From an uncultured Clostridium sp. (GTDB lineage Bacteria > Bacillota > Clostridia > TANB77 > CAG-508): a stretch of DNA of 64,000 nt. A program made the translations under genes and the position numbers. Positions within the stretch are counted from its first letter, which is position 1; every line of letters begins with the position of its first letter. Under the pieces are notes generated by a model, which did not search any database, had not been told where the DNA came from, and worked only from the letters and a program-made list of their open reading frames with translations. Shown piece after piece: positions 1-64,000 of the stretch. The DNA lies in assembly GCA_900553015.1 (NCBI GenBank), contig USBY01000006.1, forward strand, positions 19,999 through 83,998, in the 5' to 3' direction.

Positions 1-1407
<1,407 letters not shown>

Positions 1408-1472
1408 TTAGTTTCGCAAAACTATTTATTTAATTGCCCTGCCTAAATATAAAATTTAGGCAGCAATCTTTT

Positions 1473-4400
1473 TTAATCTAAATCTTCATCATCATCAAGA
1501 TTATCTTTTGCTAAGTCATTACCATATAGGCCTTCATCATCTAAAAGTTCATCATTTTCAAATAGTTCATCACTATCTTCTTCTTTGTCTAAATCGATTT
1601 CTTCATCGTCAGCTTCTATATATGAACTTTCAATTTCGCTTTCATTTAGAACTAAATCTTCTTTCTTCTTTGCTTCATTATAGTCTATACCTTCGTCGAT
1701 ATCTTCTTTTAGTTCAATTTCTTTATTATCTTTTGTATATAATCTCATATCTAATCCTAATGATTGTAGTTCTTTTATTAATACTTTGAATGTTTCTGGA
1801 ATTCCAGGTTCTGGAACGTTTTCTCCTTTAACAATTGCTTCATAAGTTTTAACTCTTCCTACTACATCATCAGATTTAACTGTTAACATTTCTTGTAATG
1901 TATGAGCTGCACCATATGCTTCTAGTGCCCAAACTTCCATTTCTCCGAAACGTTGTCCACCGAATTGAGCTTTACCTCCTAATGGTTGTTGTGTAACTAA
2001 AGAATATGGTCCTGTTGAACGAGCATGTATTTTGTCATCTACTAAGTGATGTAACTTAAGCATGTACATAACTCCTACTGTAATTGGTTCAGCAAATGGA
2101 TCACCTGTTCTTCCATCATAAAGAATTGTTTTTCCATCTGGTGTATTTCCAGATTTAACTAATAATTCTTCTATTTCTTCAGATGTTGCACCATCAAAAA
2201 CTGGTGTTGCAACATTCCATCCTAATTCTTTTGCCGCTAATCCTAAGTGTACCTCTAAAACTTGACCTAAGTTCATACGAGAAGGAACACCTAATGGGTT
2301 TAATAGGATATCTACTGGTGTACCATCTGGCATAAATGGCATATCTTCTTCTGGTAATATTCTAGAAATTGTACCTTTGTTACCATGACGTCCAGCCATT
2401 TTATCACCAACTGATATTTTTCTCTTTGTTGCTATATAACATCTTATTATTTGGTTTACACCTGGTCCTAATTCATCTGAATTATCTCTTGTAAATATTT
2501 TTACATCTACAATTGTTCCAGCTTCACCATGTGGTACTTTAAGTGATGTATCTCTTACTTCACGAGCTTTTTCACCAAAAATTGCACGAAGTAATCTTTC
2601 TTCTGCTGTTAGTTCTGTTTCTCCCTTTGGAGTAACTTTACCAACTAATATGTCTCCAGGTCTTACTTCTGCACCAATTCTGATAATACCATTTTCGTCT
2701 AAGTCTTTTAAGCTATCTTCACCAACATTTGGTATATCTCTTGTTATTTCTTCTGGTCCTAATTTTGTATCACGACATTCGCAATCATATTCTTCTATAT
2801 GAATTGATGTAAATACATCTTCTTTTACTAATCTTTCATTTAAAAGTATAGCATCTTCGTAGTTATAACCTTCCCATGTAGAGAATGCTACTAATACGTT
2901 TCTTCCTAATGCCATTTCACCATTTTTAGTAGCTGGCCCGTCTGCTATTGCATCACCTTTTTTAACTTTTTCGCCTTTAACTACTATTGGTCTTTGGTTG
3001 ATACATGTACCACCATTTGTTCTTTTAAATTTATTTAATTTATGTGTTTTTGTTGTTCCATTATTATATTTAACAGTGATTGCTTCACCTGTAACTTTTT
3101 GGATTACACCATCATCTTCTGCTAAAATTAATATTCCAGAATCTTTTGCCGCTCTATATTCCATACCTGTACCAACGATTGGAGCTTCTGGCATAATTAA
3201 TGGAACTGCTTGACGTTGCATGTTTGCACCCATAAGCGCACGTTTTGCATCATCATGCTCTAAGAATGGTATCATGGCTGCACCAATTGAAACTAATTGT
3301 TTTGGTGAAACATCCATTCCTGTTACCATTTCTTTGTCTACTTCTATAATGTCATTTCTATATCTAACTTTAACTCTCTTATTTACAAATGTTCCATCTT
3401 CATTTAATGGTTCTTCAGCTTCTGCAATATAGTTACCATCTTCTACATCTGCACTCATGTATTCAACTTTATCTGTAACTGCATGTGTTTCTGGATCTAC
3501 TATTCTGTATGGTGTTTCTATAAATCCATATTCATTTATTTGTGCGAATGATGAAAGTGCAGATATAAGACCTATGTTTGGTCCTTCTGGTGATTCTATT
3601 GGACATAGTCTACCATAGTGTGTATAGTGAATATCACGAACTTCGAAACCTGCTCTTTCTCTTGAAAGACCTCCTGGTCCTAATGCAGAAATTCTTCTTT
3701 TATGTGTTAGTTCTGATAATGGGTTTGTTTGATCCATAAATTGTGATAATTGTGAACTACCAAAGAATTCTCTTATTGCTGATGTTATTGGTTTTGTATT
3801 AATTAATGTTTGTGGTGTTACTACATCTAAGTCTTGTATTGTCATTCTTTCACGAACAACTCTTTCTAATCTTGTTAAACCAATTCTAAATTGATTTTGT
3901 AATAACTCACCAACACAACGTATACGTCTATTTCCTAAATGGTCTATATCATCTATTTCTCCTAATTTATGGTCTAAGTTTAATAGGTAGTTAATAGATG
4001 CTAATATGTCTTCTGTTGTAACATGTTTTGGAACTAGTTCTTCATATCTTTGTTCTAATGCATGATGTAAATCTTTTTCTTCTGTATTGTCTAATATGCT
4101 TTTTAATACTTCATAATTTACCATTTCTTTAAAATGTAAGTCTGAAATATCTACATTTGTTACAAAATTATGAATATTTACTGTTCCATTTCCTATTATT
4201 TTTACTGGCTTATCTTCTACTCTTACTTCTACAACATTTATACCAGAATTTTGGATTTCGTCTGCTATATCTTTTGATATAACTTCTCCTGCTTCTACAA
4301 ATACTTCTCCTGTTTCTGGATTAACTATATCTGTATGTGCAATTTTTCCTTCAATTCTTGTTGCTAAACTTAATTTCTTATTGTATTTATATCTTCCTAC

Positions 4401-5204
4401 TTTTGCTAAATCATATCTTCTTGCATCAAAGAATAATCCATTAAATAAGTTTCTAGCAGCATCTACTGTTGGAAGTTCTCCTGGTCTTAATTTTTTGTAG
4501 ATTTCGATTAATGCTTCATCTTGAGTTTTTATTGGGTCTTTTTCTAATGTTACTCTTAATTTTTCTTCATTTCCAAAGAAATCAAGTATTTGTTCATCTG
4601 TTGCTAAGCCTAAAGCTCTTAATAATGTTGTTACTGGAATTTTTCTAGTTCTGTCTACACGAGCATAAAAAACATCGTTACTGTCTGTTTCATATTCTAT
4701 CCATGCCCCTCTTATTGGCATTACTGTTGATGTAAATAATTTTTTACCTGTTTTGTCATAGGTAAAGTCATAATAACATCCTGGTGAACGAACTAATTGG
4801 CTTACTACAACTCTTTCTGCACCGTTTATAATAAATGTTCCGCTATCTGTCATTAAAGGGAAATCTCCTAAATAGATTTCTTGTTCTTTAATTTCTCCTG
4901 TTTCACGATTGATTAATCTTACTTTTACATGTAAACGTGTAGAATATGTAGCATCTCTTTCTTTAGCTTCTTCTAAAGAATATTTTGTTTTTTCTTCCAT
5001 GTAGTAATCAAAAAACTCTAGAACTAAATTTCCTGAATAGTCGATGATTGGTGAAATGTCTTTTAAGACTTCTCCTAAACCTTCCTCGACAAACCACTCG
5101 TAAGAATCTCTTTGCACCTTAATTAAGTTAGGCATTTCTATAAAGTCTCCAACTTTTGCAAAGTCTTTTCTTGAGCTTTTTTCATGCTTAATTTCTTTTA
5201 ACAA
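1473..5204 (-). CDS. rpoB: DNA-directed RNA polymerase subunit beta, 1243 aa, TTG start, long acidic C-terminal tail
   Basis: ORF translation shows hallmark beta-subunit segments (MLKEIKHEK...[24 protein letters not shown]...; GRHGNKG; acidic C-terminus). RBS AGAGGTGA precedes the TTG start codon. Confidence 0.98.
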
Positions 5205-5499
5205 CTAAATCACCTCTAAAACAAAATATAAGCAGTTTGAAAAAATTGTATATGAACATTGAAAAGTCCCTCTTGCATCTAAAATTTTATATTAATTTCC
5301 AAATTCCTGCTTTATAAATTTTTCCATTAATATATCCTTTTAAATCAATTCCTCTTTCCAACTAATATAACCGTTTTTAGGCAACAAAAAGGCATGCTGG
5401 CAATTACCTGTTTTTATCTTTTGCCAACCTACCTTGTTCTTTAAAATTACTTTTTTCTAAATATTTTAATTATTTTTACCACCTTTTAGCGTTTAAAAT

Positions 5500-5545
5500 A
5501 CCGTTTGTATCATAGCACAATTCACCATGTTTTGTCAATAAATTA
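5500..5545 (-). promoter_or_regulatory. Putative sigma-A promoter for rpoB with an inverted repeat flanking the -35 box. Minus-strand -35 TTGACA at 5524-5529, TG-extended -10 TATGAT at 5500-5505, 18-nt spacer.
   Basis: Read directly from the sequence. The 10-bp inverted repeat AATTCACCAT (5510-5519) / ATGGTGAATT (5536-5545) brackets the -35 element, as an operator would. Confidence 0.4.
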
Positions 5546-5585
5546 TGGTGAATTTATACACTTTTTTTCTGCAAGGAAAAATATT

Positions 5586-6062
5586 TTAATTTAACTCTTC
5601 TAGCAACTTCTTTTTCATTTCAATTATGTCATAAAAAGGAATCTTTATTCCTCTTTCAAACATGTTAATTACTTGTCTTGAATAAGCTATTACTTTCTTT
5701 TTCTCTTTCATTGAAATTTCAACATCTTTGTTTGTTGTCGTATATTTTTCAAGTATGTATTTTTCAGTGGTGGGAAATAAATTCTGAATCAAGAAAACAG
5801 TTTTCTTTCCTACTACTTCTCCAAAAACAAAATTATATACTCTATGTTGTTTTTGTTTTTTATGTTCAAGTATTGTTTTATATTTTTCATATTTAGTAGA
5901 AATAGGAACAAACCAGATTATTCGTTTATCACATTTATCTTTAAAGCAAAAATAGCATGGTCTTTTACTTCCATTCTCTTTGTTGTCCATCAAATCATAC
6001 TCTTTAAATATGTCAAAAAATTCATCTTTAATAAAATAAAATTTTCCATCTTCTATTACCAT
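5586..6062 (-). CDS. Type III toxin-antitoxin toxin, ToxN/AbiQ-family endoribonuclease-like protein (158 aa)
   Basis: N-terminus KFYFIKDEFFDIFKEYD...NGSKRPCYFCF...IIWFVPISTKYEKYK parallels ToxN/AbiQ (KFYTIS.KYI..L...D.....N.RP..G.V....I.Y.APLSSPK). Size matches (158 aa). Preceded on the same strand by tandem repeats and a terminator hairpin, the canonical type III architecture. Confidence 0.7.
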   Translation of the reverse strand: MVIEDGKFYFIKDEFFDIFKEYDLMDNKENGSKRPCYFCFKDKCDKRIIWFVPISTKYEKYKTILEHKKQKQHRVYNFVFGEVVGKKTVFLIQNLFPTTEKYILEKYTTTNKDVEISMKEKKKVIAYSRQVINMFERGIKIPFYDIIEMKKKLLEELN

Positions 6063-6088
6063 TAAAATTCTCCTTTAAAGCAAAATAT

Positions 6089-6114
6089 GGGATCTACTAA
6101 AATTTATAGACCCC
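6089..6114 (-). terminator. Hairpin GGGGTCTATAAATTTTAGTAGATCCC between the repeat array and the toxin start, followed by a T-rich tract. Candidate attenuating terminator of the type III TA locus.
   Basis: Imperfect inverted repeat read directly from the sequence. Position matches ToxIN/AbiQ loci, where a terminator separates the antitoxin RNA from the toxin ORF. Confidence 0.4.
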
Positions 6115-6127
6115 ACATAATAATTAT

Positions 6128-6240
6128 CATTTTTTCACCTACTTATTTATATTCCGCAAGTAGGGGTGCGATTAACATTTTTTCACCTATACATTTATTC
6201 GACGCAAATAGGGTTGCGACTCACATTTTTTTAATAGTAG
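6128..6240 (-). repeat. Tandem direct repeats: 2 complete 48-nt units (6128-6175, 6176-6223) plus a partial third unit from 6224. Candidate type III antitoxin RNA (ToxI/antiQ/CptI-like).
   Basis: Unit A is cattttttcacctacttatttatattccgcaagtaggggtgcgattaa and unit B is cattttttcacctatacatttattcgacgcaaatagggttgcgactca, about 75% identical. The array sits directly upstream of the toxN-like ORF on the same strand. Confidence 0.6.
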
Positions 6241-6267
6241 ATATTAATATCTACTACTAGTATATTC

Positions 6268-6296
6268 ATTATACTTTATTTTATTTACAAAATCAA
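6268..6296 (-). promoter_or_regulatory. Sigma-A promoter driving the repeat array and toxin. Minus-strand -35 TTGATT at 6291-6296, 17-nt spacer, -10 TATAAT at 6268-6273. A 9-4-9 palindrome TAGTAGATAT-TAAT-ATCTACTA (6236-6262) lies at the transcript 5' end.
   Basis: Consensus hexamers with ideal spacing, read from the sequence. Confidence 0.5.
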
Positions 6297-6472
6297 TACA
6301 TTTTCAATTTTTTTGTGATAAAATTTGTTCCTTAATTCAACTTTATCTGTTTTTTAAAAAATAAAAATCACAAAAACATAATCTTCCTATTCTGCCATAA
6401 TTTAATTTGTAATTTTATATTTCATATGATATACTACAAAAAAATATTATAATAATTTAAGGTGATAAAAAA

Positions 6473-7966
6473 ATGCAAGATAATAATACAAAAGATAATA
6501 ACAATCAAAGAAATTTATCTGATGCTTTTGAGGAATTAAAAAAAGTTAGGAACAATAGTATGCAGGCAAAAAAAGAAACACCTAAAGAAGTAAATGAGAC
6601 TAAGCAAGTAAACAAAAATACAAATAATTCGACTTCAAAGCCTAAAAAAGAAAAACCTGCTAAACCTCCAAAAAGCAAGAAAGAAAAAAGAGCAAAAGCA
6701 GTAAAACCAAAACATGAACCAAAGCAAAAAAAATCTAACTTTAATGGTTCTTTTAGGTATAAGTTTGATACTTTAAAAAGTGATAAAAAGAAATTTAGGC
6801 AATTTATTATCTTATCTACGGTTTATTTGATAATTATAATCGCTTTAATTATTTTTATTGTTACATATATTTCTAATAAAAATAAAAAAGAAAATCCATA
6901 TGGCGATTTTAGTACTTACGAAAAAAACACAAATCCATTTAATATTAGTCAAATACTGATAGATAATACAAATTCTACTAAGACAAAGGAAAAAACTTAT
7001 AGGGATAAAGAAATTCCTTATTCTACTAAATATATTCAAAACTCATCTTTACCAAAAGACGAAAAAATAGTCAAGCAAGCCGGTGTCCCAGGTTTAGAAC
7101 GTGTTAATATTATTAGGACATATGAAGGTTCAGATTTAATTGATGAATCTACTTCTAGTATAGATATTTTACAAGCTCCTGTAGAGGAAATTGTTGAGGT
7201 TGGTACTTCTGATTTCTTAGTAAATTATAATGTACATTTAGGAGATACAATGTATGTTATTTCTACAGTATCTTTAATGGATGCAATTAACAATGGTTCT
7301 GAGATTTGTAAAATAACAAGATATATGGATGTTGTTTTATTAGAAGTCGTTGGTGATTGGTGCAAAATTTCTTTTGATGGACAAGAAGGATATGTTCCAG
7401 CATCTTCATTAACATCACAATCTACAACTCCTGGTATCGTTTCACAAAACAAAGTACAAAGAATTGTATCTAAATTAAACTTTAATATGGCATTAAATGT
7501 TAAGAGTGGTTTATCTCTAGATGATTACAAACGTATATTAGCTGATGAGCCAAGAGATGTAAATAAAGTAATATATAGTAATGCCGAAGCATTTTATAAT
7601 GCAGAACAAAAATATAATGTTAATGGACTTTTATTAGTAGCTATGGCTATTCACGAAAGTGGCTGGGGAACTTCTGCAATTTCATTAGACAAAAGAAACT
7701 TATTTGGTTATGGTGCATATGATAATGATGCATACAATTCTGCATATACATTTGATACTTATGCAGAAGGAATTGAGTTTGTAGCAAAAATACTTGCTAA
7801 AGCTTACTTAAACCCTGCTGGAATGACAATGTCAGATGGTGATACTACAACAGGAAGATATTATTCTAGTCCAACACTTACTGGAATTAATACAAGATAT
7901 TCTACAGACCCTAACTGGTGTACAAAAGTCTTCTCATACATGACATATTTTTATGATAAACTATAA
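6473..7966 (+). CDS. Membrane-anchored peptidoglycan hydrolase: Lys-rich cytoplasmic tail, TM segment, G5-like domain, SH3b domain and mannosyl-glycoprotein endo-beta-N-acetylglucosaminidase domain
   Basis: Glucosaminidase motif LLVAMAIHESGWGTSAISLDKRNLFGYGAYD. SH3b-like GDWCKISFDGQEGYVPASSL. G5-like segment KQAGVPGLERVNIIRTYEG. RBS AAGGTGA. Confidence 0.85.
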   Translation: MQDNNTKDNNNQRNLSDAFEELKKVRNNSMQAKKETPKEVNETKQVNKNTNNSTSKPKKEKPAKPPKSKKEKRAKAVKPKHEPKQKKSNFNGSFRYKFDTLKSDKKKFRQFIILSTVYLIIIIALIIFIVTYISNKNKKENPYGDFSTYEKNTNPFNISQILIDNTNSTKTKEKTYRDKEIPYSTKYIQNSSLPKDEKIVKQAGVPGLERVNIIRTYEGSDLIDESTSSIDILQAPVEEIVEVGTSDFLVNYNVHLGDTMYVISTVSLMDAINNGSEICKITRYMDVVLLEVVGDWCKISFDGQEGYVPASSLTSQSTTPGIVSQNKVQRIVSKLNFNMALNVKSGLSLDDYKRILADEPRDVNKVIYSNAEAFYNAEQKYNVNGLLLVAMAIHESGWGTSAISLDKRNLFGYGAYDNDAYNSAYTFDTYAEGIEFVAKILAKAYLNPAGMTMSDGDTTTGRYYSSPTLTGINTRYSTDPNWCTKVFSYMTYFYDKL

Positions 7967-8049
7967 GTTCACTTAGCATAAAAGGGACTATAACAACAAT
8001 ATCATGTCCCTTTTATGAGTATAATTATTCACAAAGCAAGGAGATTCAA

Positions 8050-8880
8050 ATGAAGAAATTGTTAAAAAAGAAAGATTTAATTATTTTATTAGTATTAATA
8101 ATTATATTAATAAGTTTAATTCCTTTCTATGTTTTAAAAATTAGAGATATCATTTATAGTAATAAATTTGCAACGTATTCTTACGAAACCTATACTAACT
8201 ATACTAACCCAATTTTTTCTATAGAAAAGATTGTATATTATAGTAATGCTTTTGTAACAGATAATAGTTCAGATGATAATTTTCAAAATATAAATGTTGG
8301 ACAATATACAGATATAGCTATATATATTAATAATACAAATGCTTCTGACGAACTAACTGATGAAAATACAATCGCTGAATTGTATATAGATAACATAAAG
8401 GTTACAGGTGATTCTGACAAAGGTACAAGAACACTTTGCTATAAAAACCCATATTATTTTGCTACTTATAAAGGGTTACAAGAACCTGAAAATGGAAGAA
8501 TTAATTTTAATATTATAACTAATAATAAAGATAATAAAGAAAGTGCATATAACAATCCTTCTTTTTACCAAGATTGTTCTAACCCAATATCTTTAGGCTA
8601 CATAAATAAAGATATTGTAACAAATTATGAGATTGCAAATACAGATACTCTTTCTTTAAATGGAACTATTCTACAAAAAGCCAATATTACTTTAGAGGAT
8701 TTAACTTTTAATATGAGCTTTACTATACATATAAAAAATAATAAAGGCGAAGAATTTATTTGCAATGTAGATAGACCTGTTTTAAGTGATGATACTAGTT
8801 CACAACTTCTTAATGGATATATTGCAACCCAATATTCTCCAGATAAAGGAACATCTCAATTTATAAAAATTTCAGACTAA
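8050..8880 (+). CDS. Hypothetical N-terminally membrane-anchored extracytoplasmic protein (276 aa, Asn/Thr/Tyr-rich)
   Basis: Long ORF with an N-terminal TM helix. Co-directional with the flanking cell-wall genes. No recognisable motifs. Confidence 0.55.
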   Translation: MKKLLKKKDLIILLVLIIILISLIPFYVLKIRDIIYSNKFATYSYETYTNYTNPIFSIEKIVYYSNAFVTDNSSDDNFQNINVGQYTDIAIYINNTNASDELTDENTIAELYIDNIKVTGDSDKGTRTLCYKNPYYFATYKGLQEPENGRINFNIITNNKDNKESAYNNPSFYQDCSNPISLGYINKDIVTNYEIANTDTLSLNGTILQKANITLEDLTFNMSFTIHIKNNKGEEFICNVDRPVLSDDTSSQLLNGYIATQYSPDKGTSQFIKISD

Positions 8881-8910
8881 TTATTTAGTACTTTTTAAGA
8901 TGTATAATTT

Positions 8911-8950
8911 TCACCTATTCATGAATATACATGAATAGGTGATTTTTTTT
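8911..8950 (+). terminator. Rho-independent terminator hairpin (TCACCTATTCATG...CATGAATAGGTGA) followed by T8
   Basis: 12-bp stem and U-run, read from the sequence. Confidence 0.6.
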
Positions 8951-10469
8951 GAGGAAATTAAAATTGTTTATTATAAATGGGCTAGTTTTAACAGTTATAT
9001 CTATTTTTTTACAATTAATAGGTGTTTCTTTTGGTGTATATATTTCTAACAAAATCGGTGATGAAGCAGTTGGTTTATACCAGCTATTAATGTCTACATA
9101 CTCTTTTGGAATTACACTTGCCCTTTCTGGTATTAACCTTGCCTGTGTTAGAATTGTATCTGAAGAACTTGCAAAAAATTCTTTTAGTAATATAAGAAAT
9201 GTAATAAAAAAATGTCTTATTTATAGTCTATTTTTTGGCAGTTTAACTTTTTTACTATTTTGTATATTTGCAAATATGATATCTACATATATATTACATG
9301 AAAAAATTTCTACTTTAACTATATGTATAATGGCTGTATCTTTCCCCTTTGCATCTATTTGTTCTTGTTTAAATGGGTATTTTTCTGCAGTTCGACATGT
9401 AGTAAAAAGTGCTGTTATACAAATACTAGAACAATTTTTTAAAATTTTATTAGTAAGTTATATGCTTAACACCATATTTGACTCTTCAATTAATTCCGCA
9501 TGTAGTTTAATAGTTCTTGGCAGTTCTATAGCAGAAGGTATTACTTGCATATTAATGTTTATAACATATATAAAAGATAGAAAAAAATTATGTGGCAAAA
9601 GTAATGTATATTTACCACAAACCAGCAAAGGCATAACTAAGCGAATATTTAAGATTTCTCTTCCAATTTCGTCTGCAACATATATAAAATCTGGCCTTGC
9701 AACACTAAAACAAGTGGTTATACCATTAAAACTAGAAGCCTCTGGTTTAAATTGTAGCGAAGCTCTTTCTAAATATGGTATGATTAATGGAATGGTCTTC
9801 CCTATACTACTATTTCCTAGTACTTTTTTAAGTTCATTTAGTGGCCTACTAATTCCTGAATTTTCTTCTTTTAATGTAAGAGGAGAAAATAATGTTATAC
9901 AAGATTCTATATATAAAATATTGAAATATACAATGATTTTTTCTTTTTTTATTATTGGAATATTTTTATGTTTTTCTAAAGAATTAAGTTTATTAATTTA
10001 TAATAATGCTGAAATTTCAAAATATATAAAAATATTAGCTCCTGTAATTATTTTTATGTATTTAGATAGTATTGTTGATGGAATATTAAAAGGTCTTGAT
10101 AAACAAGTTAGTGTTATGATTATAAATATTATAGATTTAATAAGTAGTATTTTATTAATCTCTTTCTTACTACCTATGTATGGAACTTTTGGATATTTAA
10201 TTGTTATTTTTATAAGCGAGATTTTAAATTGTATTTTAAGCATATGGGTTTTAATTAGCACAACTAAAATAAAATTTAAATTTAAATTATGGATATTAAA
10301 ACCCACTATTATTTTGCTTATAAGTGTTGTTATTACTAATTTTCTAAAAATAAATGCAATTGCTATTTTCCCTTTAATTATTAATATATTAATTTACAGC
10401 ATTGCATATATTTTACTTAGCTTTATTTTTAAACTTATATCTAAAGCTGAAATTAGAAATTTTTTATAA
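8949..10469 (+). CDS. MOP-superfamily polysaccharide/lipid-II flippase (SpoVB/MurJ/Wzx-like), 12-14 TM helices. Start may be the TTG at 8964, which has an RBS (GAGGA).
   Basis: N-terminal segment ...GVYISNKIGDEAVGLYQLLMSTYSFGITLALSGINLACVRIVSEE typical of SpoVB/polysaccharide biosynthesis protein. Highly hydrophobic throughout. Confidence 0.8.
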   Translation: MRKLKLFIINGLVLTVISIFLQLIGVSFGVYISNKIGDEAVGLYQLLMSTYSFGITLALSGINLACVRIVSEELAKNSFSNIRNVIKKCLIYSLFFGSLTFLLFCIFANMISTYILHEKISTLTICIMAVSFPFASICSCLNGYFSAVRHVVKSAVIQILEQFFKILLVSYMLNTIFDSSINSACSLIVLGSSIAEGITCILMFITYIKDRKKLCGKSNVYLPQTSKGITKRIFKISLPISSATYIKSGLATLKQVVIPLKLEASGLNCSEALSKYGMINGMVFPILLFPSTFLSSFSGLLIPEFSSFNVRGENNVIQDSIYKILKYTMIFSFFIIGIFLCFSKELSLLIYNNAEISKYIKILAPVIIFMYLDSIVDGILKGLDKQVSVMIINIIDLISSILLISFLLPMYGTFGYLIVIFISEILNCILSIWVLISTTKIKFKFKLWILKPTIILLISVVITNFLKINAIAIFPLIINILIYSIAYILLSFIFKLISKAEIRNFL

Positions 10470-10563
10470 GAAAAGTGGCTTCTCCACATGTGCAGATTGC
10501 TTAGCAATTGGCACGGTCCAAGCCACTTTAATCTTACCCGCTAATAAAATATAGCGATTTTGC

Positions 10564-11004
10564 TTACACTATAAGGACTAATAATTCGTCTTGAGTTATT
10601 AGTTCTTTTTTTAATAATTCTTCTGTAACTATATAATGCATTTTTATATCTATTTTTTTGTCATCGTTAGATATTTCCATTATATCGTGATGTTCTGCCT
10701 CATTATATGATTTCATATCTATTTCATCTAATAGACTAATGTTTTTTTCTTCTCTATTTAATAAGCAAAAATATGCCCAATATTTGTATGCCAAATTATT
10801 AGCATCTTTTTTGTTACAAATAGTAATAAAAATTGTATCTTTATTGGTAACAAGTTTTATCCCGTTAAAAACTTTGTTATTTTCTATTAATTCAATATTT
10901 ATTAAAGATTCTACATCTTTTCCTAATTTTTCGTTTATTAAATTAATTGTTTCTTTTGTATTATTTTCCATATAGTTTTTTAAAGTTTGTAATTCTTTAT
11001 TCAC
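10564..11004 (-). CDS. Hypothetical cytoplasmic protein (146 aa)
   Basis: Intact ORF with RBS. No recognisable motif. Confidence 0.5.
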   Translation of the reverse strand: MNKELQTLKNYMENNTKETINLINEKLGKDVESLINIELIENNKVFNGIKLVTNKDTIFITICNKKDANNLAYKYWAYFCLLNREEKNISLLDEIDMKSYNEAEHHDIMEISNDDKKIDIKMHYIVTEELLKKELITQDELLVLIV

Positions 11005-11116
11005 AATTAATTAGTCTCCTTTCCAGAGTTTTTACGTTAATATTAAAACATATTTAATGAATTTTTACAAGAATAAATTATCGATATTATTCGTCATCTT
11101 TCGACAATATATCTTG

Positions 11117-12250
11117 TTATCTTTTACCTAAGGTTAAATTTACCGTATTGGTATTATTCCCTCTTCTATACTCTATTTTTATAATTTCTCCTGGATTTTT
11201 AGTATAGATATATTCTTTTATATCATTCATAGTGTATATTAGTTTATCATCTATTTTTAATATTATATCACCTTTTATTAAACCGCAACTTGCAGCTGGA
11301 CTATTTGTAGTTACTTCCTCTATATATACACCGCTATCCAATTTAAAAGTTTTATCTATATATGGAATAATATTTTTATCATATCCAGAAATTCCAATAG
11401 AAGGTTCTTCAAAATTGCCTGTAGTACTATATTTTTCTATTATTGGTTTAACTACATTTATTGGTACTGCAAATCCAATTCCTTCTGCAGTATCTATTTT
11501 TAACGAATTTATTCCAATGACTTCACCCGCTGTATTTATTAATGGTCCTCCACTATTTCCAGGGTTTATTGTAGCATCTGTTTGAATTAAATCTGTCATT
11601 AGGACTTCTTCGTTATTTTCGGTAAATTTTAGTGTTCTTGCTTTTGCACTTATTATACCTGATGTTACAGTTCTTTCGAATTCATAGCCAATAGGGTTTC
11701 CAATTGCATATACTGTTTGTCCTGCTTTTACACTAGTTGAATCTCCTAATTTTACTGCTTTTAATCCTTCTAAGTTTATTTTTACTATACTTAAATCTAA
11801 AGTTGCATCTGCCCAAACAACATTAGCATCATATGTGTTTCCATTTTCTAATGTAACATAACAACTACTATATTTATCTCCAGAAACATGCTTATTTGTT
11901 ATAATATATCCATTTGATGATGCAATAACTCCTGTTCCTAGTCCTAGTTTTTCTATTCCGTCTTCTGTAAATATAGAGCTTCCCATCTCTTTAATTTTAG
12001 AAATTCCAACAACGCTATGGTTAACCTCTTCTATTATATCTTCTATTGTTGTATCTTGACTTGTAACATTTTGTACAGTTTGACTTGTTCTATCTACTTT
12101 TAAGTCCTCATTAATTTTATTTACATCTGTTCTGATATATAGTCGTATAAGTGATGCTATTAAAACTATAGTTAATATAATAATAAATGCTATGAAAAAA
12201 TTTTTTCCTATATTCTTTTTCTTTCTTTTTACTCTTCTATATTTTTGCAT
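11117..12250 (-). CDS. htrA: HtrA/DegP-family serine protease with N-terminal TM anchor and C-terminal PDZ domain
   Basis: Trypsin-like catalytic motifs including GNSGGPL. PDZ-like C-terminus. N-terminal TM segment. Confidence 0.9.
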   Translation of the reverse strand: MQKYRRVKRKKKNIGKNFFIAFIIILTIVLIASLIRLYIRTDVNKINEDLKVDRTSQTVQNVTSQDTTIEDIIEEVNHSVVGISKIKEMGSSIFTEDGIEKLGLGTGVIASSNGYIITNKHVSGDKYSSCYVTLENGNTYDANVVWADATLDLSIVKINLEGLKAVKLGDSTSVKAGQTVYAIGNPIGYEFERTVTSGIISAKARTLKFTENNEEVLMTDLIQTDATINPGNSGGPLINTAGEVIGINSLKIDTAEGIGFAVPINVVKPIIEKYSTTGNFEEPSIGISGYDKNIIPYIDKTFKLDSGVYIEEVTTNSPAASCGLIKGDIILKIDDKLIYTMNDIKEYIYTKNPGEIIKIEYRRGNNTNTVNLTLGKR

Positions 12251-12314
12251 AAAAAACCTCCTTTGGAAAACTTTTCTTAATATTTATGTTTTCCAAAAGG
12301 AAATTTTTAATACA

Positions 12315-14031
12315 TTATTTAATTTTTTCCAACTTGTTTATTTCTTGATATCTTTTTACTTTATGTGTTGTAGTTTTATCTAATGGCTTATCTGTAATTA
12401 CTATTTCTTTAATATGTTTATATGTTGGTAAATTTTTATTTATCTCTTTTATTTGTTTCCAAATAATTTGTTTATACTCATCCTCTGTTTTGTTTCCTAA
12501 TTCTTTTTCTATTAGATCTTTATTATACACAATTTTTGCACAAAGTAATGTATCTGTTATATCTTTGTCTCTTGCATATACTAAACTTTCATCTATATAA
12601 TCAATTTTATTAATTAAAAATTCTAATTCTTGAGGATATATATTCTTACCATTTCTTAGTACGATAATATCACTTTTTCTTCCTGTTACATATACAAAGC
12701 CATCTTTGTCTATATATCCATAATCGCCTGTATAGAACCATCCTTTTCTTAATACCTTTTTAGTTGCTTCTTTATTTTCATAATATCCAAGCATAATACT
12801 TGGTCCTTTAGCAACAATCTCCCCTACTCCATCTTTATCCTTTCCTTCAATTTTTACTTCTATATTGCATAAAGGTAAACCGACAGAGCCAGGTCTTTTT
12901 CTTTCATCACTTTCTGCAGTTATAACAGGAGATGTCTCTGTTAAGCCATATCCTTGTACTAAATCAATTCCAAGAGCATTGTAACCTTCTATCGTTTCTT
13001 TATTCATTGGTGCTGCCCCGTATAATACAACTCTTAAATATTCATCAAACTGTTTAAGAACTGCTTTAAATAAAAACTTTCTTGCATCTATATGATGCTT
13101 TAATAAAAAGCTTGAAAAACTTTTAAGTTTATTTATTAACTTTTCCTTACCACTATTTTCGATTCCTTTTTGAATCTTTTTATACATTGTTTCTAATACT
13201 AATGGAACTGCAACAAATACGCTAACTTGGAACTCTTTTAAATTATCTGCTATATGTCTTAGTCCCTCACAAAATGCAATTGTAGCACCACTATAAGTTC
13301 CATATAAAAATGTTATTGTACATTCAAAAGTGTGATGTATTGGTAAAAAAGAAAGTAATGTATCTGTTTTATATAATTTAACATGTTTAGCTATCGCACT
13401 AATATTTGAACAAATATTATTTTGCGATAACATTACTGCTTTAGGTTCATTGGTAGTACCTGATGTAAAAAGCATTATATACATCTCTTTATTATCAATT
13501 GTTACTTTATTGTATTTTTTCTTATTTGATTTTGCTATTTTTTTACCTTTATTAATAAAGTTTTCGAAATTTATTTCATCCTCGTCTGTGGTTTCATCCA
13601 TACAAATTTTATATTTTATTTGTAAACCATCATTTATTGCATTTGATATAGCATCAGTATATTTTTTCTCGTATACAACTACATCTACTTCACTTCTTTT
13701 TAACAGTTTTTCTATCTCTATATCTGTTAATGCTTTATCTAAAGGTACAATTACCTTACCGGCAGTTTCAGTTCCTAAATATGTAACGCACCATTCATAT
13801 CTGTTATTCCCTATAACAGCAATTCTTTTTGCATTTATAGATATAAGCGCTTCTGCCATTGCTTTTATATCTTCTGCAAACTTCTTATATGTTACTTCTT
13901 GTACTTCACCGAGCTTGTTTAAATTTAAATGCTACTTTGTCTCCAAATTTTTCATATCTTTTTACTAGCTCCCTGAAGTTTTTTATTGGTTTCCTTTCTA
14001 TGTCATTTTCTCTTTGTTTTTTCATAGACAT
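12315..14031 (-). pseudogene. Long-chain-fatty-acid--CoA ligase (AMP-binding enzyme) interrupted by a +1 frameshift near 13925-13935. N-terminal 42 codons (from ATG 14031 with RBS GGGGGA) are in one frame and the remaining 514 codons in another.
   Basis: Main ORF has the AMP-binding motif LFTSGTTNEPKAVMLS and a FadD-like C-terminus. The upstream frame encodes MSMKKQRENDIERKPIKNFRELVKRYEKFGDKVAFKFK, the expected N-terminus. Removing one base from the run tttaaatttaaa restores AFKLNKLGEVQEVTYKKF. This may be a sequencing indel rather than a true pseudogene. Confidence 0.6.
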
Positions 14032-14093
14032 TCCCCCAAATTCTCTTAGGATGCCTTTATTCTATAACAAATGGTTAAATTGTTCAATATTTT

Positions 14094-14122
14094 TGTTGAT
14101 TTTTAATTTCTTTAAGTATATA
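14094..14122 (+). promoter_or_regulatory. Sigma-A promoter for the NRPS operon: -35 TTGATT (14094-14099), 17-nt spacer, -10 TATAAT (14117-14122)
   Basis: Consensus hexamers, read from the sequence. Confidence 0.45.
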
Positions 14123-14143
14123 ATTTTTTCAAGATTAATATAG

Positions 14144-17100
14144 GTGATTTTTATGAACAATTTTAAATTTTATGATTTAACTATTCCACAAAAATCTATT
14201 TATTTAACCGAAGAATATGCATCTGGCAGTAGTGTTAATCTAATTGGTGGTAACATTATTATAGATGAACCGGTAAATTTAGATTTTTTGGAAAAAGCTT
14301 TAAATATTTTTGTAAAAAAGAATGACGCAATTAGAATTCGTATTCATATGGAAAATAACAAACCAAAGCAGTACATAACTCCATATGAACCTTTTACTGT
14401 AAGACGAGTTTTTATTAAAGATAAACAAGAATTAGAAGACCTTAGCTTACAGGCTGTTAATAAAAAATTTGATTTTTTTGATTCTAAACTATTTTGGTTT
14501 ACTCTTTTCAAGTTTGAAGATAATACTGGGGGATTAATCGTAACTTTTCACCATATCATTTCTGACGCTTGGACTATGAGTTTATTCGTAGACCAAGTAA
14601 TGAATATTTATTCAAAATTAATAGCTGGTGAAATTATTGATGATTCTGATAATAATTCCTATCTAGACTTTGCAAAAAGTGAACAAGACTATTTACATAC
14701 TCCAAGATTCCAAAAAGATAAAGAATTTTGGAATACTTTCTTTGACTCTGAGCCAGAGCCATCTTTAATTTCCGACCAAAAAGAAAAAATTATAGATACA
14801 ACTGCAAAAAGGAAAATATATATTCTAGATAAAGAATTGTATTCAAAATTAGATGCTTTTTGTAAAGAACATAACTGTTCTCTTTATACATTTTTTATGG
14901 CTATATATTCACTATATTTAGCACGTATTAATAATAATGATTTCTCTACAATTGGAACACCTATCTTAAATAGAACCAATTTTAAAGAAAAAAATACTTG
15001 TGGAATATTTGTAAGCACTCAAGCCTTTTTTATGAAAATGAATTATGAAGAGACTTTTACAGACTTCTTAAGAGAAGTTTTAACTAACCAAATGAAATTC
15101 TTTAGACATCAAAAATATCCATATTCTACATTACTAGAAGATTTAAAAGACAAATATAATATCTCATATAATTTATATGATTTAGCACTATCTTACCAAA
15201 ATGCTAGAATAGATAACACTGTAGCTAATATAAAATTTCATACAAACTGGTCTTTTAATAATAATTGTTCTGATACCTTACAAATACATTTTTATGATTT
15301 AGATGATACTGGAATAATTAATATTTATTATGATTATAAAGTTTCTAAATTTTCGGAAGAACAAATAGATAAAATTCATTCAAGAATTATGAATATGACT
15401 CTACGTGTATTAGATAATCCTTCTATCTTATTAAAAGATATAAGTATTATATGCGAGAAAGAAGAAGAACTTATAATAAATAAATTTAATAATTCTAATA
15501 TTGCTCATCCTAGAAATATAGGAATTCATGAGTTAATTGAAGATGTTGCTAGTCAGTATCCTAATAATACAGCAGTTACATATAATGGCGAGCATATAAC
15601 TTATAAAGAATTAATTGTTAATAGTACTAAGATTGCTACTAACCTTATCGAAAATGGTGTAAAAAAAGGAGATTGTGTAGCAGTTTTATTTAAAAATAAA
15701 GATATTAATCTTATTTGTTCATTATTAGGAGTTTTAAAAGCTGGAGCTGCTTTCTTAGCAATTTATCCTGATTATCCTAATGAACGAATTGAATATATAT
15801 TAGAAAACAGTAATAGCAAAATATTAATTACTGAACAATATTTTGACAACTTAAATATAAATTGTCCAAGATTATATATTAATAAATTAAAGGATTACCC
15901 AGCTATTGGTAAATTTCCTAAAGTATTACCAGATGACAATGCCTATATCATTTATACTTCTGGTTCTACAGGAAAGCCAAAAGGAACTATGCAATCACAT
16001 AATAATATTATTAATTTTGTATACTCTTTTAATCATTATTTAGATGATTCAATTACAGCTGATGACCAATTTTTATCTGTAACTAATATTTGTTTTGATG
16101 TTAGTATCGCAGAAATTTTTACAGCGCTTACTTTTGGTGGCAATTTACACTTATATAAAGATTTAAATAATAGTAGTATAGTGGAACTTGCTAAATATAT
16201 TTCGGTTAATAATATTACATTTGCATACTTCCCACCTGCCATGTTGCATTCTATATATGAGGAATTAGCTAAATATCCAAAATTAGCATTAAATAAAATA
16301 TTGGTTGGTGTAGAACCTATTAAAGCTTCTACTCTATCTAATTTTTATAACTTAAATCCTAATATGAAAATTGTAAATGGTTATGGACCATCTGAAACTA
16401 CTATTTGTTGTACAATGTATAAATTTAAAAATACTTTGCCACCTAATAGCATAACACCTATTGGAAGTCCAATTGGTAACTCTAAAATATTTATTTTGGA
16501 TAAATTAAAAAGATTAGTTCCAATTGGTAAAGTTGGCGAAATCTATGTACAAGGTGAATGTGTTGGTAATGGATATTTAAACAATCCAGAAAAAACAAAA
16601 GCATCTTTTGATTTAGAAAATAGAATATATAGAACTGGCGATTCTGCAAAATGGCTTCCAGATGGTTCAATAATGTTCGTTGGTAGAAATGATAATCAAA
16701 TAAAATATAGAGGTTATAGAATTGATTTAGGAGAAATTGAAAATACAATAAAAAATATTCACGGTGTAAAAAATTGTACAATTATATTAAATAAAGAATC
16801 TTCTGGCAATTCAACTCTAGTTGCATTTGTAATTATAGATTCATCAATAATAGATCAAGAATCATTTAGAAATATACTAGTTAATAAGTTGCCTCATTAT
16901 ATGATTCCAAATCAGTTTGAATTTTTAGATAAATTTCCTTTAAATACAAATGGAAAAATCGATAGAAAAAAATTATTAGCACATATAAATGATTTAGATA
17001 TAGAAAATTATGAGGCTCCTAATAACGATATAGAAAAAACATTGTGTTCTATATGGGAAAAAGTTTTAGGAAAATCTAAGATTGGAATAAAAGATAATTT

Positions 17101-18421
17101 CTTTTCTTTAGGAGGGGATTCACTAGATTCTATAAAGATTTCTGTAGAAGCTGCAAAATATGATATAAAATTATCTGCACAAGATTTTTATAGATATCCT
17201 ACAATTAAATTATTAGAAAAATATGCACTAAATGCACAAGTCCCTATTCCTAGTACAATTAATACAGTGGATTACGAAACTTTTCAAATAGAAAAAAGTT
17301 CTCCAAGTTATATAAATGGAGATATTTTATTAACAGGTGCTACAGGATTTTTAGGGGCTCATATTCTTTGTGAATTATTAGAAAAAACTAATTATACAAT
17401 ATATTGTTTAGTAAGGGGAGAATCTTTAGATAGTTCATCTAAAAGATTAAAAGGAAGACTACAATACTACTTTAAAGATAAATTAGATCATTATTTTAAT
17501 AATAGAATTATAGTTATTAATGGTGACTTTACTAAAGAGCACTTAGGCCTTATTTATAATGCATATAATGAGTTGTGTTCAAATATACAGTGTATAATTA
17601 ATGCTGCAGCAACTGTTAAGCATTTAGGAGATTATGCTGTTTTTGAAAAAACAAATGTATTAAGTGTAAAGAATTTAATAGCAGTTTGTAAAGATATTCC
17701 AAACTGCCAATTAGTACATATTTCTACGCTTTCAGTCGCAGGCAGTAATGATCCTAATGGTTCATGTAATTTTACAGAAAAGGATTTATTTGTTAACCAA
17801 GATATTAGTGAAAATATTTATATAAAAACTAAATTTGAGGCAGAAAAGTTACTATTAGAAGAAAACCAAAAAGGTCTTCCTATAACAATATTCCGTTTAG
17901 GAAATATTACTTGGAGAAGTTATGATGGTATTTTCCAACATAATCTAGAGGAAAATTTATTTTTTAATTTAATACAGTTTATTATAAAAGCAAAAAAAAT
18001 TCCTCTAGAGTTAAAAGATAAAACATTTAATATAAGTCCTGTTGATGAATGCGCAAGTTTAATAGTATCTATTCTACAAAATGATAATAAATATAATGTA
18101 TATCATATCTATAATCAAAATGAATTAACTTTACAAGAAATTGTTAACTTATTAAATAATTTAGGTTTTAACATACAATTTACTACTGATAATTCATTAA
18201 AAGATTTAGAAGATTCTACTGAAAATATTAATTTATCTTCTTACTTATATAAATTATTAACTAGCAAACACGAAGCAAGCAATATCAAAGTATCTAGTCC
18301 TTATACAACTAAGATATTAAAAGAAATTAATTTTAATTGGTCTAATATAAATACTAATTATTTTAAACACGGATTGGAGGAAAATTTAAATGAAAAAAAC
18401 TTTGGACAAAAATTGGGCTAA
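14144..18421 (+). CDS. Single-module non-ribosomal peptide synthetase with C-A-T-R architecture (condensation, adenylation, thiolation, terminal NAD(P)-dependent thioester reductase), 1425 aa
   Basis: C-domain HHxxxDG motif (HHIISDAWT). A-domain core motifs YIIYTSGSTGKPKG, NGYGPSETT, YRTGD, GRNDNQIKYRGYRIDLGEIE. PCP motif FFSLGGDSLDSI. R-domain Rossmann motif LLTGATGFLGAHIL. Confidence 0.9.
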   Translation: MIFMNNFKFYDLTIPQKSIYLTEEYASGSSVNLIGGNIIIDEPVNLDFLEKALNIFVKKNDAIRIRIHMENNKPKQYITPYEPFTVRRVFIKDKQELEDLSLQAVNKKFDFFDSKLFWFTLFKFEDNTGGLIVTFHHIISDAWTMSLFVDQVMNIYSKLIAGEIIDDSDNNSYLDFAKSEQDYLHTPRFQKDKEFWNTFFDSEPEPSLISDQKEKIIDTTAKRKIYILDKELYSKLDAFCKEHNCSLYTFFMAIYSLYLARINNNDFSTIGTPILNRTNFKEKNTCGIFVSTQAFFMKMNYEETFTDFLREVLTNQMKFFRHQKYPYSTLLEDLKDKYNISYNLYDLALSYQNARIDNTVANIKFHTNWSFNNNCSDTLQIHFYDLDDTGIINIYYDYKVSKFSEEQIDKIHSRIMNMTLRVLDNPSILLKDISIICEKEEELIINKFNNSNIAHPRNIGIHELIEDVASQYPNNTAVTYNGEHITYKELIVNSTKIATNLIENGVKKGDCVAVLFKNKDINLICSLLGVLKAGAAFLAIYPDYPNERIEYILENSNSKILITEQYFDNLNINCPRLYINKLKDYPAIGKFPKVLPDDNAYIIYTSGSTGKPKGTMQSHNNIINFVYSFNHYLDDSITADDQFLSVTNICFDVSIAEIFTALTFGGNLHLYKDLNNSSIVELAKYISVNNITFAYFPPAMLHSIYEELAKYPKLALNKILVGVEPIKASTLSNFYNLNPNMKIVNGYGPSETTICCTMYKFKNTLPPNSITPIGSPIGNSKIFILDKLKRLVPIGKVGEIYVQGECVGNGYLNNPEKTKASFDLENRIYRTGDSAKWLPDGSIMFVGRNDNQIKYRGYRIDLGEIENTIKNIHGVKNCTIILNKESSGNSTLVAFVIIDSSIIDQESFRNILVNKLPHYMIPNQFEFLDKFPLNTNGKIDRKKLLAHINDLDIENYEAPNNDIEKTLCSIWEKVLGKSKIGIKDNFFSLGGDSLDSIKISVEAAKYDIKLSAQDFYRYPTIKLLEKYALNAQVPIPSTINTVDYETFQIEKSSPSYINGDILLTGATGFLGAHILCELLEKTNYTIYCLVRGESLDSSSKRLKGRLQYYFKDKLDHYFNNRIIVINGDFTKEHLGLIYNAYNELCSNIQCIINAAATVKHLGDYAVFEKTNVLSVKNLIAVCKDIPNCQLVHISTLSVAGSNDPNGSCNFTEKDLFVNQDISENIYIKTKFEAEKLLLEENQKGLPITIFRLGNITWRSYDGIFQHNLEENLFFNLIQFIIKAKKIPLELKDKTFNISPVDECASLIVSILQNDNKYNVYHIYNQNELTLQEIVNLLNNLGFNIQFTTDNSLKDLEDSTENINLSSYLYKLLTSKHEASNIKVSSPYTTKILKEINFNWSNINTNYFKHGLEENLNEKNFGQKLG

Positions 18422-20456
18422 ACTGATTTTAGTGTATAACCTTGCCTGTATAATTGTTTCATTATTCTTCTATAAATTGGTGCCTACATTTTTATGCTAC
18501 CCACCAAATTCTATAGATAATGAATTTCAAATGGTTATAAATGGACTAACTTACACACAGCAATATGTAATGATAGTTCTATGTAGTTTATTAATGGAAA
18601 ATATTATATTAATACATAGTTTAAGAAAAGCAAATAAAATAAGAGCAGAACTGTTACAATCACCTAAAAAGGATGCTACAAAGTTATACTATAAACTTTC
18701 TAAAACAATATCTAGAATACCTAATTTAATATATATTGTACAAATAATAGTTCCTGTTATTATGATTGCAATAACATTTAGTTTGTTACAAGGTGAATTG
18801 TTTATTACTTTAAAAGTATGCTTACTATTCTTTTCTATGTTAACATTAATAGCAAGTATCTCATATATATTCTCTAAAAAGACTTTCCAAAATATTTTAG
18901 TAGATATATATCATGAAGTTTCTGGCTATTCTAATATAGATAGTAATTTTAATAAATATGTAAAAAGATCAAGTATAAAAAATGTTATTTTTATTGTAAC
19001 AATACCTATGTTTATAGTTACTGCACTTTTAATTGCTTTATCTGGCTATTCTTCTATTATAAAAGAAACTGGTGATTTAACTTACGACTTATATAATCAG
19101 GAATTAAACTCATTAGAGCTTCCTGCACAAACGGAAGAAAATCCTTTAGATGTATTAACTAACGCTCTTTCAGCAATTGAATATAAAAAAGCTAAAGTAG
19201 ATTCATATTTTATTATTGCTCCAGATGGCAATATAACAACTTCTAATGGTGAGGAATTATCAATATTCTTTACAAAATATATGAACGATTTAGCATCTAC
19301 TCAACCTGAAAAAAATAGAACCTATGACTTTTATGGTGATGACTCTCAAGGAGTATTTAAAAGTATTACTATAAACGGGGAAACATGGACTATAGGTATA
19401 CGTTATAATTTAGTGTCTAACACTATTTTAATCGGATTATTATCAATTTTCGCAGTATTATTTATAATTAATATTATTTTATTAAGATATTTCGCAAATT
19501 ATATTGCAAATGAAATAAAAAGGGTTTCTGATGCATTACTAAAAATTGTAGAAAATAAAAATATCGACCATAGTGCTAGATTGCCAGTTGTTTCTAATGA
19601 CGAAATTGGTGACTTGGTAAATGCATTTAATGAGATTCAAGACCTTACAAAGAATAATATAAATCAAATACATAATAATCAAAACATGCTTATAGAAAGA
19701 GAACGTCTCGCATCTTTAGGACAATTAATAGGTGGTATTGCTCATAACTTAAAAACACCTATAATGTCTATATCCGGTGCTGCAGAAGGGCTTACAGATT
19801 TAGTTACTGAATATGATAAATCTATTGGCGATAAAGATGTAACAGAACAAGATCATCATGATATTGCAAAAGATATGACATCTTGGATTGAAAAAATTAA
19901 AAAATATACAGAATATATGTCTGATGTTATAACTGCAGTTAAAGGACAAGCTGTTAATTTCTCTTCTACAAGTAATATTCATTTTTACATGGATGAATTA
20001 CTAAAAAATATTGATATATTAATGAAACACGAATTAAAAAATGCTTTAGTTTCACTTAATATAATAAATAATGTACCTTCAAGTACCTATATTAATGGTG
20101 ATATAAACTGCTTGGTACAAGTAATAAATAATATGATTTCAAATGCTATCCAATCATATAATGGTAAGCCAAATCAAAAAATAGATTTAATATTAAATGT
20201 TAAAGATAATAAAATAATAATACAAGTAAAAGATTATGGACCTGGTATTCCTAAAGAAGTTCAAGAAAAACTATTTAAAGAAATGATTACCACAAAAGGA
20301 AAAAACGGAACAGGACTTGGTTTATTTGTATCATATTCTACTATTAAAGCTCATTTTAATGGTGATATCAAATGTGATTCAGATAAAACTGGTACTACAT
20401 TTTCAATTATTATTCCTTTATCAAAAACTGATAATTCTAATAAAACTGGTAAATAA
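18390..20456 (+). CDS. Membrane sensor histidine kinase (multi-TM sensor region with extracytoplasmic loop, HAMP, HisKA, HATPase_c). The start codon overlaps the NRPS 3' end by 32 nt.
   Basis: H-box ERERLASLGQLIGGIAHNLKTP. ATP-lid GTGLGLFVS. RBS GGAGGA lies inside the NRPS coding sequence. Confidence 0.9.
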   Translation: MKKTLDKNWAKLILVYNLACIIVSLFFYKLVPTFLCYPPNSIDNEFQMVINGLTYTQQYVMIVLCSLLMENIILIHSLRKANKIRAELLQSPKKDATKLYYKLSKTISRIPNLIYIVQIIVPVIMIAITFSLLQGELFITLKVCLLFFSMLTLIASISYIFSKKTFQNILVDIYHEVSGYSNIDSNFNKYVKRSSIKNVIFIVTIPMFIVTALLIALSGYSSIIKETGDLTYDLYNQELNSLELPAQTEENPLDVLTNALSAIEYKKAKVDSYFIIAPDGNITTSNGEELSIFFTKYMNDLASTQPEKNRTYDFYGDDSQGVFKSITINGETWTIGIRYNLVSNTILIGLLSIFAVLFIINIILLRYFANYIANEIKRVSDALLKIVENKNIDHSARLPVVSNDEIGDLVNAFNEIQDLTKNNINQIHNNQNMLIERERLASLGQLIGGIAHNLKTPIMSISGAAEGLTDLVTEYDKSIGDKDVTEQDHHDIAKDMTSWIEKIKKYTEYMSDVITAVKGQAVNFSSTSNIHFYMDELLKNIDILMKHELKNALVSLNIINNVPSSTYINGDINCLVQVINNMISNAIQSYNGKPNQKIDLILNVKDNKIIIQVKDYGPGIPKEVQEKLFKEMITTKGKNGTGLGLFVSYSTIKAHFNGDIKCDSDKTGTTFSIIIPLSKTDNSNKTGK

Positions 20457-20469
20457 TTAAAGATATTAA

Positions 20470-20509
20470 AAGCGAAGGTAAATTGGCAAATTTTACCTTC
20501 GCTTTTTTT
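20470..20509 (+). terminator. Rho-independent terminator after the kinase gene (AAGCGAAGGTAAA...TTTACCTTCGCTT plus T7)
   Basis: 13-bp stem and U-run, read from the sequence. Confidence 0.65.
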
Positions 20510-20583
20510 GTATTTTTTTTGACTTTTTTCTTGCTTTTATAGATTTTTATTTATATAATTTCTATATTAGGAGGTCTGTTATT

Positions 20584-21612
20584 ATGAGAAAGAATCAAGT
20601 TACATCCAAAAGTGCTGATTTTAAAATAATCGCTGTAGATGATGAACAAGGAATTTTAGATTCATTATCTATATTTATGAAAAGATCTGGCTATGATTTC
20701 GTTGGCATAACAGATCCTATAGAAGCTATAAATCGCGTAAAAACAGAACATTTTGATTTAATGGTACTAGATTTTATTATGGACCCAATTCATGGTGACA
20801 AAGTTGTCGAAGAAATTAGAAAATTTAATAAAGATTTATATATTCTTCTTTTAACTGGTCACAAAGATTTGGCTCCACCACTAGAAACTATTCACGAACT
20901 TGATATTCAAGGATATTGCGAAAAAAGTGATAAGTTTGACCAATTATTATTATTAATAGAATCTGGATTAAAATCTGTAAATCAAATGAGAACAATTACT
21001 AAAATGAATGAGAATCTAGAAAAGTCTTATATGGATAGTATAGAGATTTTAAGACATACTGTAGAAGCTAAAGACCCTTATACTAGAGGACATTCAGATA
21101 GGGTTTCTGAATACGCAGTTCTATTAGGGAAAAAACTTAAATTACCTAACGAAGACATTGAAAAATTAAAAATCGGTGGTCTTTTTCATGATATAGGAAA
21201 AATTGGTATTCCAGACAGCATCCTTCTAAAAGAATCTAAATTAACAGATGAGGAATATTTAAAAATCAAAGAGCATCCAGTAATTGGATATAATATTTTA
21301 GAAAATGCTGACATGTTCAAAAATATTCTAGATATCATAAAATATCATCACGAAAGATTTGACGGAAATGGATACCCAGAAAAATTAGCAGGAACAAATA
21401 TCCCTTATCTTGCTAGAATCACTTCTATAGTTGATAGTTTTGATGCTATGACATCTAGAAGAAGTTATAGAGATTCTTTACCAATGGACGTTGTAAAATC
21501 TGAAATATTACAAAATTTTGGTTCTCAGTTTGACCCAGAAATAGGTATAGTTTTCCTAGATATTTTAGATAATGATTTTAATTCTATTAAACAAATACAA
21601 GAAAAGTACTAA
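20584..21612 (+). CDS. Response regulator with REC domain and HD-GYP c-di-GMP phosphodiesterase output domain
   Basis: REC acidic pocket (VDDEQ...LMVLDFIMD). HD-GYP signature HHERFDGNGYPE plus GGLFHDIGK. Own promoter TTGCTT-17-TATAAT (20531-20559). Confidence 0.9.
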   Translation: MRKNQVTSKSADFKIIAVDDEQGILDSLSIFMKRSGYDFVGITDPIEAINRVKTEHFDLMVLDFIMDPIHGDKVVEEIRKFNKDLYILLLTGHKDLAPPLETIHELDIQGYCEKSDKFDQLLLLIESGLKSVNQMRTITKMNENLEKSYMDSIEILRHTVEAKDPYTRGHSDRVSEYAVLLGKKLKLPNEDIEKLKIGGLFHDIGKIGIPDSILLKESKLTDEEYLKIKEHPVIGYNILENADMFKNILDIIKYHHERFDGNGYPEKLAGTNIPYLARITSIVDSFDAMTSRRSYRDSLPMDVVKSEILQNFGSQFDPEIGIVFLDILDNDFNSIKQIQEKY

Positions 21613-21656
21613 CTTTATTTGTATTTAATATAATTAATTAAGGAGGGGATTTAAAA

Positions 21657-22595
21657 ATGGTTTTAACTGCTTCAGAAACAAGAAAGCAAGCCAGAGAGTC
21701 TTTAAAAGGTAAATGGGGAACTGTAGTTTTAATTACATTAATATTTGTAGCATATGCTTTTATAGTTGGATTACTTTCTTCTATTCCTTTTTTAGGATTT
21801 TTAATTTCTATTGCAGCTATTGTCATTGATATTCCAATACTATATGGTTTTATGATGACTATGATGAAATTAAAAAGAGGAGAAAATGTAGGATATTTTG
21901 ATTTCTTCAAAGATGGGTTTGCTAATTTTAAAAGAGCATGGTGCGTTACAGGAAGATTACTTTTAAAAATGATTGCTCCATTAATATTAATAATAGTTGC
22001 AATTGTTATAATGATCGTTTCTGTTATTGCATCTTTAGCAACTGCATTTGCAGTAGGAATAAGCTCTTCTACTTCTGTTTTAGGTGGTGCTCTAGTTGGT
22101 GCTAGTGCTTTAACAATAGTAGCTTATATTGTAATACTTGCTGCATACATATGGCTTTTTATAAAGTCATTATCATATGGTTTAGGTATGTATCTTGCAA
22201 TTGATAATCCAAATATGAAACCACTTGATTGTGTTAACAAAAGTAAAGAACTTATGGATGGAAATAAAGGTCGTTTATTCTGCCTATATCTTTCATTTAT
22301 TGGATGGATTGCTCTAGCTGCTGTATTATCTTTAATACCTTTTGTTGGATGGATAGCAACATTAGCTGGAACTTTACTATTAGCACCATATATTGAATTT
22401 GCAGCAATAATATTCTATGAGAACAGAGCTGGTATAGATTTTTCTGCTACAGTTGCTGAAGGTACTGTATCTTCAGAAGAAAACACAGAAGGAAATACAC
22501 CAAAAACAAATGAAATAAAAGAACAATCTGGTTCTCAAGATGTAAAAGCAGAAATCGTAGATATACCAAATTTAGACCAAAATAAAGATGAATAA
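21657..22595 (+). CDS. DUF975-family integral membrane protein with C-terminal Glu/Thr-rich tail
   Basis: N-terminus ...SETRKQARESLKGKWGTVVLITLIF followed by multiple TM helices, typical of DUF975. Confidence 0.7.
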   Translation: MVLTASETRKQARESLKGKWGTVVLITLIFVAYAFIVGLLSSIPFLGFLISIAAIVIDIPILYGFMMTMMKLKRGENVGYFDFFKDGFANFKRAWCVTGRLLLKMIAPLILIIVAIVIMIVSVIASLATAFAVGISSSTSVLGGALVGASALTIVAYIVILAAYIWLFIKSLSYGLGMYLAIDNPNMKPLDCVNKSKELMDGNKGRLFCLYLSFIGWIALAAVLSLIPFVGWIATLAGTLLLAPYIEFAAIIFYENRAGIDFSATVAEGTVSSEENTEGNTPKTNEIKEQSGSQDVKAEIVDIPNLDQNKDE

Positions 22596-22604
22596 TCGTT
22601 TTTT

Positions 22605-22639
22605 GGAACGTCCCTCGGGATTTGGGGACGTTCTTTTTT
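22605..22639 (+). repeat. Copy a of the dispersed GGGATTTGGGGACGTTCC hairpin repeat family, variant form GGAACGTCCC-tcgggattt-GGGGACGTTC followed by T6. Acts as terminator of the DUF975 gene.
   Basis: 10-bp inverted repeat and U-run read from the sequence. Shares the core CGGGATTTGGGGACGTTC with 7 other sites. Confidence 0.7.
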
Positions 22640-22647
22640 CCCTTTTA

Positions 22648-22674
22648 GGGATTTGGGGACGTTCCTCAAATCCC
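22648..22674 (+). repeat. Copy b of the repeat family: GGGATTTGGGGACGTTCCTCAAATCCC
   Basis: Stem GGGATTT/AAATCCC enclosing the conserved loop GGGGACGTTCC. Confidence 0.7.
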
Positions 22675-22702
22675 GATTTTTTATTTATAATTCTAAAGCA
22701 AA

Positions 22703-22736
22703 AACTTCTTATACATATTGTATAAGAAGTTTTTTA
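22703..22736. terminator. Bidirectional terminator hairpin (AACTTCTTATAC-ATAT-TGTATAAGAAGTT) between the convergent DUF975 and tex genes
   Basis: Palindrome flanked by A-run and T-run. Confidence 0.55.
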
Positions 22737-22748
22737 TCTTCTATATAA

Positions 22749-24902
22749 TTACCCTATTTTCATAGAAAGCTTTACTTTTTGTCTATCATTATCTATTCCA
22801 ATAACTTTTACTTTTACAATATCTCCAACAGAAACTATATCTGATGGATTTTTAACAAATTTTTCGCTCATCTCTGATATGTGGACAAGTCCATCATGTT
22901 TTACACCAATATCCACAAATGCTCCAAAGTCAATTACATTTCTAACAGTACCTGTTAATATCATACCTTCTTTTAGGTCTTCAAATTTTAAAACATCTTG
23001 TCTTAATATTGGTTTTGGCATGTCTTCTCTAGGATCCCTACCAGGTTTAGACAACTCATCTATTATATCTTTTAATGTCATCTCACCTACATTTAGAGCT
23101 TTTGCTGTTTCGGTTAAATTTATACTTCCTAATTTTTTTCTAAGCTCTATTAATTTATCCTTATCTTTTAAATCCTCTGTTCCATAGCCTAAAGTTTTTA
23201 ACAATTCTTCTGCTATTTCGTAGCTTTCAGGGTGTACTGCTGTATTTTCTAATGGGTTTGTTCCATCAGGAATTCTAATAAATCCAGCACATTGTTCAAA
23301 AGCAACTTTACCTAATTTAGGAACTTTAAGTAATTCTTTTCTAGTTTTTAACTTTCCGTTTTCATCTCTGTATTTTACTATGTTTTTAGCTATAGTTTTA
23401 TTTATTCCTGAAACATATGAAAGAAGTGATGGTGTCGCAGTATTTACATCTACTCCAACCTTATTAACACTATCTTCTACAACTCCTGCTAAGCTTTCTT
23501 CCAATTTCTTTTGATTTACATCATGTTGATATTGACCTACACCTATAGATTTAGGGTCAATTTTAACGAATTCTGCAAGAGGATCTTGAAGTCTTCTAGC
23601 TATAGATATTGCACCTCTTATAGAAACATTTATATCTGGATACTCCTCTGTTGCAAGTTTTGATGCAGAATATACAGATGCTCCAGCTTCACTTACTATA
23701 GTATATAAAACTTCGTGGTCACATTTCTTTATCATTTCTGATACAAACATTTCTGATTCTCTTGAAGCTGTTCCATTTCCTATCGCAATCATATCTACAT
23801 GATCTTTATTAATTAATCTTACTAATTCCTTTTCTGCTCCCTCCACATCATTTTGTGGCTCTGTTGGGTATACTGTTGTAATATCTAAAACCTTACCTGT
23901 TTCATCTATTATTGCAATTTTACAACCTGTTCTATATGCTGGGTCAAATCCCATAACTGTTATCCCCTTTATTGGAGCTCCTAATAGTAATTGTTTTGCA
24001 TTTTTACCAAATACTTTTATTGCTTGCTCTTCTGCTTTTTCTGTTAAATCTGATCTTATTTCTCTATCAATAGATGGTTCTATTAATCTTTTAAAACTAT
24101 CTTGAATAGTATCTTTTAAATATTGCGTAAACTGTGTTTCGCCTTTAATTATATCTTTTTCTATTTTTTCTAATATTTTATCTTCTTCTTTTTCTATCTT
24201 AACTTTTAGGAATTCTTCTTTTTCTCCTCTGTTTATTGCAAGAATTCTATGACTTGGTATTTTATTTACATTTTCACTGTAATCATAATACATTTCATAA
24301 GCAGATTTTTCTTCTGGCTTTGTAGCAGTAGTCTTTATAACTCCTTTTGAATATATTATTTGTTTAATTAGCTTTCTATATTCTGGATTATCAGATATCA
24401 TCTCTGCAATAATATCTAATGCTCCCTGTATTGCCTCTTCTACAGTTTTTACTTCTTTTTCTTCATTTATATATTCAGCTGCTATTTCTTGTATATTTTT
24501 TGTCTCTTCTTGAGCCAAAATAATTTCTGCAAGTGGTTCTAAACCTTTTGCTTTTGCTACAGTTGCTCTTGTCTTTTTCTTTTGCTTATATGGTCTATAG
24601 ATATCTTCTACTTCTGCAAGTGTTATAGCATTCTCTAAATCTTTTACTATCTCTTCTGTTAATTTTCCTTGCTCCTCTATAGAATTTGTAACCTCTTCTT
24701 TTCTCTTTTCTAAATTTCTTAAATAATTTAATCTTTCTCCAAAAGTTCTTAAAACTTCGTCAGAAAGCCCTCCTGTTACTTCTTTCCTATATCTAGCAAT
24801 AAAAGGAATTGTGTTTCCTTCATCTATTAGTTTTATTGTATTTTCTACTTGTGATTTTTTTATATTTAATTCAGTTGCTATGATTTGTATAATTTTATCC
24901 AT
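22749..24902 (-). CDS. tex: Transcription accessory protein Tex (YqgF/RuvC-like, HhH and S1 domains)
   Basis: 717 aa. N-terminal MDKIIQIIATELNIKKSQVENTIKLIDEGNTIPFIARYRKE. C-terminal S1 domain. Confidence 0.95.
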   Translation of the reverse strand: MDKIIQIIATELNIKKSQVENTIKLIDEGNTIPFIARYRKEVTGGLSDEVLRTFGERLNYLRNLEKRKEEVTNSIEEQGKLTEEIVKDLENAITLAEVEDIYRPYKQKKKTRATVAKAKGLEPLAEIILAQEETKNIQEIAAEYINEEKEVKTVEEAIQGALDIIAEMISDNPEYRKLIKQIIYSKGVIKTTATKPEEKSAYEMYYDYSENVNKIPSHRILAINRGEKEEFLKVKIEKEEDKILEKIEKDIIKGETQFTQYLKDTIQDSFKRLIEPSIDREIRSDLTEKAEEQAIKVFGKNAKQLLLGAPIKGITVMGFDPAYRTGCKIAIIDETGKVLDITTVYPTEPQNDVEGAEKELVRLINKDHVDMIAIGNGTASRESEMFVSEMIKKCDHEVLYTIVSEAGASVYSASKLATEEYPDINVSIRGAISIARRLQDPLAEFVKIDPKSIGVGQYQHDVNQKKLEESLAGVVEDSVNKVGVDVNTATPSLLSYVSGINKTIAKNIVKYRDENGKLKTRKELLKVPKLGKVAFEQCAGFIRIPDGTNPLENTAVHPESYEIAEELLKTLGYGTEDLKDKDKLIELRKKLGSINLTETAKALNVGEMTLKDIIDELSKPGRDPREDMPKPILRQDVLKFEDLKEGMILTGTVRNVIDFGAFVDIGVKHDGLVHISEMSEKFVKNPSDIVSVGDIVKVKVIGIDNDRQKVKLSMKIG

Positions 24903-24914
24903 TTTATCTCCCTT

Positions 24915-24940
24915 CGGGATTTAGGGACGTTCCTTTTCCC
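24915..24940 (+). repeat. Copy c of the repeat family: CGGGATTTAGGGACGTTCC followed by TTTTCCCTTTTCCC
   Basis: Core match. Lies between the minus-strand ABC-F and tex genes. Confidence 0.6.
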
Positions 24941-24978
24941 TTTTCCCTTTTGCATTTTTCCTTTTTACTTTTCCTTTT

Positions 24979-26562
24979 CTATTCTAATCCTAAGTATTCA
25001 TTGTAAGTACATTCTTTATCTACTACGCTTCCGTCTTTTTTGATGTCTATTATTCTATTTGCTACAGTTTGCATTAATTGATGGTCATGTGATGCAAATA
25101 TCATATTTCCTTTAAATCTTTCCATTCCTTCATTTAATGCAGTAATGCTTTCCATGTCTAAATGGTTTGTTGGTTCATCAAAAATTAAGAAGTTTGCACC
25201 TGATAACATTAATTTAGATAATACACATCTTACCTTTTCCCCTCCAGATAAAACTTTTACATTTTTTAAAGCTTCATCACCAGAGAATAACATTCTACCT
25301 AAAAAGCTTCTTACATATGTCTCATCTGGATCTTTTGAATATTGTCTTAACCAATCTGTTATACTTAAATCTTGTGTAAATAAGTAGCTATTATCTTTTG
25401 GGAAATATGCTTTAGTTATAGTTGTTCCGAATGATACTTCTCCCTCATCTGGTTCTAATTCTCCTGCTAATATTTGGAACAATGTTGTTCTTGCATTTTC
25501 ATTATCTGCTATTATTGCAATCTTATTATCTGTTTTTACTGTAAAAGATACATTATCTAATACTTTCTCTCCATCTACAGTTTTGCTTAAATTCTTAACT
25601 GTTAAAATATCTTTTCCTGGCTCTCTGTCTGGTTTAAAATCTATATATGGATATCTTCTATTTGATGGTTTTATTTCATCTAATTGGATTTTCTCTAATG
25701 ATTTTTTTCTTGATGTAGCTTGTTTTGATTTAGATGCATTAGCACTAAAACGTGCAATAAATTCTTGTAATTCTTTTATTTTCTCCTCTTTCTTCTTATT
25801 TGCATCTTTCATTTGTTTTAATGCCAATTGGCTAGATTCATACCAGAAATCATAGTTTCCTGGGTATACCTTAATTTTTCCAAAGTCTACATCTGCAATA
25901 TGTGTACATACTTTATTTAGGAAATATCTGTCGTGTGATACTACAATTACTGTATTTTCAAAGTTTATTAAGAACTCCTCTAACCATTGAATAGTTTTTA
26001 AATCCAAATCGTTTGTAGGCTCGTCTAATAATAATATATCTGGATTTCCAAATAAGCTTTGTGCAAGTAATATCTTTACTTTTTCCCTATCTTCAATTTC
26101 TTTCATTTGTTTATAATGATTTTCTGGAGATATTCCTAAATCATTTAATAAAGTAGCTGCATTTGTTTCTGCATTCCAACCATCTAATTCGGCAAATCTC
26201 TCTTCTAATTTTGCAGCTTTCATACCATCTTCTTCTGAAAAATCTTCTTTAGCATATATTTCTTCTTTTTCTTTCATAATGCTATAAAGTTCTTGATTTC
26301 CCATTATGACAGCATCTAGTACATTATACTCATCATATGCAAAGTGATCTTGCTTTAAAATAGATATTCTTTCTCCCTTATCTACTGTTACATCACCTTT
26401 ACTTGGTTCTAATTCTCCTGAAAGTACTTTTAAAAACGTAGATTTTCCTGCACCATTTGCTCCAATTATTCCATAGCAATTTCCTTTTCCAAACTTAATG
26501 TTTACATCTTCAAATAATATTCTTTTACCAAAACGCACTGTTACACCATTTACAGATAACAT
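24979..26562 (-). CDS. ABC-F family ATPase (tandem ABC domains, no TM region), a translation-factor-type ABC protein. Start reassigned to ATG 26562 (RBS GGAGGAG).
   Basis: Two Walker A motifs (GANGAGKST...) and two LSGGE signatures. Linker between the two domains. Confidence 0.9.
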   Translation of the reverse strand: MLSVNGVTVRFGKRILFEDVNIKFGKGNCYGIIGANGAGKSTFLKVLSGELEPSKGDVTVDKGERISILKQDHFAYDEYNVLDAVIMGNQELYSIMKEKEEIYAKEDFSEEDGMKAAKLEERFAELDGWNAETNAATLLNDLGISPENHYKQMKEIEDREKVKILLAQSLFGNPDILLLDEPTNDLDLKTIQWLEEFLINFENTVIVVSHDRYFLNKVCTHIADVDFGKIKVYPGNYDFWYESSQLALKQMKDANKKKEEKIKELQEFIARFSANASKSKQATSRKKSLEKIQLDEIKPSNRRYPYIDFKPDREPGKDILTVKNLSKTVDGEKVLDNVSFTVKTDNKIAIIADNENARTTLFQILAGELEPDEGEVSFGTTITKAYFPKDNSYLFTQDLSITDWLRQYSKDPDETYVRSFLGRMLFSGDEALKNVKVLSGGEKVRCVLSKLMLSGANFLIFDEPTNHLDMESITALNEGMERFKGNMIFASHDHQLMQTVANRIIDIKKDGSVVDKECTYNEYLGLE

Positions 26563-26628
26563 ATTTTCTCCTCCTTTTTTAGCTTGCATTATTATATACT
26601 ATTTATTATAATTTTACAACTTTAGGCT

Positions 26629-27090
26629 TTATTTACCTTCTTCAATTATCGTTTTTCTTTCGTCTTCTATTACTTTTAAAATATGTTCATCATCTGTTTT
26701 TATCATATCTAGATATTTTAGTGCTTCTTTGTTTTCTCCATTTTTATATGCAGCTGTTGCTAAACTTAAAAAGTATGTATTTTGTATTTCATCACCTACA
26801 GGCTTTTCTTTCATATTTTTTAGTTTATCATAAAATATTTTTGCATTATCTGTTTTTTGATATTCTCTCATTATTTTGTTATATTCTATACAAAACTTAC
26901 GTGATGCTAGTTTTTCTATAAATAAAGTTATTACAAAATATAATACGCTAAATAATATTACAAAAACTAATTGTGTAATTATAAATATTTTTATATCTGA
27001 AATATCAAAATATTTAAAAATAAAAATCACTATAAATTCTAATATTAAAAACACTATTAAATATACTTTATCTAATTTATCATTTTTCAT
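26629..27090 (-). CDS. Hypothetical small membrane protein (2 N-terminal TM helices, TPR-like C-terminal region)
   Basis: ORF with hydrophobic N-terminus. Confidence 0.5.
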   Translation of the reverse strand: MKNDKLDKVYLIVFLILEFIVIFIFKYFDISDIKIFIITQLVFVILFSVLYFVITLFIEKLASRKFCIEYNKIMREYQKTDNAKIFYDKLKNMKEKPVGDEIQNTYFLSLATAAYKNGENKEALKYLDMIKTDDEHILKVIEDERKTIIEEGK

Positions 27091-27181
27091 TTGTTTTCTC
27101 CTTCTTTATGTTAGTATTAAATCAATAAAAGCAGATACAAAATTTACTACACTCCTATAAATTTTGTGTCCGCCATTTAAA

Positions 27182-28135
27182 TTAATTCAACATGTCTTTC
27201 TTTTTTAACCATACTACAGAAATTATAGTAAGTAATGTTGCTATAAAAATCATTATCCAAAATCCTAATGTATTCCCCTCAAATGGTAATTTTACATTCA
27301 TTCCCCAAAAACTTGCAATCATTGTTGGTACTGCGATTATTATAGTAATTGAAGTTAATGATTTCATAACACCATTTAAGTTGTTTGATATTATAGAAGC
27401 ATATGCATCCATTGTACCATTTAAGATATCGCTATATACTTTACTCATTTCTATAGCCTGCTTATTTTCTATAATAGCATCTTCTAATATGTCTTCATCT
27501 TCATCATATAATTTTATATTTTTTATTTTTAAAGTTCTTTCCATAACTGCTTCATTTGATCTTAATGAAGTAGTTATATATACTAAAGATTTCTCCAAAC
27601 TTAATAATTTTAAAAGCTCTCTATTTTTCATAGAATTTTTTAATACATTTTCTGCAATTTCTGTTTCTTTATTAATCTTTTTTAGGTATTCTAGATAATC
27701 TGAAGAATTGTTATACATCATTTGTAAAATAAATCTACTCTTTTTATATGTACAAAAACTTTTTACTTTCCCAGTTTCAAACTTTTTTATTAAACTACAT
27801 TCTCTTAAAGTTACTGTTATGAAAAAGTCATCTCTTACTACAATCATACCTATAGGCATTGTTGCATACATATATCCACCATTTTGTGATTTCTCAGTAA
27901 CTGGTATGTCTATAATGAATAATATTGTGTCATCTTCATCTTCTACGTCGATTCTGGCTTTTTCCTCATTATCTAGTGCGTATCTTATAAAGTCTTCTTT
28001 TATATTAATATTTTGGCAAACTTCTTTTATTTCTTCTTCCGAAGGATCTACCATATGTATCCATGTTCCTCTTGTATATGTATCTACACTTTCTAATTTA
28101 TTTGTTTCCATATTTGTATTATATAGTTTTATCAT
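27182..28135 (-). CDS. corA: CorA-family magnesium/cobalt transporter
   Basis: C-terminal FWGMNVKLPF (GMN motif) and 2 C-terminal TM helices. RBS AGGAGGGG. Confidence 0.9.
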   Translation of the reverse strand: MIKLYNTNMETNKLESVDTYTRGTWIHMVDPSEEEIKEVCQNINIKEDFIRYALDNEEKARIDVEDEDDTILFIIDIPVTEKSQNGGYMYATMPIGMIVVRDDFFITVTLRECSLIKKFETGKVKSFCTYKKSRFILQMMYNNSSDYLEYLKKINKETEIAENVLKNSMKNRELLKLLSLEKSLVYITTSLRSNEAVMERTLKIKNIKLYDEDEDILEDAIIENKQAIEMSKVYSDILNGTMDAYASIISNNLNGVMKSLTSITIIIAVPTMIASFWGMNVKLPFEGNTLGFWIMIFIATLLTIISVVWLKKKDMLN

Positions 28136-28187
28136 ATTATAAACCCCTCCTACTCTTTTTATTTTGTTTGCCTTGTGAATTTAAAAA

Positions 28188-28214
28188 GGGATTTTAAGCA
28201 ACGTCCCTAAATCC
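28188..28214 (-). repeat. Copy d of the repeat family in minus orientation (minus strand reads GGGATTTAGGGACGTTGCTTAAAATCCC plus T5), between the giant surface-protein gene end and the corA start
   Basis: Core match in reverse orientation. Confidence 0.65.
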
Positions 28215-28228
28215 CCCCTCTGTTAAAT

Positions 28229-28256
28229 ATAGGAGCTTTAATACTAAAGCTCCTAT
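28229..28256 (-). terminator. Terminator-like hairpin ATAGGAGCTTTA-ATAC-TAAAGCTCCTAT downstream of the giant surface-protein gene
   Basis: 12-bp palindrome. Confidence 0.4.
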
Positions 28257-28308
28257 AAAACTCCTATTATTAAGTTTACATATTTTTTATTTTTTTGTCA
28301 AGTTCTTA

Positions 28309-31300
28309 CTATAAAACTTTCTTCTTTATTATTACAATTCCTGCTACTAATACTCCTAAACTAACTATAGCAATTACTATTAATGTTAACTGTCTGTTTG
28401 CACCAAATGGTACTACAAATGTTAATACTTCTGCTTTTCCAGTATCAACCTCTTCTATATTTTTAAGAGTTGATGGATATGTATTACCTGGAATTTCTAC
28501 TACTTCTTTATTCGTAGTATCTTCATAGTATGGTCTTCTACCATTAGCTATAGTCAATCTTATAACTTCTGCTATATTTTGTATTTCATCGGCATTTGAT
28601 GTGTCTTCTGTTCTTGCAATAACCCTTGTAAGTGTCATAACATCTTCCAATGATATATAGTCATCACTTCTTAAGTATTGAGTTGCTTCACCTGGTAAAT
28701 TAGTTAATAATATTTCATCCACTGAATTTTTAGCTTCATCAAAAGCACCAGGCTCTAATAATGTTCCCCTATAATTATCTGGAAGTTTTATAGATTCATC
28801 TCTATTTGCAATTACTTGCCATAAATCAGCACTTTGTATAGTTTTTCCTGCAACTGCATATGAACCGTTTCCTGGATTTATAGCATATGAAATCGTTCCG
28901 TATTGTTTTGTTAGTTCTACATCATATTGTAATGAATTTGGTATATAATCAATTATTGCTGTAGCTACAATTGTATTTTCGGTATTTCTATTTGAAACAA
29001 CTCCTGTATAATAATATGATCTATCATTATAATCTAACTCGCTATGATTTCTTAAAGTTAAAGAATATCTTACAGTTAATGTAGAACCATATAGTAAGTT
29101 TTCATCTACAGTACCTTGTACTAATCCGCTAGATGTCATATTTCCTCTATTATTATATTTGTTTTCTTTCCATGTTAAGTTAGAAGTTGACTGATTTGTA
29201 TCGAATATAGTTGTACCATCTGTAGCTGTTAATTTAATATGTGATACATTCTTTTCTAATACAATTTTTGTTCTTGGTCTCTCTATTATTCCGAAATCCA
29301 CATTTTGTACTTTATATGATGTCTTTTCATTTTTCAAGTATTCAATTTCCATTGCCATTTTGGCTGTATTTGCAGTCATATATGTGTTCTCTGCTAATGT
29401 TGATAATAAGTTAGAATTACTTGTTCTTGTTGCATTTAATACAGTAGCAACATCATATTTATAATCTTTACTATATGAATTTACAGTCTCTCTTCTAGAG
29501 TAATCATCTGCTGCATCATTCTTACGTGGTGAAGTATTCTTATACCAATATAAATCTGAGTAATCTCCTTCTGTATAAATTGTAGATTTATAATCTTGAC
29601 CTGTATACATTTGATTATTCTTTTGAGGATTTACTAAACATTCATAATCACCATAAGTAAATTTAATTAGATAATCTCCTGGGATATATCCAGATAATGT
29701 GTAGCTTCCATCCTCGTTACTTCTCGTTTCTACTTTATTTAAAGTATCAACATCATCGTTATTTTGACAAAGTAATTCTACTTTTACTTTATTTACAATA
29801 TTTTCTCCACTTGCATATTGTCCATCACCAATTCTTTCATTATGATCTAATTTATCTTTAAGTGGTAAATCCTCGAATACAGTACCTGATATTGTTCTTT
29901 CTGTATCATCTCTTATAAGTTTTAATCCTGGTGCAACATCTGCATCATCTTCAAATACCGCACTACTGCGTTTTGTTTTTTCTGTACCATCTAGGCTTTG
30001 GTAAGCATTAGTCTTTGATTGTTTTACAAAGTTTTGAACATTAGAAGATGTTGGGTTCATGTTGTCTGGTGTTGAGTCTATATCTAATAAACCTGCAACA
30101 GCTCCTGCATTTGTTATTTTATTACCATTTAAGTCATATCTATCTGATGTATAAGTATTTCTATAACCTGCAATTTCTGCAAAGTTTTCTTCTAGTGTCT
30201 CTCCTGTTGATAGTAATTCTCTTAAGGTATCGTATGAAACTTTGTATTGCATAAAGATCCATTTCTTATCTGTTATTCCTTCATTTGCTATACCTGTTGT
30301 ATGAATCTTATTATATGTCTTACCATTTCCAGATACACTACCTGAAGAACTCCAATTTATGGCTTTTCCATTCTCATCATAAGAATTTACTAATTGATAT
30401 GATGTATCTGCATAATCATTTAAGTCTGTTATATATCCTGTAATTTTACCAACTGATTGGTTCTTTATTTGTATTTTATATGTTACATATACTTGTAATT
30501 TATCTGGATCAGAATCATACTGTGCAGCTGATTTATATTGTAAGTCTGTTTTTCTTAGTTTTCTTTCATAATCAGGTATATCTGTACCTCTTATCGTTAC
30601 TTCTAAATCTTCTCCTGCACCATTATAATCATATGTATGGCTCTTACCATTTATTGTTACATCAACTTTTACTAAGTCTTTTCTTAAGTTCATATCAAAT
30701 TCTTCTCTATCTTTTATACCAAAGTTAACGTTTTGTGTCTGTTCTGTAGTATTTGCTGCATTATATAATAATAAGTTTTGTAATCCATTTGAGCCTGTAT
30801 ATGCATAGATCATAAACATTTCATTGTTAGTATCATCTCTATCTGGATATTTATGATTTGCATCTACTTGTGCAAATTTATTATTAAATGAATTTCTATT
30901 TTGTGTTCCATCTGTTGCATATGATCTTTCTGCAACTGTTGTATCTACCTTATTATTACCTGTTCCAGTATATTTCTTTTGAGTTTGATATGTTGTTGGT
31001 TCATAAAGTTGTCCATTATATTTAAATCTTACATAATAACTCTTAGATGGATCTAGTTTGTCAAACTCATAGTATCCATTGTTATTTGTACTTGTTTGCG
31101 CTACTTGTTTTCTTGATGAATCAAATAATACTACTTCTATTCCTGGTAACATTTTATCGCCAGTACTTAAAATACCATCTTCACTTCCATCTTTTTGTGC
31201 TAAATTATCTTTAAATACCTTACCTGCTATTTTTAAAGTTAATGTTACTGGTATTCCATTATTACTAATAGTACTTTTATCTCCTGAAGCATTTATTTTA

Positions 31301-32940
31301 TCTGAAGCAACAATTTCAAAGTATATCATTGTATTTGATCCTCTATAATATTGCATTGCTTGAGAACCTTTAAATCCTTTAAGCGAACTACTTAATGTAA
31401 TCGTTTTCGTATAGTTATTTCCGCTTTTTGTCCATCCATTTGATTTTCCGTCTTGAATTTTTAGTCCAGTACTTGGCTCATCTACCAAAGTTACTTTTGT
31501 ACCTGGAGGAGAGCTTCCTGGTCCTATATTATATATTACCCATTGATACTCTACAATGTCCCCATTGTATACATATGGCACTCCATTAGAATTAAGCTCA
31601 CTTGCATCACAATATTTTTTATAGTCTGGATATGTTACACTTTTAACTGAAGCATTATTCTTTCCTTTATTATTAACTGTTATTGTTGGCACTTCGTTTA
31701 CTGTAAATATTCTTGTATATGAACCATCTTCTTGCTTTCTTTGGATTGATTTTATATATTTATATTTAACTATAACTGGTTCTGCTGGTGGAACTTTTAA
31801 AGTAAGTTCTGTTGAACCTGGTACATCTTGAGTATTAAACACTGCAATTCTTTGGTTCTCTCCACCGGCAAAAAGCATTATTCTGGTTGCATGAACAGAA
31901 TTTCCTGTACCTGTTAATTTTATGCTTTTAATATCCTCTGCTATATCACGAATTTTAATATAAAAATCCGTATCGTTAGCAATTTTGTCCATTCCAATTG
32001 CATTCTTAGAAGAATCTAGTATCGCTATATTTGATGTTGTATATGTTGTAGTTGCTGTTTCAATAGTTACTCCAGTAACTTTTGCGCTTCCAGTTTTCTT
32101 GATTCTATATGGTCCTAAAATAGTTTCTTTATCTGTATATTCTATATCTGGATCTCCTACTGATGTATTTGTAATTCCTCCTACACCATTTACTCTGTCT
32201 TCGGCATATCTTCTTGCTTCCTCATATACTGATGTATAATCATATTGTGTATCTCCTTTGTATCCATATATTCTTTGCCACTGTTGCCCTTTCCATTGAG
32301 ATACACCACCTGTATATTCATCTTCGGAATATTTACTTCCTGCCATTATATTAAAAACACTATTGTAATTTTTAGCATAATTACAAAATACAAAGAAATT
32401 TGTAGAATACCATCCATCTATAACGCTCTGTGAACTACTGTTAGCATCTTGTATTCCAGAATTTCCATGTAACATCCAGTTTGCAATTCCTGCCAAGAAA
32501 CGAGCTCTTTTTACAACATCTGAATTTGTTATTCTCTGTGCTCCTGCGGTTCCATAATATGCTCCTGATGCTACATATACATTTAAACCTGTCCAATCTG
32601 ATAACTTAGTATTATATTTATTGTCTATATCTACAATTGCTTGTAACCTATATGATGATCCATAATTTCCGTCTGCTGTGTGGTCTGGGTCAAAACACGC
32701 AGCAGTTGATTTCCAAATTGTAGCATCTTGTGTTCCATCTCCTACATATAAATCAACTGTTGTTGTGTCTGTATAATCATATGATAAGAAATCAGTTGGA
32801 TTAGAAAATGCTTTGTTAGCAATATCTTTATCTGTTATCCCTTCTACCACATTTGTAAATATTATAGCCATTCCTATTATTATAACTATTAATAAGGCAA
32901 GATTAATTAAGATTTTCTTTTTTGTTTCTTTATTTTCCAT
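28309..32940 (-). CDS. Giant cell-surface protein (1543 aa): N-terminal signal anchor, multiple Cna-B/SdrD-B-type and other Ig-like repeat domains, C-terminal hydrophobic segment plus KKK tail, no LPXTG
   Basis: Cna-B-like segments (NGYYEFDKLDPSKSYYVRFKYNG; SGYIPGDYLIKFTYGDYE). Ser/Thr/Asn-rich. RBS GGGGAGGG. Start overlaps the end of the upstream giant gene by 11 nt. Confidence 0.85.
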   Translation of the reverse strand: MENKETKKKILINLALLIVIIIGMAIIFTNVVEGITDKDIANKAFSNPTDFLSYDYTDTTTVDLYVGDGTQDATIWKSTAACFDPDHTADGNYGSSYRLQAIVDIDNKYNTKLSDWTGLNVYVASGAYYGTAGAQRITNSDVVKRARFLAGIANWMLHGNSGIQDANSSSQSVIDGWYSTNFFVFCNYAKNYNSVFNIMAGSKYSEDEYTGGVSQWKGQQWQRIYGYKGDTQYDYTSVYEEARRYAEDRVNGVGGITNTSVGDPDIEYTDKETILGPYRIKKTGSAKVTGVTIETATTTYTTSNIAILDSSKNAIGMDKIANDTDFYIKIRDIAEDIKSIKLTGTGNSVHATRIMLFAGGENQRIAVFNTQDVPGSTELTLKVPPAEPVIVKYKYIKSIQRKQEDGSYTRIFTVNEVPTITVNNKGKNNASVKSVTYPDYKKYCDASELNSNGVPYVYNGDIVEYQWVIYNIGPGSSPPGTKVTLVDEPSTGLKIQDGKSNGWTKSGNNYTKTITLSSSLKGFKGSQAMQYYRGSNTMIYFEIVASDKINASGDKSTISNNGIPVTLTLKIAGKVFKDNLAQKDGSEDGILSTGDKMLPGIEVVLFDSSRKQVAQTSTNNNGYYEFDKLDPSKSYYVRFKYNGQLYEPTTYQTQKKYTGTGNNKVDTTVAERSYATDGTQNRNSFNNKFAQVDANHKYPDRDDTNNEMFMIYAYTGSNGLQNLLLYNAANTTEQTQNVNFGIKDREEFDMNLRKDLVKVDVTINGKSHTYDYNGAGEDLEVTIRGTDIPDYERKLRKTDLQYKSAAQYDSDPDKLQVYVTYKIQIKNQSVGKITGYITDLNDYADTSYQLVNSYDENGKAINWSSSGSVSGNGKTYNKIHTTGIANEGITDKKWIFMQYKVSYDTLRELLSTGETLEENFAEIAGYRNTYTSDRYDLNGNKITNAGAVAGLLDIDSTPDNMNPTSSNVQNFVKQSKTNAYQSLDGTEKTKRSSAVFEDDADVAPGLKLIRDDTERTISGTVFEDLPLKDKLDHNERIGDGQYASGENIVNKVKVELLCQNNDDVDTLNKVETRSNEDGSYTLSGYIPGDYLIKFTYGDYECLVNPQKNNQMYTGQDYKSTIYTEGDYSDLYWYKNTSPRKNDAADDYSRRETVNSYSKDYKYDVATVLNATRTSNSNLLSTLAENTYMTANTAKMAMEIEYLKNEKTSYKVQNVDFGIIERPRTKIVLEKNVSHIKLTATDGTTIFDTNQSTSNLTWKENKYNNRGNMTSSGLVQGTVDENLLYGSTLTVRYSLTLRNHSELDYNDRSYYYTGVVSNRNTENTIVATAIIDYIPNSLQYDVELTKQYGTISYAINPGNGSYAVAGKTIQSADLWQVIANRDESIKLPDNYRGTLLEPGAFDEAKNSVDEILLTNLPGEATQYLRSDDYISLEDVMTLTRVIARTEDTSNADEIQNIAEVIRLTIANGRRPYYEDTTNKEVVEIPGNTYPSTLKNIEEVDTGKAEVLTFVVPFGANRQLTLIVIAIVSLGVLVAGIVIIKKKVL

Positions 32941-35900
32941 TCTTTCTTAACCCTCCCCTTCTTTTTATAATAATTCTAGCTATTAATACTAAGATAGCTA
33001 ATATTAAGATTATTAATATTGTTATTTGTACTGCACCTGTTTTTACTCCTATAATTAATTGTGCTGTATTATTTTCACTATTAATATCTATATTTAGATT
33101 TGCATTCTCGCTTTGTACATTTGAAATATCTGCTTTATTTACAACATTCTTTCCTTCTCCTTGGCTTCCTGTTGTAGTTGTCATAGTTAATTTTATAGAT
33201 TTTGTTTCTCCTGCACCAATAGTAGTATTTTCTAATTGATTTGTTGCTAAGTCATTTCCTTTACTATACCAATTTCCTGAAGTATCTTTTAATTGTAAAT
33301 CACTGCTTGGTGTATCTACTATTTCTTGAATTGTCTCTGCAGTTTCTCCTTGGTTTTGTATATCTATTGTATATTCGATTTCTATTTGTGCATTTGCCAT
33401 TTCCTTAGAAGCTATTTCAACTTTTGCTATTTGTTTTCTATCAAAGTTATATGTTTTTGTACTTTTATTTGTTTTTACTGTAACTTTTGTTATTGTTTTT
33501 GAAATATTTAATTTTCTAGCTGAGAATTCAATAAATCCAGCATTTATATTGTTTAAATCGCTATCTTCTACTGTTAATTCTTCTGTTGCTGCTACTTTCT
33601 TTCTTTGACCATTTTCTTCTATCTCTGCTTCTAATACATCAGAATTACTATTTTCATCAATACCATTTGCTTTGTAAGGTGATAAATAATATTTTGAAGT
33701 ATCATATTCAAATATAACTCTATAATTACCATTCTCTACTTCATTAAATTCATAATATCCATTTGAACTAGAAGTAGTTTCTTGCAATATTGTTCCTGTC
33801 CCAGTAATTAATAATACTCTAATATCAGGAATATTTACTTCTGAAGAATCTTTTACCCCATCTTTGTCTGCATCATTCCATGTAAATCCATTTATCGAAA
33901 TATTAGTTCCTGGATTATCTGGGTCTGGATCTGGGTTTGGCTCATCGCCACCACCTGGTTCTCCAGAGATTTCATCAACTATTTTATGTTTTATTGTATT
34001 AGATGTTTGCTCTTTTTTTACCTGCCTTGAATTTAATGTAACTGTATTTGATATTTCTGTATTATTATTTAAATATGTATTAATTGTAGTCTCGATTACT
34101 AATTTTACTTGTTCTTTTGCTTGTATTGTTGCCGGTATAGAAATAACTTGTCCATTTACAGTAAGTTCTGTCTGTTGTCCATTTTGTTCTAAGTATGCTC
34201 TATTTACTACTGCATTTTCTGGAACATCATCTGTAATCGTAACATCTGCTGCAATATCACCTTCATTTGTAATCTCTGTTGTGTAAATTAAGTTATCATC
34301 TTGTTTTACTTGATCTGCAATATTAGCTGTTTGTTCTAATTTAAATGTTGTTAAAGATTTATTTACAGTAAAATCTAATTGTCCAGATAAATACTCCTCA
34401 TCATTATAAAGTGCATTACAGAATGTATAGAATGTATTTGTTTTTAATCCGTCTTCTAAAGGATTAAATAATGCATATGTATAAATAACTACTGTTTGTC
34501 CTGCTGGAATACTTTTTACTGTATATTTTAATGTATTGTCTTTGTTCTCTATTATTTCTGCATTATTTGTTGGTGTTGAATCTAATATTTGTTCTGTAAT
34601 TACAACATTCTTTGTATAATAAAATGAAACTACTAAGTCATTTATATCTTCATTAGATAAATTCTTGATTTTCATTCCAAATATTGCTGCTCCATCTTCT
34701 GTTAAAGAATCTGGATATCCAGTTGTTGTTCCTGGATCTAATAAAATTTGTAGTTTAGCATCTTTTATTGGATTCTCTATAGATTTTATTTCTTTTTCAC
34801 TAATAGAATCTGCAGCTATTTTTATAGTCGCTTGAGTTGAACTATTATCTCCTGCTTTCTTTACAATTACTTGGTAGTTTAATTCAACTTCTTCACCTGC
34901 ACCTAAACTTTCTATTGTAAATTCTTGTTCTTTTTTGTCTGGTACTTCATAAAATCCTTGGTTAACAAGATCTTCTGTAACTTGTTTTGTCATAAATTCA
35001 TAAAATACTGCATTTGTATTTGTTGCTGTAAGTTTTATATTATTTATAGTTTTATCTGTTGTGTTCGTTAATTTAATAATATATTTAAGGTTTTGCTCAT
35101 CATGTACATCTTCTCCAGCTTGTAATGAAACATTTCCTTTTACTACAGATATTTCTGTTTTTATCTCTGATTCATCAACTGTAGATGCTTCTGGGTCTGC
35201 CTCATTTAATTGCATATCTTCTGTAGAAACTTTAATTCCAGACCAGTTATTTACTTCATTTTCATTTTGCTTTGCATTTGCTATAAATGCAACATATGAG
35301 CTTTTACTATATGATATATTTTCTGGTATTTTTAGGTCATACTCGATTGTTACTGTATCACCTTTATTTAAATTTGAATTATCAAATGATATTTTAAATA
35401 AATTACTATTTTCAGTTTTAGTCTCTGACCAGTTTTCATTATCTTCTGAATAATATATTTTAGCATCATCTCTGTTTATATAAACATTTCCTACAATTTC
35501 ACCATTAAAGTTTGAATTAATAGAATTTTCTCCTAAAGTATATTGTCTATCTTCTATTGGTGTCATTCCAACTAGTTCAAAGTTATTTACAGTATTATCA
35601 AAATTATTTACTACTGTTTCTTTTACATGAATTGTTTGTTCTACTGTATTTGCTCTTAATTTTACTTCTTTTAACTCTTTGTTCTTTGATGTTGTTCCAT
35701 TTACTTCTGTTTGCATTACAAATCCATATGGAGCTGTTATTTTTATAGGAACATTATATGTACCATTATTATCATATGTTATGGCTTTTTCATTTGTATA
35801 TACATATGTAATATTAGTATCTCTTGATGTTAAGTCTTGATATGTTTTTACAGTTCCACTTATAGAAATTTGTGTGTTTGCAGTTATATCATTATTTAAA

Positions 35901-37753
35901 TATTCTTGTTGTTCTCCTGTTACATATATTGTTAATGTTTTCGTTCCGTCAGGATTGTTTACCATATTGCTACTTTGTAAACGCAATCCATTTTCAAAAG
36001 ACATACCAATTTGTTCTATATTTACAGTTTCAAATTCACTTGGGAATATTACTTGTAATACTGGATTTTTGTATAAATCGTAGTCCATATTTTGTGTGTT
36101 TAAATTTAATTTCATATTTATTTTAGATTCATTATCTATTGTATAGAATTCTGTTTTATCTATTTCCATTGTAGATTTAGTAACTGTATTATATAGGTTA
36201 ATATTTTTTTCTGTAGTATTAGAGTAAATCATATTGTTTGTCTCAAATACTAGTTTTAATTGATTTATTGCTTTTAATTCATCATTGCTTATTCCATGAT
36301 TACTTATAATTTTTTTACTACTATTTATATGAATATTTCCTATTTTTGCTGGATCTTTTATTACAATTTTAATTCTTGATACATTTTCATAATTTACTAC
36401 TATATTTCCATTTTCATCTGCCTGTGTATCTTTATTAATAGTAATTATTAGATTTCCAGTATTTTCGTCATATATTTCTAAAGAACCTTTATCTCCTAAT
36501 ATTTCTGTAACTTCTGCTTTTGATATTGCTGTTCTTGTATAAGATGTTTTATTTGTTATATTTAAATTTGTTTCATCTCCAACTAAAGTGTTTTCTTTTT
36601 CTGTTATTTCTATATTTCTATTTGGTAAAATGTATTGTATTTGTACATTCATATTTACATCATAAGGTGTTTCGTATTTTTGCCAATACATATATCCTTT
36701 GCTTATATTTTCTGCACTACTTATATCTACTTTAGTTGTTTGATTTGTTTTCTCTTTCTCTAAATTATTTTCGAAAGAAATATTAGTTTCATTTAAATTA
36801 TATGGTTTTACTTTTAAGTTTTGCTTTACATTAATATTTACCTTGTCTAGATTAAATTGACTTCCATATACATATATAACATCATAGTTTATATTTCCTA
36901 ATAAATTATTTATCTCATTATTTTCATTTGAAGTATTTTCTTTTCTTATTAAAAGGGTTTTATTTTCCTTATCGTAAGTAAATTCATTTTCAGAAAGTTT
37001 CTTTCCATTTTCAGTTATATCTATTTCTTCTGGAATAGTTCCATTTATCTCTGGCACATTTGAACTAAATTCTACATATTCCATAGGTACTGTAATGTTA
37101 TTAATTGTTCCTAGTGTATTAGTAATTACTATAGACTTTCCATCAGCCTCGATATAGTTTTCTATATTTGTTTGTAATGCTCCTTCCACATTAGATATCC
37201 ATTTTAACCTTACAGCTATGTTACCTGATATATTTTTATTTGATTTCTGGCTATCAGTATATGTTCCTTCTAAAGTTATTTCTGTATCTCTTTCTAAATC
37301 AGTTAAGTTAACCTTGTCACCAGCTTTATAACTTATTTTTACAGGAATTTCTACATTTTCTGATATTTGATTAAGTTCTATACTGTTTTCTGTTTCATTT
37401 ACACTTTTGATAAGTGTATTTGACTTCAATTCTTCATAATTTATTGCAAAATTTGGATTATTTAAATTGATTTTTGCATTTTGAATAATTCCCTCTTGCA
37501 ATGAAATATTGAAATACAAATAATTTTCATCTTTTGTATTTACTTCAGCCATATGAACTTTATCTTCCCCGTTTTTTAAATACGCATCAAAATTAACCTT
37601 TCTATCTCCTGCCTCAGTTTTTTGATTTTCATACTCGCTAACTGCTGCAGCTACTTCTGATAGAAAAGTTCCATAAGAAGATATAATTACCATCACGATA
37701 ATTAATGCTGAAATAAATTTACTGCATATACTTAATTTCTTTTCTTTTTCCAT
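32930..37753 (-). CDS. Giant cell-surface protein (about 1607 aa): signal peptide, DUF11/Cna-B-type repeats, C-terminal TM plus basic tail. Start reassigned to ATG 37753 (RBS GAGGGG).
   Basis: Signal peptide MEKEKKLSICSKFISALIIVMVIISSYGTFLSEVAAAV. Cna-B-like NGYYEFNEVENGNYRVIFEYD. PDPDPDN linker. C-terminal ILIILILAILVLIARIIIKRRGG. Confidence 0.85.
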   Translation of the reverse strand: MEKEKKLSICSKFISALIIVMVIISSYGTFLSEVAAAVSEYENQKTEAGDRKVNFDAYLKNGEDKVHMAEVNTKDENYLYFNISLQEGIIQNAKINLNNPNFAINYEELKSNTLIKSVNETENSIELNQISENVEIPVKISYKAGDKVNLTDLERDTEITLEGTYTDSQKSNKNISGNIAVRLKWISNVEGALQTNIENYIEADGKSIVITNTLGTINNITVPMEYVEFSSNVPEINGTIPEEIDITENGKKLSENEFTYDKENKTLLIRKENTSNENNEINNLLGNINYDVIYVYGSQFNLDKVNINVKQNLKVKPYNLNETNISFENNLEKEKTNQTTKVDISSAENISKGYMYWQKYETPYDVNMNVQIQYILPNRNIEITEKENTLVGDETNLNITNKTSYTRTAISKAEVTEILGDKGSLEIYDENTGNLIITINKDTQADENGNIVVNYENVSRIKIVIKDPAKIGNIHINSSKKIISNHGISNDELKAINQLKLVFETNNMIYSNTTEKNINLYNTVTKSTMEIDKTEFYTIDNESKINMKLNLNTQNMDYDLYKNPVLQVIFPSEFETVNIEQIGMSFENGLRLQSSNMVNNPDGTKTLTIYVTGEQQEYLNNDITANTQISISGTVKTYQDLTSRDTNITYVYTNEKAITYDNNGTYNVPIKITAPYGFVMQTEVNGTTSKNKELKEVKLRANTVEQTIHVKETVVNNFDNTVNNFELVGMTPIEDRQYTLGENSINSNFNGEIVGNVYINRDDAKIYYSEDNENWSETKTENSNLFKISFDNSNLNKGDTVTIEYDLKIPENISYSKSSYVAFIANAKQNENEVNNWSGIKVSTEDMQLNEADPEASTVDESEIKTEISVVKGNVSLQAGEDVHDEQNLKYIIKLTNTTDKTINNIKLTATNTNAVFYEFMTKQVTEDLVNQGFYEVPDKKEQEFTIESLGAGEEVELNYQVIVKKAGDNSSTQATIKIAADSISEKEIKSIENPIKDAKLQILLDPGTTTGYPDSLTEDGAAIFGMKIKNLSNEDINDLVVSFYYTKNVVITEQILDSTPTNNAEIIENKDNTLKYTVKSIPAGQTVVIYTYALFNPLEDGLKTNTFYTFCNALYNDEEYLSGQLDFTVNKSLTTFKLEQTANIADQVKQDDNLIYTTEITNEGDIAADVTITDDVPENAVVNRAYLEQNGQQTELTVNGQVISIPATIQAKEQVKLVIETTINTYLNNNTEISNTVTLNSRQVKKEQTSNTIKHKIVDEISGEPGGGDEPNPDPDPDNPGTNISINGFTWNDADKDGVKDSSEVNIPDIRVLLITGTGTILQETTSSSNGYYEFNEVENGNYRVIFEYDTSKYYLSPYKANGIDENSNSDVLEAEIEENGQRKKVAATEELTVEDSDLNNINAGFIEFSARKLNISKTITKVTVKTNKSTKTYNFDRKQIAKVEIASKEMANAQIEIEYTIDIQNQGETAETIQEIVDTPSSDLQLKDTSGNWYSKGNDLATNQLENTTIGAGETKSIKLTMTTTTGSQGEGKNVVNKADISNVQSENANLNIDINSENNTAQLIIGVKTGAVQITILIILILAILVLIARIIIKRRGGLRKNGK

Positions 37754-37933
37754 AGGAACACCCCTCATAATTTGCATAAATATATATAATAAAATATAAC
37801 AATATAAAGCTTTTAGTTCAATATACTTATTTTTTGTCTTTTTTTATCGTATTAGATGCCTTTACGGATGTTCATTTCATTAAATTATTACAATTCCATT
37901 AAATATTTATTTTCTTTTTATTACACACAAAAA

Positions 37934-37984
37934 AAGACACTATAAAATTGTTGCTTCAATTTTAATATAGTGTCTTTATTTTTA
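37934..37984. terminator. Terminator hairpin (AAGACACTATA...TATAGTGTCTT) followed by a T-run, downstream of the M23 peptidase gene
   Basis: 11-bp stem read from the sequence. Confidence 0.55.
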
Positions 37985-38011
37985 TATTTCCTTTGATATT
38001 GCTTGTTTCAG

Positions 38012-39262
38012 CTATGGCAAGTATTTTGCTGGATCAACTCTTTGTGAACCATTTACCCTTACTTCGAAATGTAAATGTGCTCCACCCTTAGGGTTGCTTG
38101 GTGTTGGCCTTGGACTTACATTCCCAGTATTACCTACTGTCATTATTTGTTGTCCCTGTGATACTTTTTGTCCTTCTTTTACTAATCTGCTTCCTGGTTT
38201 ACCATGAGCATATAATGTGATATTACCATCATCATGTAGTATTGCTATATATTCCCCATAACTTCTGTATTTACCTATCAAATTTCCATCTAAATCGTAG
38301 TTTGGAATTGTTCCTGTTAATGTTTCTGAAATAACTACAGTTCCGCTTTTTGCTGCAACTACTGGCTTTCCATAGTTACCTCCAAAATCTGCTCCTCCAT
38401 GACCAGAATATCCATAAAAACCACATGTTATATTAGCTTTACTTAACCCTGGAATTGGGCATATGTATCCTTTTGAACTTGTCCCACCATTATTGCTTCC
38501 TCCAGATGAGCCACCTCCACTATTACCTGAATTGTTGTTATTGTTTTTATTAGCATTTGCTATTTCTTCAAGTCTTTTATCAATAGCAGCTTTATCTTTT
38601 TCGAATTGGGCTAAATCTGCTTGTAGGTCTTTTGCTTCTCCCTCTAAATCATCTATGTATTTTTCTTTTTCTTGTTTAGTAGCATTTAACTCTTGAGTTT
38701 TTACTTCTTTTTCACTTTTTAATGTTTCTACTTCAGCTTTATCATTTTCTAGTGATTTCTTTGTTTCTTCTATTTGTTTTTGCTCATTTTGTATTTGTTC
38801 TAGTAAATCTAAATCATAAGAAGCTAATTCTGATATTAAATAATAATTAGATATGAACTCTGTTAAACTACTAGAAGATAGCAATAAATCTATGTAAGAT
38901 ACACTTCCATTTTCGTAAATTGTTACTAATCTTTCATCTAATAATTCCGAATTCTCGTCATACGCTTTTTGTTGTTCTTCTAATTTCTTTTCGTTTTCGC
39001 TTATGTTAGTATTTAATGTATCTAATTTATCATTTAAAGTATCTATAGAGCCTTGGTATTCATCTATTTTTGTTTGAATATCATCAACTTGTTTTTCTGT
39101 ATCTGTTTTTGTTGTATTTACATCATTTAATTGTTCTTTTGTTTTGTCTATTTTATCTTGTAAATCTTTTGAATCTTGTGATGAAACTCCTAAAGATATA
39201 TTGGTCATAATCATTATTGCTACTAGTATAATAGCCAATATCTTTTTTAACATTTGTTTCAT
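38012..39262 (-). CDS. M23-family peptidoglycan metalloendopeptidase with N-terminal signal/TM and long coiled-coil region (EnvC/LytM-like)
   Basis: C-terminal M23 motifs GHGGADFGG...HLHFEVRVNG. Preceding coiled-coil heptads. Gly/Ser/Asn linker. Confidence 0.9.
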   Translation of the reverse strand: MKQMLKKILAIILVAIMIMTNISLGVSSQDSKDLQDKIDKTKEQLNDVNTTKTDTEKQVDDIQTKIDEYQGSIDTLNDKLDTLNTNISENEKKLEEQQKAYDENSELLDERLVTIYENGSVSYIDLLLSSSSLTEFISNYYLISELASYDLDLLEQIQNEQKQIEETKKSLENDKAEVETLKSEKEVKTQELNATKQEKEKYIDDLEGEAKDLQADLAQFEKDKAAIDKRLEEIANANKNNNNNSGNSGGGSSGGSNNGGTSSKGYICPIPGLSKANITCGFYGYSGHGGADFGGNYGKPVVAAKSGTVVISETLTGTIPNYDLDGNLIGKYRSYGEYIAILHDDGNITLYAHGKPGSRLVKEGQKVSQGQQIMTVGNTGNVSPRPTPSNPKGGAHLHFEVRVNGSQRVDPAKYLP

Positions 39263-39294
39263 ATAAATTTCCCCTTTATAAGTATTATATTGCT

Positions 39295-39561
39295 TTATTT
39301 TGTACTTTCTTTTAATATTGCAACTAATAACTCATTTTCTTGTATCTTAAATGTTTTGCCTTTGTATGTATATTCTTCACCTGTCTTATATACTAAATAT
39401 CCTGTATTCATCAATTTCTGAGATATTAGACTTAAAAATGTTATAGAATCTTCTTCTGACAAATTTAATTTCATTCTTACTTCATAAAATGAAAATTTTA
39501 TAATTTCTCTATTCTGTGCTAGTTTTGCATTTAAATAATTATCTACAAATTCTAACGTCAT
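39295..39561 (-). CDS. Hypothetical small protein (88 aa)
   Basis: ORF with RBS AAGGAGA. Confidence 0.45.
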   Translation of the reverse strand: MTLEFVDNYLNAKLAQNREIIKFSFYEVRMKLNLSEEDSITFLSLISQKLMNTGYLVYKTGEEYTYKGKTFKIQENELLVAILKESTK

Positions 39562-39688
39562 TCTAATTCTCCTTATCTTTTTGCCATAATATTATCACAT
39601 TTTTATTTTATTGTAAATCTATTTTTGATACCATTGTATTTTTGGTAAAAAATTTATATAATATCAAAAAAGGTTAATCGAGGTAACT

Positions 39689-40267
39689 ATGAGAAAAATT
39701 GAATTTAATGAACTAAAGCTAAAAAATAATTGTTCTGAAGAGCAATTCTATGAAATTTATATACAAGGACTTGATTCCGTGCCTACAGAAAGTACCATCA
39801 TTAGCAAACCGGAAAAAATATATGAAGTTTGTCTTTTAAATATTTTAGATGGCAAAATTATTGCTATCAATAAAAATTATATTAATAATGACAATCTTGA
39901 TGGTCAAGAACTTTACTATAACTATTATATTGCAAAACAAATTGCTAATTATTTATCAGATATTCAAGATGGTATCCTTTCAGAGCAATATGAATTTATA
40001 GAACTATATAAAGAGGAACGTCTAAAAAAAGACAAATTAATTTCTGAATTAAAATTGCAAGATGAAAAAACTTTTAACGAAAAGGAGAAGGAATATAATA
40101 TTATTATTAATTCCAAATTATATTCAGAATATCAAAAAATACTTGAAGAATACAACAAGTTAAAGTTAGAAAATAAAAATTTACTTATGGCTAGTCAAAA
40201 GAAAACTGGGTTTTTTTCTAAGTTAGTAAATAAAATAAAAAACAAAAAATTATCGAATGGAGAATAA
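39689..40267 (+). CDS. Hypothetical protein (192 aa, coiled-coil C-terminal half)
   Basis: ORF only. Confidence 0.45.
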   Translation: MRKIEFNELKLKNNCSEEQFYEIYIQGLDSVPTESTIISKPEKIYEVCLLNILDGKIIAINKNYINNDNLDGQELYYNYYIAKQIANYLSDIQDGILSEQYEFIELYKEERLKKDKLISELKLQDEKTFNEKEKEYNIIINSKLYSEYQKILEEYNKLKLENKNLLMASQKKTGFFSKLVNKIKNKKLSNGE

Positions 40268-40268
40268 T

Positions 40269-41730
40269 ATGATAGATGAAATAATAGAAAAAGCAAAAAA
40301 AGAACAAAAATCAATATATGTATTTGCTCATAAATTTCCAGATGGTGATGCAGTTACTTCTTCAACCGCAATAGTAGAATATTGTAAATCCCAAGGAATT
40401 AATGCACAATATGTTGTAACATCTCGGTGTCCGTCTATTTCAAAATTTTACTGGCGAAATTCCTATTACAGCTGATATCCCTTCTGGGAATATATCTCTT
40501 ATAGTTGATACTAGCACTGTCTCTTATGCGGAAAATGATTTATTTAAAAAATCTACTCCAAAAGACACATATGTTATAGATCATCATGAATCGTCCAATG
40601 ATACTATGTGCATAGAAGATGAACTGGGATTACCAGAATCTAATGTCATTAGAAATCCATCTTCAAGTTCTACTTGTGAAATTTTAGTAGATGAATTTGA
40701 CACAGAAAAAATAACACCAAGTATTGCCAACAAACTTGCTTTAGGCTTAATGTCTGACACTGCAAAATTAAAATTTATTAAATCTTCTACTCTAGATAGT
40801 CTAGCAAAATTAATGGAACTAGGAGCAGATTTTGAGAAAATATCTTCTACAGGCAATAGAAAAATTAGATTAAGTGAAGAAGTTGGCTTGGCAAAGGCTT
40901 TTCTACGTGCTCAAAAATTTGAAATCGGAGATTCTTTTGGGCTTTCATTATCTCTTGACAATAAATCTGTCAAAAATTTGCTTACACATTATGGCGTGCG
41001 TAATCCTCAAAAGAAAATATTTAAAATGGCTGATATAGAAGGATGTAGTTTGACGTGTATGTGTGCAGAAAATATTGTAGGCTCATATAATTTTGAATTT
41101 AGAAATTCTTCAACATATGGTGATTTAAATGTTTTTGACCTTGCCTCACATTATTCGGGAGGCGGACATTATGGTGCTTCTGGCTGTTTGATAAATGGGA
41201 AAAATGGTAGTATAGAAGATGTATCAACCGAAGTTATACATACTGCTCAAGAAATGTACTTTAATAGTGGCAATATTAGAAATCTTCCAATAGAATCAGA
41301 GGCAAACGATAAATTAGCAGCTGTTTTTAAAGGTACAGGAAAATTATCACATCATGTAACTCCAGATGTTTTAAGAAAGGTTAATAGTTTAGTTAAAGCT
41401 GGCGCTCAATATGAATATTACACAAAATCTTTTAGAACTTATGAAGAATTCATGTTGCAAAATGAAATTTTAAGCAAAGTGCCTGATTTTAAACTAAAAG
41501 ATAAATTCCCTTCTGTACGTATAAATCTTTCCTCTCAAGATATATCATTTTTAACTAAAAAATATGGTGTTTCTGAAGAGCAAATTTTAGGAAGTATTTC
41601 TGCATTCTCTAATATAAATATTAAAAATGCAAGTATTTATTTACCTAGTGGTAAAGGCACTACAATAGATAAAAATGGAAATATAAAACAAGTTTCTAGC
41701 GAAAGTTTTGAAAGAAAATCTAGTAGATAA
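40269..41730 (+). pseudogene. NrnA-like DHH/DHHA1 phosphoesterase (oligoribonuclease / pAp phosphatase family) with a +1 frameshift in the T-run at 40446-40449. N-terminal 60 codons are in one frame and the remainder (to 41730) in the next frame.
   Basis: DHH motif 1 AHKFPDGDAVTSS in the first frame. In the second frame: DTYVIDHHES (DHH) and DHHA1 motif YSGGGHYGASG. Removing one T gives a continuous ...VVTSRCPSISKFTGEIPITADIP..., which parallels B. subtilis NrnA. Could be a sequencing indel. Confidence 0.6.
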
Positions 41731-41754
41731 AAGTTTATATATTAAATAACTTAT

Positions 41755-41786
41755 AAAAAAAGCACTTTACAAAAGTGCTTTTTTAT
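41755..41786. terminator. Bidirectional terminator hairpin AAAAAAGCACTTT-ACAA-AAGTGCTTTTTT
   Basis: Palindrome flanked by A-run and T-run, between the nrnA-like gene and the tRNA. Confidence 0.6.
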
Positions 41787-41788
41787 TT

Positions 41789-41864
41789 TGGTGCACCACC
41801 GGGGGGTCGAACCCCGGACCTTCTGATTAAGAGTCAGCTGCTCTACCAACTGAGCTAGTGGTGC
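41789..41864 (-). tRNA. tRNA-Lys (anticodon CTT), 76 nt with encoded CCA
   Basis: Minus-strand sequence GCACCACTAGCTCAGTTGGTAGAGCAGCTGACTCTTAATCAGAAGGTCCGGGGTTCGACCCCCCGGTGGTGCACCA folds as a cloverleaf. Anticodon loop CTCTTAA. Upstream promoter TTGACA at 41914-41919. Confidence 0.9.
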
Positions 41865-41932
41865 AAATATTTAATTTAAGTACTTAAATAGTATAATACC
41901 GAATTTTACTTTTTGTCAAGTCCAAAACTAAA

Positions 41933-41975
41933 AAAGATATGAAATGCAACACTTTTTTTCATTTCATATCTTTTT
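41933..41975. terminator. Terminator hairpin AAGATATGAAATG...CATTTCATATCTT with T-runs, downstream of the VanW-family gene
   Basis: 13-bp stem read from the sequence. Confidence 0.55.
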
Positions 41976-41986
41976 CTTATTTAACT

Positions 41987-43777
41987 TTAAGCTGCTGGTG
42001 TACTTTCTGGCTCTTCTGGTGTTGTAGGCTCAGTAGGCGTTTCTGGTTCTGTTGGTGTCTCTGGCTGAGTTGGAGTCTCTGGCTCTGTAGGTTGTTCAGG
42101 CGTTGTTGCCGGTGGTGTTTGTGTAGTAGTTCCTTTTGTTCCTCTTTTTATTATTGTTGACATTTGGTTATATTTATCTTTTGAAAGTAATGTTCTAGAT
42201 ACTACTTTTCCATTTAGATATACCACTTTATATGCTTCACTATATGTACCATTATGTCCTTTTTGTACTACCTTTTCTTTACCTTGTTCTAATGTTGGAT
42301 CATCTTCATATGTTGTTTGCATTGGAATACTTCCTGTAATTTTTGTTTCTATTTTTACATCGTATTCTGTTTCTTCTTTCATTCCATATATTTGGATTTT
42401 TGCTACTCCGCCACTTACAGAACTTTTAATTTTTATAGGATATTTTCTTGTATTCTTAAACTTAAAGTCTATTGCTCCATAAACAACTGTTGCATCTCTA
42501 CCAGCTTTTACATAAGAAGGAACAAATTGATGATTACTTCTACTTACTATATCTAAATTTGCAAAAATAACTGCATTATATAATGTAGAAGTTATTTGGC
42601 ATATTCCTCCACCAATATCATTAACAACTTTTCCACCCGCATATGCTGGTGCTTCTTTATATCCTGCTGCTACTGTTCTTTTTCCTACAACTTTATTATA
42701 TGAGAAAGTTTCTCCTGGCATAACAACAGTATTATTAATCTTATTAGATGCTAATTTTAAATTAGTAGTTCTTGCTGTAGCCCCCGCATTATATGTTGTA
42801 GAAAATTCTCCTAATAAATCTGGAAAACCTTCTGAACCGATTTTATCTGTTGTTACTGATGGATGTGTAATTTTTAGTGGAATTACATATTCTTCTTTAT
42901 CTTCTTCTAATAATTTTTTTGCTTCTTCCATAGAGATTGCGAAATCTATTCCATCTACATGTGGATATAATGTAAACGGATTTTGAGTATAATATGCATC
43001 TTTAGGCTCTGTATGTATCTCTGAATAAATTTTATCTAAATCAATTGGATCTGGCTCTTTATTTTTTGTTGATAACTTTATTTCTTTTTCTGTGTTTTCC
43101 ACATTTTTTATTTCGTTTTCCACTTCTTGTTTTAATATTTCTGGATCAACTTCCAAACCAGCTTTACCCTTACTAATAACTAACTCTGCATTTTCTTCAT
43201 CTATATCATAGCTGCTTTCTACAACTCCACCAGGTATTTGCCCATTAAGAGTATCTATTTGTTTTTCTAATTCTTCGCTATTATATTCGTATGGAATTTC
43301 TACATTATTTCTAGAAAAATATGTTTTTATAATATTAAAATTATTAACAAATATATTGCTATCTCTTCCGATATTATATGCTTTTTCTATTGCCTCATCT
43401 AATTTATAATTTAACTGTAATTGTTCAAAACTAATTGCTCCTTTATATTCTGTACCATCCTCTGTTTGAGCATCTAATTTTACAATTAAATCTTCTGTTT
43501 GTTTAGCAGTAATCTTTTCTTCTAACATGGTTTTTACTTCATCTTTTGTTTTTCCTGCTATCTCAATTCCGTTTATAGTGACACCATTTAATATTTTATC
43601 ATTATTATTGTTAATCAATGCAAAAATTGTGCTAAGTACTGCTACTACTAGTAAAATAATAACAATTACACTAATTATAATAATCTTTTTCTTACTGCCT
43701 TTTTCCTTTGAATGTTTCGTAGGTTTCTTAGCAGTTGTTGGCTCTTTTTTTACTATTTTCTCCTTTTCTTCAATCAT
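41987..43777 (-). CDS. VanW-family protein (YoaR-like) with N-terminal TM, VanW domain, G5 domain and C-terminal Thr/Pro/Glu-rich repeat tail. Start reassigned to ATG 43777 (RBS AAGGGGAG).
   Basis: VanW-like block PGETFSYNKVVGKRTVAAGYKEAPAYAGGKVVNDIGGGICQITSTLYNAVIFANLDIVSRSNHQFV. G5-like block. TEPETPTQPETPTEPETP tail. Confidence 0.85.
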   Translation of the reverse strand: MIEEKEKIVKKEPTTAKKPTKHSKEKGSKKKIIIISVIVIILLVVAVLSTIFALINNNNDKILNGVTINGIEIAGKTKDEVKTMLEEKITAKQTEDLIVKLDAQTEDGTEYKGAISFEQLQLNYKLDEAIEKAYNIGRDSNIFVNNFNIIKTYFSRNNVEIPYEYNSEELEKQIDTLNGQIPGGVVESSYDIDEENAELVISKGKAGLEVDPEILKQEVENEIKNVENTEKEIKLSTKNKEPDPIDLDKIYSEIHTEPKDAYYTQNPFTLYPHVDGIDFAISMEEAKKLLEEDKEEYVIPLKITHPSVTTDKIGSEGFPDLLGEFSTTYNAGATARTTNLKLASNKINNTVVMPGETFSYNKVVGKRTVAAGYKEAPAYAGGKVVNDIGGGICQITSTLYNAVIFANLDIVSRSNHQFVPSYVKAGRDATVVYGAIDFKFKNTRKYPIKIKSSVSGGVAKIQIYGMKEETEYDVKIETKITGSIPMQTTYEDDPTLEQGKEKVVQKGHNGTYSEAYKVVYLNGKVVSRTLLSKDKYNQMSTIIKRGTKGTTTQTPPATTPEQPTEPETPTQPETPTEPETPTEPTTPEEPESTPAA

Positions 43778-43909
43778 AAATATACTCCCCTTAAATCTCT
43801 TATAATATATTAAAAGGTATATCACAATATTACTATATTTTCAATATTTTTTTCGACAGTAGTAGACTTTTTTCAAATGCTTTTATATAATGCTAACGAG
43901 GTAGAAAAT

Positions 43910-44494
43910 ATGTTAGATATGTTAGGTAATTTAATAAAAAGTATTAGAACAAAAAAACATATGACAAAGACAAGTATTGCTAAACAAATAGGGGTAGATA
44001 CTGGCTATTTAACACATATAGAAAATGGTGATAGGAAACCTACAGTTAAAGTTTTACAAGAAATATGCAAGGCAATAGATGTTCCTTATCAAAAGTTTTT
44101 CGCTGCATATAATCATAAAATACCACAAGAAGCAATAGATTACGAAGTTTTTAAACACACTGCTGAAGACAGGATTCTTTTAGTAGATGATATAAATGAC
44201 TTACATTTTATGAAATGTCCACCAGGTCTTAATTCTGTTTCCTTTGGTATTCGACTTAATGATGACTCTATGGATAAAATCTATGACAAATATTCATATG
44301 TATTTGTAGATTTCGGGGCACCAGTAAAACCCCAAGATATTGGACTTTTTTATTACAATGGACAAATTTTGGTAAGAAGATTATTTATCTATGGAAAAAA
44401 TCATATTTCGTTATATCCAGATAATCCTAAATACCCTAAAATTCGAGTAAAAGAAAAAGACACATTTTATATAATTGGAAAAATTGTGCAATAA
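43910..44494 (+). CDS. CI/LexA-like transcriptional repressor: N-terminal XRE-type HTH plus C-terminal S24 peptidase-like domain with the catalytic Lys replaced by Arg. Start reassigned to ATG 43910 (RBS GAGGTAG).
   Basis: HTH MTKTSIAKQIGVDTGYLTHIENGDRKPTVKVLQEI. S24-like NDDSMDK...GQILVRRLF aligns with LexA GDSM...VKRL. Confidence 0.75.
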   Translation: MLDMLGNLIKSIRTKKHMTKTSIAKQIGVDTGYLTHIENGDRKPTVKVLQEICKAIDVPYQKFFAAYNHKIPQEAIDYEVFKHTAEDRILLVDDINDLHFMKCPPGLNSVSFGIRLNDDSMDKIYDKYSYVFVDFGAPVKPQDIGLFYYNGQILVRRLFIYGKNHISLYPDNPKYPKIRVKEKDTFYIIGKIVQ

Positions 44495-44630
44495 TTTTAT
44501 GTTTTTTTGTAAAAAACTATTGAATATTGTTAAAGTTAAATATATAATGGTACTAATTTAATTAAGCTTTTGTGTTTTATGCTGCAAAAGTTATAACACT
44601 AATCAAAAGATAAATGAGGAGAAATGCAAT

Positions 44631-45110
44631 ATGGAATTAATAAAAAATATCTTTTTTAATACAGATAAATTAATAGAAAACTCTGTTGTTAAAATTTCGT
44701 ATACAGGAAAGTTTTTCCAAGATAATTCAAACACAGAACTATATATTCATTATGGATTTGGCCTATTATGGGAAAATGTAAATGAAATTAAAATGGAAAA
44801 AACAGAATTAGGCTATCAAGCTTTAATTTATTTAAATGGTCAAGATTCATTAAATTTCTGTTTTAAAAACGGAAAAGGTGAATGGGATAATAACGAAGGT
44901 AAAAATTATGTATTTGAAATTGCACCATTACCAAAAGATCTAATTGTAGTTCAAGAATCAAGTTTAGCTGAACCACAAAAAGAGCATAAAATTAAACAAA
45001 TATGGGAAAAAGTAAAATATTCTGTTGTTGCTGCAATTAAATATTTACCAAAATTATTTTCATTCAACACAAGTTCAGAAGCAGTAGAAGACGAAAATTC
45101 TTTAAGATAA
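44631..45110 (+). CDS. Stand-alone starch-binding-domain-like protein (CBM25/CBM26-like beta-sandwich), 159 aa, no signal peptide
   Basis: Pattern LYIHYGFGLLWENV...YQALIYLNGQDSLNFCFKNGKGEWDNNEGKNYVF matches the CBM25/26 signature (hYGy.gW...a..l.FvF.dG.g.WDNN.G.NY). Confidence 0.5.
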   Translation: MELIKNIFFNTDKLIENSVVKISYTGKFFQDNSNTELYIHYGFGLLWENVNEIKMEKTELGYQALIYLNGQDSLNFCFKNGKGEWDNNEGKNYVFEIAPLPKDLIVVQESSLAEPQKEHKIKQIWEKVKYSVVAAIKYLPKLFSFNTSSEAVEDENSLR

Positions 45111-45123
45111 ATTAAACATTTCT

Positions 45124-45151
45124 CGGGATTTGGGGACGTTCCTAGAATCCC
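45124..45151 (+). repeat. Copy e of the repeat family: CGGGATTTGGGGACGTTCCTAGAATCCC followed by T7. Terminator of the CBM-like gene.
   Basis: Core match plus U-run. Confidence 0.7.
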
Positions 45152-45166
45152 TTTTTTTGTTAGTAT

Positions 45167-45199
45167 AAAAAGGATGGTAATTAACTTACCATCCTTTTA
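45167..45199. terminator. Bidirectional terminator hairpin AAAAGGATGGTAA-TTAACTT-ACCATCCTTTT between the convergent CBM-like and SDR genes
   Basis: 11-bp stem, read from the sequence. Confidence 0.55.
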
Positions 45200-45925
45200 T
45201 CATATATTCCATCCGCCATTTATAGAAATTACTTGACCTGTTGTATAATTATCTTCTAATAACCATTCTATACATTTGGTAATTTCTTCAGGTTTACCAA
45301 CTCTTTCTAATGGAATCTCTTCTTTTATATCATTTATTTCTTCTTCTGAAAATTTATTATTCATTGAAGTATCTATAATTCCTGGAGCTATTGCATTTAC
45401 CCTTATATTTGAAGGACCTAATTCTTTAGCTAAGCTTTTGGTTAATCCAATTATTCCGGCTTTTGATGTAGAATAAGCTACTTCCATTGCAGCTCCTGTT
45501 ACTCCCCATATTGAAGAAATATTTATTATTAATCCATTTTTATTTGCTATCATATTTCTTACTACTTCTTGGGTAACAATAAAATTAGATTTTAAATTTA
45601 CATTCATTATATTTTCCCAGTCTTCATCTGTTATATCTGTAAATAATTTATATTGTGAAATTCCTGCATTATTAATTAAAACATCTATTTTTCCATATTT
45701 AGTTATTATATTGTCTATCATTTCTTTAACTTCTATTCTGTTAGAAACATCTGCTTTTATTATATCGATATCTATATCTTCTTCTTTTAAATCACTTTTT
45801 AATTTTTTGGCTTCATTTTCAGATTTATTATAATTTGCAATTACAATATTTTCACGTGCTAAGCTTCTAGCTATATTATTCCCAATTCCTCTTGAAGCTC
45901 CAGTTACTAAAATTACTTTTTTCAT
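45200..45925 (-). CDS. Short-chain dehydrogenase/reductase (FabG-like 3-oxoacyl-ACP reductase family)
   Basis: TGASRGIGNNIARSLA cofactor motif, NNAG, catalytic YSTSKAG. Confidence 0.9.
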   Translation of the reverse strand: MKKVILVTGASRGIGNNIARSLARENIVIANYNKSENEAKKLKSDLKEEDIDIDIIKADVSNRIEVKEMIDNIITKYGKIDVLINNAGISQYKLFTDITDEDWENIMNVNLKSNFIVTQEVVRNMIANKNGLIINISSIWGVTGAAMEVAYSTSKAGIIGLTKSLAKELGPSNIRVNAIAPGIIDTSMNNKFSEEEINDIKEEIPLERVGKPEEITKCIEWLLEDNYTTGQVISINGGWNI

Positions 45926-46004
45926 TATAACACCTTCTATATTCTATTATTGCATTTTAGTATATCTCATTTGTGCTAAAAAATCAAAATATTTTGGGCA
46001 AAAC

Positions 46005-46040
46005 AAAAAGCTAGGCAATCTTTAAAGAAAGTCTAGCTTT
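46005..46040 (-). terminator. Terminator hairpin downstream of the minus-strand tRNA cluster (AAGCTAG...CTAGCTT)
   Basis: 7-bp stem with long loop, T-rich tract on the minus strand. Confidence 0.4.
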
Positions 46041-46046
46041 AAGTAA

Positions 46047-46122
<76 letters not shown>

Positions 46123-46133
46123 ATATGGTCATA

Positions 46134-46208
46134 TGGTGACCCGTACGGGAATCGAACCCATGTCTCCGCCGTGAAAGGGCGATGTCTTAACCGCTTGACC
46201 AACGGGCC
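46134..46208 (-). tRNA. tRNA-Glu (anticodon TTC), 75 nt with CCA
   Basis: GGCCCGTTGGTCAAGCGGTTAAGACATCGCCCTTTCACGGCGGAGACATGGGTTCGATTCCCGTACGGGTCACCA on the minus strand. Anticodon loop CTTTCAC. Confidence 0.9.
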
Positions 46209-46249
46209 ATAAATATAAATGAATACTAAAGATTAGTTTAGTATTCATT

Positions 46250-46325
46250 TGGTGAGCTATCCGCGACTCGAACGCGGGACAACTTGATTAAAAGTCAAGT
46301 GCTCTACCACCTGAGCTAATAGCCC
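46250..46325 (-). tRNA. tRNA-Lys (anticodon TTT), 76 nt with CCA
   Basis: GGGCTATTAGCTCAGGTGGTAGAGCACTTGACTTTTAATCAAGTTGTCCCGCGTTCGAGTCGCGGATAGCTCACCA on the minus strand. Anticodon loop CTTTTAA. Confidence 0.9.
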
Positions 46326-46421
46326 ATATGCACTGTATCCGCAGTGCTCTTATATATTACTATTTTTTTTTACGTTTGTCAACAGATTTTCATATTTTTT
46401 TCAAATTTTTTTCACTTTTTT

Positions 46422-46607
46422 TTATTTATTAAGCTCTTTTAATAGTTCTTCAACGTCTATTCCATGCACCATACAAGCTTCTTCTAATGTTTCTTCTCTT
46501 GATGCTGGGCAACCTAAGCAATGCATTCCTACACTTAATAATAATTCTGCCTTCTCAGGGTTTGTATCTAATAATTCTCCTATTTTTGTTGTCTTTTCGA
46601 TTTGCAT
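46422..46607 (-). CDS. DUF1858-domain protein (hybrid-cluster-protein-associated redox disulfide protein family), 61 aa
   Basis: MQIEKTTKIGELLDTNPEKAELLLSVGMHCLGCPASREETLEEACMVHGIDVEELLKELNK matches the DUF1858 C-x-G-C pattern. Confidence 0.8.
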   Translation of the reverse strand: MQIEKTTKIGELLDTNPEKAELLLSVGMHCLGCPASREETLEEACMVHGIDVEELLKELNK

Positions 46608-46871
46608 TTTTTTACCCTCCTTTTCACTCTAATGATATTATTTTAACATATTTTTTTATAAAAGTATAGACATTCATTCTAAATTATAGTAAAATTCCAC
46701 TATGGTAGGTGATTTGTATAAAAATTTTAATCAATCTATTTTTTATTTCATTTATTATTAACTTTTTTATTTCATTTTATTCAATATATTCAATTATTAG
46801 TTTTATTACTTCTCAAGATATTCAAGGAGTCAAACTAAGTAAAAAAATTAATTCTAAATAGTGGAGGTATT

Positions 46872-48557
46872 ATGCCCAAAAAAAGTATTATTTTGTTTTT
46901 TCTTACTTCATTTTGCTTTACTATTTTTAATTTAGCTATATTCTATCCTATTTTTACCTCTAATAATATTATTATTTCATTTGCTATTCATCCATTTAAT
47001 ATTTGCGATAAATATCCAGAATTTTGGCATTTTTTTAAAATATTTTACATACTTGCGCTAGTAGTAGCTAATTGTTCTATTTCTTATATGCTTATTAAAA
47101 ACCTTGTTCATCTTCCTTCTCCTAGCCTAGAACAAACACATCAACAACTTACTTCTAATTTATATTTAACTATAGGTTATAGCCAAAACCAAAACCAAGA
47201 TATTATCCTTCCAGATAAATCTTTATATCAGAACATTCTAATTACTGGTACTATTGGCAGCGGCAAAACTAGTTCTGCAATATATCCATTTTCAGAACAA
47301 TTAATAAAATATCAAAATAGTAATCCTTCTAAAAAACTTGGTATTTTATGTTTAGATGTAAAAGGTAATTTTTATGAGCAAATTAAGTTTTATGCAAAAA
47401 AATATAATCGTCTAAAAGATTTGATTATTATTGGACTAAATTCTAACGAAACTTATAATCCATTAGACAAACCAAATTTAAATCCACTTGTCCTTGCAAA
47501 CAGGCTAAAAACAATTCTAACTTTGCTTTCTCCTAACAATAGCGAATCATTTTGGTTAGATAAAGCAGAGCAAATACTAGCAGAGTCAATAAAACTATGT
47601 CGCCTTTATAATAATAACTATGTAAATTTTATAGAAATACATAAATTAGTTAATAATAAGGCATATTATTTTGACAAGATACGCTACTTAAGAAATTCGT
47701 TTTTAAAAAATAAATTTTCTACTGATGAATTATATAACTTAACTTCTGCAATTACTTTTTTCGAAAATGAATTTTTTAAATTAGATGAAAGAACTATCTC
47801 TATTTTAAAATCAGAAATCTCTAGAATTACTCTTCCTTTCATATCTGATTATAAAATTTCTAAGATCTTTTCTCCATCAAAAAACAAAATCACTTTTACA
47901 GGCTTTAGAGATCTTATCAAATCCGGAAAAATCGTAGTTCTTTCTATGAATATTGCAGAATTTACTAGCCTTTCCAAAATTATTGCAACATATTTAAAAT
48001 TAGATTTTCAAGCAGAAGTCATGTCTGGACTAAATCATAAAAATAGTAGAACTGTCGCTTTTATTTGTGATGAATATCAAGAATACATTACAGCTTCAGA
48101 TGCTAATTTTTTCTCAGAAAGTAGAGAAGCAAAATGTATAAACATTCTTTCTACTCAAAGTTATTCATCTTTACTAAATACTTTAAAAGACGAGTCCGCA
48201 TTAAAGGTAATACTACAAAATTTAGTAAATAAACTTTGGTTTAGAACTGATGATATATTTACTATAGAAAATGCCCAAAAGCAAATTGGTAAAGAAGACA
48301 AAAAGAAAGTTTCTAAAACTATTTCGGAAAATGCTCAAGAATCTAATTATAACTATCTTATTCGAAAATTCAAGTCTAGAAGCTCCAATCTTTCTGAGAG
48401 TATAAACACTTATTATCAATATGACTATATATATGATTCTCGTTTTTTTACCCAAGAATTAGAAACTTTTTCTTGCTTAGCATTTCTTTCTAATGGAACT
48501 ACCACAATTTCTCCACAAAAAATAGACATGTATCCTTATTTTAAAGAAAGGGAGTGA
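46872..48557 (+). CDS. VirD4/TraG-family type IV secretion coupling protein-like ATPase (2 N-terminal TM helices plus P-loop NTPase), 561 aa
   Basis: Walker A LITGTIGSGKTSSAIYPF followed about 25 aa later by CLDVKGNFYE, the characteristic DxKGE box of VirD4/TraG. Walker B-like AFICDEYQEY. Size and N-terminal TM pair typical of type IV coupling proteins. RBS GGAGGT. Confidence 0.55.
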   Translation: MPKKSIILFFLTSFCFTIFNLAIFYPIFTSNNIIISFAIHPFNICDKYPEFWHFFKIFYILALVVANCSISYMLIKNLVHLPSPSLEQTHQQLTSNLYLTIGYSQNQNQDIILPDKSLYQNILITGTIGSGKTSSAIYPFSEQLIKYQNSNPSKKLGILCLDVKGNFYEQIKFYAKKYNRLKDLIIIGLNSNETYNPLDKPNLNPLVLANRLKTILTLLSPNNSESFWLDKAEQILAESIKLCRLYNNNYVNFIEIHKLVNNKAYYFDKIRYLRNSFLKNKFSTDELYNLTSAITFFENEFFKLDERTISILKSEISRITLPFISDYKISKIFSPSKNKITFTGFRDLIKSGKIVVLSMNIAEFTSLSKIIATYLKLDFQAEVMSGLNHKNSRTVAFICDEYQEYITASDANFFSESREAKCINILSTQSYSSLLNTLKDESALKVILQNLVNKLWFRTDDIFTIENAQKQIGKEDKKKVSKTISENAQESNYNYLIRKFKSRSSNLSESINTYYQYDYIYDSRFFTQELETFSCLAFLSNGTTTISPQKIDMYPYFKERE

Positions 48558-48597
48558 TTTTATTAAAGTCAAAAAATTATTATTTATATTTATATTC

Positions 48598-48885
48598 TTG
48601 TTATCTTTTAATGTTTTTTTCATTTCAAAAACTTATGCTGCTGATCCTAAAATTGTTAGTAAACTAAATTCAGCATTCGAATCTATCGAAGAATGGTTAT
48701 TAAAATTAGCAACTCCTGCAGCTGCTGTAGCTGTTGGTACAGGTGTTTTTATGAAGAAATTTAGTTTTGGTGATGACGAAAGAATGCGACTTGGGAAAAA
48801 GTTAATAAAAAACTCTTTATTTTCTTATGGCTTTATATTAGCTCTAGATTTAATATTAGCTGCCATAAAGTCACTTATGGGTTAA
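48598..48885 (+). CDS. Small secreted/membrane protein, VirB2/TrbC-pilin-like (signal peptide plus two hydrophobic helices). Probably starts upstream at the ATT codon at 48562 (RBS AGGGAG), which would give a full signal peptide (M)KVKKLLFIFIFLLSFNVFFISKTYA|AD.
   Basis: Mature region LATPAAAVAVGTGVFM ...loop... SLFSYGFILALDLILAAIKSLMG. The reading frame is open upstream to the preceding gene's stop codon. Confidence 0.4.
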   Translation: MLSFNVFFISKTYAADPKIVSKLNSAFESIEEWLLKLATPAAAVAVGTGVFMKKFSFGDDERMRLGKKLIKNSLFSYGFILALDLILAAIKSLMG

Positions 48886-48889
48886 TATT

Positions 48890-49765
48890 ATGGAATCCAA
48901 TAATTTGTCTACAACGATAGCCAACACTATAAATGAACTTATACAAAATTTATTTTCTTCTATAGATAATAATATTTATTCATACATAGATGAAATTATT
49001 TTTTTAACTCCATCTAGTATCTCTAATAATAATTTTGAAGATTTATTTACTACTTCTTCTAAGAGTATATTGGTTATTGCTAATGCTCTAATTTTAGCTT
49101 ATCTGCTATATTATTGTGTAAAACTATTTTTATCTTATTATTCTGGTACACAAGTTCAAAGACCTTATCAGTTTATTTTCAAATTAATTTTATGTGCAAT
49201 CATCATGAATAGCTCATATTTTATTTGCGAACAATTAATTAACATTACAGATTTAATTACACAGGCATTGCAAGAAATTGGTAGTAATTTTACTTTTAAA
49301 ACAATTTCATTTAAAACATTGGTAACCGAGTTAAATTCTGTAATCTCTATATCTGGAACTTCTTTAGACATCTTTTCTTTAACTGGTATAATAAAATCTT
49401 TTTGCAGTATTGGGCTTATTTCTTTAATGTTTTCATATGCTATACGACTTATTATGGTAAAAGTATTTATTATCTTAGCCCCATTTGCAATTCTTAGTTG
49501 TTCTATCAATTCATTTAGCTGGTTCTTTAGAAGTTGGTTTAGATCATTTTTTTCACTTCTATTTATGCAGTTTTTTATAACTATTATACTAATAGTTACA
49601 TTATCTTTAGACTTTTCATCTAATCTTATCTCGAAATTTTTATATGTTGGTTCAATTTATGCACTCACAAAATCAAATACTTATATTCGTAGTTTAATAG
49701 GTGGTATTTCTACCGAAATTAATACAAATCTATCTACCTTAAAATCATTTCTTAGAGCGAGGTGA
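48890..49765 (+). CDS. Polytopic membrane protein, VirB6/TrbL-like (291 aa, 5-6 TM helices)
   Basis: Size and TM topology similar to VirB6. Hydrophobic blocks ILAPFAILSCSINSFSWFFRSWFRSFFSLLFMQFFITIILIV. Confidence 0.4.
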   Translation: MESNNLSTTIANTINELIQNLFSSIDNNIYSYIDEIIFLTPSSISNNNFEDLFTTSSKSILVIANALILAYLLYYCVKLFLSYYSGTQVQRPYQFIFKLILCAIIMNSSYFICEQLINITDLITQALQEIGSNFTFKTISFKTLVTELNSVISISGTSLDIFSLTGIIKSFCSIGLISLMFSYAIRLIMVKVFIILAPFAILSCSINSFSWFFRSWFRSFFSLLFMQFFITIILIVTLSLDFSSNLISKFLYVGSIYALTKSNTYIRSLIGGISTEINTNLSTLKSFLRAR

Positions 49766-50064
49766 TATTTATCTTTATAATTCCTCAAAATTTTAATTTT
49801 AAAAACAAATTTTTAGGTTTTATTGATTATTCTACTTTAATCTTTCTTATTATATGTTATCTAATATCTTATTTAATCATTAACTTTATATTTCCTAGTT
49901 TTTATACCAAAATAATAATATTTATAATACTTAATGTCCCTCTTACTTTACTTTCTATAATTGGTTTTTATAACGAAAATATTGTATATGTTTTATACTA
50001 TATTATTAAATTTTTTAAGAACAAAAATATATATTTCTATAAAAAAAATTTTTTTGATATGTAA
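49762..50064 (+). CDS. Small membrane protein (100 aa, 2 TM helices), VirB3-like position. GTG start overlaps the upstream stop codon (GTGA).
   Basis: Translationally coupled to the VirB6-like gene. Hydrophobic. Confidence 0.35.
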   Translation: MIFIFIIPQNFNFKNKFLGFIDYSTLIFLIICYLISYLIINFIFPSFYTKIIIFIILNVPLTLLSIIGFYNENIVYVLYYIIKFFKNKNIYFYKKNFFDM

Positions 50065-50162
50065 CCCCATATATTTTCTTAGTTTTGTAATTTTTTGTCG
50101 ATTCTTGTTATTGTAAAAAATTTTTTATAATGCTATAATGTTGTAATTGTAGGAGGGGAACC

Positions 50163-51125
50163 ATGAAATTAGAACAAAGTGACAAAAACTTTTTATTTTC
50201 AGAAACAAAATTACCAGATGTATTCTTTACAGAATACATGTCCCAAGCAAATGGTGATTATATAAAGGTATATTTATACATCGTTTTTCTTTCTAAATAT
50301 AACAAAGAAGTTAAAATTAACGATGTTTCAAAAACATTAAATATCCCTTTTAAAACAATTCAAGAAGCCATAGCATATTGGGAAGAGCAAGAAGTTCTAA
50401 TAAAGAAAAATAATGGATATATTGTAGTTGATCTACAAGAAAAAGAGTTGAATAAATTATATTCTCCTAGATTAACTTCATCTCCAGAAACAGCCCTTTC
50501 TAATGCCAAAAACCAATATCGAGCTAAAGCTATTGAAGACATCAATAACACTTGTTTCCAAGGTATGATGTCACCTTCATGGTATAATGATATCGATTTA
50601 TGGTTTAATAAATATGGTTTTGATGAACCAGTTATGATTGCATTATTTAGATATTGTTTAGAACGTTCTGCATTACATAGAAATTATATTCAAGCTGTTG
50701 CAGAAGGTTGGCATAAAAACAATATTAAAACATATACAGATTTAGAGAATTATTATGCAAAACAAGAAAAATTATCATTGATAAAGAAGCAAATTTCTAA
50801 AAAACTTGGTCTATCTCGTCCATTAACGCAATATGAAAGTGCTTATATAGAAAAATGGGTGGTAGATTATTCATATACTATGGATATAATAGAAATCGCT
50901 TTAAAGAAAACAACATCTAAATCTAACTTTAATTTTGATTATTTAGATAAATTAATTTCTAATTGGCATGAGCATAATTTACATACTACAACTGATGTTA
51001 ATAATTATCTTGCACAAATGAAAATTCAAAATCAAAACAAAAAGACTTTGGAAAAACAAACAAATTACAAAAGTTTCGAGCAAAGAACATATAATGATTT
51101 AGATTCATTATATGCAAATAATTAA
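50163..51125 (+). CDS. dnaB: Replication initiation and membrane attachment protein (B. subtilis DnaB-type, DnaD-like DDBH2 domains)
   Basis: N-terminal winged-helix-like region and two DnaD-like repeats (...IEKWVVDYSYTMDIIEIALKKTTSKSNFNFDYLDKLISNWHEHNL). Immediately upstream of dnaI, as in Bacillus. Confidence 0.75.
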   Translation: MKLEQSDKNFLFSETKLPDVFFTEYMSQANGDYIKVYLYIVFLSKYNKEVKINDVSKTLNIPFKTIQEAIAYWEEQEVLIKKNNGYIVVDLQEKELNKLYSPRLTSSPETALSNAKNQYRAKAIEDINNTCFQGMMSPSWYNDIDLWFNKYGFDEPVMIALFRYCLERSALHRNYIQAVAEGWHKNNIKTYTDLENYYAKQEKLSLIKKQISKKLGLSRPLTQYESAYIEKWVVDYSYTMDIIEIALKKTTSKSNFNFDYLDKLISNWHEHNLHTTTDVNNYLAQMKIQNQNKKTLEKQTNYKSFEQRTYNDLDSLYANN

Positions 51126-51136
51126 GGAGTTAGTTT

Positions 51137-52132
51137 ATGTCTGATAGTGTATTAAAAGATTTATTAAAAGAATATGAAATTAAACGATTACATGCTGAGC
51201 AACTTGCTGATGAAAAAAGAGACCAACTATTTAAGAAATATCCAGAATTTGAAGAAATAAATTCTGAAATTGCTAAATGTGGACTTAACCTTTCTAGAGA
51301 AAAATTGCAAACACATGATAATTCAAAAATTGATGTATTAAAACAAGAATTAGAATTATTAAAAGAAAAAAAACATAATTTCTTAAAAAGTATCAAGATG
51401 AGCGAGGATGATTTATTACCAAAATATGAATGTCCTATTTGTAATGATACTGGCTATATAGCTGAAAATAATAATTATACTATGTGTTCTTGTTTAAAAC
51501 AAAAATTAATAAATATTTCTTATAATAAATCTAATATAAATAAACTAGACTTCGAAAACTTTAGTAATTTTGATATTAATATGTATTCTGATGAAGTAAA
51601 TGAAGAAAAATATCATTCTTCTGTTTCTCCTAGACAAAACATATTAATAATAAAAAAGATTGTAGATAATTTCTTAGCAGACTTTGATAATCCTAAGGGA
51701 AAAAATTTATTATTTACAGGTAGTCCTGGACTTGGTAAAACATTTCTCTCTAATTGCATTGCTAAAGAATTAATTGATAATGGTAAAATCGTTTTATATC
51801 AAACTGCACCAATAATGCTTGATAATATAATTGATTGTAAATTTGGAAAGAATAATATTTCTAAAGATTTTTTGGATAATATATTTAATTCTGACCTTCT
51901 AATTATAGATGACTTAGGAACAGAGTCAATTAATAATATAAAATTTACAGAATTATTCAATGTTATTAATACTCGTATTTTGAGCAATAAAAAAACTATT
52001 ATCTCAACAAATCTTTCTATCCAAAATTTATTTTCTATCTATGATGAAAGAATTGTTTCAAGAATAGTTGGTTATTATAATATTTGTAAGTTTTTTGGTG
52101 ATGATATTAGGTTTAAAATAAGAAACATATAA
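51137..52132 (+). CDS. dnaI: Primosomal helicase loader DnaI (N-terminal Cys4 zinc domain plus AAA+ domain)
   Basis: CPICNDTGYI...CSC zinc module. Walker A LLFTGSPGLGKTFLSNCIAKEL. Walker B LLIIDDLG. Confidence 0.88.
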   Translation: MSDSVLKDLLKEYEIKRLHAEQLADEKRDQLFKKYPEFEEINSEIAKCGLNLSREKLQTHDNSKIDVLKQELELLKEKKHNFLKSIKMSEDDLLPKYECPICNDTGYIAENNNYTMCSCLKQKLINISYNKSNINKLDFENFSNFDINMYSDEVNEEKYHSSVSPRQNILIIKKIVDNFLADFDNPKGKNLLFTGSPGLGKTFLSNCIAKELIDNGKIVLYQTAPIMLDNIIDCKFGKNNISKDFLDNIFNSDLLIIDDLGTESINNIKFTELFNVINTRILSNKKTIISTNLSIQNLFSIYDERIVSRIVGYYNICKFFGDDIRFKIRNI

Positions 52133-52146
52133 TTTGGAACATTTTT

Positions 52147-52174
52147 CGGGATTTGGGGACGTTCCTTTTTTCCC
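52147..52174 (+). repeat. Copy f of the repeat family: CGGGATTTGGGGACGTTCCTTTTTTCCC, preceded by GGAAC. Terminator position after dnaI.
   Basis: Core match. GGAAC...GTTCC alternative stem, as in copy a. Confidence 0.7.
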
Positions 52175-52198
52175 TATTTTAATACTTCCATTATAAAG

Positions 52199-52240
52199 TA
52201 ATTCACCCCTTGAGCGGTTGCTCAAGGGGTGAATATTTTT
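52199..52240. terminator. GC-rich perfect hairpin TTCACCCCTTGAGC-GGTT-GCTCAAGGGGTGAA followed by a T-run
   Basis: 14-bp perfect stem. GC content is atypical for this genome. Flanks the small sigma-like HTH gene. Confidence 0.55.
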
Positions 52241-52265
52241 AGTGGATGACTTCAGATGTTAAATA

Positions 52266-52499
52266 TTAATATTCATCTTCAACATCTAATAATATTCTCT
52301 CTGGCAAGTTATGGCTATCAAACTCATCCAAATGATCCCTTATATATCTAAGATCCTTTTCGATGGTTGATTCTGAATAGCCACTAAAGTCTGCCACCAT
52401 CTCAAGAGTCATGCCTTCCACATAAACTGCAGAGAATACATCCTCTCTCCGTTTCTGGACAGCAGTTGATTGTGATAAATCAATTATGCCTTTAATCAT
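52266..52499 (-). CDS. Small sigma-70 region-4-like HTH protein (77 aa), noticeably GC-richer than its surroundings
   Basis: YVEGMTLEMVADFSGYSESTIEKDLRYIRDHL resembles the region-4 HTH of ECF sigma factors and ArpU-like regulators. RBS GAGGAGG. Confidence 0.55.
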   Translation of the reverse strand: MIKGIIDLSQSTAVQKRREDVFSAVYVEGMTLEMVADFSGYSESTIEKDLRYIRDHLDEFDSHNLPERILLDVEDEY

Positions 52500-52688
52500 T
52501 CCAGTTTCCTCCTCAACAATTTATTATGCACCATTATACACTTTTTCTTTTAATTTTTCAAGTTTTATGTATACCTGTTGCCTTGTTTATACATTAAAAT
52601 TGATATTGAAGAGTTTGATTTATTTCTAATATCTATATTAAAACTAAAAAAGCTATAATCATAAGATTATAGCTTTTTTCCAATTTAA

Positions 52689-52964
52689 TTAGTTTTGAGT
52701 ATATGGTAAAACAGCAATATGTCTTGCTCTTTTTACTGCTAAAGTAATATCTCTTTGATGTTTAGCACATGCTCCTGTTGCTCTTCTTGGTAATATTTTA
52801 CCTTTATCATTTATAAATTTTCTTAATTGTTCTGCATTTTTATAATCTAATTCTAAATCTTTATCTGCACATAAAGGACATACTTTTTTTCTCATTTTTC
52901 TAAATCTTGGATTGAAATCGTCATCATTTCTATTGTTTCTTCTATTTTGTTTTTTGTCTGCCAT
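52689..52964 (-). CDS. rpsR: 30S ribosomal protein S18
   Basis: [14 protein letters not shown]...[10 protein letters not shown]...[32 protein letters not shown], canonical S18. Confidence 0.95.
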
Positions 52965-52984
52965 TTATTTCTCCCCCTTTCTGA

Positions 52985-53407
52985 TTAAAATGGTAAATCA
53001 TCATTAGAAGTAGTTTCGAAGTCTGAATCTCCACCTGTTGGCATAGCACCAAATGCGTTATCAAAACCTCCTGAAGCTTCTGCATCTCTTCTTCCTTCTG
53101 CAAAATAAGCTTCTTCTGCAACAACTTCTGTTACATAATGTTTTTGACCTTGGTCATCATCCCAAGTTCTTGTTTGAATTCTTCCTATGATAGCAACTTG
53201 TTGACCTTTTTTAAAATATTTACTACAAAATTCTCCTAATTTGCTCCATGCTACTATATTAATAAAGTCGGCTTGTCTTTCTTCTCCTTGACGAGCAAAT
53301 CTTCTATTAACAGCTAATGAGAAAGAAGCAACTAGTGTATTATTTGTTTGTGTATATCTTACTTCTGGGTCTCTTGTTAATCTACCTAATAATTCTACTT
53401 TATTCAT
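52985..53407 (-). CDS. ssb: Single-stranded DNA-binding protein
   Basis: OB-fold N-terminus MNKVELLGRLTRDPEVRYTQ... and acidic C-terminal tail ...DDLPF. Confidence 0.95.
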   Translation of the reverse strand: MNKVELLGRLTRDPEVRYTQTNNTLVASFSLAVNRRFARQGEERQADFINIVAWSKLGEFCSKYFKKGQQVAIIGRIQTRTWDDDQGQKHYVTEVVAEEAYFAEGRRDAEASGGFDNAFGAMPTGGDSDFETTSNDDLPF

Positions 53408-53446
53408 ATTTTATCCCTTACCTTTCTTTTAAAGGCCCCCGTATTA

Positions 53447-53740
53447 TTATTTTTCTTTTCTTACTACGATAAATTTCATGATGTTGTCTTCTATTCTGTA
53501 ATTTCTTTCTAATTCATCTATTGAATCTGGTTTAGCTTCGAAGTTAATTACTACGTAATATCCTTCTTCTTTCTTTTTGATAGGATAAGCTAATTTTTGT
53601 GTACCACGTTCATCAACAGATTCTACTTTACCATTATTATTAATCAAATCTGTGAACTTTGTTACTAAATCTTTTATAGCTTGTTCTTCAATAGATGGAT
53701 TAATAATGATAACACTCTCGTATTTATTCATTATATTCAC
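53447..53740 (-). CDS. rpsF: 30S ribosomal protein S6
   Basis: MNKYESVIIINPSIEEQAIKDLVTKF..., canonical S6. RBS GAGGAGGTG. Confidence 0.95.
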   Translation of the reverse strand: MNIMNKYESVIIINPSIEEQAIKDLVTKFTDLINNNGKVESVDERGTQKLAYPIKKKEEGYYVVINFEAKPDSIDELERNYRIEDNIMKFIVVRKEK

Positions 53741-53808
53741 CTCCTCATGGTTTAATAACCCATCAACTAAATGGGTAAGGAGAAAAGATCTCTCTTTTCA
53801 GCACAGGT

Positions 53809-53837
53809 ATTTTATCATATTTTTTCCTGTTTTGCAA
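53809..53837 (-). promoter_or_regulatory. Sigma-A promoter of the rpsF-ssb-rpsR operon: minus-strand -35 TTGCAA at 53832-53837, 17-nt spacer, -10 TAAAAT at 53809-53814
   Basis: Consensus hexamers and spacing, read from the sequence. Confidence 0.45.
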
Positions 53838-53879
53838 CTGATTACTTGAAAAAATTGACATTTTATAGTAAAATGAATA

Positions 53880-53906
53880 GGGATTTGGGGACGTTCCTAA
53901 AATCCC
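53880..53906 (+). repeat. Copy g of the repeat family: GGGATTTGGGGACGTTCCTAAAATCCC followed by TATTTTT. Lies in the 5' leader of the permease gene, just downstream of a TTGAAA-17-TAAAAT promoter (53845-53873).
   Basis: Perfect consensus copy. Positioned where it would act as a 5'-UTR attenuator hairpin. Confidence 0.7.
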
Positions 53907-53956
53907 TATTTTTATATATACGTATTTTATATTATTTTATAGATAGGAGTATTATT

Positions 53957-54811
53957 ATGTGGGATGCAATTTTAGATAGTTTAATAGATACCGTAAAGTT
54001 AATTCCATTTTTACTAATAACATATATAATAATGGAATTTATAGAACATAAAACTAGTCATAAAACTAAAGATGCTATTAAAAAATCCGGACATTTTGGT
54101 CCATTAATTGGTGGTATCTTAGGTGTTGTACCACAATGTGGTTTCTCTGCAGCAGCTTCTAGCTTATATTCAGCTAGAATTATTACTTTAGGTACATTGA
54201 TTGCAGTATTTTTATCTACTTCTGATGAAATGTTGCCAATATTAATTTCTGAAGCAGTAGATGTAAGGATTATTCTTTCAATACTGGGAATTAAACTTGT
54301 TATAGCTGTTGTTGTTGGTTTTATCATTGACCTATTTTTTAGAAAGAAATTTGAAACTTCAGAAGATGAACCAGAAATTAAGGATTTATGCGAGCATGAA
54401 CATTGCCACTGTGAACATGGAATATTTAAGTCTGCTTTAAAACATACTATAAATATTACTTTATATATTTTTATAATATCTTTAGTTTTAAATATAATTA
54501 TATATTTTATTGGAGAAGATAATTTAGCACATATTTTAAATTCTACACCAGTAATTGGACCTATTATCGCTTCATTAGTTGGATTAATTCCTAATTGTGC
54601 ATCATCTGTAATTATTACACAACTATATCTTTCTAACGTACTTAATTTTGCTACAATGATTGCAGGACTTCTTGTTAATACAGGTGTTGGATTATTAATT
54701 TTATTTAGAACTAATAAAGATTTAAAAGAAAATATTAAAATAACAGTATTGTTATTCGCAATTGGTGTTATTTTCGGAATTATATTTGATCTAATCGGAT
54801 TTAACATATAA
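53957..54811 (+). CDS. Polytopic membrane permease (about 10 TM helices) with a His/Cys-rich cytoplasmic loop (CEHEHCHCEHG). Putative metal-ion exporter/permease. Start reassigned from the ORF-track ATG to 53957 (RBS AGGAG).
   Basis: MWDAILDSLIDTVKLIPFLL... hydrophobic throughout. The metal-binding-like loop DLCEHEHCHCEHG lies between TM bundles. The upstream in-frame extension runs through the repeat and promoter, so it is not coding. Confidence 0.6.
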   Translation: MWDAILDSLIDTVKLIPFLLITYIIMEFIEHKTSHKTKDAIKKSGHFGPLIGGILGVVPQCGFSAAASSLYSARIITLGTLIAVFLSTSDEMLPILISEAVDVRIILSILGIKLVIAVVVGFIIDLFFRKKFETSEDEPEIKDLCEHEHCHCEHGIFKSALKHTINITLYIFIISLVLNIIIYFIGEDNLAHILNSTPVIGPIIASLVGLIPNCASSVIITQLYLSNVLNFATMIAGLLVNTGVGLLILFRTNKDLKENIKITVLLFAIGVIFGIIFDLIGFNI

Positions 54812-54869
54812 TTAAATCAAAAAGAGATTACTACATATAAACATAGTAATCTCTTTTTTGTTTATAATT

Positions 54870-55589
54870 TTATATTCCTAATATCTCTTTTGCTCTTTTT
54901 ACATCATCATTTGTTGGCACTTTTACATTTTCAAATTCATATGGAACATTTAATTCTTCCCATTTAAATTTTCCTAAATTATGATATGGTAAAATTTCTA
55001 CTTTAGTAACAGTTTTTAATGATTCTATAAATTCTTTTAATTTTATTAAATCTTCTTCTTTATCTGTATAACCAGGAATTAAAACTTGTCTTATCCACAT
55101 TTCTTTCCCATGTTCACTTAAGTACTTTGCAAATTCTAATTCATATTTATTAGAAACTCCCACTAAATCTTTACAGATATCATCATTTATACATTTAATA
55201 TCTAATAAGAATAAATCAGTAAGCTCAATTACTTCTTTAATTTTATCTGTAATAGGTAGATTTCCAGAAGTATCAACTGCTACTTTTATGTTTCTTTTCT
55301 TCATTTCTTTAAATAATGTAATTAACGCATCTGGTTGAAGAAGTGGCTCCCCACCACTTACTGTTATTCCTCCATCTGCTTGCATATATGCTGTATATCT
55401 TTCAATTTTTTTAACCACGTCATCTATGTCATAGATAGTACCAGAATTTACATCCCAAGTATCACGATTTTGGCAATATTTACATCTCAAATTACATCCT
55501 TGTGTAAATATTACAAATCTTATTCCTGGTCCATCAACTGCTCCTAATGTCTCAAAAGAATGTATTCTCATTTGACTTTTTACGTCCAT
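54870..55589 (-). CDS. pflA: Pyruvate formate-lyase activating enzyme (glycyl-radical-activating radical SAM enzyme). Start reassigned to ATG 55589 (RBS GGAGG).
   Basis: MRIHSFETLGAVDGPGIRFVIFTQGCNLRCKYCQNRDTW with the CxxxCxxC radical-SAM motif. Confidence 0.92.
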   Translation of the reverse strand: MDVKSQMRIHSFETLGAVDGPGIRFVIFTQGCNLRCKYCQNRDTWDVNSGTIYDIDDVVKKIERYTAYMQADGGITVSGGEPLLQPDALITLFKEMKKRNIKVAVDTSGNLPITDKIKEVIELTDLFLLDIKCINDDICKDLVGVSNKYELEFAKYLSEHGKEMWIRQVLIPGYTDKEEDLIKLKEFIESLKTVTKVEILPYHNLGKFKWEELNVPYEFENVKVPTNDDVKRAKEILGI

Positions 55590-55623
55590 AATAATCCTCC
55601 AAATTATTTTTTGCATAAATATA

Positions 55624-55677
55624 GGGATTTTAGGAACGTCCCCAAATCCCTAAAAGGACTGCCCCGAATCCCTATCC
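55624..55677 (-). repeat. Copy h of the repeat family (minus strand reads GGGATTTGGGGACGTTCCTAAAATCCC) in the 92-nt pflB-pflA intergenic spacer, with an extra GAATCCC arm
   Basis: Exact reverse complement of copy g. Confidence 0.7.
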
Positions 55678-55681
55678 TTAA

Positions 55682-57925
55682 CTATATTCTTTCATGAATA
55701 GTTCTGTTTATAACATCTAATTGTTGTTCTCTTGTAAGTTTTATAAAGTTAACTGCATATCCAGAAACACGAACTGTTAATTGTGGGTATTTTTCTGGAT
55801 GTTCCATTGCATCTTCTAATAAAGCTCTATCAAAAACATTTACATTTATATGATGTCCTGTTTTTATAAAATATCCTTGTAACATACTTACCATATTTGT
55901 AATTTGTGTTTCTCTGTCTTTTCCTAATGTTCCTGGTGTAATTGCAAATGTATATGAAATACCATCTTCTGAATATTCATATGGTAATTTTGCAATAGTG
56001 TTCATAGAAGCTAATGCTCCATTTGTATCTCTTCCATGTAATGGGTTTGCTCCTGGTCCAAATGGCTCTCCAGCTCTTCTTCCATCCGGTGTATTTCCTG
56101 TTGCTTTACCATAAACAACATTTGATGTAATTGTTAATATAGATAATGTATGTTTAGAATGTCTATATGTTATATGTTTTTGTAATTTTCTTTCAAATGT
56201 TTTTACTAATTCTACTGCTATATTATCTACTCTGTCATCATCATTTCCGTATTTTGGGAAATCTCCTTCAACTTCATAGTTTACTGCTAAGCCTGTTTCA
56301 TCTCTTATTACTTTTACTTTAGCATATTTTATAGCAGAAAGAGAATCTGCAACAACTGATAATCCAGCGATTCCACATGCCATTGTTCTTAAGATATCTT
56401 CTTCTCTATCATGTAATGCCATTTCTAAAGCTTCATAAGAATATTTATCATGCATATAGTGAATAGCATTTAATGCTTTAATATATATTTTTGCAACATA
56501 ATCCATCATTTGGTCAAATTTTTCCATAACTTCATCATAATCTAAATATTCTGATGTTATTGGTGCAAATTTAGGTGTTACTTGTTTTCCAGATTTTTCA
56601 TCTCTTCCACCATTTATTGCATATAATAAAGTTTTTGCTAAGTTTGCTCTTGCTCCGAAGAATTGCATTTGTTTTCCTATCTTCATTGCAGAAACACAAC
56701 AAGCTATACCATAATCATCTCCAAGTGTAATTCTCATTAAGTCATCATTTTCATATTGAATAGAAGATGTATCAATTGATATTTTTGCACAATATCTTTT
56801 AAATGGTTCTGGTAAATTCTTTGACCATAATACTGTTAAGTTTGGTTCTGGTGCTGCTCCTAAGTTTTCTAATGTGTGTAATACTCTATAAGAATTCTTT
56901 GTAACTAATGTTCTACCATCAATTCCCATTCCTCCGATGCTTTCTGTTACCCAAACTGGGTCTCCACTGAATAATTCGTTGTATTCAGGTGCTCTTAAGA
57001 ATCTAACTAATCTTAATTTTATTATAAACTGATCCATTAAAGATTGTGCTTCTTCTTCTGTTATAACTCCATTATCTAAATCTCTTTGGATATATATGTC
57101 TAAGAATGTTGATGTTCTTCCTAAACTCATTGCTGCACCGTTTTGATCTTTGATTGCAGCTAAATATGCAAAATATAACCATTGAATTGCTTCTTTAGCA
57201 TTAGAAGCTGGTTCAGATATATCGAATCCATAAGAATTTGCCATTTCTTTTAATTGTTTTAATGCAACAATTTGATCAGCAACTTCTTCTCTTTGTCTTA
57301 TAATTTCTTCTGTAAATTCATCTGTATTTAAAGATGTATCCATTAATAATTGCTTATCTGCTATTAATGCATCTACACCATATAAAGCAACTCTTCTATA
57401 ATCTCCTATAATTCTTCCTCTTCCGTAACCATCAGGAAGTCCTGTTAATAAGTGTGAACTTCTTGCTGCTCTGATATCTTTTGTATATACTTGGAATACT
57501 CCATCATTGTGTGTTTTTCTTAAGTTGTGATAAATATATTCAACCTCATCATCAACTTTATATCCATAACTTTCTGCTGATTTTTCTACAATTCTAATAC
57601 CACCATTTGGCATTATAGCTCTTTTTAATGGTGCATCTGTTTGAAGTCCTACGATTTCTTCTAAGTCTTTATCTATATAACCTGGTGCATATGCATTTAT
57701 TCTAGAAGGTGTTTTACAATCTGCATCTAAAACTCCTTTTTCTCTTTCTTCTTTATATAAATCTAATACCTTGTCCCATAATTTTTTTGACTTGTCTGAA
57801 ACTCCTTTTAAAAAGTTTTCATCTCCTTCATATGGAGTATAGTTAGCTTGAATAAAGCCTCTTACGTCTATTTCTTTAGTCCATTCTCCATCTTCTTTAA
57901 AACCTTCCCATTGTTTGAATTTCAT
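55682..57925 (-). CDS. pflB: Formate C-acetyltransferase (pyruvate formate-lyase), glycyl radical enzyme
   Basis: 747 aa. C-terminal glycyl-radical motif RVSGYAVNF. Active-site Cys pair CC ([11 protein letters not shown]). Confidence 0.97.
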
Positions 57926-58145
57926 AACATACCTCCTGATATATTTTTGCCTATTTTTAGGCTCCTATATCATCATAACATAAGTGATAATAGTTATCAA
58001 TAAATTTCATTAAAATTTCAGAATAATTTATCGTAATTTTGTAAAAAATATTATCAATTTATTAGTTAATATTTACTTTATAGTTTCTTCTAGCGAATTT
58101 ATTTAAATGCTATATTGAGTTTACAAAATGATTAGGAGGAGCACT

Positions 58146-58475
58146 ATGGCTTTAGATTATTCTATAATTGGTGAAAGATTAAAAAGAGCAAGACTTGCCA
58201 AAAATATGACTCAAGAAAATTTAGCAGAACAACTAGATGTTTCTGTTGCTTTCTTAAGTAGAGTTGAACGTGGTCATTCTCACTTAAATTTAAATAGATT
58301 AACTCAAGTTTGTGAATTATTAGACGTTTCAGAAGGTTATATTTTGTCTGGAAGCTCAGAAAATTCAGAATCATACTTAGAAGAAGATTTCAAAAAACTT
58401 TTAGCAAAATGTTCTCCTGAAAAACAAAGACTTATTTATAATATTGCCAAAACAATAGCCGAAGATGAGAATTAA
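58146..58475 (+). CDS. XRE-family HTH transcriptional regulator (109 aa; start at ATG 58146 with RBS GGAGGAG)
   Basis: LKRARLAKNMTQENLAEQLDVSVAFLSRVERG HTH_3 signature. Confidence 0.8.
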   Translation: MALDYSIIGERLKRARLAKNMTQENLAEQLDVSVAFLSRVERGHSHLNLNRLTQVCELLDVSEGYILSGSSENSESYLEEDFKKLLAKCSPEKQRLIYNIAKTIAEDEN

Positions 58476-58712
58476 TTATAATAATTCTATCATCTCCGGC
58501 ATATTTTTTCCTTGTGTTTTTGGAATTTCTATAATCCTAAATTTAGATATCTTCTCTCCAAATTTTATTTCGACTATATCCCCTATTTTTACTTCATAAC
58601 TTGGCTTTACTTGTTTTTCATTTACAAATATTCTTCCTTTATCAGCCATTTCATTTGCTATTGTTCTTCTTTTTATAACTCTTGCTACTTTTAAAAATTT
58701 ATCTATTCTCAT
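58476..58712 (-). CDS. S4-domain RNA-binding protein (YaaA/Hsp15-like)
   Basis: MRIDKFLKVARVIKRRTIANEMADKGRIFVNEKQVKPSYEVKIGDIVEI, S4 fold signature. Confidence 0.85.
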   Translation of the reverse strand: MRIDKFLKVARVIKRRTIANEMADKGRIFVNEKQVKPSYEVKIGDIVEIKFGEKISKFRIIEIPKTQGKNMPEMIELL

Positions 58713-58726
58713 AAAAAACTCCTCAT

Positions 58727-59197
58727 CTATCTCCTTCTATAACATCCACAGAATGTTCCAGAATTATTTTGATTATTATTGTTATTATTATTTGAATCTA
58801 GTACTCTTACTCTTCCATTTACAGTTAATACTTGATTATTATCTTCATTATTGTTTCCATTATTGCAATTATTATCACAATTATCATCACAATTATTATT
58901 GCAAACATTACTACAATTTCTTATATTGCGAATAAACCTACAAATAAATTTACTAATCCATGCGGCTAAGAAAGATAATATTGTATATATTACCGTTAAA
59001 ATAAAAAATATTGTACTAGAAAATATAACCGCAATTAATAATAATATGGAAAATATTATTGCTGCAACAAGTATTGGACAATCTAAAAGTTTTTCCAATG
59101 CTATTGATATTACTATTACAGCAAGTGGTATTGCAAAAAATATTAATAAAACATTCATAATATATTTCAATCCTTTCATACTTCCTCTAGAAGCCAT
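58727..59197 (-). CDS. Hypothetical small membrane protein with Cys/Asn-rich low-complexity C-terminal tail
   Basis: 3 TM helices, then CSNVCNNNCDDNCDNNCNNGNNN...NNNNNNNQNNSGTFCGCYRRR. Confidence 0.45.
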   Translation of the reverse strand: MASRGSMKGLKYIMNVLLIFFAIPLAVIVISIALEKLLDCPILVAAIIFSILLLIAVIFSSTIFFILTVIYTILSFLAAWISKFICRFIRNIRNCSNVCNNNCDDNCDNNCNNGNNNEDNNQVLTVNGRVRVLDSNNNNNNNQNNSGTFCGCYRRR

Positions 59198-59261
59198 GTA
59201 TAGAGAATTTTTCTTTTCCCTTTTTCTTTATATATATTATGAATGTTTATTTATTTTGTTA

Positions 59262-59999
59262 CTAATTATAGTTAACTTCTACTAAATATAATCCATAAGG
59301 TGGTAACGTTTTACCCGCTTTTTGTCTATCTTTTGATTCAATTATTTCCGTTATTTCTTCAGGTTTTATTTTTCCCAAACCAACCTCTACTAATGTTCCA
59401 GCTATTATTCTTACCATATTGTATAAAAATCCATTACCAGTTAATTCTATAGCGATTCGCTCATTATCTTTAATAACCTTAGCTGAATATATTGTTCTTA
59501 CACTACTTTTGCTACTTGTACCACTTGCTTTAAAACCTGCAAAATCATGCTCTCCAACAAAGTAATTTGCTGCTTCTTGCATCTTATTTACATCTAATGG
59601 CATTTTTATATTATATTCTAAATTTCTATAAATTGCACTTCCTGTTTCAGAATTATTAATTACATATCTATATGTCTTTTGTTTGCAATTATATCTACTA
59701 TGAAATCTATCTGGAACTTCTTCCGCTTTTTTTATAACAATAGATTTTTTCAATCTAGAGTTTATAGCTATTGCAAATTTTTCTATCGGAATAGTAGAAT
59801 TAGTTCTAAAATTTGCAACTTGTCCTAGCGCATGTACTCCTGCATCTGTTCTTCCAGAACCTATAAGTTCTATCTCTTCTTTTGTTATATCGGAAATAAC
59901 CTTTTCTATAGTACCTTGTATATTTAATTTATTTGGTTGCTTTTGCCAACCATTAAATTCTTTTCCATCATATTCTATAGTTAATTTGATATTTCTCAT
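59262..59999 (-). CDS. truA: tRNA pseudouridine(38-40) synthase
   Basis: [23 protein letters not shown]...[16 protein letters not shown] catalytic Asp motif. Overlaps the recR stop by 4 nt. Confidence 0.93.
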
Positions 60000-60595
60000 A
60001 TTTCCATACGTCCTTCTAAAGCTTGTAACAAAGTAATTTCATCTGTATATTCTAGGTCTCCACCTATTGGAATTCCTCTTGCAATTCTTGTAACTTTAAT
60101 TCCTAATGGTTTTATTAACTTAGACAAATACATAGCTGTTGCTTCCCCTTCTACTCTTGGATTTGTTGCTAAAATTACTTCTTTTACTTCTCCAGTTTGT
60201 AATCTTGTTAAAAGCTCTTTTATTTTTATATCATCAGGTCCTACACCATTCATTGGTGAAATCGAACCATGTAAAACATGGTAAACTCCTTTGTACTCAT
60301 GTGTTTTTTCCATAGCAATAATGTCTTTAACATCTTCTACAACACAAATAGTTGATTTATCTCTTTTTGGATTTGCACAAATAAAACATGGGTCAGTATC
60401 AGAAATATTAAAACATACAGAGCAATACTTTAAATTTTTTCTTGCTTCTTGTATAGATTTTACAAATTCCTCTGCGACTTCATCACTGCAATTTAGCATA
60501 TAAAAAGCAAGTCTTGTCGCTGTTTTATTTCCAATACTAGGTAATCTTTCAAAATTTTCTATTAATTTTTCTATTGATGGTGAATATATAGACAT
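59996..60595 (-). CDS. recR: Recombination protein RecR
   Basis: N-terminal HhH ([17 protein letters not shown]), C4 zinc finger ([16 protein letters not shown]), Toprim domain. Confidence 0.95.
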
Positions 60596-60604
60596 TTTTA
60601 CTCC

Positions 60605-60949
60605 TTACATTATTCCTGGTATATTAAATTTTCCCATTTGTTGTTCTGTTGCACTATCCACTTTACTTAACGCATCATTTACACATGTTATAATTAAATC
60701 TTGTAACATTTCTACATCATCTGGATCTACTATATCTTTATTTAATTTTATTTCTTTAATAACTTTCTTTCCGCTTACTTTTACAGTTATGGCTCCTCCA
60801 CCAGCTGTACTTTCAAATTCTTTGGCAGCTATTTCTGTTTGTGTCTTCTCCAAATCTGCTTGCATTTTTTTTGCTTCTTTCATTAAATTATTTAGGTTCA
60901 TTCCTCCGAATCCACCCATTCCTCCTGGAAATCCTCCACGTCTTCCCAT
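60605..60949 (-). CDS. ybaB: Nucleoid-associated protein YbaB/EbfC
   Basis: GGFPGGMGGFGGMNLNNLMKEAKKMQADLEKTQ... canonical YbaB. RBS AGGAGG. Confidence 0.9.
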   Translation of the reverse strand: MGRRGGFPGGMGGFGGMNLNNLMKEAKKMQADLEKTQTEIAAKEFESTAGGGAITVKVSGKKVIKEIKLNKDIVDPDDVEMLQDLIITCVNDALSKVDSATEQQMGKFNIPGIM

Positions 60950-60966
60950 AATTATACCTCCTAATT

Positions 60967-62586
60967 TTATTCTATTATATCTATTGGAATATCTAAACCT
61001 TCTACTAAATTCTCGAATTCTGATTTTGTTGGTTTAGCTTCCACATGATTATCTATTAATTTTACTTTCATTTCTTTTCCAAAAGCCATTGATACTTCTT
61101 TAGTTATGGCTTGCATATTTTCTGGTTTTTCTAAAATTCCTTTTGCTAGTGGCTTTAGTCCATTATTAAAATTAATTCCTACTGTCATATCATTTATTTC
61201 GGAAATATTTGTATTTAATAAATTCGTATATAGCCCCATTTTTCCTTCGGTTTTAAATTTTCCAACAATGTCTTTCCAAAATGCATTATTTTTTAATTCT
61301 TCGGGAGTTAATGATTTTCTTTCTACTTTCTTAACTGCTGTAGATTCTTTTCTTACTTCTGTATTGCTTCCATTAACAATTCTATTCTTTCCAACTTGGC
61401 TTAAAAAACTTTCTATTTTAAATAATCTTCTTTGTAATTCTTGTAAATCATTATTATTTATATTTTGACTATTTGGAATATCTGCAGGAATTTGCATTAC
61501 ATTTCCTTTATTTGAATCACATAGTTTTATAAATCCTGCTTCTAACATTATTGTCTTTTGAGAAGACCATTTCATATCATTTTCTAAATCTGATAATTGA
61601 TAAATCAAATGAACTAATTCTTCTTTGTTAGATTTATCTGCAAGTTCTTTCAACTTTTGTTTTTCTTCTTCACTATATATACCTGTTTCGCCTGTTACTT
61701 TATATAATAAAACATCTTTTACATATTTTATTACTTCCCATAAAAAGTTATTTTGATCTTTTCCTTCATTAATTACGGTTTTTAGTGTTTTTAGGCAATC
61801 ATCAATATTTTTTTCTAAAACACTGGTTACAATTTCTTCTATATAGCTTAACTTAGGTATTCCTACTAATTCTTTTACTTTATCTTCGCTTATCTCATTA
61901 TCTCCATCTTGCAGACATCTTTCCAAAATACTTAATGCATCTCTCATTGCTCCTTCTGACAAAGAAGCTACAATTTTTAATGCATTTTCATCTGCATCTA
62001 TTTTGCTAGATTCACATACAACTTTCAATCTTTTTACAATGTTTTCTAATGAGATTTTTTTAAAATCAAATCTTTGACATCTTGATAAAATAGTTGCTGG
62101 TAGTTTTTGAGGTTCTGTTGTTGCCAATATAAATTTAACATGTGCTGGTGGTTCTTCTAGTGTTTTTAGTAAAGCATTGAACGCACCCGTAGATAACATG
62201 TGAACCTCATCTATTATATATACTCTATATTTTGCAAGAGTTGGTAAGAAATTAACCTCGTCTCTTATAAGTCTTATATCCTCTACACTATTATTTGATG
62301 CTGCATCCATTTCCACAATATCTGTTAAAGATCCTGAAAGTGCAGCTTTACATATTTCACATTCATTACATGGTTCTCCATTTTTTGGATTTAAACAATT
62401 TACTGCCCTTGCTAATATTTTAGCAGCTGAAGTTTTTCCTGTTCCTCTACATCCATTAAATAAATACGCATGCCCAACTCGTCCAGCTATTAATTGATTT
62501 TTTAATGTTTTAGTAATATGTTCTTGCCCCACAATTTCGTCAAAAGTTAAAGGTCTAAATTTTCTGTATAATGCTGTATATGCCAT
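60967..62586 (-). CDS. dnaX: DNA polymerase III subunits gamma/tau. Start reassigned to ATG 62586 (MAYTALYRKFRP).
   Basis: AAA+ clamp-loader motifs (GCRGTGKTSAAKILA, zinc module CxxC...C, YIIDEVHMLS). Confidence 0.93.
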   Translation of the reverse strand: MAYTALYRKFRPLTFDEIVGQEHITKTLKNQLIAGRVGHAYLFNGCRGTGKTSAAKILARAVNCLNPKNGEPCNECEICKAALSGSLTDIVEMDAASNNSVEDIRLIRDEVNFLPTLAKYRVYIIDEVHMLSTGAFNALLKTLEEPPAHVKFILATTEPQKLPATILSRCQRFDFKKISLENIVKRLKVVCESSKIDADENALKIVASLSEGAMRDALSILERCLQDGDNEISEDKVKELVGIPKLSYIEEIVTSVLEKNIDDCLKTLKTVINEGKDQNNFLWEVIKYVKDVLLYKVTGETGIYSEEEKQKLKELADKSNKEELVHLIYQLSDLENDMKWSSQKTIMLEAGFIKLCDSNKGNVMQIPADIPNSQNINNNDLQELQRRLFKIESFLSQVGKNRIVNGSNTEVRKESTAVKKVERKSLTPEELKNNAFWKDIVGKFKTEGKMGLYTNLLNTNISEINDMTVGINFNNGLKPLAKGILEKPENMQAITKEVSMAFGKEMKVKLIDNHVEAKPTKSEFENLVEGLDIPIDIIE

Positions 62587-62611
62587 TTTACCACTTCCCT
62601 TTAATTTAAGT

Positions 62612-62727
62612 TTAGCCTCTCTATGGAAAGCAATTACCCACATAAATACACTACTTATTGCTGCTTCCTTCCGGACCTGACAAGGTTCATAGCTTTTTAT
62701 TGGGATTGCCCTCCATACAAAGGCTAA
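62612..62727 (-). ncRNA. ffs: Signal recognition particle RNA (4.5S / small-type SRP RNA; gene ffs)
   Basis: Minus strand contains the universal domain IV sequence GTCAGGTCCGGAAGGAAGCAGC, flanked by complementary arms TTAGCCTTTGTATGGAGGGCAAT / ATTGCTTTCCATAGAGAGGCTAA forming helix 5. Lies directly upstream of dnaX, as in other Firmicutes. TTGCTA-17-TATAAT promoter lies just upstream. Confidence 0.8.
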
Positions 62728-62792
62728 ACATTGTAACTTTATTTTATATCCGTTGTTATTATATATGCTTTCTGTTATTTTAGCAAGACATT

Positions 62793-63536
62793 TTACATTC
62801 TTTTAAAAATTACATCACTAAAATCTGTCTTCTCTAGTTGTGTTTTTCCTTGTGTTTGAACATCTCCAGTTGGTAAATCAATTGTTATAGTTCCTTTATA
62901 TTTAATATTTCTACTAGTTTCTATTATTATATCAAAACTTAGTTTATAATTTAAATCTTCTGAATTTGTATTACCTTTTGCAAGTAAAGTTCCGTCATGT
63001 ATAATTTCTTCATCATTACTTCTTACTTCACATACATTTTGATTAACTGAACGTAATAAAATTATGCTTCCTTGATTTGAAATTTTTAATTCATCTAAGT
63101 TTGTTTCTTTTTCGCCTTTATATGTTAATGAACTTCCTACTAAATGTGCTTCATCTTCGACAACTTTACCTTCAGAATTAGCTCTGTATAACTTTATATT
63201 CTCTGCTCCGCTATTCTTTTCTATAACAAAGTTTTCAAATGTTATATTTTTAATATTTGTATTTTTTGTATATTCATCATTTTTTTGTATTTCTAAATAT
63301 ATATCGTTATATTGATTAACACTAAAATTCCATTTTGTATCTGCTGCTGCTTCTATTTCGTTACTTTCCGCAGTACTTACCACAATCATTTTTGAAAGTT
63401 CAAATGGTAAATTAGTTTCACCTTCAACTTGATATCTTAACATTATTATTCCTGCTATTATTAAAATTAAAACTATAATTCCAAGTATAACACATATGTG
63501 AACAATTTTTTTACCTTTTAATTCACTAATTTTCAT
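62793..63536 (-). CDS. Hypothetical N-terminally membrane-anchored extracytoplasmic protein (247 aa)
   Basis: Single N-terminal TM segment, then a beta-rich domain. No motifs. Overlaps the tadA stop. Confidence 0.5.
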   Translation of the reverse strand: MKISELKGKKIVHICVILGIIVLILIIAGIIMLRYQVEGETNLPFELSKMIVVSTAESNEIEAAADTKWNFSVNQYNDIYLEIQKNDEYTKNTNIKNITFENFVIEKNSGAENIKLYRANSEGKVVEDEAHLVGSSLTYKGEKETNLDELKISNQGSIILLRSVNQNVCEVRSNDEEIIHDGTLLAKGNTNSEDLNYKLSFDIIIETSRNIKYKGTITIDLPTGDVQTQGKTQLEKTDFSDVIFKRM

Positions 63537-63990
63537 TAGTTACACCTCTATCTTTCTTCTTTTTTTCTCTTAATTCTTTAAAAAATCTCTGTAGTATTTC
63601 TTTACTCTCTTCTTCTAATATATTTTTTTCATATTCTGGTATATGATTAAATTTATATTTCGTTAAATCTATAACAGAGCCACATGCTCCAGCTTTTAAG
63701 TCAGATACACCATAATAAATTTTTCGTATTCTAGAATTAATTATTGCTCCCATACACATTGGACATGGTTCCATTGTAACATATATATCACACTCTTCTA
63801 ATCTCCAAGCATCTAGCTTCTTACTTGCCTTTTCGATAGCAATAATTTCTGCATGTTTTAGGGTATTCTTTTTTGTTTCTTTTAAATTATGTCCCCTAGA
63901 AATTATTTTTCCATCTTTAACAATTACAGCACCAATAGGAACTTCTCCTTTACTATATGCTTTTTCAGCTTCATTTAATGCTTGTTTCAT
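63526..63990 (-). CDS. tadA: tRNA-specific adenosine deaminase TadA
   Basis: CMP/dCMP deaminase zinc motifs HAEIIAIEKAS ... PCPMCMGAI. Confidence 0.92.
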   Translation of the reverse strand: MKQALNEAEKAYSKGEVPIGAVIVKDGKIISRGHNLKETKKNTLKHAEIIAIEKASKKLDAWRLEECDIYVTMEPCPMCMGAIINSRIRKIYYGVSDLKAGACGSVIDLTKYKFNHIPEYEKNILEEESKEILQRFFKELREKKKKDRGVTNEN

Positions 63991-64000
63991 AAAAAAATTT

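What the first reader, a model, noticed from the sequence alone, without database searches (positions are those of the whole stretch)
5586..6296. Complete type III toxin-antitoxin (ToxIN/AbiQ-like) abortive-infection locus immediately upstream of rpoB
The minus strand shows the full canonical architecture of type III toxin-antitoxin systems.
- A strong sigma-A promoter (TTGATT-17-TATAAT).
- 2.5 tandem 48-nt direct repeats, the candidate pseudoknot antitoxin RNA.
- An imperfect hairpin terminator.
- A 158-aa ORF with ToxN/AbiQ-like N-terminal sequence features.

The repeat unit is 48 nt, longer than the 34-36 nt of ToxI/antiQ. This may therefore be a distinct (CptIN-like or new) type III family. 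Its position, displacing the usual rplJ-rplL genes upstream of rpoB, is unusual.
Basis: partly seen in the sequence, partly recalled or inferred. Interest (0 to 1): 0.6.

Follow-up and report, generated by a model that had tools for sequence, protein, structure and literature searches.

The report
CptIN type III toxin-antitoxin cassette
A compact 0.8-kb toxin-antitoxin module of the already known CptIN family (an RNA-cutting toxin kept in check by two pseudoknotted RNA repeats) sits just upstream of the rpoB promoter in some strains of a gut Clostridia species; it is real and well supported, but an ordinary new member of a known kind.

Summary
The toxin passes NCBIfam's CptIN toxin model (158.6 bits, cutoff 90). 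It matches the CptN crystal structure 4RMO by sequence (E 4.7e-20) and by predicted fold (TM 0.79-0.80). It gets no ToxN/AbiQ Pfam hit and no PADLOC hit. Each repeat folds as an H-type pseudoknot: across 60 distinct units from 81 loci, 98.5% of cells pair and 7 of 10 pairs show compensatory changes. The family's consensus A-rich loop, AUAUAAAUG, is identical to loop L2 of E. rectale CptI. A 48-nt repeat in about 2.25 copies lies within the published cptIN range (40-48 nt; 1.9-3.4 copies), so this is not a new family. The "displaced rplJ-rplL" idea fails. Sixteen conspecific contigs have an empty site, with the glucosaminidase gene 481 nt from rpoB and no rplJ/rplL. The window carries an 808-bp insert (5568-6375). 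Abortive infection has never been shown for CptIN. One modest variant feature: units 1 and 2 are only about 75% identical and are conserved by position in all 80 related loci. Verdict: new member of a known kind.

The parts
6291..6296 (-). -35 hexamer TTGATT of the cptIN promoter
   Evidence: Consensus scan. A TTGAnn hexamer sits at the same position in related loci.
6268..6273 (-). -10 hexamer TATAAT, within the conserved TATAATGAATATA, 17-nt spacer
   Evidence: TATAAT is found in 75 of 79 related loci at the equivalent place.
6232..6259 (-). 5' stem-loop (perfect 12-bp palindrome TAGTAGATAT..ATATCTACTA region) at the start of the transcript, just upstream of unit 1
   Evidence: Inverted repeat I6. 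The MFE fold recovers it. A hairpin of at least 5 bp is present in 78 of 80 loci; its sequence differs between clades but the stem is kept. Its function is inferred (5'-end stabiliser or boundary element) and was not tested.
6183..6230 (-). Antitoxin unit 1 (cptI repeat 1, 48 nt). H-type pseudoknot: S1 6218-6214/6207-6203, L1 6213, S2 6212-6208/6190-6186, A-rich L2 6202-6191
   Evidence: TRF, nhmmer, covariation, coordinates.
6135..6182 (-). Antitoxin unit 2 (cptI repeat 2, 48 nt). S1 6170-6166/6159-6155, L1 6165, S2 6164-6160/6142-6138, L2 6154-6143 containing AUAUAAAU
   Evidence: It is 100% identical to unit 2 of L001, L002, L008 and L011.
6123..6134 (-). Partial third unit (AAAAAUGAUAAU), a copy of the 12-nt single-stranded 5' tail of a unit. 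Inferred to supply the downstream half of the processing site at the 3' end of unit 2
   Evidence: Present after unit 2 in the related loci listed. The role is inferred by analogy with CptI_Er, whose processing needed flanking 5'-GA and 3'-AAG (PMC4627078).
6081..6118 (-). Intrinsic terminator between the antitoxin repeats and the toxin gene (13-pair stem, 8-nt loop, T-run)
   Evidence: the only terminator-like site in 5000-6600. Searches give the fold. A hairpin plus T-run is found in 80 of 81 loci, with different stem sequences between clades.
6070..6076 (-). Shine-Dalgarno AAAGGAG, 7 nt upstream of the ATG
   Evidence: Read directly from the sequence. Conserved AGGAG/GAGG in related loci.
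5586..6062 (-). cptN, 158-aa CptN-family endoribonuclease toxin
   Evidence: NF047359 CptIN toxin equivalog, E 9.4e-47, 158.6 bits against cutoff 90, covering positions 1-150 of 150. 4RMO_A E 4.7e-20. AF2 model to 4RMO_A TM 0.79/0.80. 671 homologues.
5568..6375 (.). Strain-specific 808-bp insert carrying the whole cassette, relative to the empty site of conspecific contigs
   Evidence: Left-flank homology to empty sites ends at 6376 and right-flank homology resumes at 5567. Homology to cptIN loci in other genomes is confined to about 6313 (at most 6348) down to about 5580-5611.

Best explanation
This is an intact CptIN-family type III toxin-antitoxin cassette.

Inferred mechanism, by homology with CptIN of Eubacterium rectale:
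- A constitutive sigma-A-type promoter (6296..6268) drives a short transcript. It consists of a 5' hairpin, two 48-nt pseudoknot units, a 12-nt partial third unit and an intrinsic terminator.
- Only the fraction of transcripts that read through the terminator carries cptN, so antitoxin RNA is made in excess over toxin.
- CptN, an endoribonuclease with the ToxN/Kid-like fold, cuts the precursor in the single-stranded A-rich linkers between pseudoknots.
- CptN stays bound to the processed units in a closed, inactive protein-RNA ring, which is 2 CptN : 2 CptI in E. rectale. One transcript supplies two units.
- If transcription of the cassette stops or the RNA is depleted, free CptN cleaves cellular RNAs and arrests growth.

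Shown here: family membership of the toxin, the pseudoknot fold of both units, conservation of every part of the locus, and the accessory (present or absent) status of the cassette.

Inferred: toxicity, self-processing, the exact cleavage site, ring stoichiometry and the biological role. The role is most likely self-maintenance or stabilisation of the DNA it rides on. Phage defence is possible but unproven for this family.
For: Toxin:
- NCBIfam CptIN equivalog at 158.6 bits against a cutoff of 90, full length.
- 4RMO CptN by sequence, E 4.7e-20.
- The predicted structure's best PDB match is 4RMO_A (TM 0.79/0.80, E 1.3e-9), followed by ToxN, AbiQ and MazF.
- S55-T56-K57 and Y107 align with the CptN_Er active-site residues S51-S52-R53 and Y104 and are invariant in 15 homologues (PMC4627078).

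RNA:
- Exactly two units lie upstream of the toxin gene in 80 of 80 loci.
- On 60 distinct units the pseudoknot gives 98.5% paired cells and 7 of 10 pairs with compensatory changes. None of 500 shuffles reached those values, and slid controls paired in 24-52% of cells.
- Each unit on its own is 97-100% paired.
- The architecture (S1 5 bp, L1 1 nt, S2 5 bp, long A-rich L2) matches CptI_Er. The family consensus L2, AUAUAAAUG, equals CptI_Er A27-G35, which includes the functionally essential A29 and U30.

Locus:
- Promoter, 5' hairpin, partial third unit, terminator and SD are conserved.
- Repeat length and copy number are within the published cptIN range.

Accessory status:
- 16 empty conspecific sites, 1 intact copy and 1 decayed copy.
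- A conserved large serine recombinase lies co-directionally downstream of cptN in 26 of 80 other loci.
Against: - No experiment was done: toxicity, neutralisation and processing all rest on homology.
- The Arg of the Ser-Ser/Thr-Arg triad is Lys here.
- The residues that specify the scissile adenine in CptN_Er (Asp81, Ser85) have no clearly conserved counterpart in the alignment, so cleavage specificity may differ.
- The nucleotides at the predicted unit boundary (unit positions 48, 1 and 2) vary between loci, while AAUGU at positions 4-8 is invariant. The cleavage register is therefore uncertain.
- Only one of the five AF2 models was confident (pLDDT 78.2 against 39-51 for the others).
- The two units are only 77% identical. 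Reported cptIN repeats are described as nearly identical, and single substitutions in CptI_Er abolish antitoxicity (PMC12283969; PMC4627078).
- There is no Rfam family to compare against.
Confidence: 0.9

Rival explanations
1. A ToxIN/AbiQ-family abortive-infection system: a ToxN-type toxin with a ToxI/antiQ-type RNA that acts mainly as a phage-triggered suicide module.
For: The gene order is the same. The predicted fold also resembles ToxN (2XD0, 7D8O, TM about 0.64) and AbiQ (4GLK, TM 0.68).
Against: There is no PF13958 hit at E up to 10 and no PADLOC model hit. The best sequence and fold matches are CptN. The repeat is 48 nt rather than 34-36 nt. The L2 motif is that of CptI, not the ToxI triplex type. 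No CptIN system tested has shown an Abi phenotype. No relative of this clade was found in IMG/VR or INPHARED phage records.
Confidence: 0.03
2. A new, fourth type III family distinct from CptIN, as suggested by the long 48-nt repeat.
For: The repeat is at the upper limit of the known range. The units are non-identical. Identity to CptN_Er is only about 30%.
Against: The toxin scores far above the curated cutoff of the CptIN equivalog model over its full length. 48 nt is inside the published 40-48 nt range. The RNA shares pseudoknot topology with CptI_Er, and the consensus L2 AUAUAAAUG is an exact match.
Confidence: 0.03
3. An inactive relic: the cassette is decaying or domesticated, and no longer works as a toxin-antitoxin pair in this strain.
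For: A decayed copy exists at the same site in another strain (L088: one hybrid unit and a fragmented toxin gene). Most conspecific strains lack the cassette. The window has no linked recombinase.
Against: The window ORF is full length and matches positions 1-150 of 150 of the family model. It is 99-100% identical in independent metagenome contigs. The aligned active-site residues are conserved. Both pseudoknots, the promoter and the terminator are intact.
Confidence: 0.05
4. A cis-regulatory leader: the structured repeats and terminator act as an attenuator for the downstream ORF or for rpoBC, rather than as a trans-acting antitoxin.
For: A terminator sits between the repeats and the ORF. The cassette ends 29 nt upstream of the rpoB -35, and no clear terminator follows cptN.
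Against: The cassette is absent from 16 conspecific contigs, whose rpoB promoter and leader are otherwise the same. The same cassette sits in unrelated contexts in 80 other genomes, none of them next to rpoB. The repeats match a structurally characterised antitoxin.
Confidence: 0.01

Closest known systems
CptIN of Eubacterium rectale (PDB 4RMO; Rao et al. 2015, PMC4627078) and the cptIN family of Blower et al. 2012 (PMC3401426)
   Same: - The toxin passes the CptIN equivalog model, and its best sequence and fold match is 4RMO.
- Layout: promoter, about 2 tandem repeats, terminator, toxin.
- Repeat length and copy number fall within the family range (40-48 nt; 1.9-3.4 copies).
- The RNA is an H-type pseudoknot with a 1-nt L1 and a long A-rich L2.
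- The consensus L2, AUAUAAAUG, is identical to CptI_Er A27-G35.
- The window's units end in ..UGA followed by AA.., like CptI_Er (..UUGA^AAG..).
- The locus is chromosomal.
   Different: - About 30% protein identity.
- Lys instead of Arg in the Ser-Ser/Thr-Arg triad; no clear counterparts of Asp81 and Ser85.
- Unit length 48 nt rather than 45: a 12-nt 5' tail instead of 6, a 12-nt L2 instead of 9, and no spacer between the 5' arm of S2 and the 3' arm of S1.
- The stem sequences are unrelated.
- The two units are non-identical (77% in the window, mean 75% in the clade) and are conserved by position.
- A conserved 5' hairpin precedes unit 1.
- The cassette is a strain-variable 0.8-kb insert.
ToxIN (Pectobacterium atrosepticum, Bacillus thuringiensis, E. 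coli) and AbiQ/antiQ (Lactococcus lactis)
   Same: The type III logic is the same: repeat RNA, terminator, endoribonuclease toxin of the same fold class (Foldseek hits 2XD0, 7D8O, 4ATO and 4GLK), and a pseudoknot antitoxin processed by its own toxin.
   Different: - No sequence-profile match (PF13958 absent).
- ToxI/antiQ units are 34-36 nt, present in more copies, and stabilised by base triplexes.
- ToxIN forms a 3:3 triangular complex rather than a 2:2 ring.
- ToxIN and AbiQ have demonstrated Abi phenotypes; CptIN does not.
TenpIN family (Photorhabdus luminescens; 2025 survey PMC12283969)
   Same: About two long repeats, and in many loci non-identical repeats with a conserved A-rich stretch.
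   Different: The toxin family is different. The NCBIfam and Pfam scans returned only the CptIN model for this protein.

Membership tests
CptIN (type III TA) | Toxin sequence belongs to the CptN family | tested here: met
   NF047359.1 'type III toxin-antitoxin system CptIN family toxin' (equivalog): E 9.4e-47, 158.6 bits against a cutoff of 90; residues 6-153 match profile positions 1-150 of 150. phmmer to 4RMO_A gives E 4.7e-20.
CptIN (type III TA) | Toxin adopts the CptN fold (twisted beta-sheet core with surrounding helices; ToxN/Kid-like) | tested here: met
   AF2 model with pLDDT 78.2 and pTM 0.76. The top Foldseek PDB hit is 4RMO_A: TM 0.79/0.80, rmsd 2.9, E 1.3e-9. Caveat: this is a prediction, and only one of the five models was confident.
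CptIN (type III TA) | Conserved RNase active site (Ser-Ser/Thr-Arg triad; Tyr104; Asp81/Ser85 in CptN_Er) | tested here: inconclusive
   In the alignment S51-S52-R53 aligns with S55-T56-K57, and Y104 with Y107. All are invariant in 15 homologues. Arg is replaced by Lys. The Asp81 and Ser85 counterparts fall next to an alignment gap and are not conserved.
CptIN (type III TA) | Gene order: promoter, tandem repeats, Rho-independent terminator, toxin ORF | tested here: met
   Conserved across 80 loci.
CptIN (type III TA) | Repeat length 40-48 nt and 1.9-3.4 copies (Blower 2012, Table 2) | tested here: met
   48 nt; two full units plus a 12-nt partial (TRF 2.3 copies).
CptIN (type III TA) | Antitoxin unit is an H-type pseudoknot with a 1-nt L1 and a long A-rich L2 (A-minor twist) | tested here: met
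   Covariation: 98.5% of cells paired, 7 of 10 pairs compensatory, 0 of 500 shuffles reaching the observed values, slid controls 24-52%. L1 is an invariant single C. The consensus L2, AUAUAAAUG, is identical to CptI_Er A27-G35. The A-minor twist itself (tertiary contacts) cannot be tested from sequence.
CptIN (type III TA) | Toxin is toxic, is neutralised by its own repeat RNA, and processes that RNA into single units | not testable with these tools
   Needs expression and rescue assays and RNA end-mapping.
CptIN (type III TA) | 2:2 heterotetrameric protein-RNA ring | not testable with these tools
   Known only for CptIN_Er. Two units per transcript in 80 of 80 loci is compatible with it but is not a test.
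ToxIN / AbiQ (type III TA) | Toxin matches the ToxN/AbiQ profile (Pfam PF13958) | tested here: not met
   The Pfam scan at E up to 10 lists only three sub-threshold unrelated families. PADLOC returned no families.
ToxIN / AbiQ (type III TA) | Repeat units of about 34-36 nt in about 2.8-5.5 copies | tested here: not met
   48 nt, about 2.25 copies.
ToxIN / AbiQ (type III TA) | Abortive-infection phenotype | not testable with these tools
   No phenotype data for this locus. The CptIN systems tested gave no protection in E. coli.
TenpIN (type III TA) | Toxin belongs to the TenpN family | tested here: not met
   The NCBIfam and Pfam scans returned no type III toxin family other than CptIN for this protein. 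I did not verify that a dedicated TenpN model is in those libraries, so this is a weak test.

The most novel reading that the evidence does not exclude
The two antitoxin units may not be interchangeable copies but two specialised, position-specific pseudoknots.

- In all 80 related loci each unit's closest relatives sit at the same array position (160 of 160).
- Units 1 and 2 never share the same S2 helix (0 of 80 loci).
- Both units keep their fold by compensatory change.

The most novel reading is that one transcript supplies one U1 and one U2, which together close an asymmetric CptN2:U1:U2 ring. An alternative is that the distinct S2 'barcodes' enforce correct folding of neighbouring pseudoknots. 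Either would depart from the 'identical repeats' picture of ToxIN and CptIN.
Probability: 0.3. Interest if true: 0.45.

Novelty: new member of a known kind. Interest (0 to 1): 0.25.

Why it matters
For annotation, a protein that public records call 'hypothetical' and an RNA with no Rfam family can be labelled confidently as cptN and cptI.

For type III TA biology, the 80 loci provide a natural covariation data set. It confirms the CptI pseudoknot and the conserved AUAUAAAUG loop outside E. rectale. It also shows a CptIN clade with two diverged, position-specific units, which bears on whether non-identical repeats are both functional, a question left open in the 2025 tenpIN survey.

The empty, intact and decayed alleles at one chromosomal site, and the link to a serine recombinase elsewhere, document CptIN as a mobile accessory mini-cassette in uncultured gut Clostridia. 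None of this changes the understanding of how type III systems work.

Tried and rejected
- Pfam and PADLOC scans for ToxN/AbiQ or any defence model: nothing.
- Rfam on the locus at E up to 10 and on the whole window at gathering thresholds: no antitoxin family, only a chance Na+ riboswitch hit inside the ORF, four tRNAs and SRP RNA.
- Synteny with rpoB in the toxin-anchored loci: no rpoB or other window neighbour in any of the 80. The rpoB adjacency is therefore not a family feature.
- Mosaic or recombinant array (U1 of L010 type, U2 of L001 type): considered and rejected. The toxin is closer to the L001 type along almost its whole length, and simple descent with later change of U1 in the L001 group explains the pattern.
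- Supplementary tables of Blower 2012 for cptI sequences: not held. The CptI_Er sequence was taken instead from the CptI-WT primer in Rao 2015.
- First terminator count using the RNAfold MFE failed because the A-tract pairs with the T-run (6 of 80). It was redone with an explicit stem plus T-run search (80 of 81).
- The first global MAFFT alignment misplaced the left flank of the empty sites; this was resolved with local pairwise alignments.
- Phage origin: no relatives in IMG/VR or INPHARED.
- No target-site duplication or terminal repeats were evident at the insert junctions by eye. This was not examined systematically.
Full report
**Observation**

- A 158-aa ATG-initiated ORF lies at 5586..6062.
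- Tandem Repeats Finder reports a 48-nt period, 2.3 copies and 80% matches at 6123..6231.
- The consensus scan finds TTGATT-17-TATAAT at 6296..6268, and a single terminator-like hairpin with a T-run at 6118..6085 (13 pairs, 8-nt loop; 0.3 such sites expected by chance).

Promoter-like matches are frequent in this 28% G+C sequence (20 found against 9.4 +/- 3.6 expected). The promoter call therefore rests on conservation, described below. Exact anatomy:
- 5' hairpin: 6259..6232
- unit 1: 6230..6183
- unit 2: 6182..6135
- 12-nt partial third unit: 6134..6123
- terminator: 6118..6081
- SD AAAGGAG: 6076..6070
- ATG at 6062

**The toxin is a CptN, not a ToxN/AbiQ**

- Pfam gives no ToxN/AbiQ hit even at E up to 10, and PADLOC gives nothing.
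- NCBIfam's equivalog model NF047359, 'type III toxin-antitoxin system CptIN family toxin', matches over its full length at E 9.4e-47 and 158.6 bits, against a curated cutoff of 90.
- The only solved structure found by sequence is 4RMO chain A, the CptN toxin of Eubacterium rectale (E 4.7e-20).
- An AlphaFold2 model built on 15 homologues (pLDDT 78.2; only one of five models was confident) has 4RMO_A as its best PDB match (TM 0.79/0.80, E 1.3e-9). ToxN (2XD0, 7D8O, 4ATO), AbiQ (4GLK) and MazF follow.
- In the alignment the CptN_Er active-site residues S51-S52-R53 and Y104 (PMC4627078) correspond to S55-T56-K57 and Y107. All four are invariant in the 15-sequence alignment.
- The residues that read the scissile adenine in CptN_Er (Asp81, Ser85) have no clear conserved counterpart.

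**The repeats are CptI-type pseudoknots**

I fetched 80 loci encoding relatives of the toxin (62-78% identical) from GTDB species-representative genomes. Nearly all are uncultured Clostridia MAGs, together with Clostridium sp. CAG:245.
- TRF found a 46-48-nt array of about 2.2 copies upstream of the toxin gene in about 70 of them.
- A profile built from the window's two units found exactly two units in all 80.
- The 60 distinct units align in 49 columns (A2).
- I tested an H-type pseudoknot: S1 columns 13-17 with 25-29, a single-nucleotide L1, and S2 columns 19-24 with 42-46.
- This gave 98.5% paired cells and 7 of 10 pairs with changes on both sides.
- None of 500 shuffles reached the observed values, and slid controls paired in only 24-52% of cells.
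- S1 occurs as CGCAA/UUGCG, CGCCA/UGGCG and CGGAG/CUCCG.
- S2 occurs as CCUAU/AUAGG, CCUAC/GUAGG, CCUGC/GCAGG, CCUGU/ACAGG and UCAC/GUGA.

The E. rectale CptI repeat can be read from the CptI-WT primer in Rao et al.: AAGUUUACCACUGACCGAUAUGUGGUAUAUAAAUGGUCGGGUUGA. Its numbering reproduces the paper's L1 = G13, L2 = A27-G35, the U30 kink and the G44-A45 terminus.
- That RNA is an H-type pseudoknot with a one-base L1 and a long A-rich L2 that forms an A-minor twist. A29U and delta-U30 abolish antitoxicity.
- The family consensus here has L2 = AGAUAUAAAUG. Its last nine bases, AUAUAAAUG, are identical to CptI_Er A27-G35, although the stems share no sequence.
- The window's unit 2 carries AUAUAAAU and unit 1 carries AAUAAAUG.
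- The window's units end in ..GGUGA followed by AAAAAUG.., which resembles the CptI_Er boundary ..UUGA^AAG...
- Rfam has no matching family.

**Every part of the locus is conserved**

Across loci whose toxins are as little as 62% identical to the window's, the following recur.
- A TTGAnn hexamer sits 17 nt upstream of TATAATGAATATA (TATAAT in 75 of 79 loci).
- A stem-loop follows the -10 directly. Its sequence differs between clades (TAGTAGATAT/ATATCTACTA against AGAGATAC/GUAUCU) but the stem persists. A hairpin of at least 5 bp is present in 78 of 80 loci, with mean z of -4.7.
- Then come units 1 and 2, a copy of the 12-nt 5' tail of a unit, and a terminator hairpin with a T-run. The terminator is found in 80 of 81 loci, again with clade-specific stems such as GGGGUCUA/UAGAUCCC and AAUCUACC/GGUAGAUU.
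- An SD sequence and the ATG follow.
- The 200-nt leader folds with z = -3.98. The nested MFE recovers the 5' hairpin, one helix of each pseudoknot and the terminator.

**Published range**

Blower et al. 2012 list cptIN repeats of 40-48 nt (mean 44.8), 1.9-3.4 copies, and toxins of 45-213 aa. The window's values (48 nt, about 2.25 copies, 158 aa) are inside that range.

**Genomic context**

None of the 80 toxin-anchored loci has rpoB or any other window neighbour within 4 kb. Only 99%-identical copies share the window's context of G5-glucosaminidase, then cptIN, then rpoB-rpoC (L081-L084).

I then anchored on the N-terminal 400 residues of RpoB and fetched 80 metagenome loci.
- In 16 conspecific contigs (RpoB 98-100% identical) the glucosaminidase gene starts 480-482 nt upstream of rpoB, against 1,269 nt in the window.
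- One contig (L086) has the identical cassette.
- One contig (L088) has a decayed copy with the promoter, a single hybrid unit and fragments of the toxin gene.
- Sister-species contigs (RpoB 94-95%) are also empty.
- Local alignments place the junctions at window 6376 and 5567. The insert is therefore 5568..6375 (808 bp), replacing about 20 nt of the empty site.
- DNA homology to cptIN loci of other genomes is confined to about 6313 down to 5580-5611.

The rpoB promoter (TTGACA-18-TGcTATGAT, 5538..5509) and its roughly 300-nt leader are native, because they are present in the empty sites.

Probes for L7/L12, L10, L11 and L1 find nothing in the 64-kb window or in the 6 kb upstream of rpoB in any of the 80 loci. 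The L12 and L10 probes were validated against Pfam. The absence of rplJ-rplL upstream of rpoB is therefore a property of this lineage and predates the cassette; nothing was displaced.

Elsewhere the cassette looks mobile.
- 26 of 80 loci have a large serine recombinase (PF00239, PF07508, PF13408) co-directionally 145-1,660 bp downstream of cptN.
- That recombinase is more conserved (mean 92% pairwise identity) than the adjacent toxins (75%).
- The window has no such recombinase.
- No relative was found in IMG/VR or in INPHARED phages.
- Distant CptN homologues (29-39% identity) occur on 15 PLSDB plasmids.

**Mechanism (inferred from CptIN_Er)**

- The promoter drives a short RNA that mostly ends at the terminator. 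Read-through yields cptN mRNA, so antitoxin is in excess.
- CptN cuts the precursor in the single-stranded linkers and keeps the processed pseudoknots bound in an inactive closed ring.
- Loss of transcription frees the RNase.
- The partial third unit most plausibly supplies the downstream half of the site at the 3' end of unit 2.
- The cleavage register is uncertain. By homology it follows ..GGUGA. However, unit positions 48, 1 and 2 vary between loci, whereas AAUGU at positions 4-8 is invariant.

As to role, CptIN_Er stabilised a plasmid. The two CptIN systems tested protected E. coli against none of 6 phages, and CptIN_Er against none of more than 200 coliphages. 'Abortive infection' is therefore unproven for this family. 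The presence/absence polymorphism and the recombinase linkage fit a selfish or stabilising accessory module at least as well.

**A modest variant feature**

- Units 1 and 2 are 77% identical in the window and 75% on average in the clade. Unit 1 to unit 1 and unit 2 to unit 2 identities across loci are 80% and 84%.
- Every unit's closest relatives in other loci occupy the same array position (160 of 160).
- Each unit on its own keeps the pseudoknot (97-100% paired). Units 1 and 2 never share the same S2 helix (0 of 80 loci).
- The S2 pair next to S1 is U-A in unit 1 (26 of 30 distinct sequences) and C-G in unit 2 (30 of 30).
- Cognate S2 arms form 4.91 of 5 pairs, against 4.00 for cross-combinations.
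- A 2025 survey describes reported toxIN and cptIN repeats as 'usually nearly identical'.
- The duplication therefore predates the divergence of this clade, and there is no concerted evolution.
- Whether this reflects functional specialisation, folding fidelity or simply the absence of gene conversion is open.

**Verdict**

It is wrong about the headline family, the significance of 48 nt, the Abi label and the rplJ-rplL displacement.

This is a new, unannotated member of a known family; the near-identical protein is 'hypothetical protein' in public records. Interest is low to moderate: 0.25.

Noticed in passing
window 5509-5555 and 5205-5508: The rpoB promoter (TTGACA-18-TGcTATGAT) has a 10-bp inverted repeat, AAATTCACCAT..ATGGTGAATT, bracketing its -35. 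It is followed by a leader of about 300 nt that is nearly identical in conspecific contigs and highly conserved even in sister species with 94-95% RpoB identity. Both are present in empty sites, so they are native to rpoB. There is no Rfam match. This could be an uncharacterised rpoBC leader or operator.
   Followed up: partly
window 1473-5204 (minus strand): rpoB starts with TTG and encodes an unusually long, highly acidic C-terminal tail (...[47 protein letters not shown]).
   Followed up: no
window 1-64000; L085-L164: rplJ-rplL (and rplK-rplA) are not upstream of rpoB in this lineage. There are no L10, L12, L11 or L1 hits in the 64-kb window, or within 6 kb upstream of rpoB in 80 related metagenome loci. 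This departs from the usual rplKAJL-rpoBC arrangement and is independent of the TA cassette.
   Followed up: partly
L088:5025-6000: A decayed cptIN sits at the same chromosomal site in another strain. The promoter is retained, a single hybrid unit remains (unit-1-like 5' half, unit-2-like 3' half, consistent with unequal crossover), and the toxin gene is reduced to fragments about 79% identical to the window's. This is an example of TA decay in which the antitoxin outlives the toxin.
   Followed up: partly
L005-L077 (26 loci), e.g. L010:4636-6225: A large serine recombinase (Resolvase, Recombinase and Zn-ribbon domains) lies co-directionally 145-1,660 bp downstream of cptN. Across loci it is more conserved (mean 92% identity) than the neighbouring toxin (mean 75%; correlation 0.17). 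This suggests that cptIN alleles diversify or are exchanged next to a conserved mobile-element recombinase. A DUF6076 protein and a small unannotated 155-aa protein recur upstream.
   Followed up: partly
PLSDB hits H1-H15 (e.g. NZ_CP075965.1, NZ_CP048628.1, AP012045.1): Distant CptN homologues (29-39% identity) annotated 'hypothetical protein' occur on 15 plasmids of Clostridium perfringens, Megamonas, Oscillibacter, Planococcus, Fusobacterium and others. Blower et al. 2012 found cptIN only on chromosomes. I did not check whether repeats precede them.
   Followed up: no
L086:1-1500: The one metagenome contig with an identical cassette plus rpoB has a different left neighbour: a membrane protein with MotA/ExbB-like sequence features (by eye) and higher G+C, instead of the G5-glucosaminidase gene. 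Similarity to the window ends at about window 6444. The contig has about 3x coverage, so this may be an assembly chimera or a genuine rearrangement.
   Followed up: no
window 6232-6259 and equivalent positions in L001-L080: A conserved 5' stem-loop (also a perfect DNA palindrome) lies directly after the -10 and before unit 1, in 78 of 80 loci, with clade-specific sequence. I did not find it described for type III loci in the papers read. RNA 5'-end protection and an operator cannot be told apart from sequence.
   Followed up: partly
window 41792-41864, 46050-46325, 62624-62712: Four tRNA genes (three of them clustered) and the small SRP RNA, all on the minus strand. These are the only Rfam gathering-level hits in the window.
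   Followed up: no

Follow-up and report, generated by a model that had tools for sequence, protein, structure and literature searches.

The window considered here, by which we mean the whole stretch of 64,000 nt that was analysed, comes from an uncultured human-gut Clostridium (GCA_900553015.1 USBY01000006.1:19999-83998) and contains a gene cassette whose slot on the chromosome is fixed between HtrA and Tex among uncultured Clostridia of the gut that resemble Candidatus Merdicola. The features of the locus, with the evidence for each, are as follows:

11117 to 12250, minus strand: HtrA-like serine protease (Trypsin_2 and PDZ; Pfam), upstream in most loci
12309 to 20509, no strand: cassette replaced in comparison with the related locus L078, comprising ligase, NRPS, kinase and terminator (blastn, sliding identity)
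12315 to 14025, minus strand: long-chain acyl-CoA ligase, disrupted (Pfam/NCBIfam, reading frames, orthologues)
14026 to 14152, no strand: divergent intergenic region between ligase and NRPS
14153 to 18421, plus strand: single-module C-A-T-R NRPS (Pfam/NCBIfam, motifs)
18390 to 19589, plus strand: sensor half of the kinase, aa 1-400 (RBS, AF2 model, between-type identity)
19590 to 20456, plus strand: core of the kinase, same gene (Pfam, invariant columns)
20468 to 20509, plus strand: terminator-like hairpin and T-run (sequence, fold dG -20.5)
20584 to 21612, plus strand: REC-HD-GYP response regulator (Pfam/NCBIfam, REC and HD_5)
21657 to 22595: DUF975 protein (Pfam)

All genes named in the original prediction lie where it had placed them. 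The DUF975 gene that it set beside the regulator is present, but falls outside the conserved unit across related loci. The promoter calls are consensus matches only, numbering 78 where chance alone predicts 86, and the sigma-70-like match TTGATT-17-TATAAT at 14096-14124 on the plus strand of the intergenic region is likewise a consensus match not above chance. The cassette contains neither an exporter gene nor a PPTase gene.

The NRPS open reading frame extends from a GTG at 14144 to 18421 (1425 aa), and the likely start is the ATG at 14153, which is preceded by an RBS (GGTGA, 14143-14147) and gives a protein of 1422 aa, the length of every database copy. The proposal of an intact C-A-T-R synthetase is borne out by Pfam, which finds Condensation, AMP-binding (+C), PP-binding and NAD_binding_4 domains. 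The C domain (about 14165-15475) carries the HHxxxD motif as HHIISDA, retained in all 68 related NRPSs, the T domain (about 17039-17224) has the carrier serine motif GGDSL, and the SDR-type thioester reductase (about 17324-18361), which matches 6vtj and the R domain of AusA among its PDB relatives, has GATGFLG (GxxGxxG) and YIKTK (YxxxK); the catalytic motifs are kept in all 68 NRPSs compared. In the A domain (about 15539-16957) we found YTSGSTGKPKG, YRTGD and NGKIDRK, and since Asp235, Lys517 and all core motifs are in place, the original prediction is not refuted on the ground of an inactive A domain. Its Stachelhaus code was read as DVAYLGGICK, by a procedure that returned the published code DAWTIAAICK for a GrsA reference fragment; the absence of a charged pocket residue from this code makes a large hydrophobic residue the probable substrate. 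The code differs by NRPS type and is constant inside each type, with at least eight classes, some of which have what we take to be the canonical Thr, Asn and Gly codes. The best PDB matches of the C domain are of the LCL type (TycC6, 7.6e-32, versus 2.7e-10 for the starter C domain of RzmA), so that by sequence it stands nearer to elongation-type (LCL) domains than to starter C domains of solved structure, a point against the explanation that we favour below. Its orthologue in the bimodular relatives, however, is the N-terminal C1 and not the internal C2. The NRPS is no "orphan", being a member of a very large conserved family.

The kinase gene starts with an ATG at 18390, its RBS (GGAGG, 18376-18380) lies within the NRPS gene and the NRPS stop codon is at 18419-18421, which confirms the predicted 32-nt overlap of the two genes. 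According to an AF2 model (pLDDT 78.5), the sensor half has six TM helices, an extracytoplasmic alpha/beta domain of small size (aa ~252-340) and the beginning of a HAMP domain. The core comprises the end of HAMP, a DHp domain with H452 in its H-box (GGIAHNLKTP, nt 19743-19745) and HATPase_c; Pfam shows neither REC nor HPt in the kinase, which is not a hybrid. The predicted terminator was also recovered as the hairpin and T-run listed above, which has a counterpart after the kinase in 29 of 44 loci.

The adjacent gene encodes, as proposed, a REC-HD-GYP regulator, with an RBS (AGGAGG) at 20569-20574 and a -10 element (TATAAT) at 20554-20559. Its phosphoacceptor is D63 (nt 20770-20772), the HD pair lies in FHDIGK and the GYP motif in HHERFDGNGYP. 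Both the metal ligands (E..H..HD..H..HHE..D plus GYP), which are complete, and the REC residues DD, D63, T91 and K114 show no variation across 43 loci. The NCBIfam model for NosR-family PDEs gives 198 bits on this protein, under its cutoff of 400. Within the 64-kb window there is no GGDEF gene and no c-di-GMP riboswitch, a result that in 64 kb alone weighs neither way. The regulator has no DNA-binding domain, so that no autoinduction loop is visible.

The divergent fatty-acyl-CoA ligase of the original prediction exists in the orientation described, but is a frameshifted pseudogene here. An insertion of 1 nt near 13908-13912 has left an ORF of 514 aa (12315-13859) and an N-terminal piece of 39 aa (13906-14025), in comparison with 569-577 aa for intact orthologues. 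Because the identical split occurs in at least nine independent metagenome assemblies, the frameshift is a real mutation, fixed in the lineage; the dN/dS of 0.09 against the locus L006 indicates that inactivation was recent. The ligase, on which the original prediction relied for lipidation, is also missing from 26 of 67 loci and hence dispensable; as it would supply the acyl group, this counts against the explanation that we favour below.

We compared the locus with those of about 80 related species of Candidatus Merdicola-like gut Clostridia, across which the genes stand in the order NRPS, kinase, regulator. The NRPS ends directly at the kinase start in 70 of the 71 species-level loci with enough upstream DNA; almost every type has the two genes spaced by -47 to +27 nt, and usually by 20 nt or less. 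In 67 of 69 loci the kinase is followed by the HD-GYP regulator, at a distance of 75-550 nt in which a hairpin is often present. With an H-box His and HATPase_c on one side and a receiver Asp on the other, these neighbours have the make-up of a two-component system. Dozens of human gut metagenomes contain the proteins of the window in identical form; the cassette is carried by gut bacteria with small genomes, and none of the database matches comes from a cultured member.

The NRPS and the sensor half of the kinase diversify together. Pairwise NRPS identity follows that of the sensor with r = 0.95, against 0.37 for the regulator and 0.22 for Tex, taken as the genomic background, and the types defined by NRPS and sensor are concordant (ARI 0.86, permutation p = 2e-4, versus 0.10 with Tex). 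The identity of the kinase core tracks instead that of the regulator (r = 0.81), an indirect sign that the two are cognate, and that of Tex (r = 0.76). Among 228 pairs of close background and different type, kinase identity is 0.2-0.35 up to aa ~400 and 0.75-0.95 thereafter. Between types, NRPS divergence is even over all domains and not focused on one surface. Inside each type both evolve under purifying selection, with dN/dS values of 0.13-0.22 (NRPS) and 0.09-0.18 (sensor).

Near-isogenic pairs allow the exchanged unit to be delimited. Between the window and L078, the flanks are 96-100% identical at the nucleotide level, versus 34% for the NRPS and 25% for the sensor; on the HtrA side 96% identity persists as far as window position 12308, and on the other side the terminator forms the right border of the swapped cassette, identity jumping to at least 0.97 at about 20510. 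HtrA is therefore part of the conserved left flank, outside the variable cassette. Other near-isogenic pairs differ by a shorter replaced segment, made up of the NRPS and kinase aa 1 to ~390-430: L021 and L080 share Tex and regulator at 99%, in contrast to 37% for the NRPS and 24% for the sensor, with similarity returning within the kinase at aa ~430, and L017 and L024 have the ligase in common at 91% nt identity, only the NRPS and sensor being replaced. The organisation is agr-like, with co-varying types set on a conserved core, regulator and background in three independent sets of near-isogenic pairs. All contigs with an identical regulator protein carry the window type, so that the polymorphism observed is one that separates close lineages, no case having been seen inside a single lineage. 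In other genomes, two- and three-module NRPSs fill the same slot, and beside these the sensor is of a HisKA_7TM plus PAS architecture (5 of 5 loci), with a kinase core 61-66% identical and a regulator 68-71% identical.

Adjacency, spacing, co-diversification, type-specific codes and the change of sensor with module number strongly support the original reading of a linked NRPS signal, two-component system and HD-GYP output. We consider it rather probable that the window represents one allele of a polymorphic, pherotype-like synthase-receptor signalling cassette with an HD-GYP (c-di-GMP) output. From the sequence, we infer the structure of the product, its binding by the kinase, phosphotransfer and c-di-GMP hydrolysis as follows. 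The NRPS would load one amino acid, probably the large hydrophobic one suggested by its code, which the N-terminal C domain would probably N-acylate, and the terminal reductase would release the product as an aldehyde, or as an alcohol after a second reduction. This small lipophilic product would be detected by the type-matched six-TM sensor half of the co-transcribed kinase, the conserved core of which would phosphorylate the neighbouring, separately transcribed regulator, and the regulator would in turn hydrolyse c-di-GMP. The NRPS and sensor appear to be inherited and exchanged as a single unit, and related lineages would thereby use different amino-acid-derived signals and receptors with one core and regulator. 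Besides the points on the ligase and the C domain, what weighs against this reading is that the cassette lacks exporter and PPTase genes, that no autoinduction loop is visible and that the polymorphism was seen between lineages.

Among the alternatives, the one that survives best, although we regard it as unlikely, is linkage without a functional relation: the NRPS would make an outward-directed product, for instance a protease-inhibiting aldehyde, under diversifying selection, and the kinase would sense an unrelated cue, its sensor half being simply carried along. Co-inheritance could indeed be purely mechanical, because no conserved DNA separates the NRPS from the sensor next to it and homologous recombination can thus resolve only in the kinase core or in the flanks, such as HtrA or the ligase; the breakpoints do fall where DNA similarity begins. 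Kinase sensor domains in general evolve faster than cores, which also speaks against the signalling reading, and the nearest non-orthologous relatives of the window NRPS are 2470-aa C-A-T-C-A-T-R enzymes, presumably similar to those whose reported products are protease-inhibiting dipeptide aldehydes (Guo 2017, cited in PMC12327764). Moreover, the regulator is not a transcription factor and therefore has no direct control of the NRPS. Against mere linkage, however, every type, over about 70 species, retains an overlap or a gap of at most 20 nt, decoupled NRPS/sensor pairs were seen in 0 of 65 loci, and purifying selection acts on the sensor inside each type. Same-type sensors are 62-68% identical even in backgrounds where Tex is at 77-79%, different-type sensors only 24-25% identical in backgrounds of 98-99%, and a wholly different sensor architecture accompanies the multi-module NRPSs in all five loci.

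The kinase might also serve self-monitoring or self-protection, detecting the cell's own reactive aldehyde or envelope damage and adjusting physiology via HD-GYP, in which case the types would reflect product recognition and not quorum sensing. This would account for the same co-variation of NRPS and sensor, would agree with a cassette lacking an exporter and could draw on the conserved HtrA-type envelope protease that adjoins it; computation cannot tell it from signalling. Yet HtrA belongs to the conserved background and not to the cassette, and long-lived discrete types, as in agr and com, are more typical of recognition between cells, so that we give this possibility little credence. A docking or regulation of the NRPS by type-specific cytoplasmic loops of the kinase, for example for membrane localisation, with co-variation marking an interface and not a ligand, would suit two proteins that may be made together via translational coupling or overlap, and a co-variation covering the whole sensor half including those loops, but it is highly improbable given that the TM helices and extracytoplasmic domain diverge equally strongly, that NRPS divergence is spread over all domains and that we know of no precedent.

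If the signalling reading is right, the co-exchange of a synthetase with the sensing half of a kinase would be the genetic signature of private chemical signalling with many "dialects". Extended to Candidatus Merdicola and its relatives, which are abundant in the human gut, it raises the possibility, which we put slightly below even, of a many-dialect non-ribosomal quorum sensing in which R-terminated NRPSs of one to three modules would be autoinducer synthases with cognate sensors, a kinase core common to all and an HD-GYP output. It would suggest a physiological signalling role for R-terminated gut NRPSs, until now read mainly as sources of host-protease inhibitors, part of the gut peptide-aldehyde family having then evolved mainly for self-signalling and not for host-directed protease inhibition; pherotype polymorphism would moreover be documented for the first time for a signal made by an NRPS. 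The classes of single-module enzymes, together with the multi-module versions, constitute a natural experiment that could map the recognition of amino-acid-derived lipids or aldehydes by kinases, and sensor swaps are predicted to re-programme signal specificity.

Signalling by a dedicated synthase and a sensor kinase is well known from agr, com, CqsA/S and Rpf. In the Rpf/DSF system of Xanthomonas (rpfB-rpfF-rpfC-rpfG), an acyl-CoA ligase, a signal synthase, a multi-TM kinase and a c-di-GMP-degrading REC-HD-GYP protein form a gene set with the same logic as that of the window, where the REC-HD-GYP protein is confirmed. However, the synthase RpfF is an enoyl-CoA hydratase and RpfC a hybrid kinase, in contrast to the C-A-T-R NRPS and the kinase without REC or HPt found here, and on these two grounds membership was rejected: the cassette is like Rpf only in the way it would work. 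It further differs by its Gram-positive Clostridium host, its dispensable ligase and its polymorphism, with many synthase/sensor types.

The staphylococcal agr specificity groups, streptococcal comCDE and the Bacillus comQXPA pherotypes combine a hypervariable signal gene and sensor half with a conserved core and regulator, and here too discrete types cross species boundaries and are exchanged between close relatives. Unlike the ribosomal peptide of agr, the predicted signal is non-ribosomal and made from one amino acid (two or three in multi-module alleles), no AgrB- or ComQ-like processing enzyme accompanies it in the window system, and the output is HD-GYP instead of a LytTR or DNA-binding regulator.

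In CqsA/CqsS of Vibrio and LqsA/LqsS of Legionella, an alpha-hydroxyketone made from an amino acid and acyl-CoA is sensed in the membrane by an adjacent 6-TM kinase. The window kinase also has six TM helices in its AF2 model and is encoded next to the synthase, but the synthase there is PLP-dependent and not homologous to an NRPS, CqsS, a hybrid kinase, passes its signal into a phosphorelay, and to our knowledge neither system has a comparable set of specificity types.

MxcG (myxochelin) has the same C-A-T-R domain order, and its NCBIfam model aligns over aa 11-1346 of the window NRPS, but the score of 528 bits is far under the family cutoff of 2300 and no aryl carrier or DHB genes are found here. 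PvfC-type A-T-R synthases in Pseudomonas release amino aldehydes reductively for signalling molecules; both these and the MxcG-type systems differ in having no linked kinase.

A further related group is that of the R-terminated NRPSs of gut Firmicutes, namely the peptide-aldehyde enzymes of gut Clostridia (Guo et al. 2017; ruminopeptin, Schneider & Balskus 2018), and of AusA of S. aureus, with which the window enzyme shares a C domain orthologous to C1 of the bimodular relatives and an AusA-like R domain. It consists of a single module, where the Guo 2017-type family is defined by two, and may or may not be of one lineage with the characterised clusters. Products of gut Clostridia NRPSs are described in PMC12327764 as aldehydes cyclising to pyrazinones; the gut peptide-aldehyde literature covered discusses a protease-inhibitor role, with no mention of a fixed kinase/HD-GYP link. 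Full-text searches of the literature likewise returned no description of an NRPS/sensor-kinase pairing or of type-matched exchange, in agreement with the original view that the pairing is not a described one. As far as the literature searched and general knowledge go, the use of an NRPS as the synthase, the type-matched exchange of NRPS and sensor, and an HD-GYP output in Clostridia are new to signalling of this kind.

The window, with a G+C content of about 27%, carries the following features at this locus (related loci in other genomes and assemblies are numbered with the prefix L):

12315-13859 and 13906-14025, reverse strand: divergent acyl-CoA ligase, in two fragments (a 514-aa ORF and 39 aa)
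14144-18421, forward strand: NRPS ORF with Condensation, AMP-binding, PP-binding and NAD_binding_4 domains (ORF listing and Pfam/NCBIfam)
From ATG 18390, forward strand: histidine kinase of 688 aa (HAMP-HisKA-HATPase_c), RBS GGAGG at 18376-18380
About 20468-20509: terminator 3' of the kinase, a strong hairpin with a T-run, dG -20.5
20584-21612, forward strand: regulator with REC and HD_5 (HD-GYP) domains, an AGGAGG of its own and, at 20554-20559, a perfect TATAAT
21657-22595, forward strand: DUF975 protein, downstream of the regulator

The C-A-T-R synthetase of the original prediction is recovered by both the ORF listing and the Pfam/NCBIfam scans, its 32-nt overlap with the kinase gene is correct (kinase ATG at 18390, NRPS stop at 18419-18421), and the terminator expected after the kinase is found as the hairpin and T-run listed. 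The NRPS probably starts at ATG 14153, preceded by GGTGA, which gives a protein of 1422 aa, the same length as every database copy. Promoter-like matches are not commoner in the window than in shuffled controls, and are therefore taken as consensus matches only. The DUF975 gene, which had been grouped with the system, is present but only sporadic among related loci, being found only in close relatives of the window and a few others, and was rejected as a component; downstream of it, the Tex gene lies on the opposite strand.

All domains retain their characteristic motifs: HHIISDA (C), YTSGSTGKPKG, YRTGD and NGKIDRK (A), GGDSL (T), and GATGFLG and YIKTK (R) in the NRPS, the H-box (H452) and ATP-binding boxes in the kinase, and, in the regulator, the acceptor Asp D63 and a complete HD-GYP metal-ligand set, invariant across 43 related loci. 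Judged by sequence similarity only, the C domain is closest among PDB sequences to the LCL type (TycC6, 7.6e-32; RzmA starter C, 2.7e-10), and the R domain is nearest to 6vtj and AusA. The AlphaFold model of the kinase (pLDDT 78.5) has six TM helices, HAMP, DHp and CA, together with a small alpha/beta extracytoplasmic domain at about aa 252-340. Code positions of the A domain were indexed on a GrsA fragment, for which this index gave the published DAWTIAAICK; the window code is DVAYLGGICK, a pocket without a charged residue.

Many human gut metagenome assemblies contain NRPS, kinase and regulator sequences identical to those of the window. Related loci belong to MAGs named uncultured Clostridium sp. 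or Clostridia bacterium (CAG:245 and CAG:508 among them), with human, chicken, rabbit and roe deer among the hosts, and one member of the 90% cluster of the kinase is labelled Candidatus Merdicola sp. (Clostridia incertae sedis at NCBI). There was no cultured carrier among the matches found. Scanning the kinase alignment against one genome per species, we collected 80 loci, with kinase identities as low as 42%. Of the 71 loci with sufficient upstream sequence, 70 have an NRPS of about 1400 aa that ends where the kinase begins (tblastn with the window proteins), and the remaining one, L044, has a truncated NRPS match; the REC-HD-GYP regulator is downstream in 67 of 69, usually followed by Tex, and HtrA is usually upstream. 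Between NRPS and kinase, the spacing is from -47 to +27 nt in almost every type (a type being an NRPS cluster with its matched kinase sensor half), which fits an operon. Kinase and regulator are separated by 75-550 nt, with a hairpin and T-run in 29 of 44 loci.

Several loci are rearranged or decayed. In L079 the regulator has been relocated upstream on the other strand (2731-3777 (-)), insertions separate kinase and regulator in L040 (2.9 kb, 11971-14844) and L057 (1.25 kb, 11971-13224), and the regulator gene is in two pieces in four MAGs (L003, L040, L043, L085), by frameshift or assembly error.

Comparison of near-isogenic loci delimits a replaced segment. The DNA of the window and L078 is 96% identical up to 12308, in the HtrA/ligase interval, and 97-100% identical from about 20510, directly after the terminator; in between, the ligase, NRPS and kinase sensor are unalignable and the kinase core (the conserved HAMP end, DHp and HATPase_c part) is at 70-85%. 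L078 is without the ligase and its NRPS has the code DLTKIGEVGK; at the protein level the NRPSs are 34% and the sensors 25% identical, and regulator and Tex 97-98%. Between L021 and L080, whose Tex and regulator are 99% identical, similarity resumes at about kinase aa 430, at 96% of nucleotides. L017 shares its ligase with L024, L027, L052 and L064 (85-91% of nucleotides), and the replaced part is only the NRPS and the kinase from aa 1 to about 390. The smallest unit exchanged therefore consists of the NRPS and the kinase's sensor half. Polymorphism inside one lineage is not supported, since all nine contexts with an identical regulator protein carry the window-type cassette; it is therefore seen only between very close lineages. 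Outside the swapped segment, the interval from DUF975 to the convergent Tex holds three strong hairpins that overlap one another and have T-runs (22605-22734 (+)), and 22610-22668, with only 37% identity to L078, is among the few poorly conserved stretches of that comparison.

Over 43 complete loci, pairwise NRPS identity correlates with that of the whole kinase at r = 0.92 (Mantel p ≤ 5e-4) and with that of the sensor (kinase aa 1-396) at r = 0.95, the values being 0.48 for the kinase core, 0.37 for the regulator and 0.22 for Tex, our measure of genomic background. The kinase core follows the regulator (r = 0.81) and Tex (r = 0.76). NRPS types match sensor types with an ARI of 0.86 (permutation p = 2e-4), and Tex clusters with an ARI of only 0.10. 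In 228 pairs of close background (Tex ≥ 86%) and unlike NRPS types, identity between the kinases stays at 0.2-0.35 as far as about aa 400 and steps up within HAMP to 0.75-0.95, a level equal to that of same-type pairs; regulator identity across the same pairs is flat, at 0.7-0.96. NRPS and sensor identities move together at all hierarchical levels, and within-type dN/dS values of 0.13-0.22 (NRPS) and 0.09-0.18 (sensor) indicate purifying selection on both.

The main rival explanation is that physical adjacency might by itself account for this co-inheritance, and recombination can indeed resolve only in conserved DNA. Against it, operon spacing is universal across types, no decoupled NRPS/sensor pair is present among the loci, and sensors of the same type retain 62-68% identity in distant backgrounds, whereas those of different types are just 24-25% identical in near-identical ones; moreover, sensor architecture changes with the number of NRPS modules.

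This last point comes from the next-best NRPS relatives, C-A-T-C-A-T-R proteins of about 2470 aa. Three of them (L086-L088) occupy the cassette slot. HtrA precedes each of the three and the ligase two of them; the order is then NRPS, kinase, regulator (after one intervening gene in two loci) and, further downstream, Tex. Their kinases have a HisKA_7TM and PAS sensor on a core that shares 61-66% identity with aa 400-677 of the window kinase, and the regulators of these loci are 68-71% identical to that of the window. A search from the 7TM-PAS kinase, which returned only MAG and metagenome proteins, added two loci: L112 (219-9998 (+)), where a 7TM-PAS kinase in the cassette slot is preceded, at a distance of 2 nt, by a three-module NRPS of 3259 aa, and L113 (229-7680 (+)), where a two-module NRPS lies 16 nt upstream of the kinase. 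L113 is rearranged, its kinase being followed by a guanylate kinase and unrelated genes, not by the regulator. In the L086-L088 NRPSs, the orthologue of the window C domain is the N-terminal C1 (40-49% identity, against 22-26% for C2); for the A and T domains of the window, module 2 is the nearer relative in two of these enzymes.

A-domain codes are particular to each NRPS cluster, and within a cluster they are identical or one to two positions apart. DVAYLGGICK is common to the window, L001, L005, L006 and L009-L011, with the variant DVGYLGGICK in L003; the other classes are DIFQMAGIFK, DVYYGGMVGK, DIFLIGLVYK, DFWNIGMVHK, DLTKIGEVGK, DILQMGMIWK, DITQMGMVWK and DSELTAEVCK. In published code tables, DFWNIGMVHK is the Thr, DLTKIGEVGK the Asn and DILQ.G.IWK the Gly code. 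The types are thus predicted to differ in chemistry. NRPSs of the DIFLIGLVYK type (e.g. L056, L076, L084, L025, L058) have the A10 motif NHK in place of the usual NGK and odd residues preceding the T-domain DSL (NIDSL, HIDSL), and none is accompanied by a ligase gene. On the sensor side, all single-module types keep YPPNSIDN..Q, located in the first external loop (aa 37-58 of the kinase; 18498-18563 in the window), and YDFYGDDSQG, located at aa 312-321 within the extracytoplasmic domain. The survival of these few motifs in a sensor that is otherwise only about 25% identical suggests a common scaffold with type-specific contacts.

The divergent acyl-CoA ligase of the original prediction is present as a gene and not as an intact enzyme. 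Its N-terminus (MKKQRENDIERKPIKNFRELVKRYEKFGDKVAFKFKQAR, then a stop) is out of frame with the 514-aa ORF through a +1-nt insertion near 13908-13912; orthologues have an uninterrupted frame of 569-577 aa. The identical split into 514 and 39 aa is found in at least nine independent human-gut metagenome assemblies of the window lineage (loci L095-L111), so that sequencing error was rejected and the mutation is considered fixed; programmed frameshifting is unlikely, the GCT-CGG-TGA context being without a slippery site. Compared with the intact gene of L006, dN/dS remains as low as 0.09, so that inactivation is recent. The assemblies with the broken ligase retain an intact NRPS and kinase. The ligase ORFs of the type-2 loci L005 and L011 are likewise N-terminally truncated, and ligase loss therefore appears repeated. 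The gene occurs in 41 loci and is lacking in 26, and in four it is co-oriented and immediately upstream of the NRPS. The ligase is dispensable to the cassette.

What these comparisons support best is a signalling cassette made up of a synthase and its receptor, in many specificity types. In this reading, the NRPS would release an amino aldehyde or amino alcohol that probably bears an N-acyl group and that the type-matched sensor would detect, and the kinase core, common to all types, would drive the HD-GYP regulator. The reading is weakened by the dispensability of the ligase, by the ambiguous subtype of the C domain and by the lack of an exporter gene in the cassette. In the 64 kb of the window, too small a sample of the genome to be informative on this point, neither an Rfam match to a c-di-GMP riboswitch nor a regex match to the GGDEF motif was obtained. 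Two adjacent giant proteins of 1543 and 1615 aa (28309-32940 and 32930-37777 (-)), with SdrD_B/CarboxypepD_reg-like folds, are probably surface adhesins and plausible targets of c-di-GMP control, to which no link was found; the first is of 1702 aa in L104, its length differing among samples. The left neighbour in the window and most related loci is an HtrA-type serine protease with PDZ (11117-12250 (-)), which belongs to the conserved background, outside the swapped unit. Aldehydes are a classic class of protease inhibitors, and a functional link between HtrA and the predicted aldehyde-making cassette is speculative. Further along, tRNA genes (41792-41864, and a cluster of three at 46050-46325) lie near a LexA/S24-type HTH repressor and a TraG/TrwB-type coupling protein (43877-44494, 46872-48557), a region that may be the remnant of an integrated conjugative element.

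The pairing had been put forward as undescribed, and full-text literature searches, whose scope stopped short of the primary gut dipeptide-aldehyde paper, agree: they gave no description of an NRPS-kinase-HD-GYP unit or of NRPS pherotypes, and nothing on NRPSs of TANB77, CAG-508 or Merdicola. In a review (PMC12327764), the products of gut dipeptide-aldehyde NRPSs figure only as aldehydes that inhibit proteases and were isolated in the form of pyrazinones. Among known systems, Rpf/DSF is alike in architecture (ligase, synthase, multi-TM kinase, REC-HD-GYP), and the agr or com pherotypes are alike in population structure; the cassette is a member of neither, because synthase, kinase type and output all differ. 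As read here, it would fall within the known kind of signalling by a dedicated synthase and sensor kinase.

Follow-up and report, generated by a model that had tools for sequence, protein, structure and literature searches.

A dispersed intergenic hairpin repeat of uncultured low-GC gut Clostridia, the likely REP family of a REP/RAYT system

The short hairpin repeats scattered through the intergenic DNA of an uncultured Clostridium sp. very probably represent the REP family of a REP/RAYT system in a clade of uncultured low-GC gut Clostridia. The partner, a single-copy Y1 (HUH) gene, is found in sister genomes, with the same repeat on both sides of it in inverted orientation. The system most resembles the "TIRYT"/subclass 2.1 type and is missing the canonical GTAG foot. 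Elements of this kind are already known; no description of this host group and sequence form was found in the literature.

The window, i.e. the whole 64-kb stretch of DNA analysed, contains eight copies of GGGATTTRGGGACGTTCC at seven intergenic sites (Table 1), with none expected by chance. A search with GGGATTTGGGGACGTTCC allowing up to three mismatches yielded matches at 22617+, 22648+, 24916+, 28198-, 45125+, 52148+, 53880+ and 55633-, whereas none of 100 dinucleotide-preserving shuffles contained any match, and the 10-nt core alone was found nine times against 0.16 expected, including an inverted half-copy. A covariance model trained on 140 copies from other genomes and applied to the window without filters recovered the identical eight copies at 27.9-55.1 bits, with no other match in the window scoring above their reverse-strand echoes. 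The dispersed family proposed in an earlier note on this DNA is thus real, with a density of about 1 per 8 kb, and its copies are all intergenic as stated there; the call of the copy at 53880 as lying inside an ORF arose only from an over-extended ORF, the permease starting at 53939.

Table 1. Putative REP copies in the window and RAYT ORFs in sister genomes.
Feature	Location	Strand	Description
Inverted half-copy, core only	22605..22614	-	GGAACGTCCC, reverse complement of GGGACGTTCC
REP copy 1	22616..22644	+	T-rich 3' arm variant GGGATTTGGGGACGTTCTTTTTTCCC; 27.9 bits
REP copy 2	22645..22680	+	Full hairpin GGGATTTGGGGACGTTCCTCAAATCCC, then GATTTTTT; 50.6 bits
REP copy 3	24913..24946	+	3' arm lost; 31.8 bits
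REP copy 4	28183..28218	-	Sense; between 1543-aa surface-protein gene and corA; 45.3 bits
REP copy 5	45122..45157	+	14 nt past CBM25/53 gene stop; 50.4 bits
Degenerate core remnant GGAACATTTT (52136-52145) and REP copy 6	52136..52180	+	Copy 6, 53.6 bits
REP copy 7	53877..53912	+	55.1 bits (highest in the window)
REP copy 8 (55618-55653) and degenerate unit GGGATTCGGGGCAGTCC (~55655-55680)	55618..55680	-	Copy 8, 53.3 bits
RAYT ORF	L042:273-1058		Bracketed by inverted repeat copies
RAYT ORF	L058:5960-6733		Bracketed by inverted repeat copies

The individual sites vary in copy number and arms. Copy 1 is the first of a head-to-tail pair, 21 nt past the DUF975 gene stop, and the half-copy preceding it can pair with its core (11-pair stem at 22605-22634 in a terminator scan). 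Copy 2, located where the DUF975 (+) and Tex (-) genes converge, is terminator-like in the same scan (12 pairs); L049 has just one copy at the orthologous site. The copy at 24916 (copy 3) had been assigned a terminator orientation, but is antisense to both neighbours (the ABC-F and Tex genes, both on the minus strand), its head ending 13 nt from the Tex start codon beside the Shine-Dalgarno (SD) sequence (CCCgaagggagataaaATG on the mRNA strand). Its L049 orthologue comprises a full hairpin and, in inverted orientation, a second copy; about 33 nt of this orthologue are missing from the window. Copy 5 precedes another hairpin, which is that of the convergent SDR gene. Copy 6 is a T-rich arm variant 15 nt past the stop of a DnaC/IstB-like gene, and its orthologues in L017 and L090 carry an AAATCCC arm instead. 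Copy 7 is situated between the divergently transcribed rpsF-ssb-rpsR operon (-) and ArsP-type permease gene (+), starting about 6 nt past a promoter-like TTGAAA-17-TAAAAT, so that the permease leader would begin with it; two units occupy this site in L090. Copy 8 (55633-) does lie in the pflB-pflA spacer, as the earlier note had it, and its orientation turned out to be sense, like that of the degenerate unit located 5' of it on their own strand; both units are kept in L051 and one in L090 and L093. Unrelated terminator hairpins are also present in the window.

The repeat unit of about 27-33 nt reads (TA)GGGATTT-R-GGGACGTTCC-TTA-AAATCCC(TATTTT) and is predicted to fold into a hairpin with stems of 7 bp and 4 bp (-16 kcal/mol, z = -3.4), consisting of the outer stem GGGATTT/AAATCCC, the conserved apex RGGGACGTTCC and a T-rich tail. 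The loop had been described as conserved: the conservation stands, but most of this "loop" is in fact an inner stem (GGGA/UUCC, around a CGU triloop) plus the conserved apex. About 30% of the copies carry an TTTTTTCCC arm, in which the A-U pairs are broken and the sequence is kept. Covariation inside the family is marginal: paired cells make up 82.3%, compared with 80.9% in shuffles. The Rfam database contains no family for the repeat.

Beyond the window, exact matches occur in at least 96 stretches of 8 kb from at least 28 Clostridia-labelled species-representative MAGs, a "Clostridium sp. CAG:354"-like group of uncultured low-GC gut Clostridia, and the covariance model finds 201 matches in 770 kb; both enrichment against chance and conservation outside the window therefore hold. 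Copies within the clade are placed as REPs are, being extragenic or overlapping with the last few codons only, and more of them lie in convergent than in divergent regions. They occur singly, in head-to-tail arrays with a period of 21-22 nt, or as tail-to-tail inverted doublets (56 direct, 16 tail-to-tail and 0 head-to-head pairs), the arrays being composed of arm-less 21-nt units and outnumbering the inverted doublets.

It is very unlikely indeed that the copies are ordinary Rho-independent terminators, for which a very AT-rich genome had selected one optimal GC-rich hairpin without any copying. The stable fold and T-rich tail, the start of sense copies 0-30 nt after stop codons and the excess of copies in convergent (43) over divergent regions (12) would fit this interpretation. 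However, terminator orientation is not a trait of the family, since 55 sense copies face 53 antisense copies between co-directional genes, the antisense copies keeping their T-run on the non-transcribed side. Moreover, near-identity extends over 18-27 nt at non-orthologous sites in these 28 or more species, arrays of arm-less units exist, unrelated terminator hairpins coexist with the repeats in the same window, and a RAYT gene is bracketed by copies. As judged from the sequences, the repeat is a sequence family rather than a set of convergent terminators, because conservation ends at the unit boundaries, the orientation is unbiased, the T-run is present 3' of the unit in all context classes, and the sequence persists in the copies with broken A-U pairs.

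The G-rich head of the unit adjoins either a stop codon or an SD sequence: sense copies often overlap the stop codon (TA-GGG or GGGATTTAG), and in 31 of 195 copies the head lies 0-14 nt from the reverse complement of SD plus ATG. These positions might indicate that the repeat acts in cis as an RNA element under selection for gene expression, either as a 5' hairpin by the SD or as a 3' stabiliser, with RAYT-mediated spread being secondary. The identity of 0.876 among orthologous copies, against 0.6-0.75 in the flanking intergenic DNA, points the same way, but is inflated because the loci were picked for exact matches. The positions are equally explained by "heads-out" tail-to-tail doublets in short spacers, and neither an orientation bias nor an Rfam family is found, which makes such an element a most improbable origin of the family. 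The repeats also resemble REPs in their dynamics: in comparisons of species that are 85-96% identical, 74 of 80 copies are matched at the orthologous site, while copy number and arms vary. This turnover is slow and mostly within sites, so that the repeats need not be mobile at present.

The REP/RAYT assignment gains its main support from the partner gene, which the earlier note had proposed to look for; its discovery in sister genomes, within a tail-to-tail pair of repeats, was decisive and favours the REP/BIME-like repeat among the options listed there. The ORFs in L042 and L058 score 40.1 and 28.6 bits with Pfam Y1_Tnp (cut-off 23), and E = 2e-18 and 5e-19 with NCBIfam REP_Tyr_transpos, the latter corresponding to about 67-69 bits and thus staying under the curated equivalog cut-off of 80. 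The motifs H-A-H and Y-I-H-x-N-P are invariant among 30 homologues. E. coli TnpAREP (4ER8) is the best PDB sequence match, and the AlphaFold model (pLDDT 83) has 4er8_A as its top Foldseek match (E = 5.5e-7, target-normalised TM-score 0.70). The gene order holB-PSP1-ferredoxin-RAYT-PFOR is kept in repeat-flanked orthologues of 45-60% identity, and in L107 and L108, two loci of 20.8 kb, there are no strong model matches other than those flanking RAYT. Because of this retained synteny with flanking repeats and the restriction of L107/L108 copies to the gene, the association is not due to chance. The 64-kb window itself contains no RAYT gene; the nearest genome with a demonstrated one is CAKNPW, whose loci are about 90-92% identical to MNRL01, which in turn is about 95% identical to the window.

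More distant RAYT homologues have flanking hairpins as well, the stems of which differ by compensating changes while the RGGGACG apex stays the same. L109 (RAYT 40% identical) shows the stem GGGAAAT...ATTTCCC, and L110 (42% identical) a perfect 30-nt inverted repeat, TGAACTTTAGGGACGGACCTTAAAAGTTCA, on either side of the gene; across the lineages, 5 of 7 stem positions change compensatorily and RGGGACG is invariant. This bears on the idea of a binding-site array for a host nucleoid or regulatory protein, with the RAYT-like gene as just one flanked gene of many. Such sites would agree with the near-palindromic core GGRACGTYCC, the array period placing units on one helical face, the indifference to the direction of transcription, one copy at a predicted transcription start, and the C-terminal HTH-like tail of the RAYT homologues. 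Nevertheless, the asymmetry GGGAC/GTTCC is conserved instead of being symmetrised, the copies in L107, L108 and L110 concentrate on the RAYT gene, and the co-variation retains self-complementarity, which points to folding of a single strand and not to a duplex site. A binding-site array in its own right is therefore very unlikely, while protein binding as such is compatible with a REP family, as the binding of IHF and gyrase to E. coli REPs shows (PMC6006769).

Like Neisseria DUS, dRS3 and Correia elements or Haemophilus USS, the repeat is a clade-specific, over-represented short motif often found in terminator-like hairpins after genes, and viral contigs are almost devoid of it (1 match). The earlier note had considered a DNA-uptake-sequence-like signal for self-recognition in transformation, embedded in terminators as in Neisseria. 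Known uptake sequences have a length of 9-12 nt, recur about every kb and are common within genes. In contrast, the conserved part of the Clostridia repeat is longer (19-27 nt), its density in the window is lower, its in-clade copies are essentially excluded from coding sequence, and it is tied to a Y1 transposase homologue, co-varying with the RAYT lineage and apparently not with a competence system. An uptake signal is thus extremely unlikely.

The REP/RAYT reading agrees in many respects with REP/BIME elements and TnpAREP of E. coli and Pseudomonas, REPINs and the "REPtron" (PMC6006769; PMC5581495; bioRxiv 10.1101/2021.07.10.451892). These likewise comprise short extragenic imperfect palindromes in many copies, mainly 3' of genes and as singletons, dimers and clusters, and a single-copy, vertically inherited Y1 HUH gene at one extragenic location with its own repeat inverted around it, each RAYT lineage having its own repeat sequence. 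However, the Clostridia repeat lacks the REP hallmark of an unpaired 5' GT[AG]G tetranucleotide at the hairpin foot, its invariant part (RGGGACG) being apical; it forms mostly head-to-tail arm-less arrays with inverted pairs tail-to-tail only; the host is a low-GC Clostridia clade, not Proteobacteria; and the RAYT of about 256 aa carries a C-terminal HTH-like extension. Such an extension also characterises the long RAYT-like TIRYT proteins, although the HTH matches here are sub-threshold. TIRYT/"TIRtron" (Di Nocera et al. 2013, PMC3733652) equals TnpAY1 subclass 2.1 (Quentin et al. 2018, PMC6006769) and roughly RAYT Group 1 (Bertels et al. 2017, PMC5581495), members of which are reported as "also found in the Clostridia". 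TIRYT genes likewise lie between inverted repeats, which have in common a GGGGWSAS motif that B-type units match exactly (GGGGACAG, GGGGACAC) and A-type units at 6/8 positions (GGGGACGT), and some TIRs are, as here, self-complementary and form moderately abundant dispersed families with dimers or clusters. Published surveys found no REP-like hairpins beside this long HTH-bearing subclass resembling the present protein (PMC6006769), whereas the repeats flanking the Clostridia gene are clear hairpins and abundant. The IS200/IS605 enzymes of IS608 and ISDra2 share the catalytic fold (Foldseek matches 2xm3, 2vju, 2f4f) and recognise folded single-stranded subterminal hairpins, as may the Clostridia RAYT. 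Unlike these elements, the RAYT gene appears immobile as judged from its synteny, the repeats are dispersed without the gene, and no left-end/right-end pair delimits a transposon.

Judging from its homology to TnpAREP of E. coli and to TnpA of IS200/IS605, the vertically inherited RAYT would recognise the folded repeat on single-stranded DNA, cleave it and rejoin the ends. Over long times, this putative activity may have spread, duplicated and deleted units in intergenic DNA, giving rise to singletons, head-to-tail arrays and tail-to-tail doublets, although the unit of mobility is itself conjectural. A sense unit placed right after a stop codon, with its hairpin and T-run, might then serve as an intrinsic terminator or 3' stabiliser, and an antisense unit would leave a hairpin just upstream of the Shine-Dalgarno sequence, where it may affect translation.

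The proposed repeat family is real. If up to three mismatches are allowed, the 18-mer GGGATTTGGGGACGTTCC is matched eight times in the 64-kb window (G+C content 27.9%) versus no match in any of 100 dinucleotide-preserving shuffles, and its 10-nt core occurs nine times versus 0.16 expected, an inverted half-copy at 22605 counted in. A covariance model trained on 140 copies from other genomes and run on the window without filters recovers exactly the same eight copies, with scores of 27.9-55.1 bits, and no further noteworthy match; it finds 201 matches in 770 kb of sequence. A degenerate unit adjoins the copy at 55633. A gathering-threshold scan of the window against Rfam returns no family for the repeat, and the matches of Rfam and ARAGORN are limited to tRNAs and a small SRP RNA (see table).

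As judged from 195 copies in 97 sequences, conservation extends over about 27-33 nt, (A/T)TA-GGGATTT-R-GGGACGTTCC-T(T)A(A)-AAATCCC-TATTTT, and is absent from the flanks. The unit folds as RNA or single-stranded DNA, with an outer stem of 7 bp (GGGAUUU/AAAUCCC) and an inner stem of 4 bp (GGGA/UUCC) that is closed by a CGU triloop; the fold energy as RNA is -16 kcal/mol (z = -3.4). The feature described in the earlier note as a conserved loop is therefore indeed conserved, but consists mostly of the inner stem and the apex, RGGGACG. In about one quarter to one third of the copies, TTAAATCCC is replaced by TTTTTTCCC, with the loss of four A-U pairs, while a second kind of unit (B-type, as distinct from A-type) carries the core GGGACAGTCC or GGGACACTCC and is mostly located 3' of an A unit. 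The stem is preceded by TA or TC of low information content; an extension of the stem by pairing of these bases with the 3' flank was considered and rejected as weakly supported, with C-G in 8 of 43 copies. Covariation inside the family is marginal (82.3% of cells paired versus 80.9% in shuffles) because the sequence hardly varies; the repeats form a copied sequence family and did not evolve as independent structures. The core GGGACGTTCC also fits the eukaryotic NF-kappaB consensus GGGRNNYYCC, which we take to be a coincidence.

An exact-match scan with one genome per species yields at least 96 stretches with the repeat, and at least 28 assemblies labelled as uncultured Clostridium or Clostridia hold exact matches, including Clostridium sp. 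CAG:354_28_25 (MNRL01). Among these relatives, loci of MNRL01 and JAHAKD are 94-96% identical to parts of the window, and those of CALXVH and CAAEUE 87-94%. Two off-clade exact 18-mer singletons among the matches listed, each located within a long ORF, are regarded as chance matches. The viral collection contains a single match, on a contig with 99.6% identity to a locus (L031) of the Clostridia MAG HGM13681 over 967 nt; since the sole viral match is nearly identical to a MAG locus, the repeat is not generally phage-borne. The contig itself, which carries one repeat, possibly stems from a prophage or has been mis-assigned.

All copies inside the clade are located outside of ORFs or overlap only with the final few codons. 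This placement bears on the earlier suggestion of a DNA uptake sequence. Such motifs are short, occur inside and outside of genes at about one copy per kb and are read by a competence receptor, a description to which a repeat excluded from coding sequence, with a density of about one copy per 8 kb in the window, does not conform. In addition to the copies between co-directional genes, 43 are found between convergent and 12 between divergent genes, and the T-rich tail is located 3' of the unit in all context classes, indicating that it is part of the element rather than of its surroundings. The G-rich head points to the closer gene boundary: sense copies begin 0-30 nt past the stop codon, frequently overlapping with a TAG, and in 31 of the 195 copies a reverse-complemented Shine-Dalgarno sequence plus ATG is found at a distance of 0-14 nt from the head.

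The terminator orientation previously assigned to most window copies stands for the sense copies 3' of several window genes, but not for the antisense copy at Tex, nor for the family as a whole, in which 55 sense copies between co-directional genes are opposed by 53 antisense ones. The tail rule of a simple terminator scanner is passed by one window copy only. Sense copies may terminate transcription or stabilise the upstream mRNA, and antisense copies next to a Shine-Dalgarno sequence might affect translation or mRNA stability. The genes beside the window copies are ordinary housekeeping genes, coding for DUF975, Tex, ABC-F, CorA, a large surface protein and a CBM protein as well as an SDR, a DnaC-like protein, an ArsP-type permease and PflA/PflB. 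The promoter-like site before the copy in the permease leader is kept in two comparison loci from other genomes (L017 and L090), and a transcript from this site would open with a hairpin and a U-run, so that a function as attenuator or 5' stabiliser is possible. Two neighbouring giant ORFs of 1543 and 1615 aa with a small overlap occupy 9.5 kb of the window without any repeat copy; the first, containing SdrD_B/prealbumin-like domains, probably codes for a surface adhesin.

Positions of repeat copies, transposase genes and neighbouring features in the window and in comparison loci from other genomes (L-numbers).
Feature	Sequence	Position (strand)	Remark
18-mer match	window	22617 (+)	
18-mer match	window	22648 (+)	
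18-mer match	window	24916 (+)	
18-mer match	window	28198 (-)	
18-mer match	window	45125 (+)	
18-mer match	window	52148 (+)	
18-mer match	window	53880 (+)	
18-mer match	window	55633 (-)	
Terminator-like sense copy	window		3' of DUF975
Terminator-like sense copy	window		3' of CBM gene
Terminator-like sense copy	window		3' of DnaC-like gene
Terminator-like sense copy	window		3' of surface-protein gene
Sense copy	window		pflB-pflA spacer
Antisense copy	window		13 nt from Tex start codon
TTGAAA-17-TAAAAT promoter-like site	window	53846-53880	ends ~6 nt before copy in ArsP-permease leader
Two giant ORFs	window	28309-37777 (-)	
tRNA-Lys(CTT)	window	41789-41864	
tRNA-Thr/Glu/Lys cluster	window	46047-46325	
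Small SRP RNA	window	62624-62712	
Segment differing from L090	window	52190-52700	
15-bp-stem hairpin	window	52201-52234	ATTCACCCCTTGAGCGGTTGCTCAAGGGGTGAAT
77-aa ORF	window	52266-52499 (-)	
Permease-pflA spacer, 18-bp-stem hairpin	window	54812-54869	no repeat copy
Permease-pflA spacer, repeat and one hairpin	L090	941-1010	
Off-clade 18-mer match	L030	1538-1555	Alcaligenaceae MAG
Off-clade 18-mer match	L055	1533-1550	Syntrophales MAG
Viral match	L097	792-827	IMG/VR contig
RAYT gene	L042	273-1058	bracketed by inverted copies
RAYT gene	L058/L108	5960-6733 (in L058)	bracketed by inverted copies
RAYT gene	L099		bracketed by inverted copies
RAYT gene	L105		bracketed by inverted copies
RAYT gene	L107		bracketed by inverted copies
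RAYT gene	L109		bracketed by inverted copies
RAYT gene	L110		bracketed by inverted copies
Small ORF 3' of RAYT	L042	1124-1450	
Small ORF 3' of RAYT	L099	2355-2681	
Small ORF 3' of RAYT	L105	2463-2777	

With regard to the arrangement of the units, 100 of 230 copies are singletons, and the most common clusters are head-to-tail (direct) pairs (56), composed either of arm-less 21-22-nt units with gaps of 1-5 nt or of full units that are 13-21 nt apart. Another 16 pairs are inverted and tail-to-tail, among them A-B...B'-A' composites of about 130 nt, while no head-to-head pairs occur among the 230 copies. Syntenic alignments between species of 85-96% identity show a copy at the orthologous site for 74 of 80 copies, with unit number and arms varying among species at shared sites. 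Thus, the site at 22600 contains about 2.5 units in the window versus one in L049, the window is about 33 nt shorter than L049 at 24916 (a loss), and one-unit differences are found at 53880 and 55633 among L017, L051, L090 and L093. The clearest difference in presence or absence concerns the permease-pflA spacer, which in L090, at about 94% overall identity, consists of a repeat copy plus one hairpin and in the window contains a different hairpin. The six non-conserved sites represent mostly copy-number changes or replaced spacers, and none of them is a clean empty site. Insertion 3' of CCTTC/TTC, a motif which equals the reverse complement of a Shine-Dalgarno sequence and is also present within the unit, was considered as a possible target preference. 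The identity of the core between orthologues, at 0.876 compared to 0.6-0.75 for neighbouring intergenic DNA, is inflated by ascertainment. A separate change is observed directly past the copy at 52148, where the window shares a hairpin and a 77-aa ORF with L017 (87% identical overall), while L090, otherwise about 95% identical, contains unrelated sequence and a different small ORF; this segment looks like a swapped cassette beside rpsR.

Among the types of element to which such repeats may belong, a miniature element mobilised by a DDE transposase was rejected, as the unit is too short and possesses neither a target-site duplication nor separate terminal inverted repeats, and a tyrosine-recombinase site (11-6-11) has nothing beyond palindromy in its favour. 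The repeats are in fact REPs (repetitive extragenic palindromes) of a REP/RAYT system, as had been considered in the earlier note together with the search for a TnpA(REP) gene. [quoted passage not shown] Listing the ORFs that have repeats on both flanks at a distance of up to 200 nt yields two homologues, each about 260 aa long (from L042 and L058), and a phmmer query with E. coli RayT against all ORFs of a 780-kb sample gives only a marginal match (E = 0.015), which proved to be a true RAYT. Both proteins match Pfam Y1_Tnp (40.1 bits for L042 and 28.6 bits for L058; cut-off 23) and the NCBIfam model REP_Tyr_transpos (E = 2e-18 and 5e-19), the latter far better than the IS200 model, albeit under the curated equivalog cut-off. 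H61-A-H63 and Y121-I-H-x-N-P are invariant in 30 homologues, and Y---NP is the signature of class 2 TnpAY1 proteins (PMC6006769). A profile search of the PDB identifies E. coli TnpAREP (4ER8) as top match, and so does Foldseek with an AlphaFold model of pLDDT 83 (4er8_A, E = 5.5e-7, TM-score 0.70 normalised to the target), followed by the IS608, ISDra2 and IS200 transposases. The two proteins are REP-associated tyrosine transposases on the basis of all these data. The homologues, of about 256 aa, share a conserved C-terminal motif, NKxIxxILGIGKNRI; the C-terminal domain is helical in the model, and its matches to HTH families are all sub-threshold (Sigma70_r4, E = 3.7e-4; HTH_23, E = 7e-4; HTH_28, E = 3e-3). 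The window contains no RAYT gene, but we infer one for the same genome from the sister species: the RAYT-carrying assembly CAKNPW has about 90-92% identity with MNRL01 in the loci common to both, and the identity between MNRL01 and the window amounts to about 95%.

The RAYT genes are bracketed by inverted copies of the dispersed repeat, with the tails toward the gene in L042 and L058; A and B units both flank the gene in L058/L108 and L102, and in the 20.8-kb loci L107 and L108, strong model matches are confined to the inverted copies directly flanking it. The combination of extragenic palindromes, eight copies where none is expected and a bracketed RAYT bears out the REP/BIME-like reading. 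Orthologues with 45-60% identity to the L042 protein share the synteny holB - PSP1 - ferredoxin - [0 or 1 gene] - RAYT - [small ORF] - PFOR with the repeat on the flanks; the gene stays in one extragenic location and is inherited vertically, a behaviour described for RAYTs (PMC5581495; bioRxiv 10.1101/2021.07.10.451892). Directly 3' of RAYT, past the downstream REP, several species possess a conserved ORF of 104-108 aa (MKITWL.RRKSFEEIKPNRK.RYEQILESL..GNKTAKEIA...), which by eye looks like a small winged-helix DNA-binding protein. More distant homologues (L109, 40% identical; L110, 42%) occur in other gene neighbourhoods with their own versions of the repeat, GGGAAAT-GGGGACGGTTC-TA-ATTTCCC in L109 and, in L110, a perfect inverted repeat of 30 nt (TGAACTTTAGGGACGGACCTTAAAAGTTCA) that flanks the gene on its two sides and whose arms are hairpins in themselves, with more copies nearby. 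The three RAYT lineages therefore possess three different self-complementary stems with the same apex: five of the seven outer-stem positions show compensatory change, and RGGGACG is invariant. Such covariation, not evident inside the family, speaks for a folded single strand that is recognised through a conserved motif at the apex, the specificity of the repeat co-evolving with the RAYT lineage. By homology to TnpAREP (4ER8) and the IS200/IS605 TnpA proteins (IS608), RAYT would bind, cut and rejoin this folded strand and so generate the dispersal, arrays and doublets.

The clostridial unit, a 27-33-nt hairpin of 7 bp and 4 bp, is within the REP size class of 20-65 nt, and the system resembles REP/RAYT systems in the extragenic dispersal of its palindromes, the type of transposase, the bracketing and vertical inheritance of the RAYT gene and the co-evolution of repeat and RAYT, but departs from them in two respects. 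The unpaired 5' GT[AG]G foot tetranucleotide, the guide for cleavage in canonical REPs (PMC6006769, PMC3733652), is absent from the unit, the invariant bases of which are apical, and head-to-tail arrays are the commonest clustered form, whereas inverted doublets prevail in BIMEs and REPINs. Of the systems described so far, the TIRYT/TIRtron elements are most closely related; in these, long RAYT-like proteins are flanked by inverted repeats sharing GGGGWSAS, and some repeats are self-complementary and moderately abundant (Di Nocera et al. 2013, PMC3733652). The B units (GGGGACAG, GGGGACAC) fit this motif exactly, the A units (GGGGACGT) at 6 of 8 positions. TIRYTs have been assigned to TnpAY1 subclass 2.1 with a C-terminal HTH (Bac_DnaA_C, HTH_23 or HTH_28-like), and REP-like sequences were not found beside subclass 2.1 genes (Quentin et al. 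2018, PMC6006769); the clostridial RAYT resembles this subclass in its length and in an HTH-like tail with sub-threshold matches, and may belong to it. Group 1 RAYTs occur in Clostridia too, with few associated repeats (Bertels et al. 2017, PMC5581495). A string search of the literature for the repeat motif retrieved only unrelated primers and similar sequences and no paper with the repeat. The system is thus of a known kind, REP/RAYT and TIRYT-like, while its host clade and sequence form were not found described in the literature searched.

The departures from the canonical form, i.e. the apical motif, the arm-less arrays and the heads set against gene boundaries, merit the attention of specialists. 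They might conceivably define a distinct architectural class of REP, although we consider the whole of the following reading rather doubtful: the determinant for RAYT would be the apical RGGGACG, perhaps read by the C-terminal HTH-like domain, instead of a tetranucleotide at the foot; the enzyme would position units, or keep them, with the head against stop codons and Shine-Dalgarno sequences, and its action inside the unit itself would give rise to head-to-tail arrays; and a gut clade of reduced genomes would have co-opted the repeats as portable terminators and 5' hairpins adjacent to Shine-Dalgarno sequences. If so, the long HTH-bearing TIRYT/subclass 2.1 RAYTs would gain a clear dispersed hairpin substrate, of which earlier surveys reported none. 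The range of REP/RAYT systems, well studied in Proteobacteria, is widened by a clean, abundant and deeply conserved case in uncultured low-GC gut Clostridia, with a poorly understood type of RAYT, long and with an HTH-like tail, whose link to hairpin repeats previous surveys described as weak or missing. The lineage-specific co-varying stem around an invariant RGGGACG apex provides a testable model of recognition, and the repeat may be employed as a sequence marker for binning and typing of the clade. It accounts for many of the intergenic hairpins of these bacteria, and its copies should not be annotated as independently evolved terminators or small RNAs.
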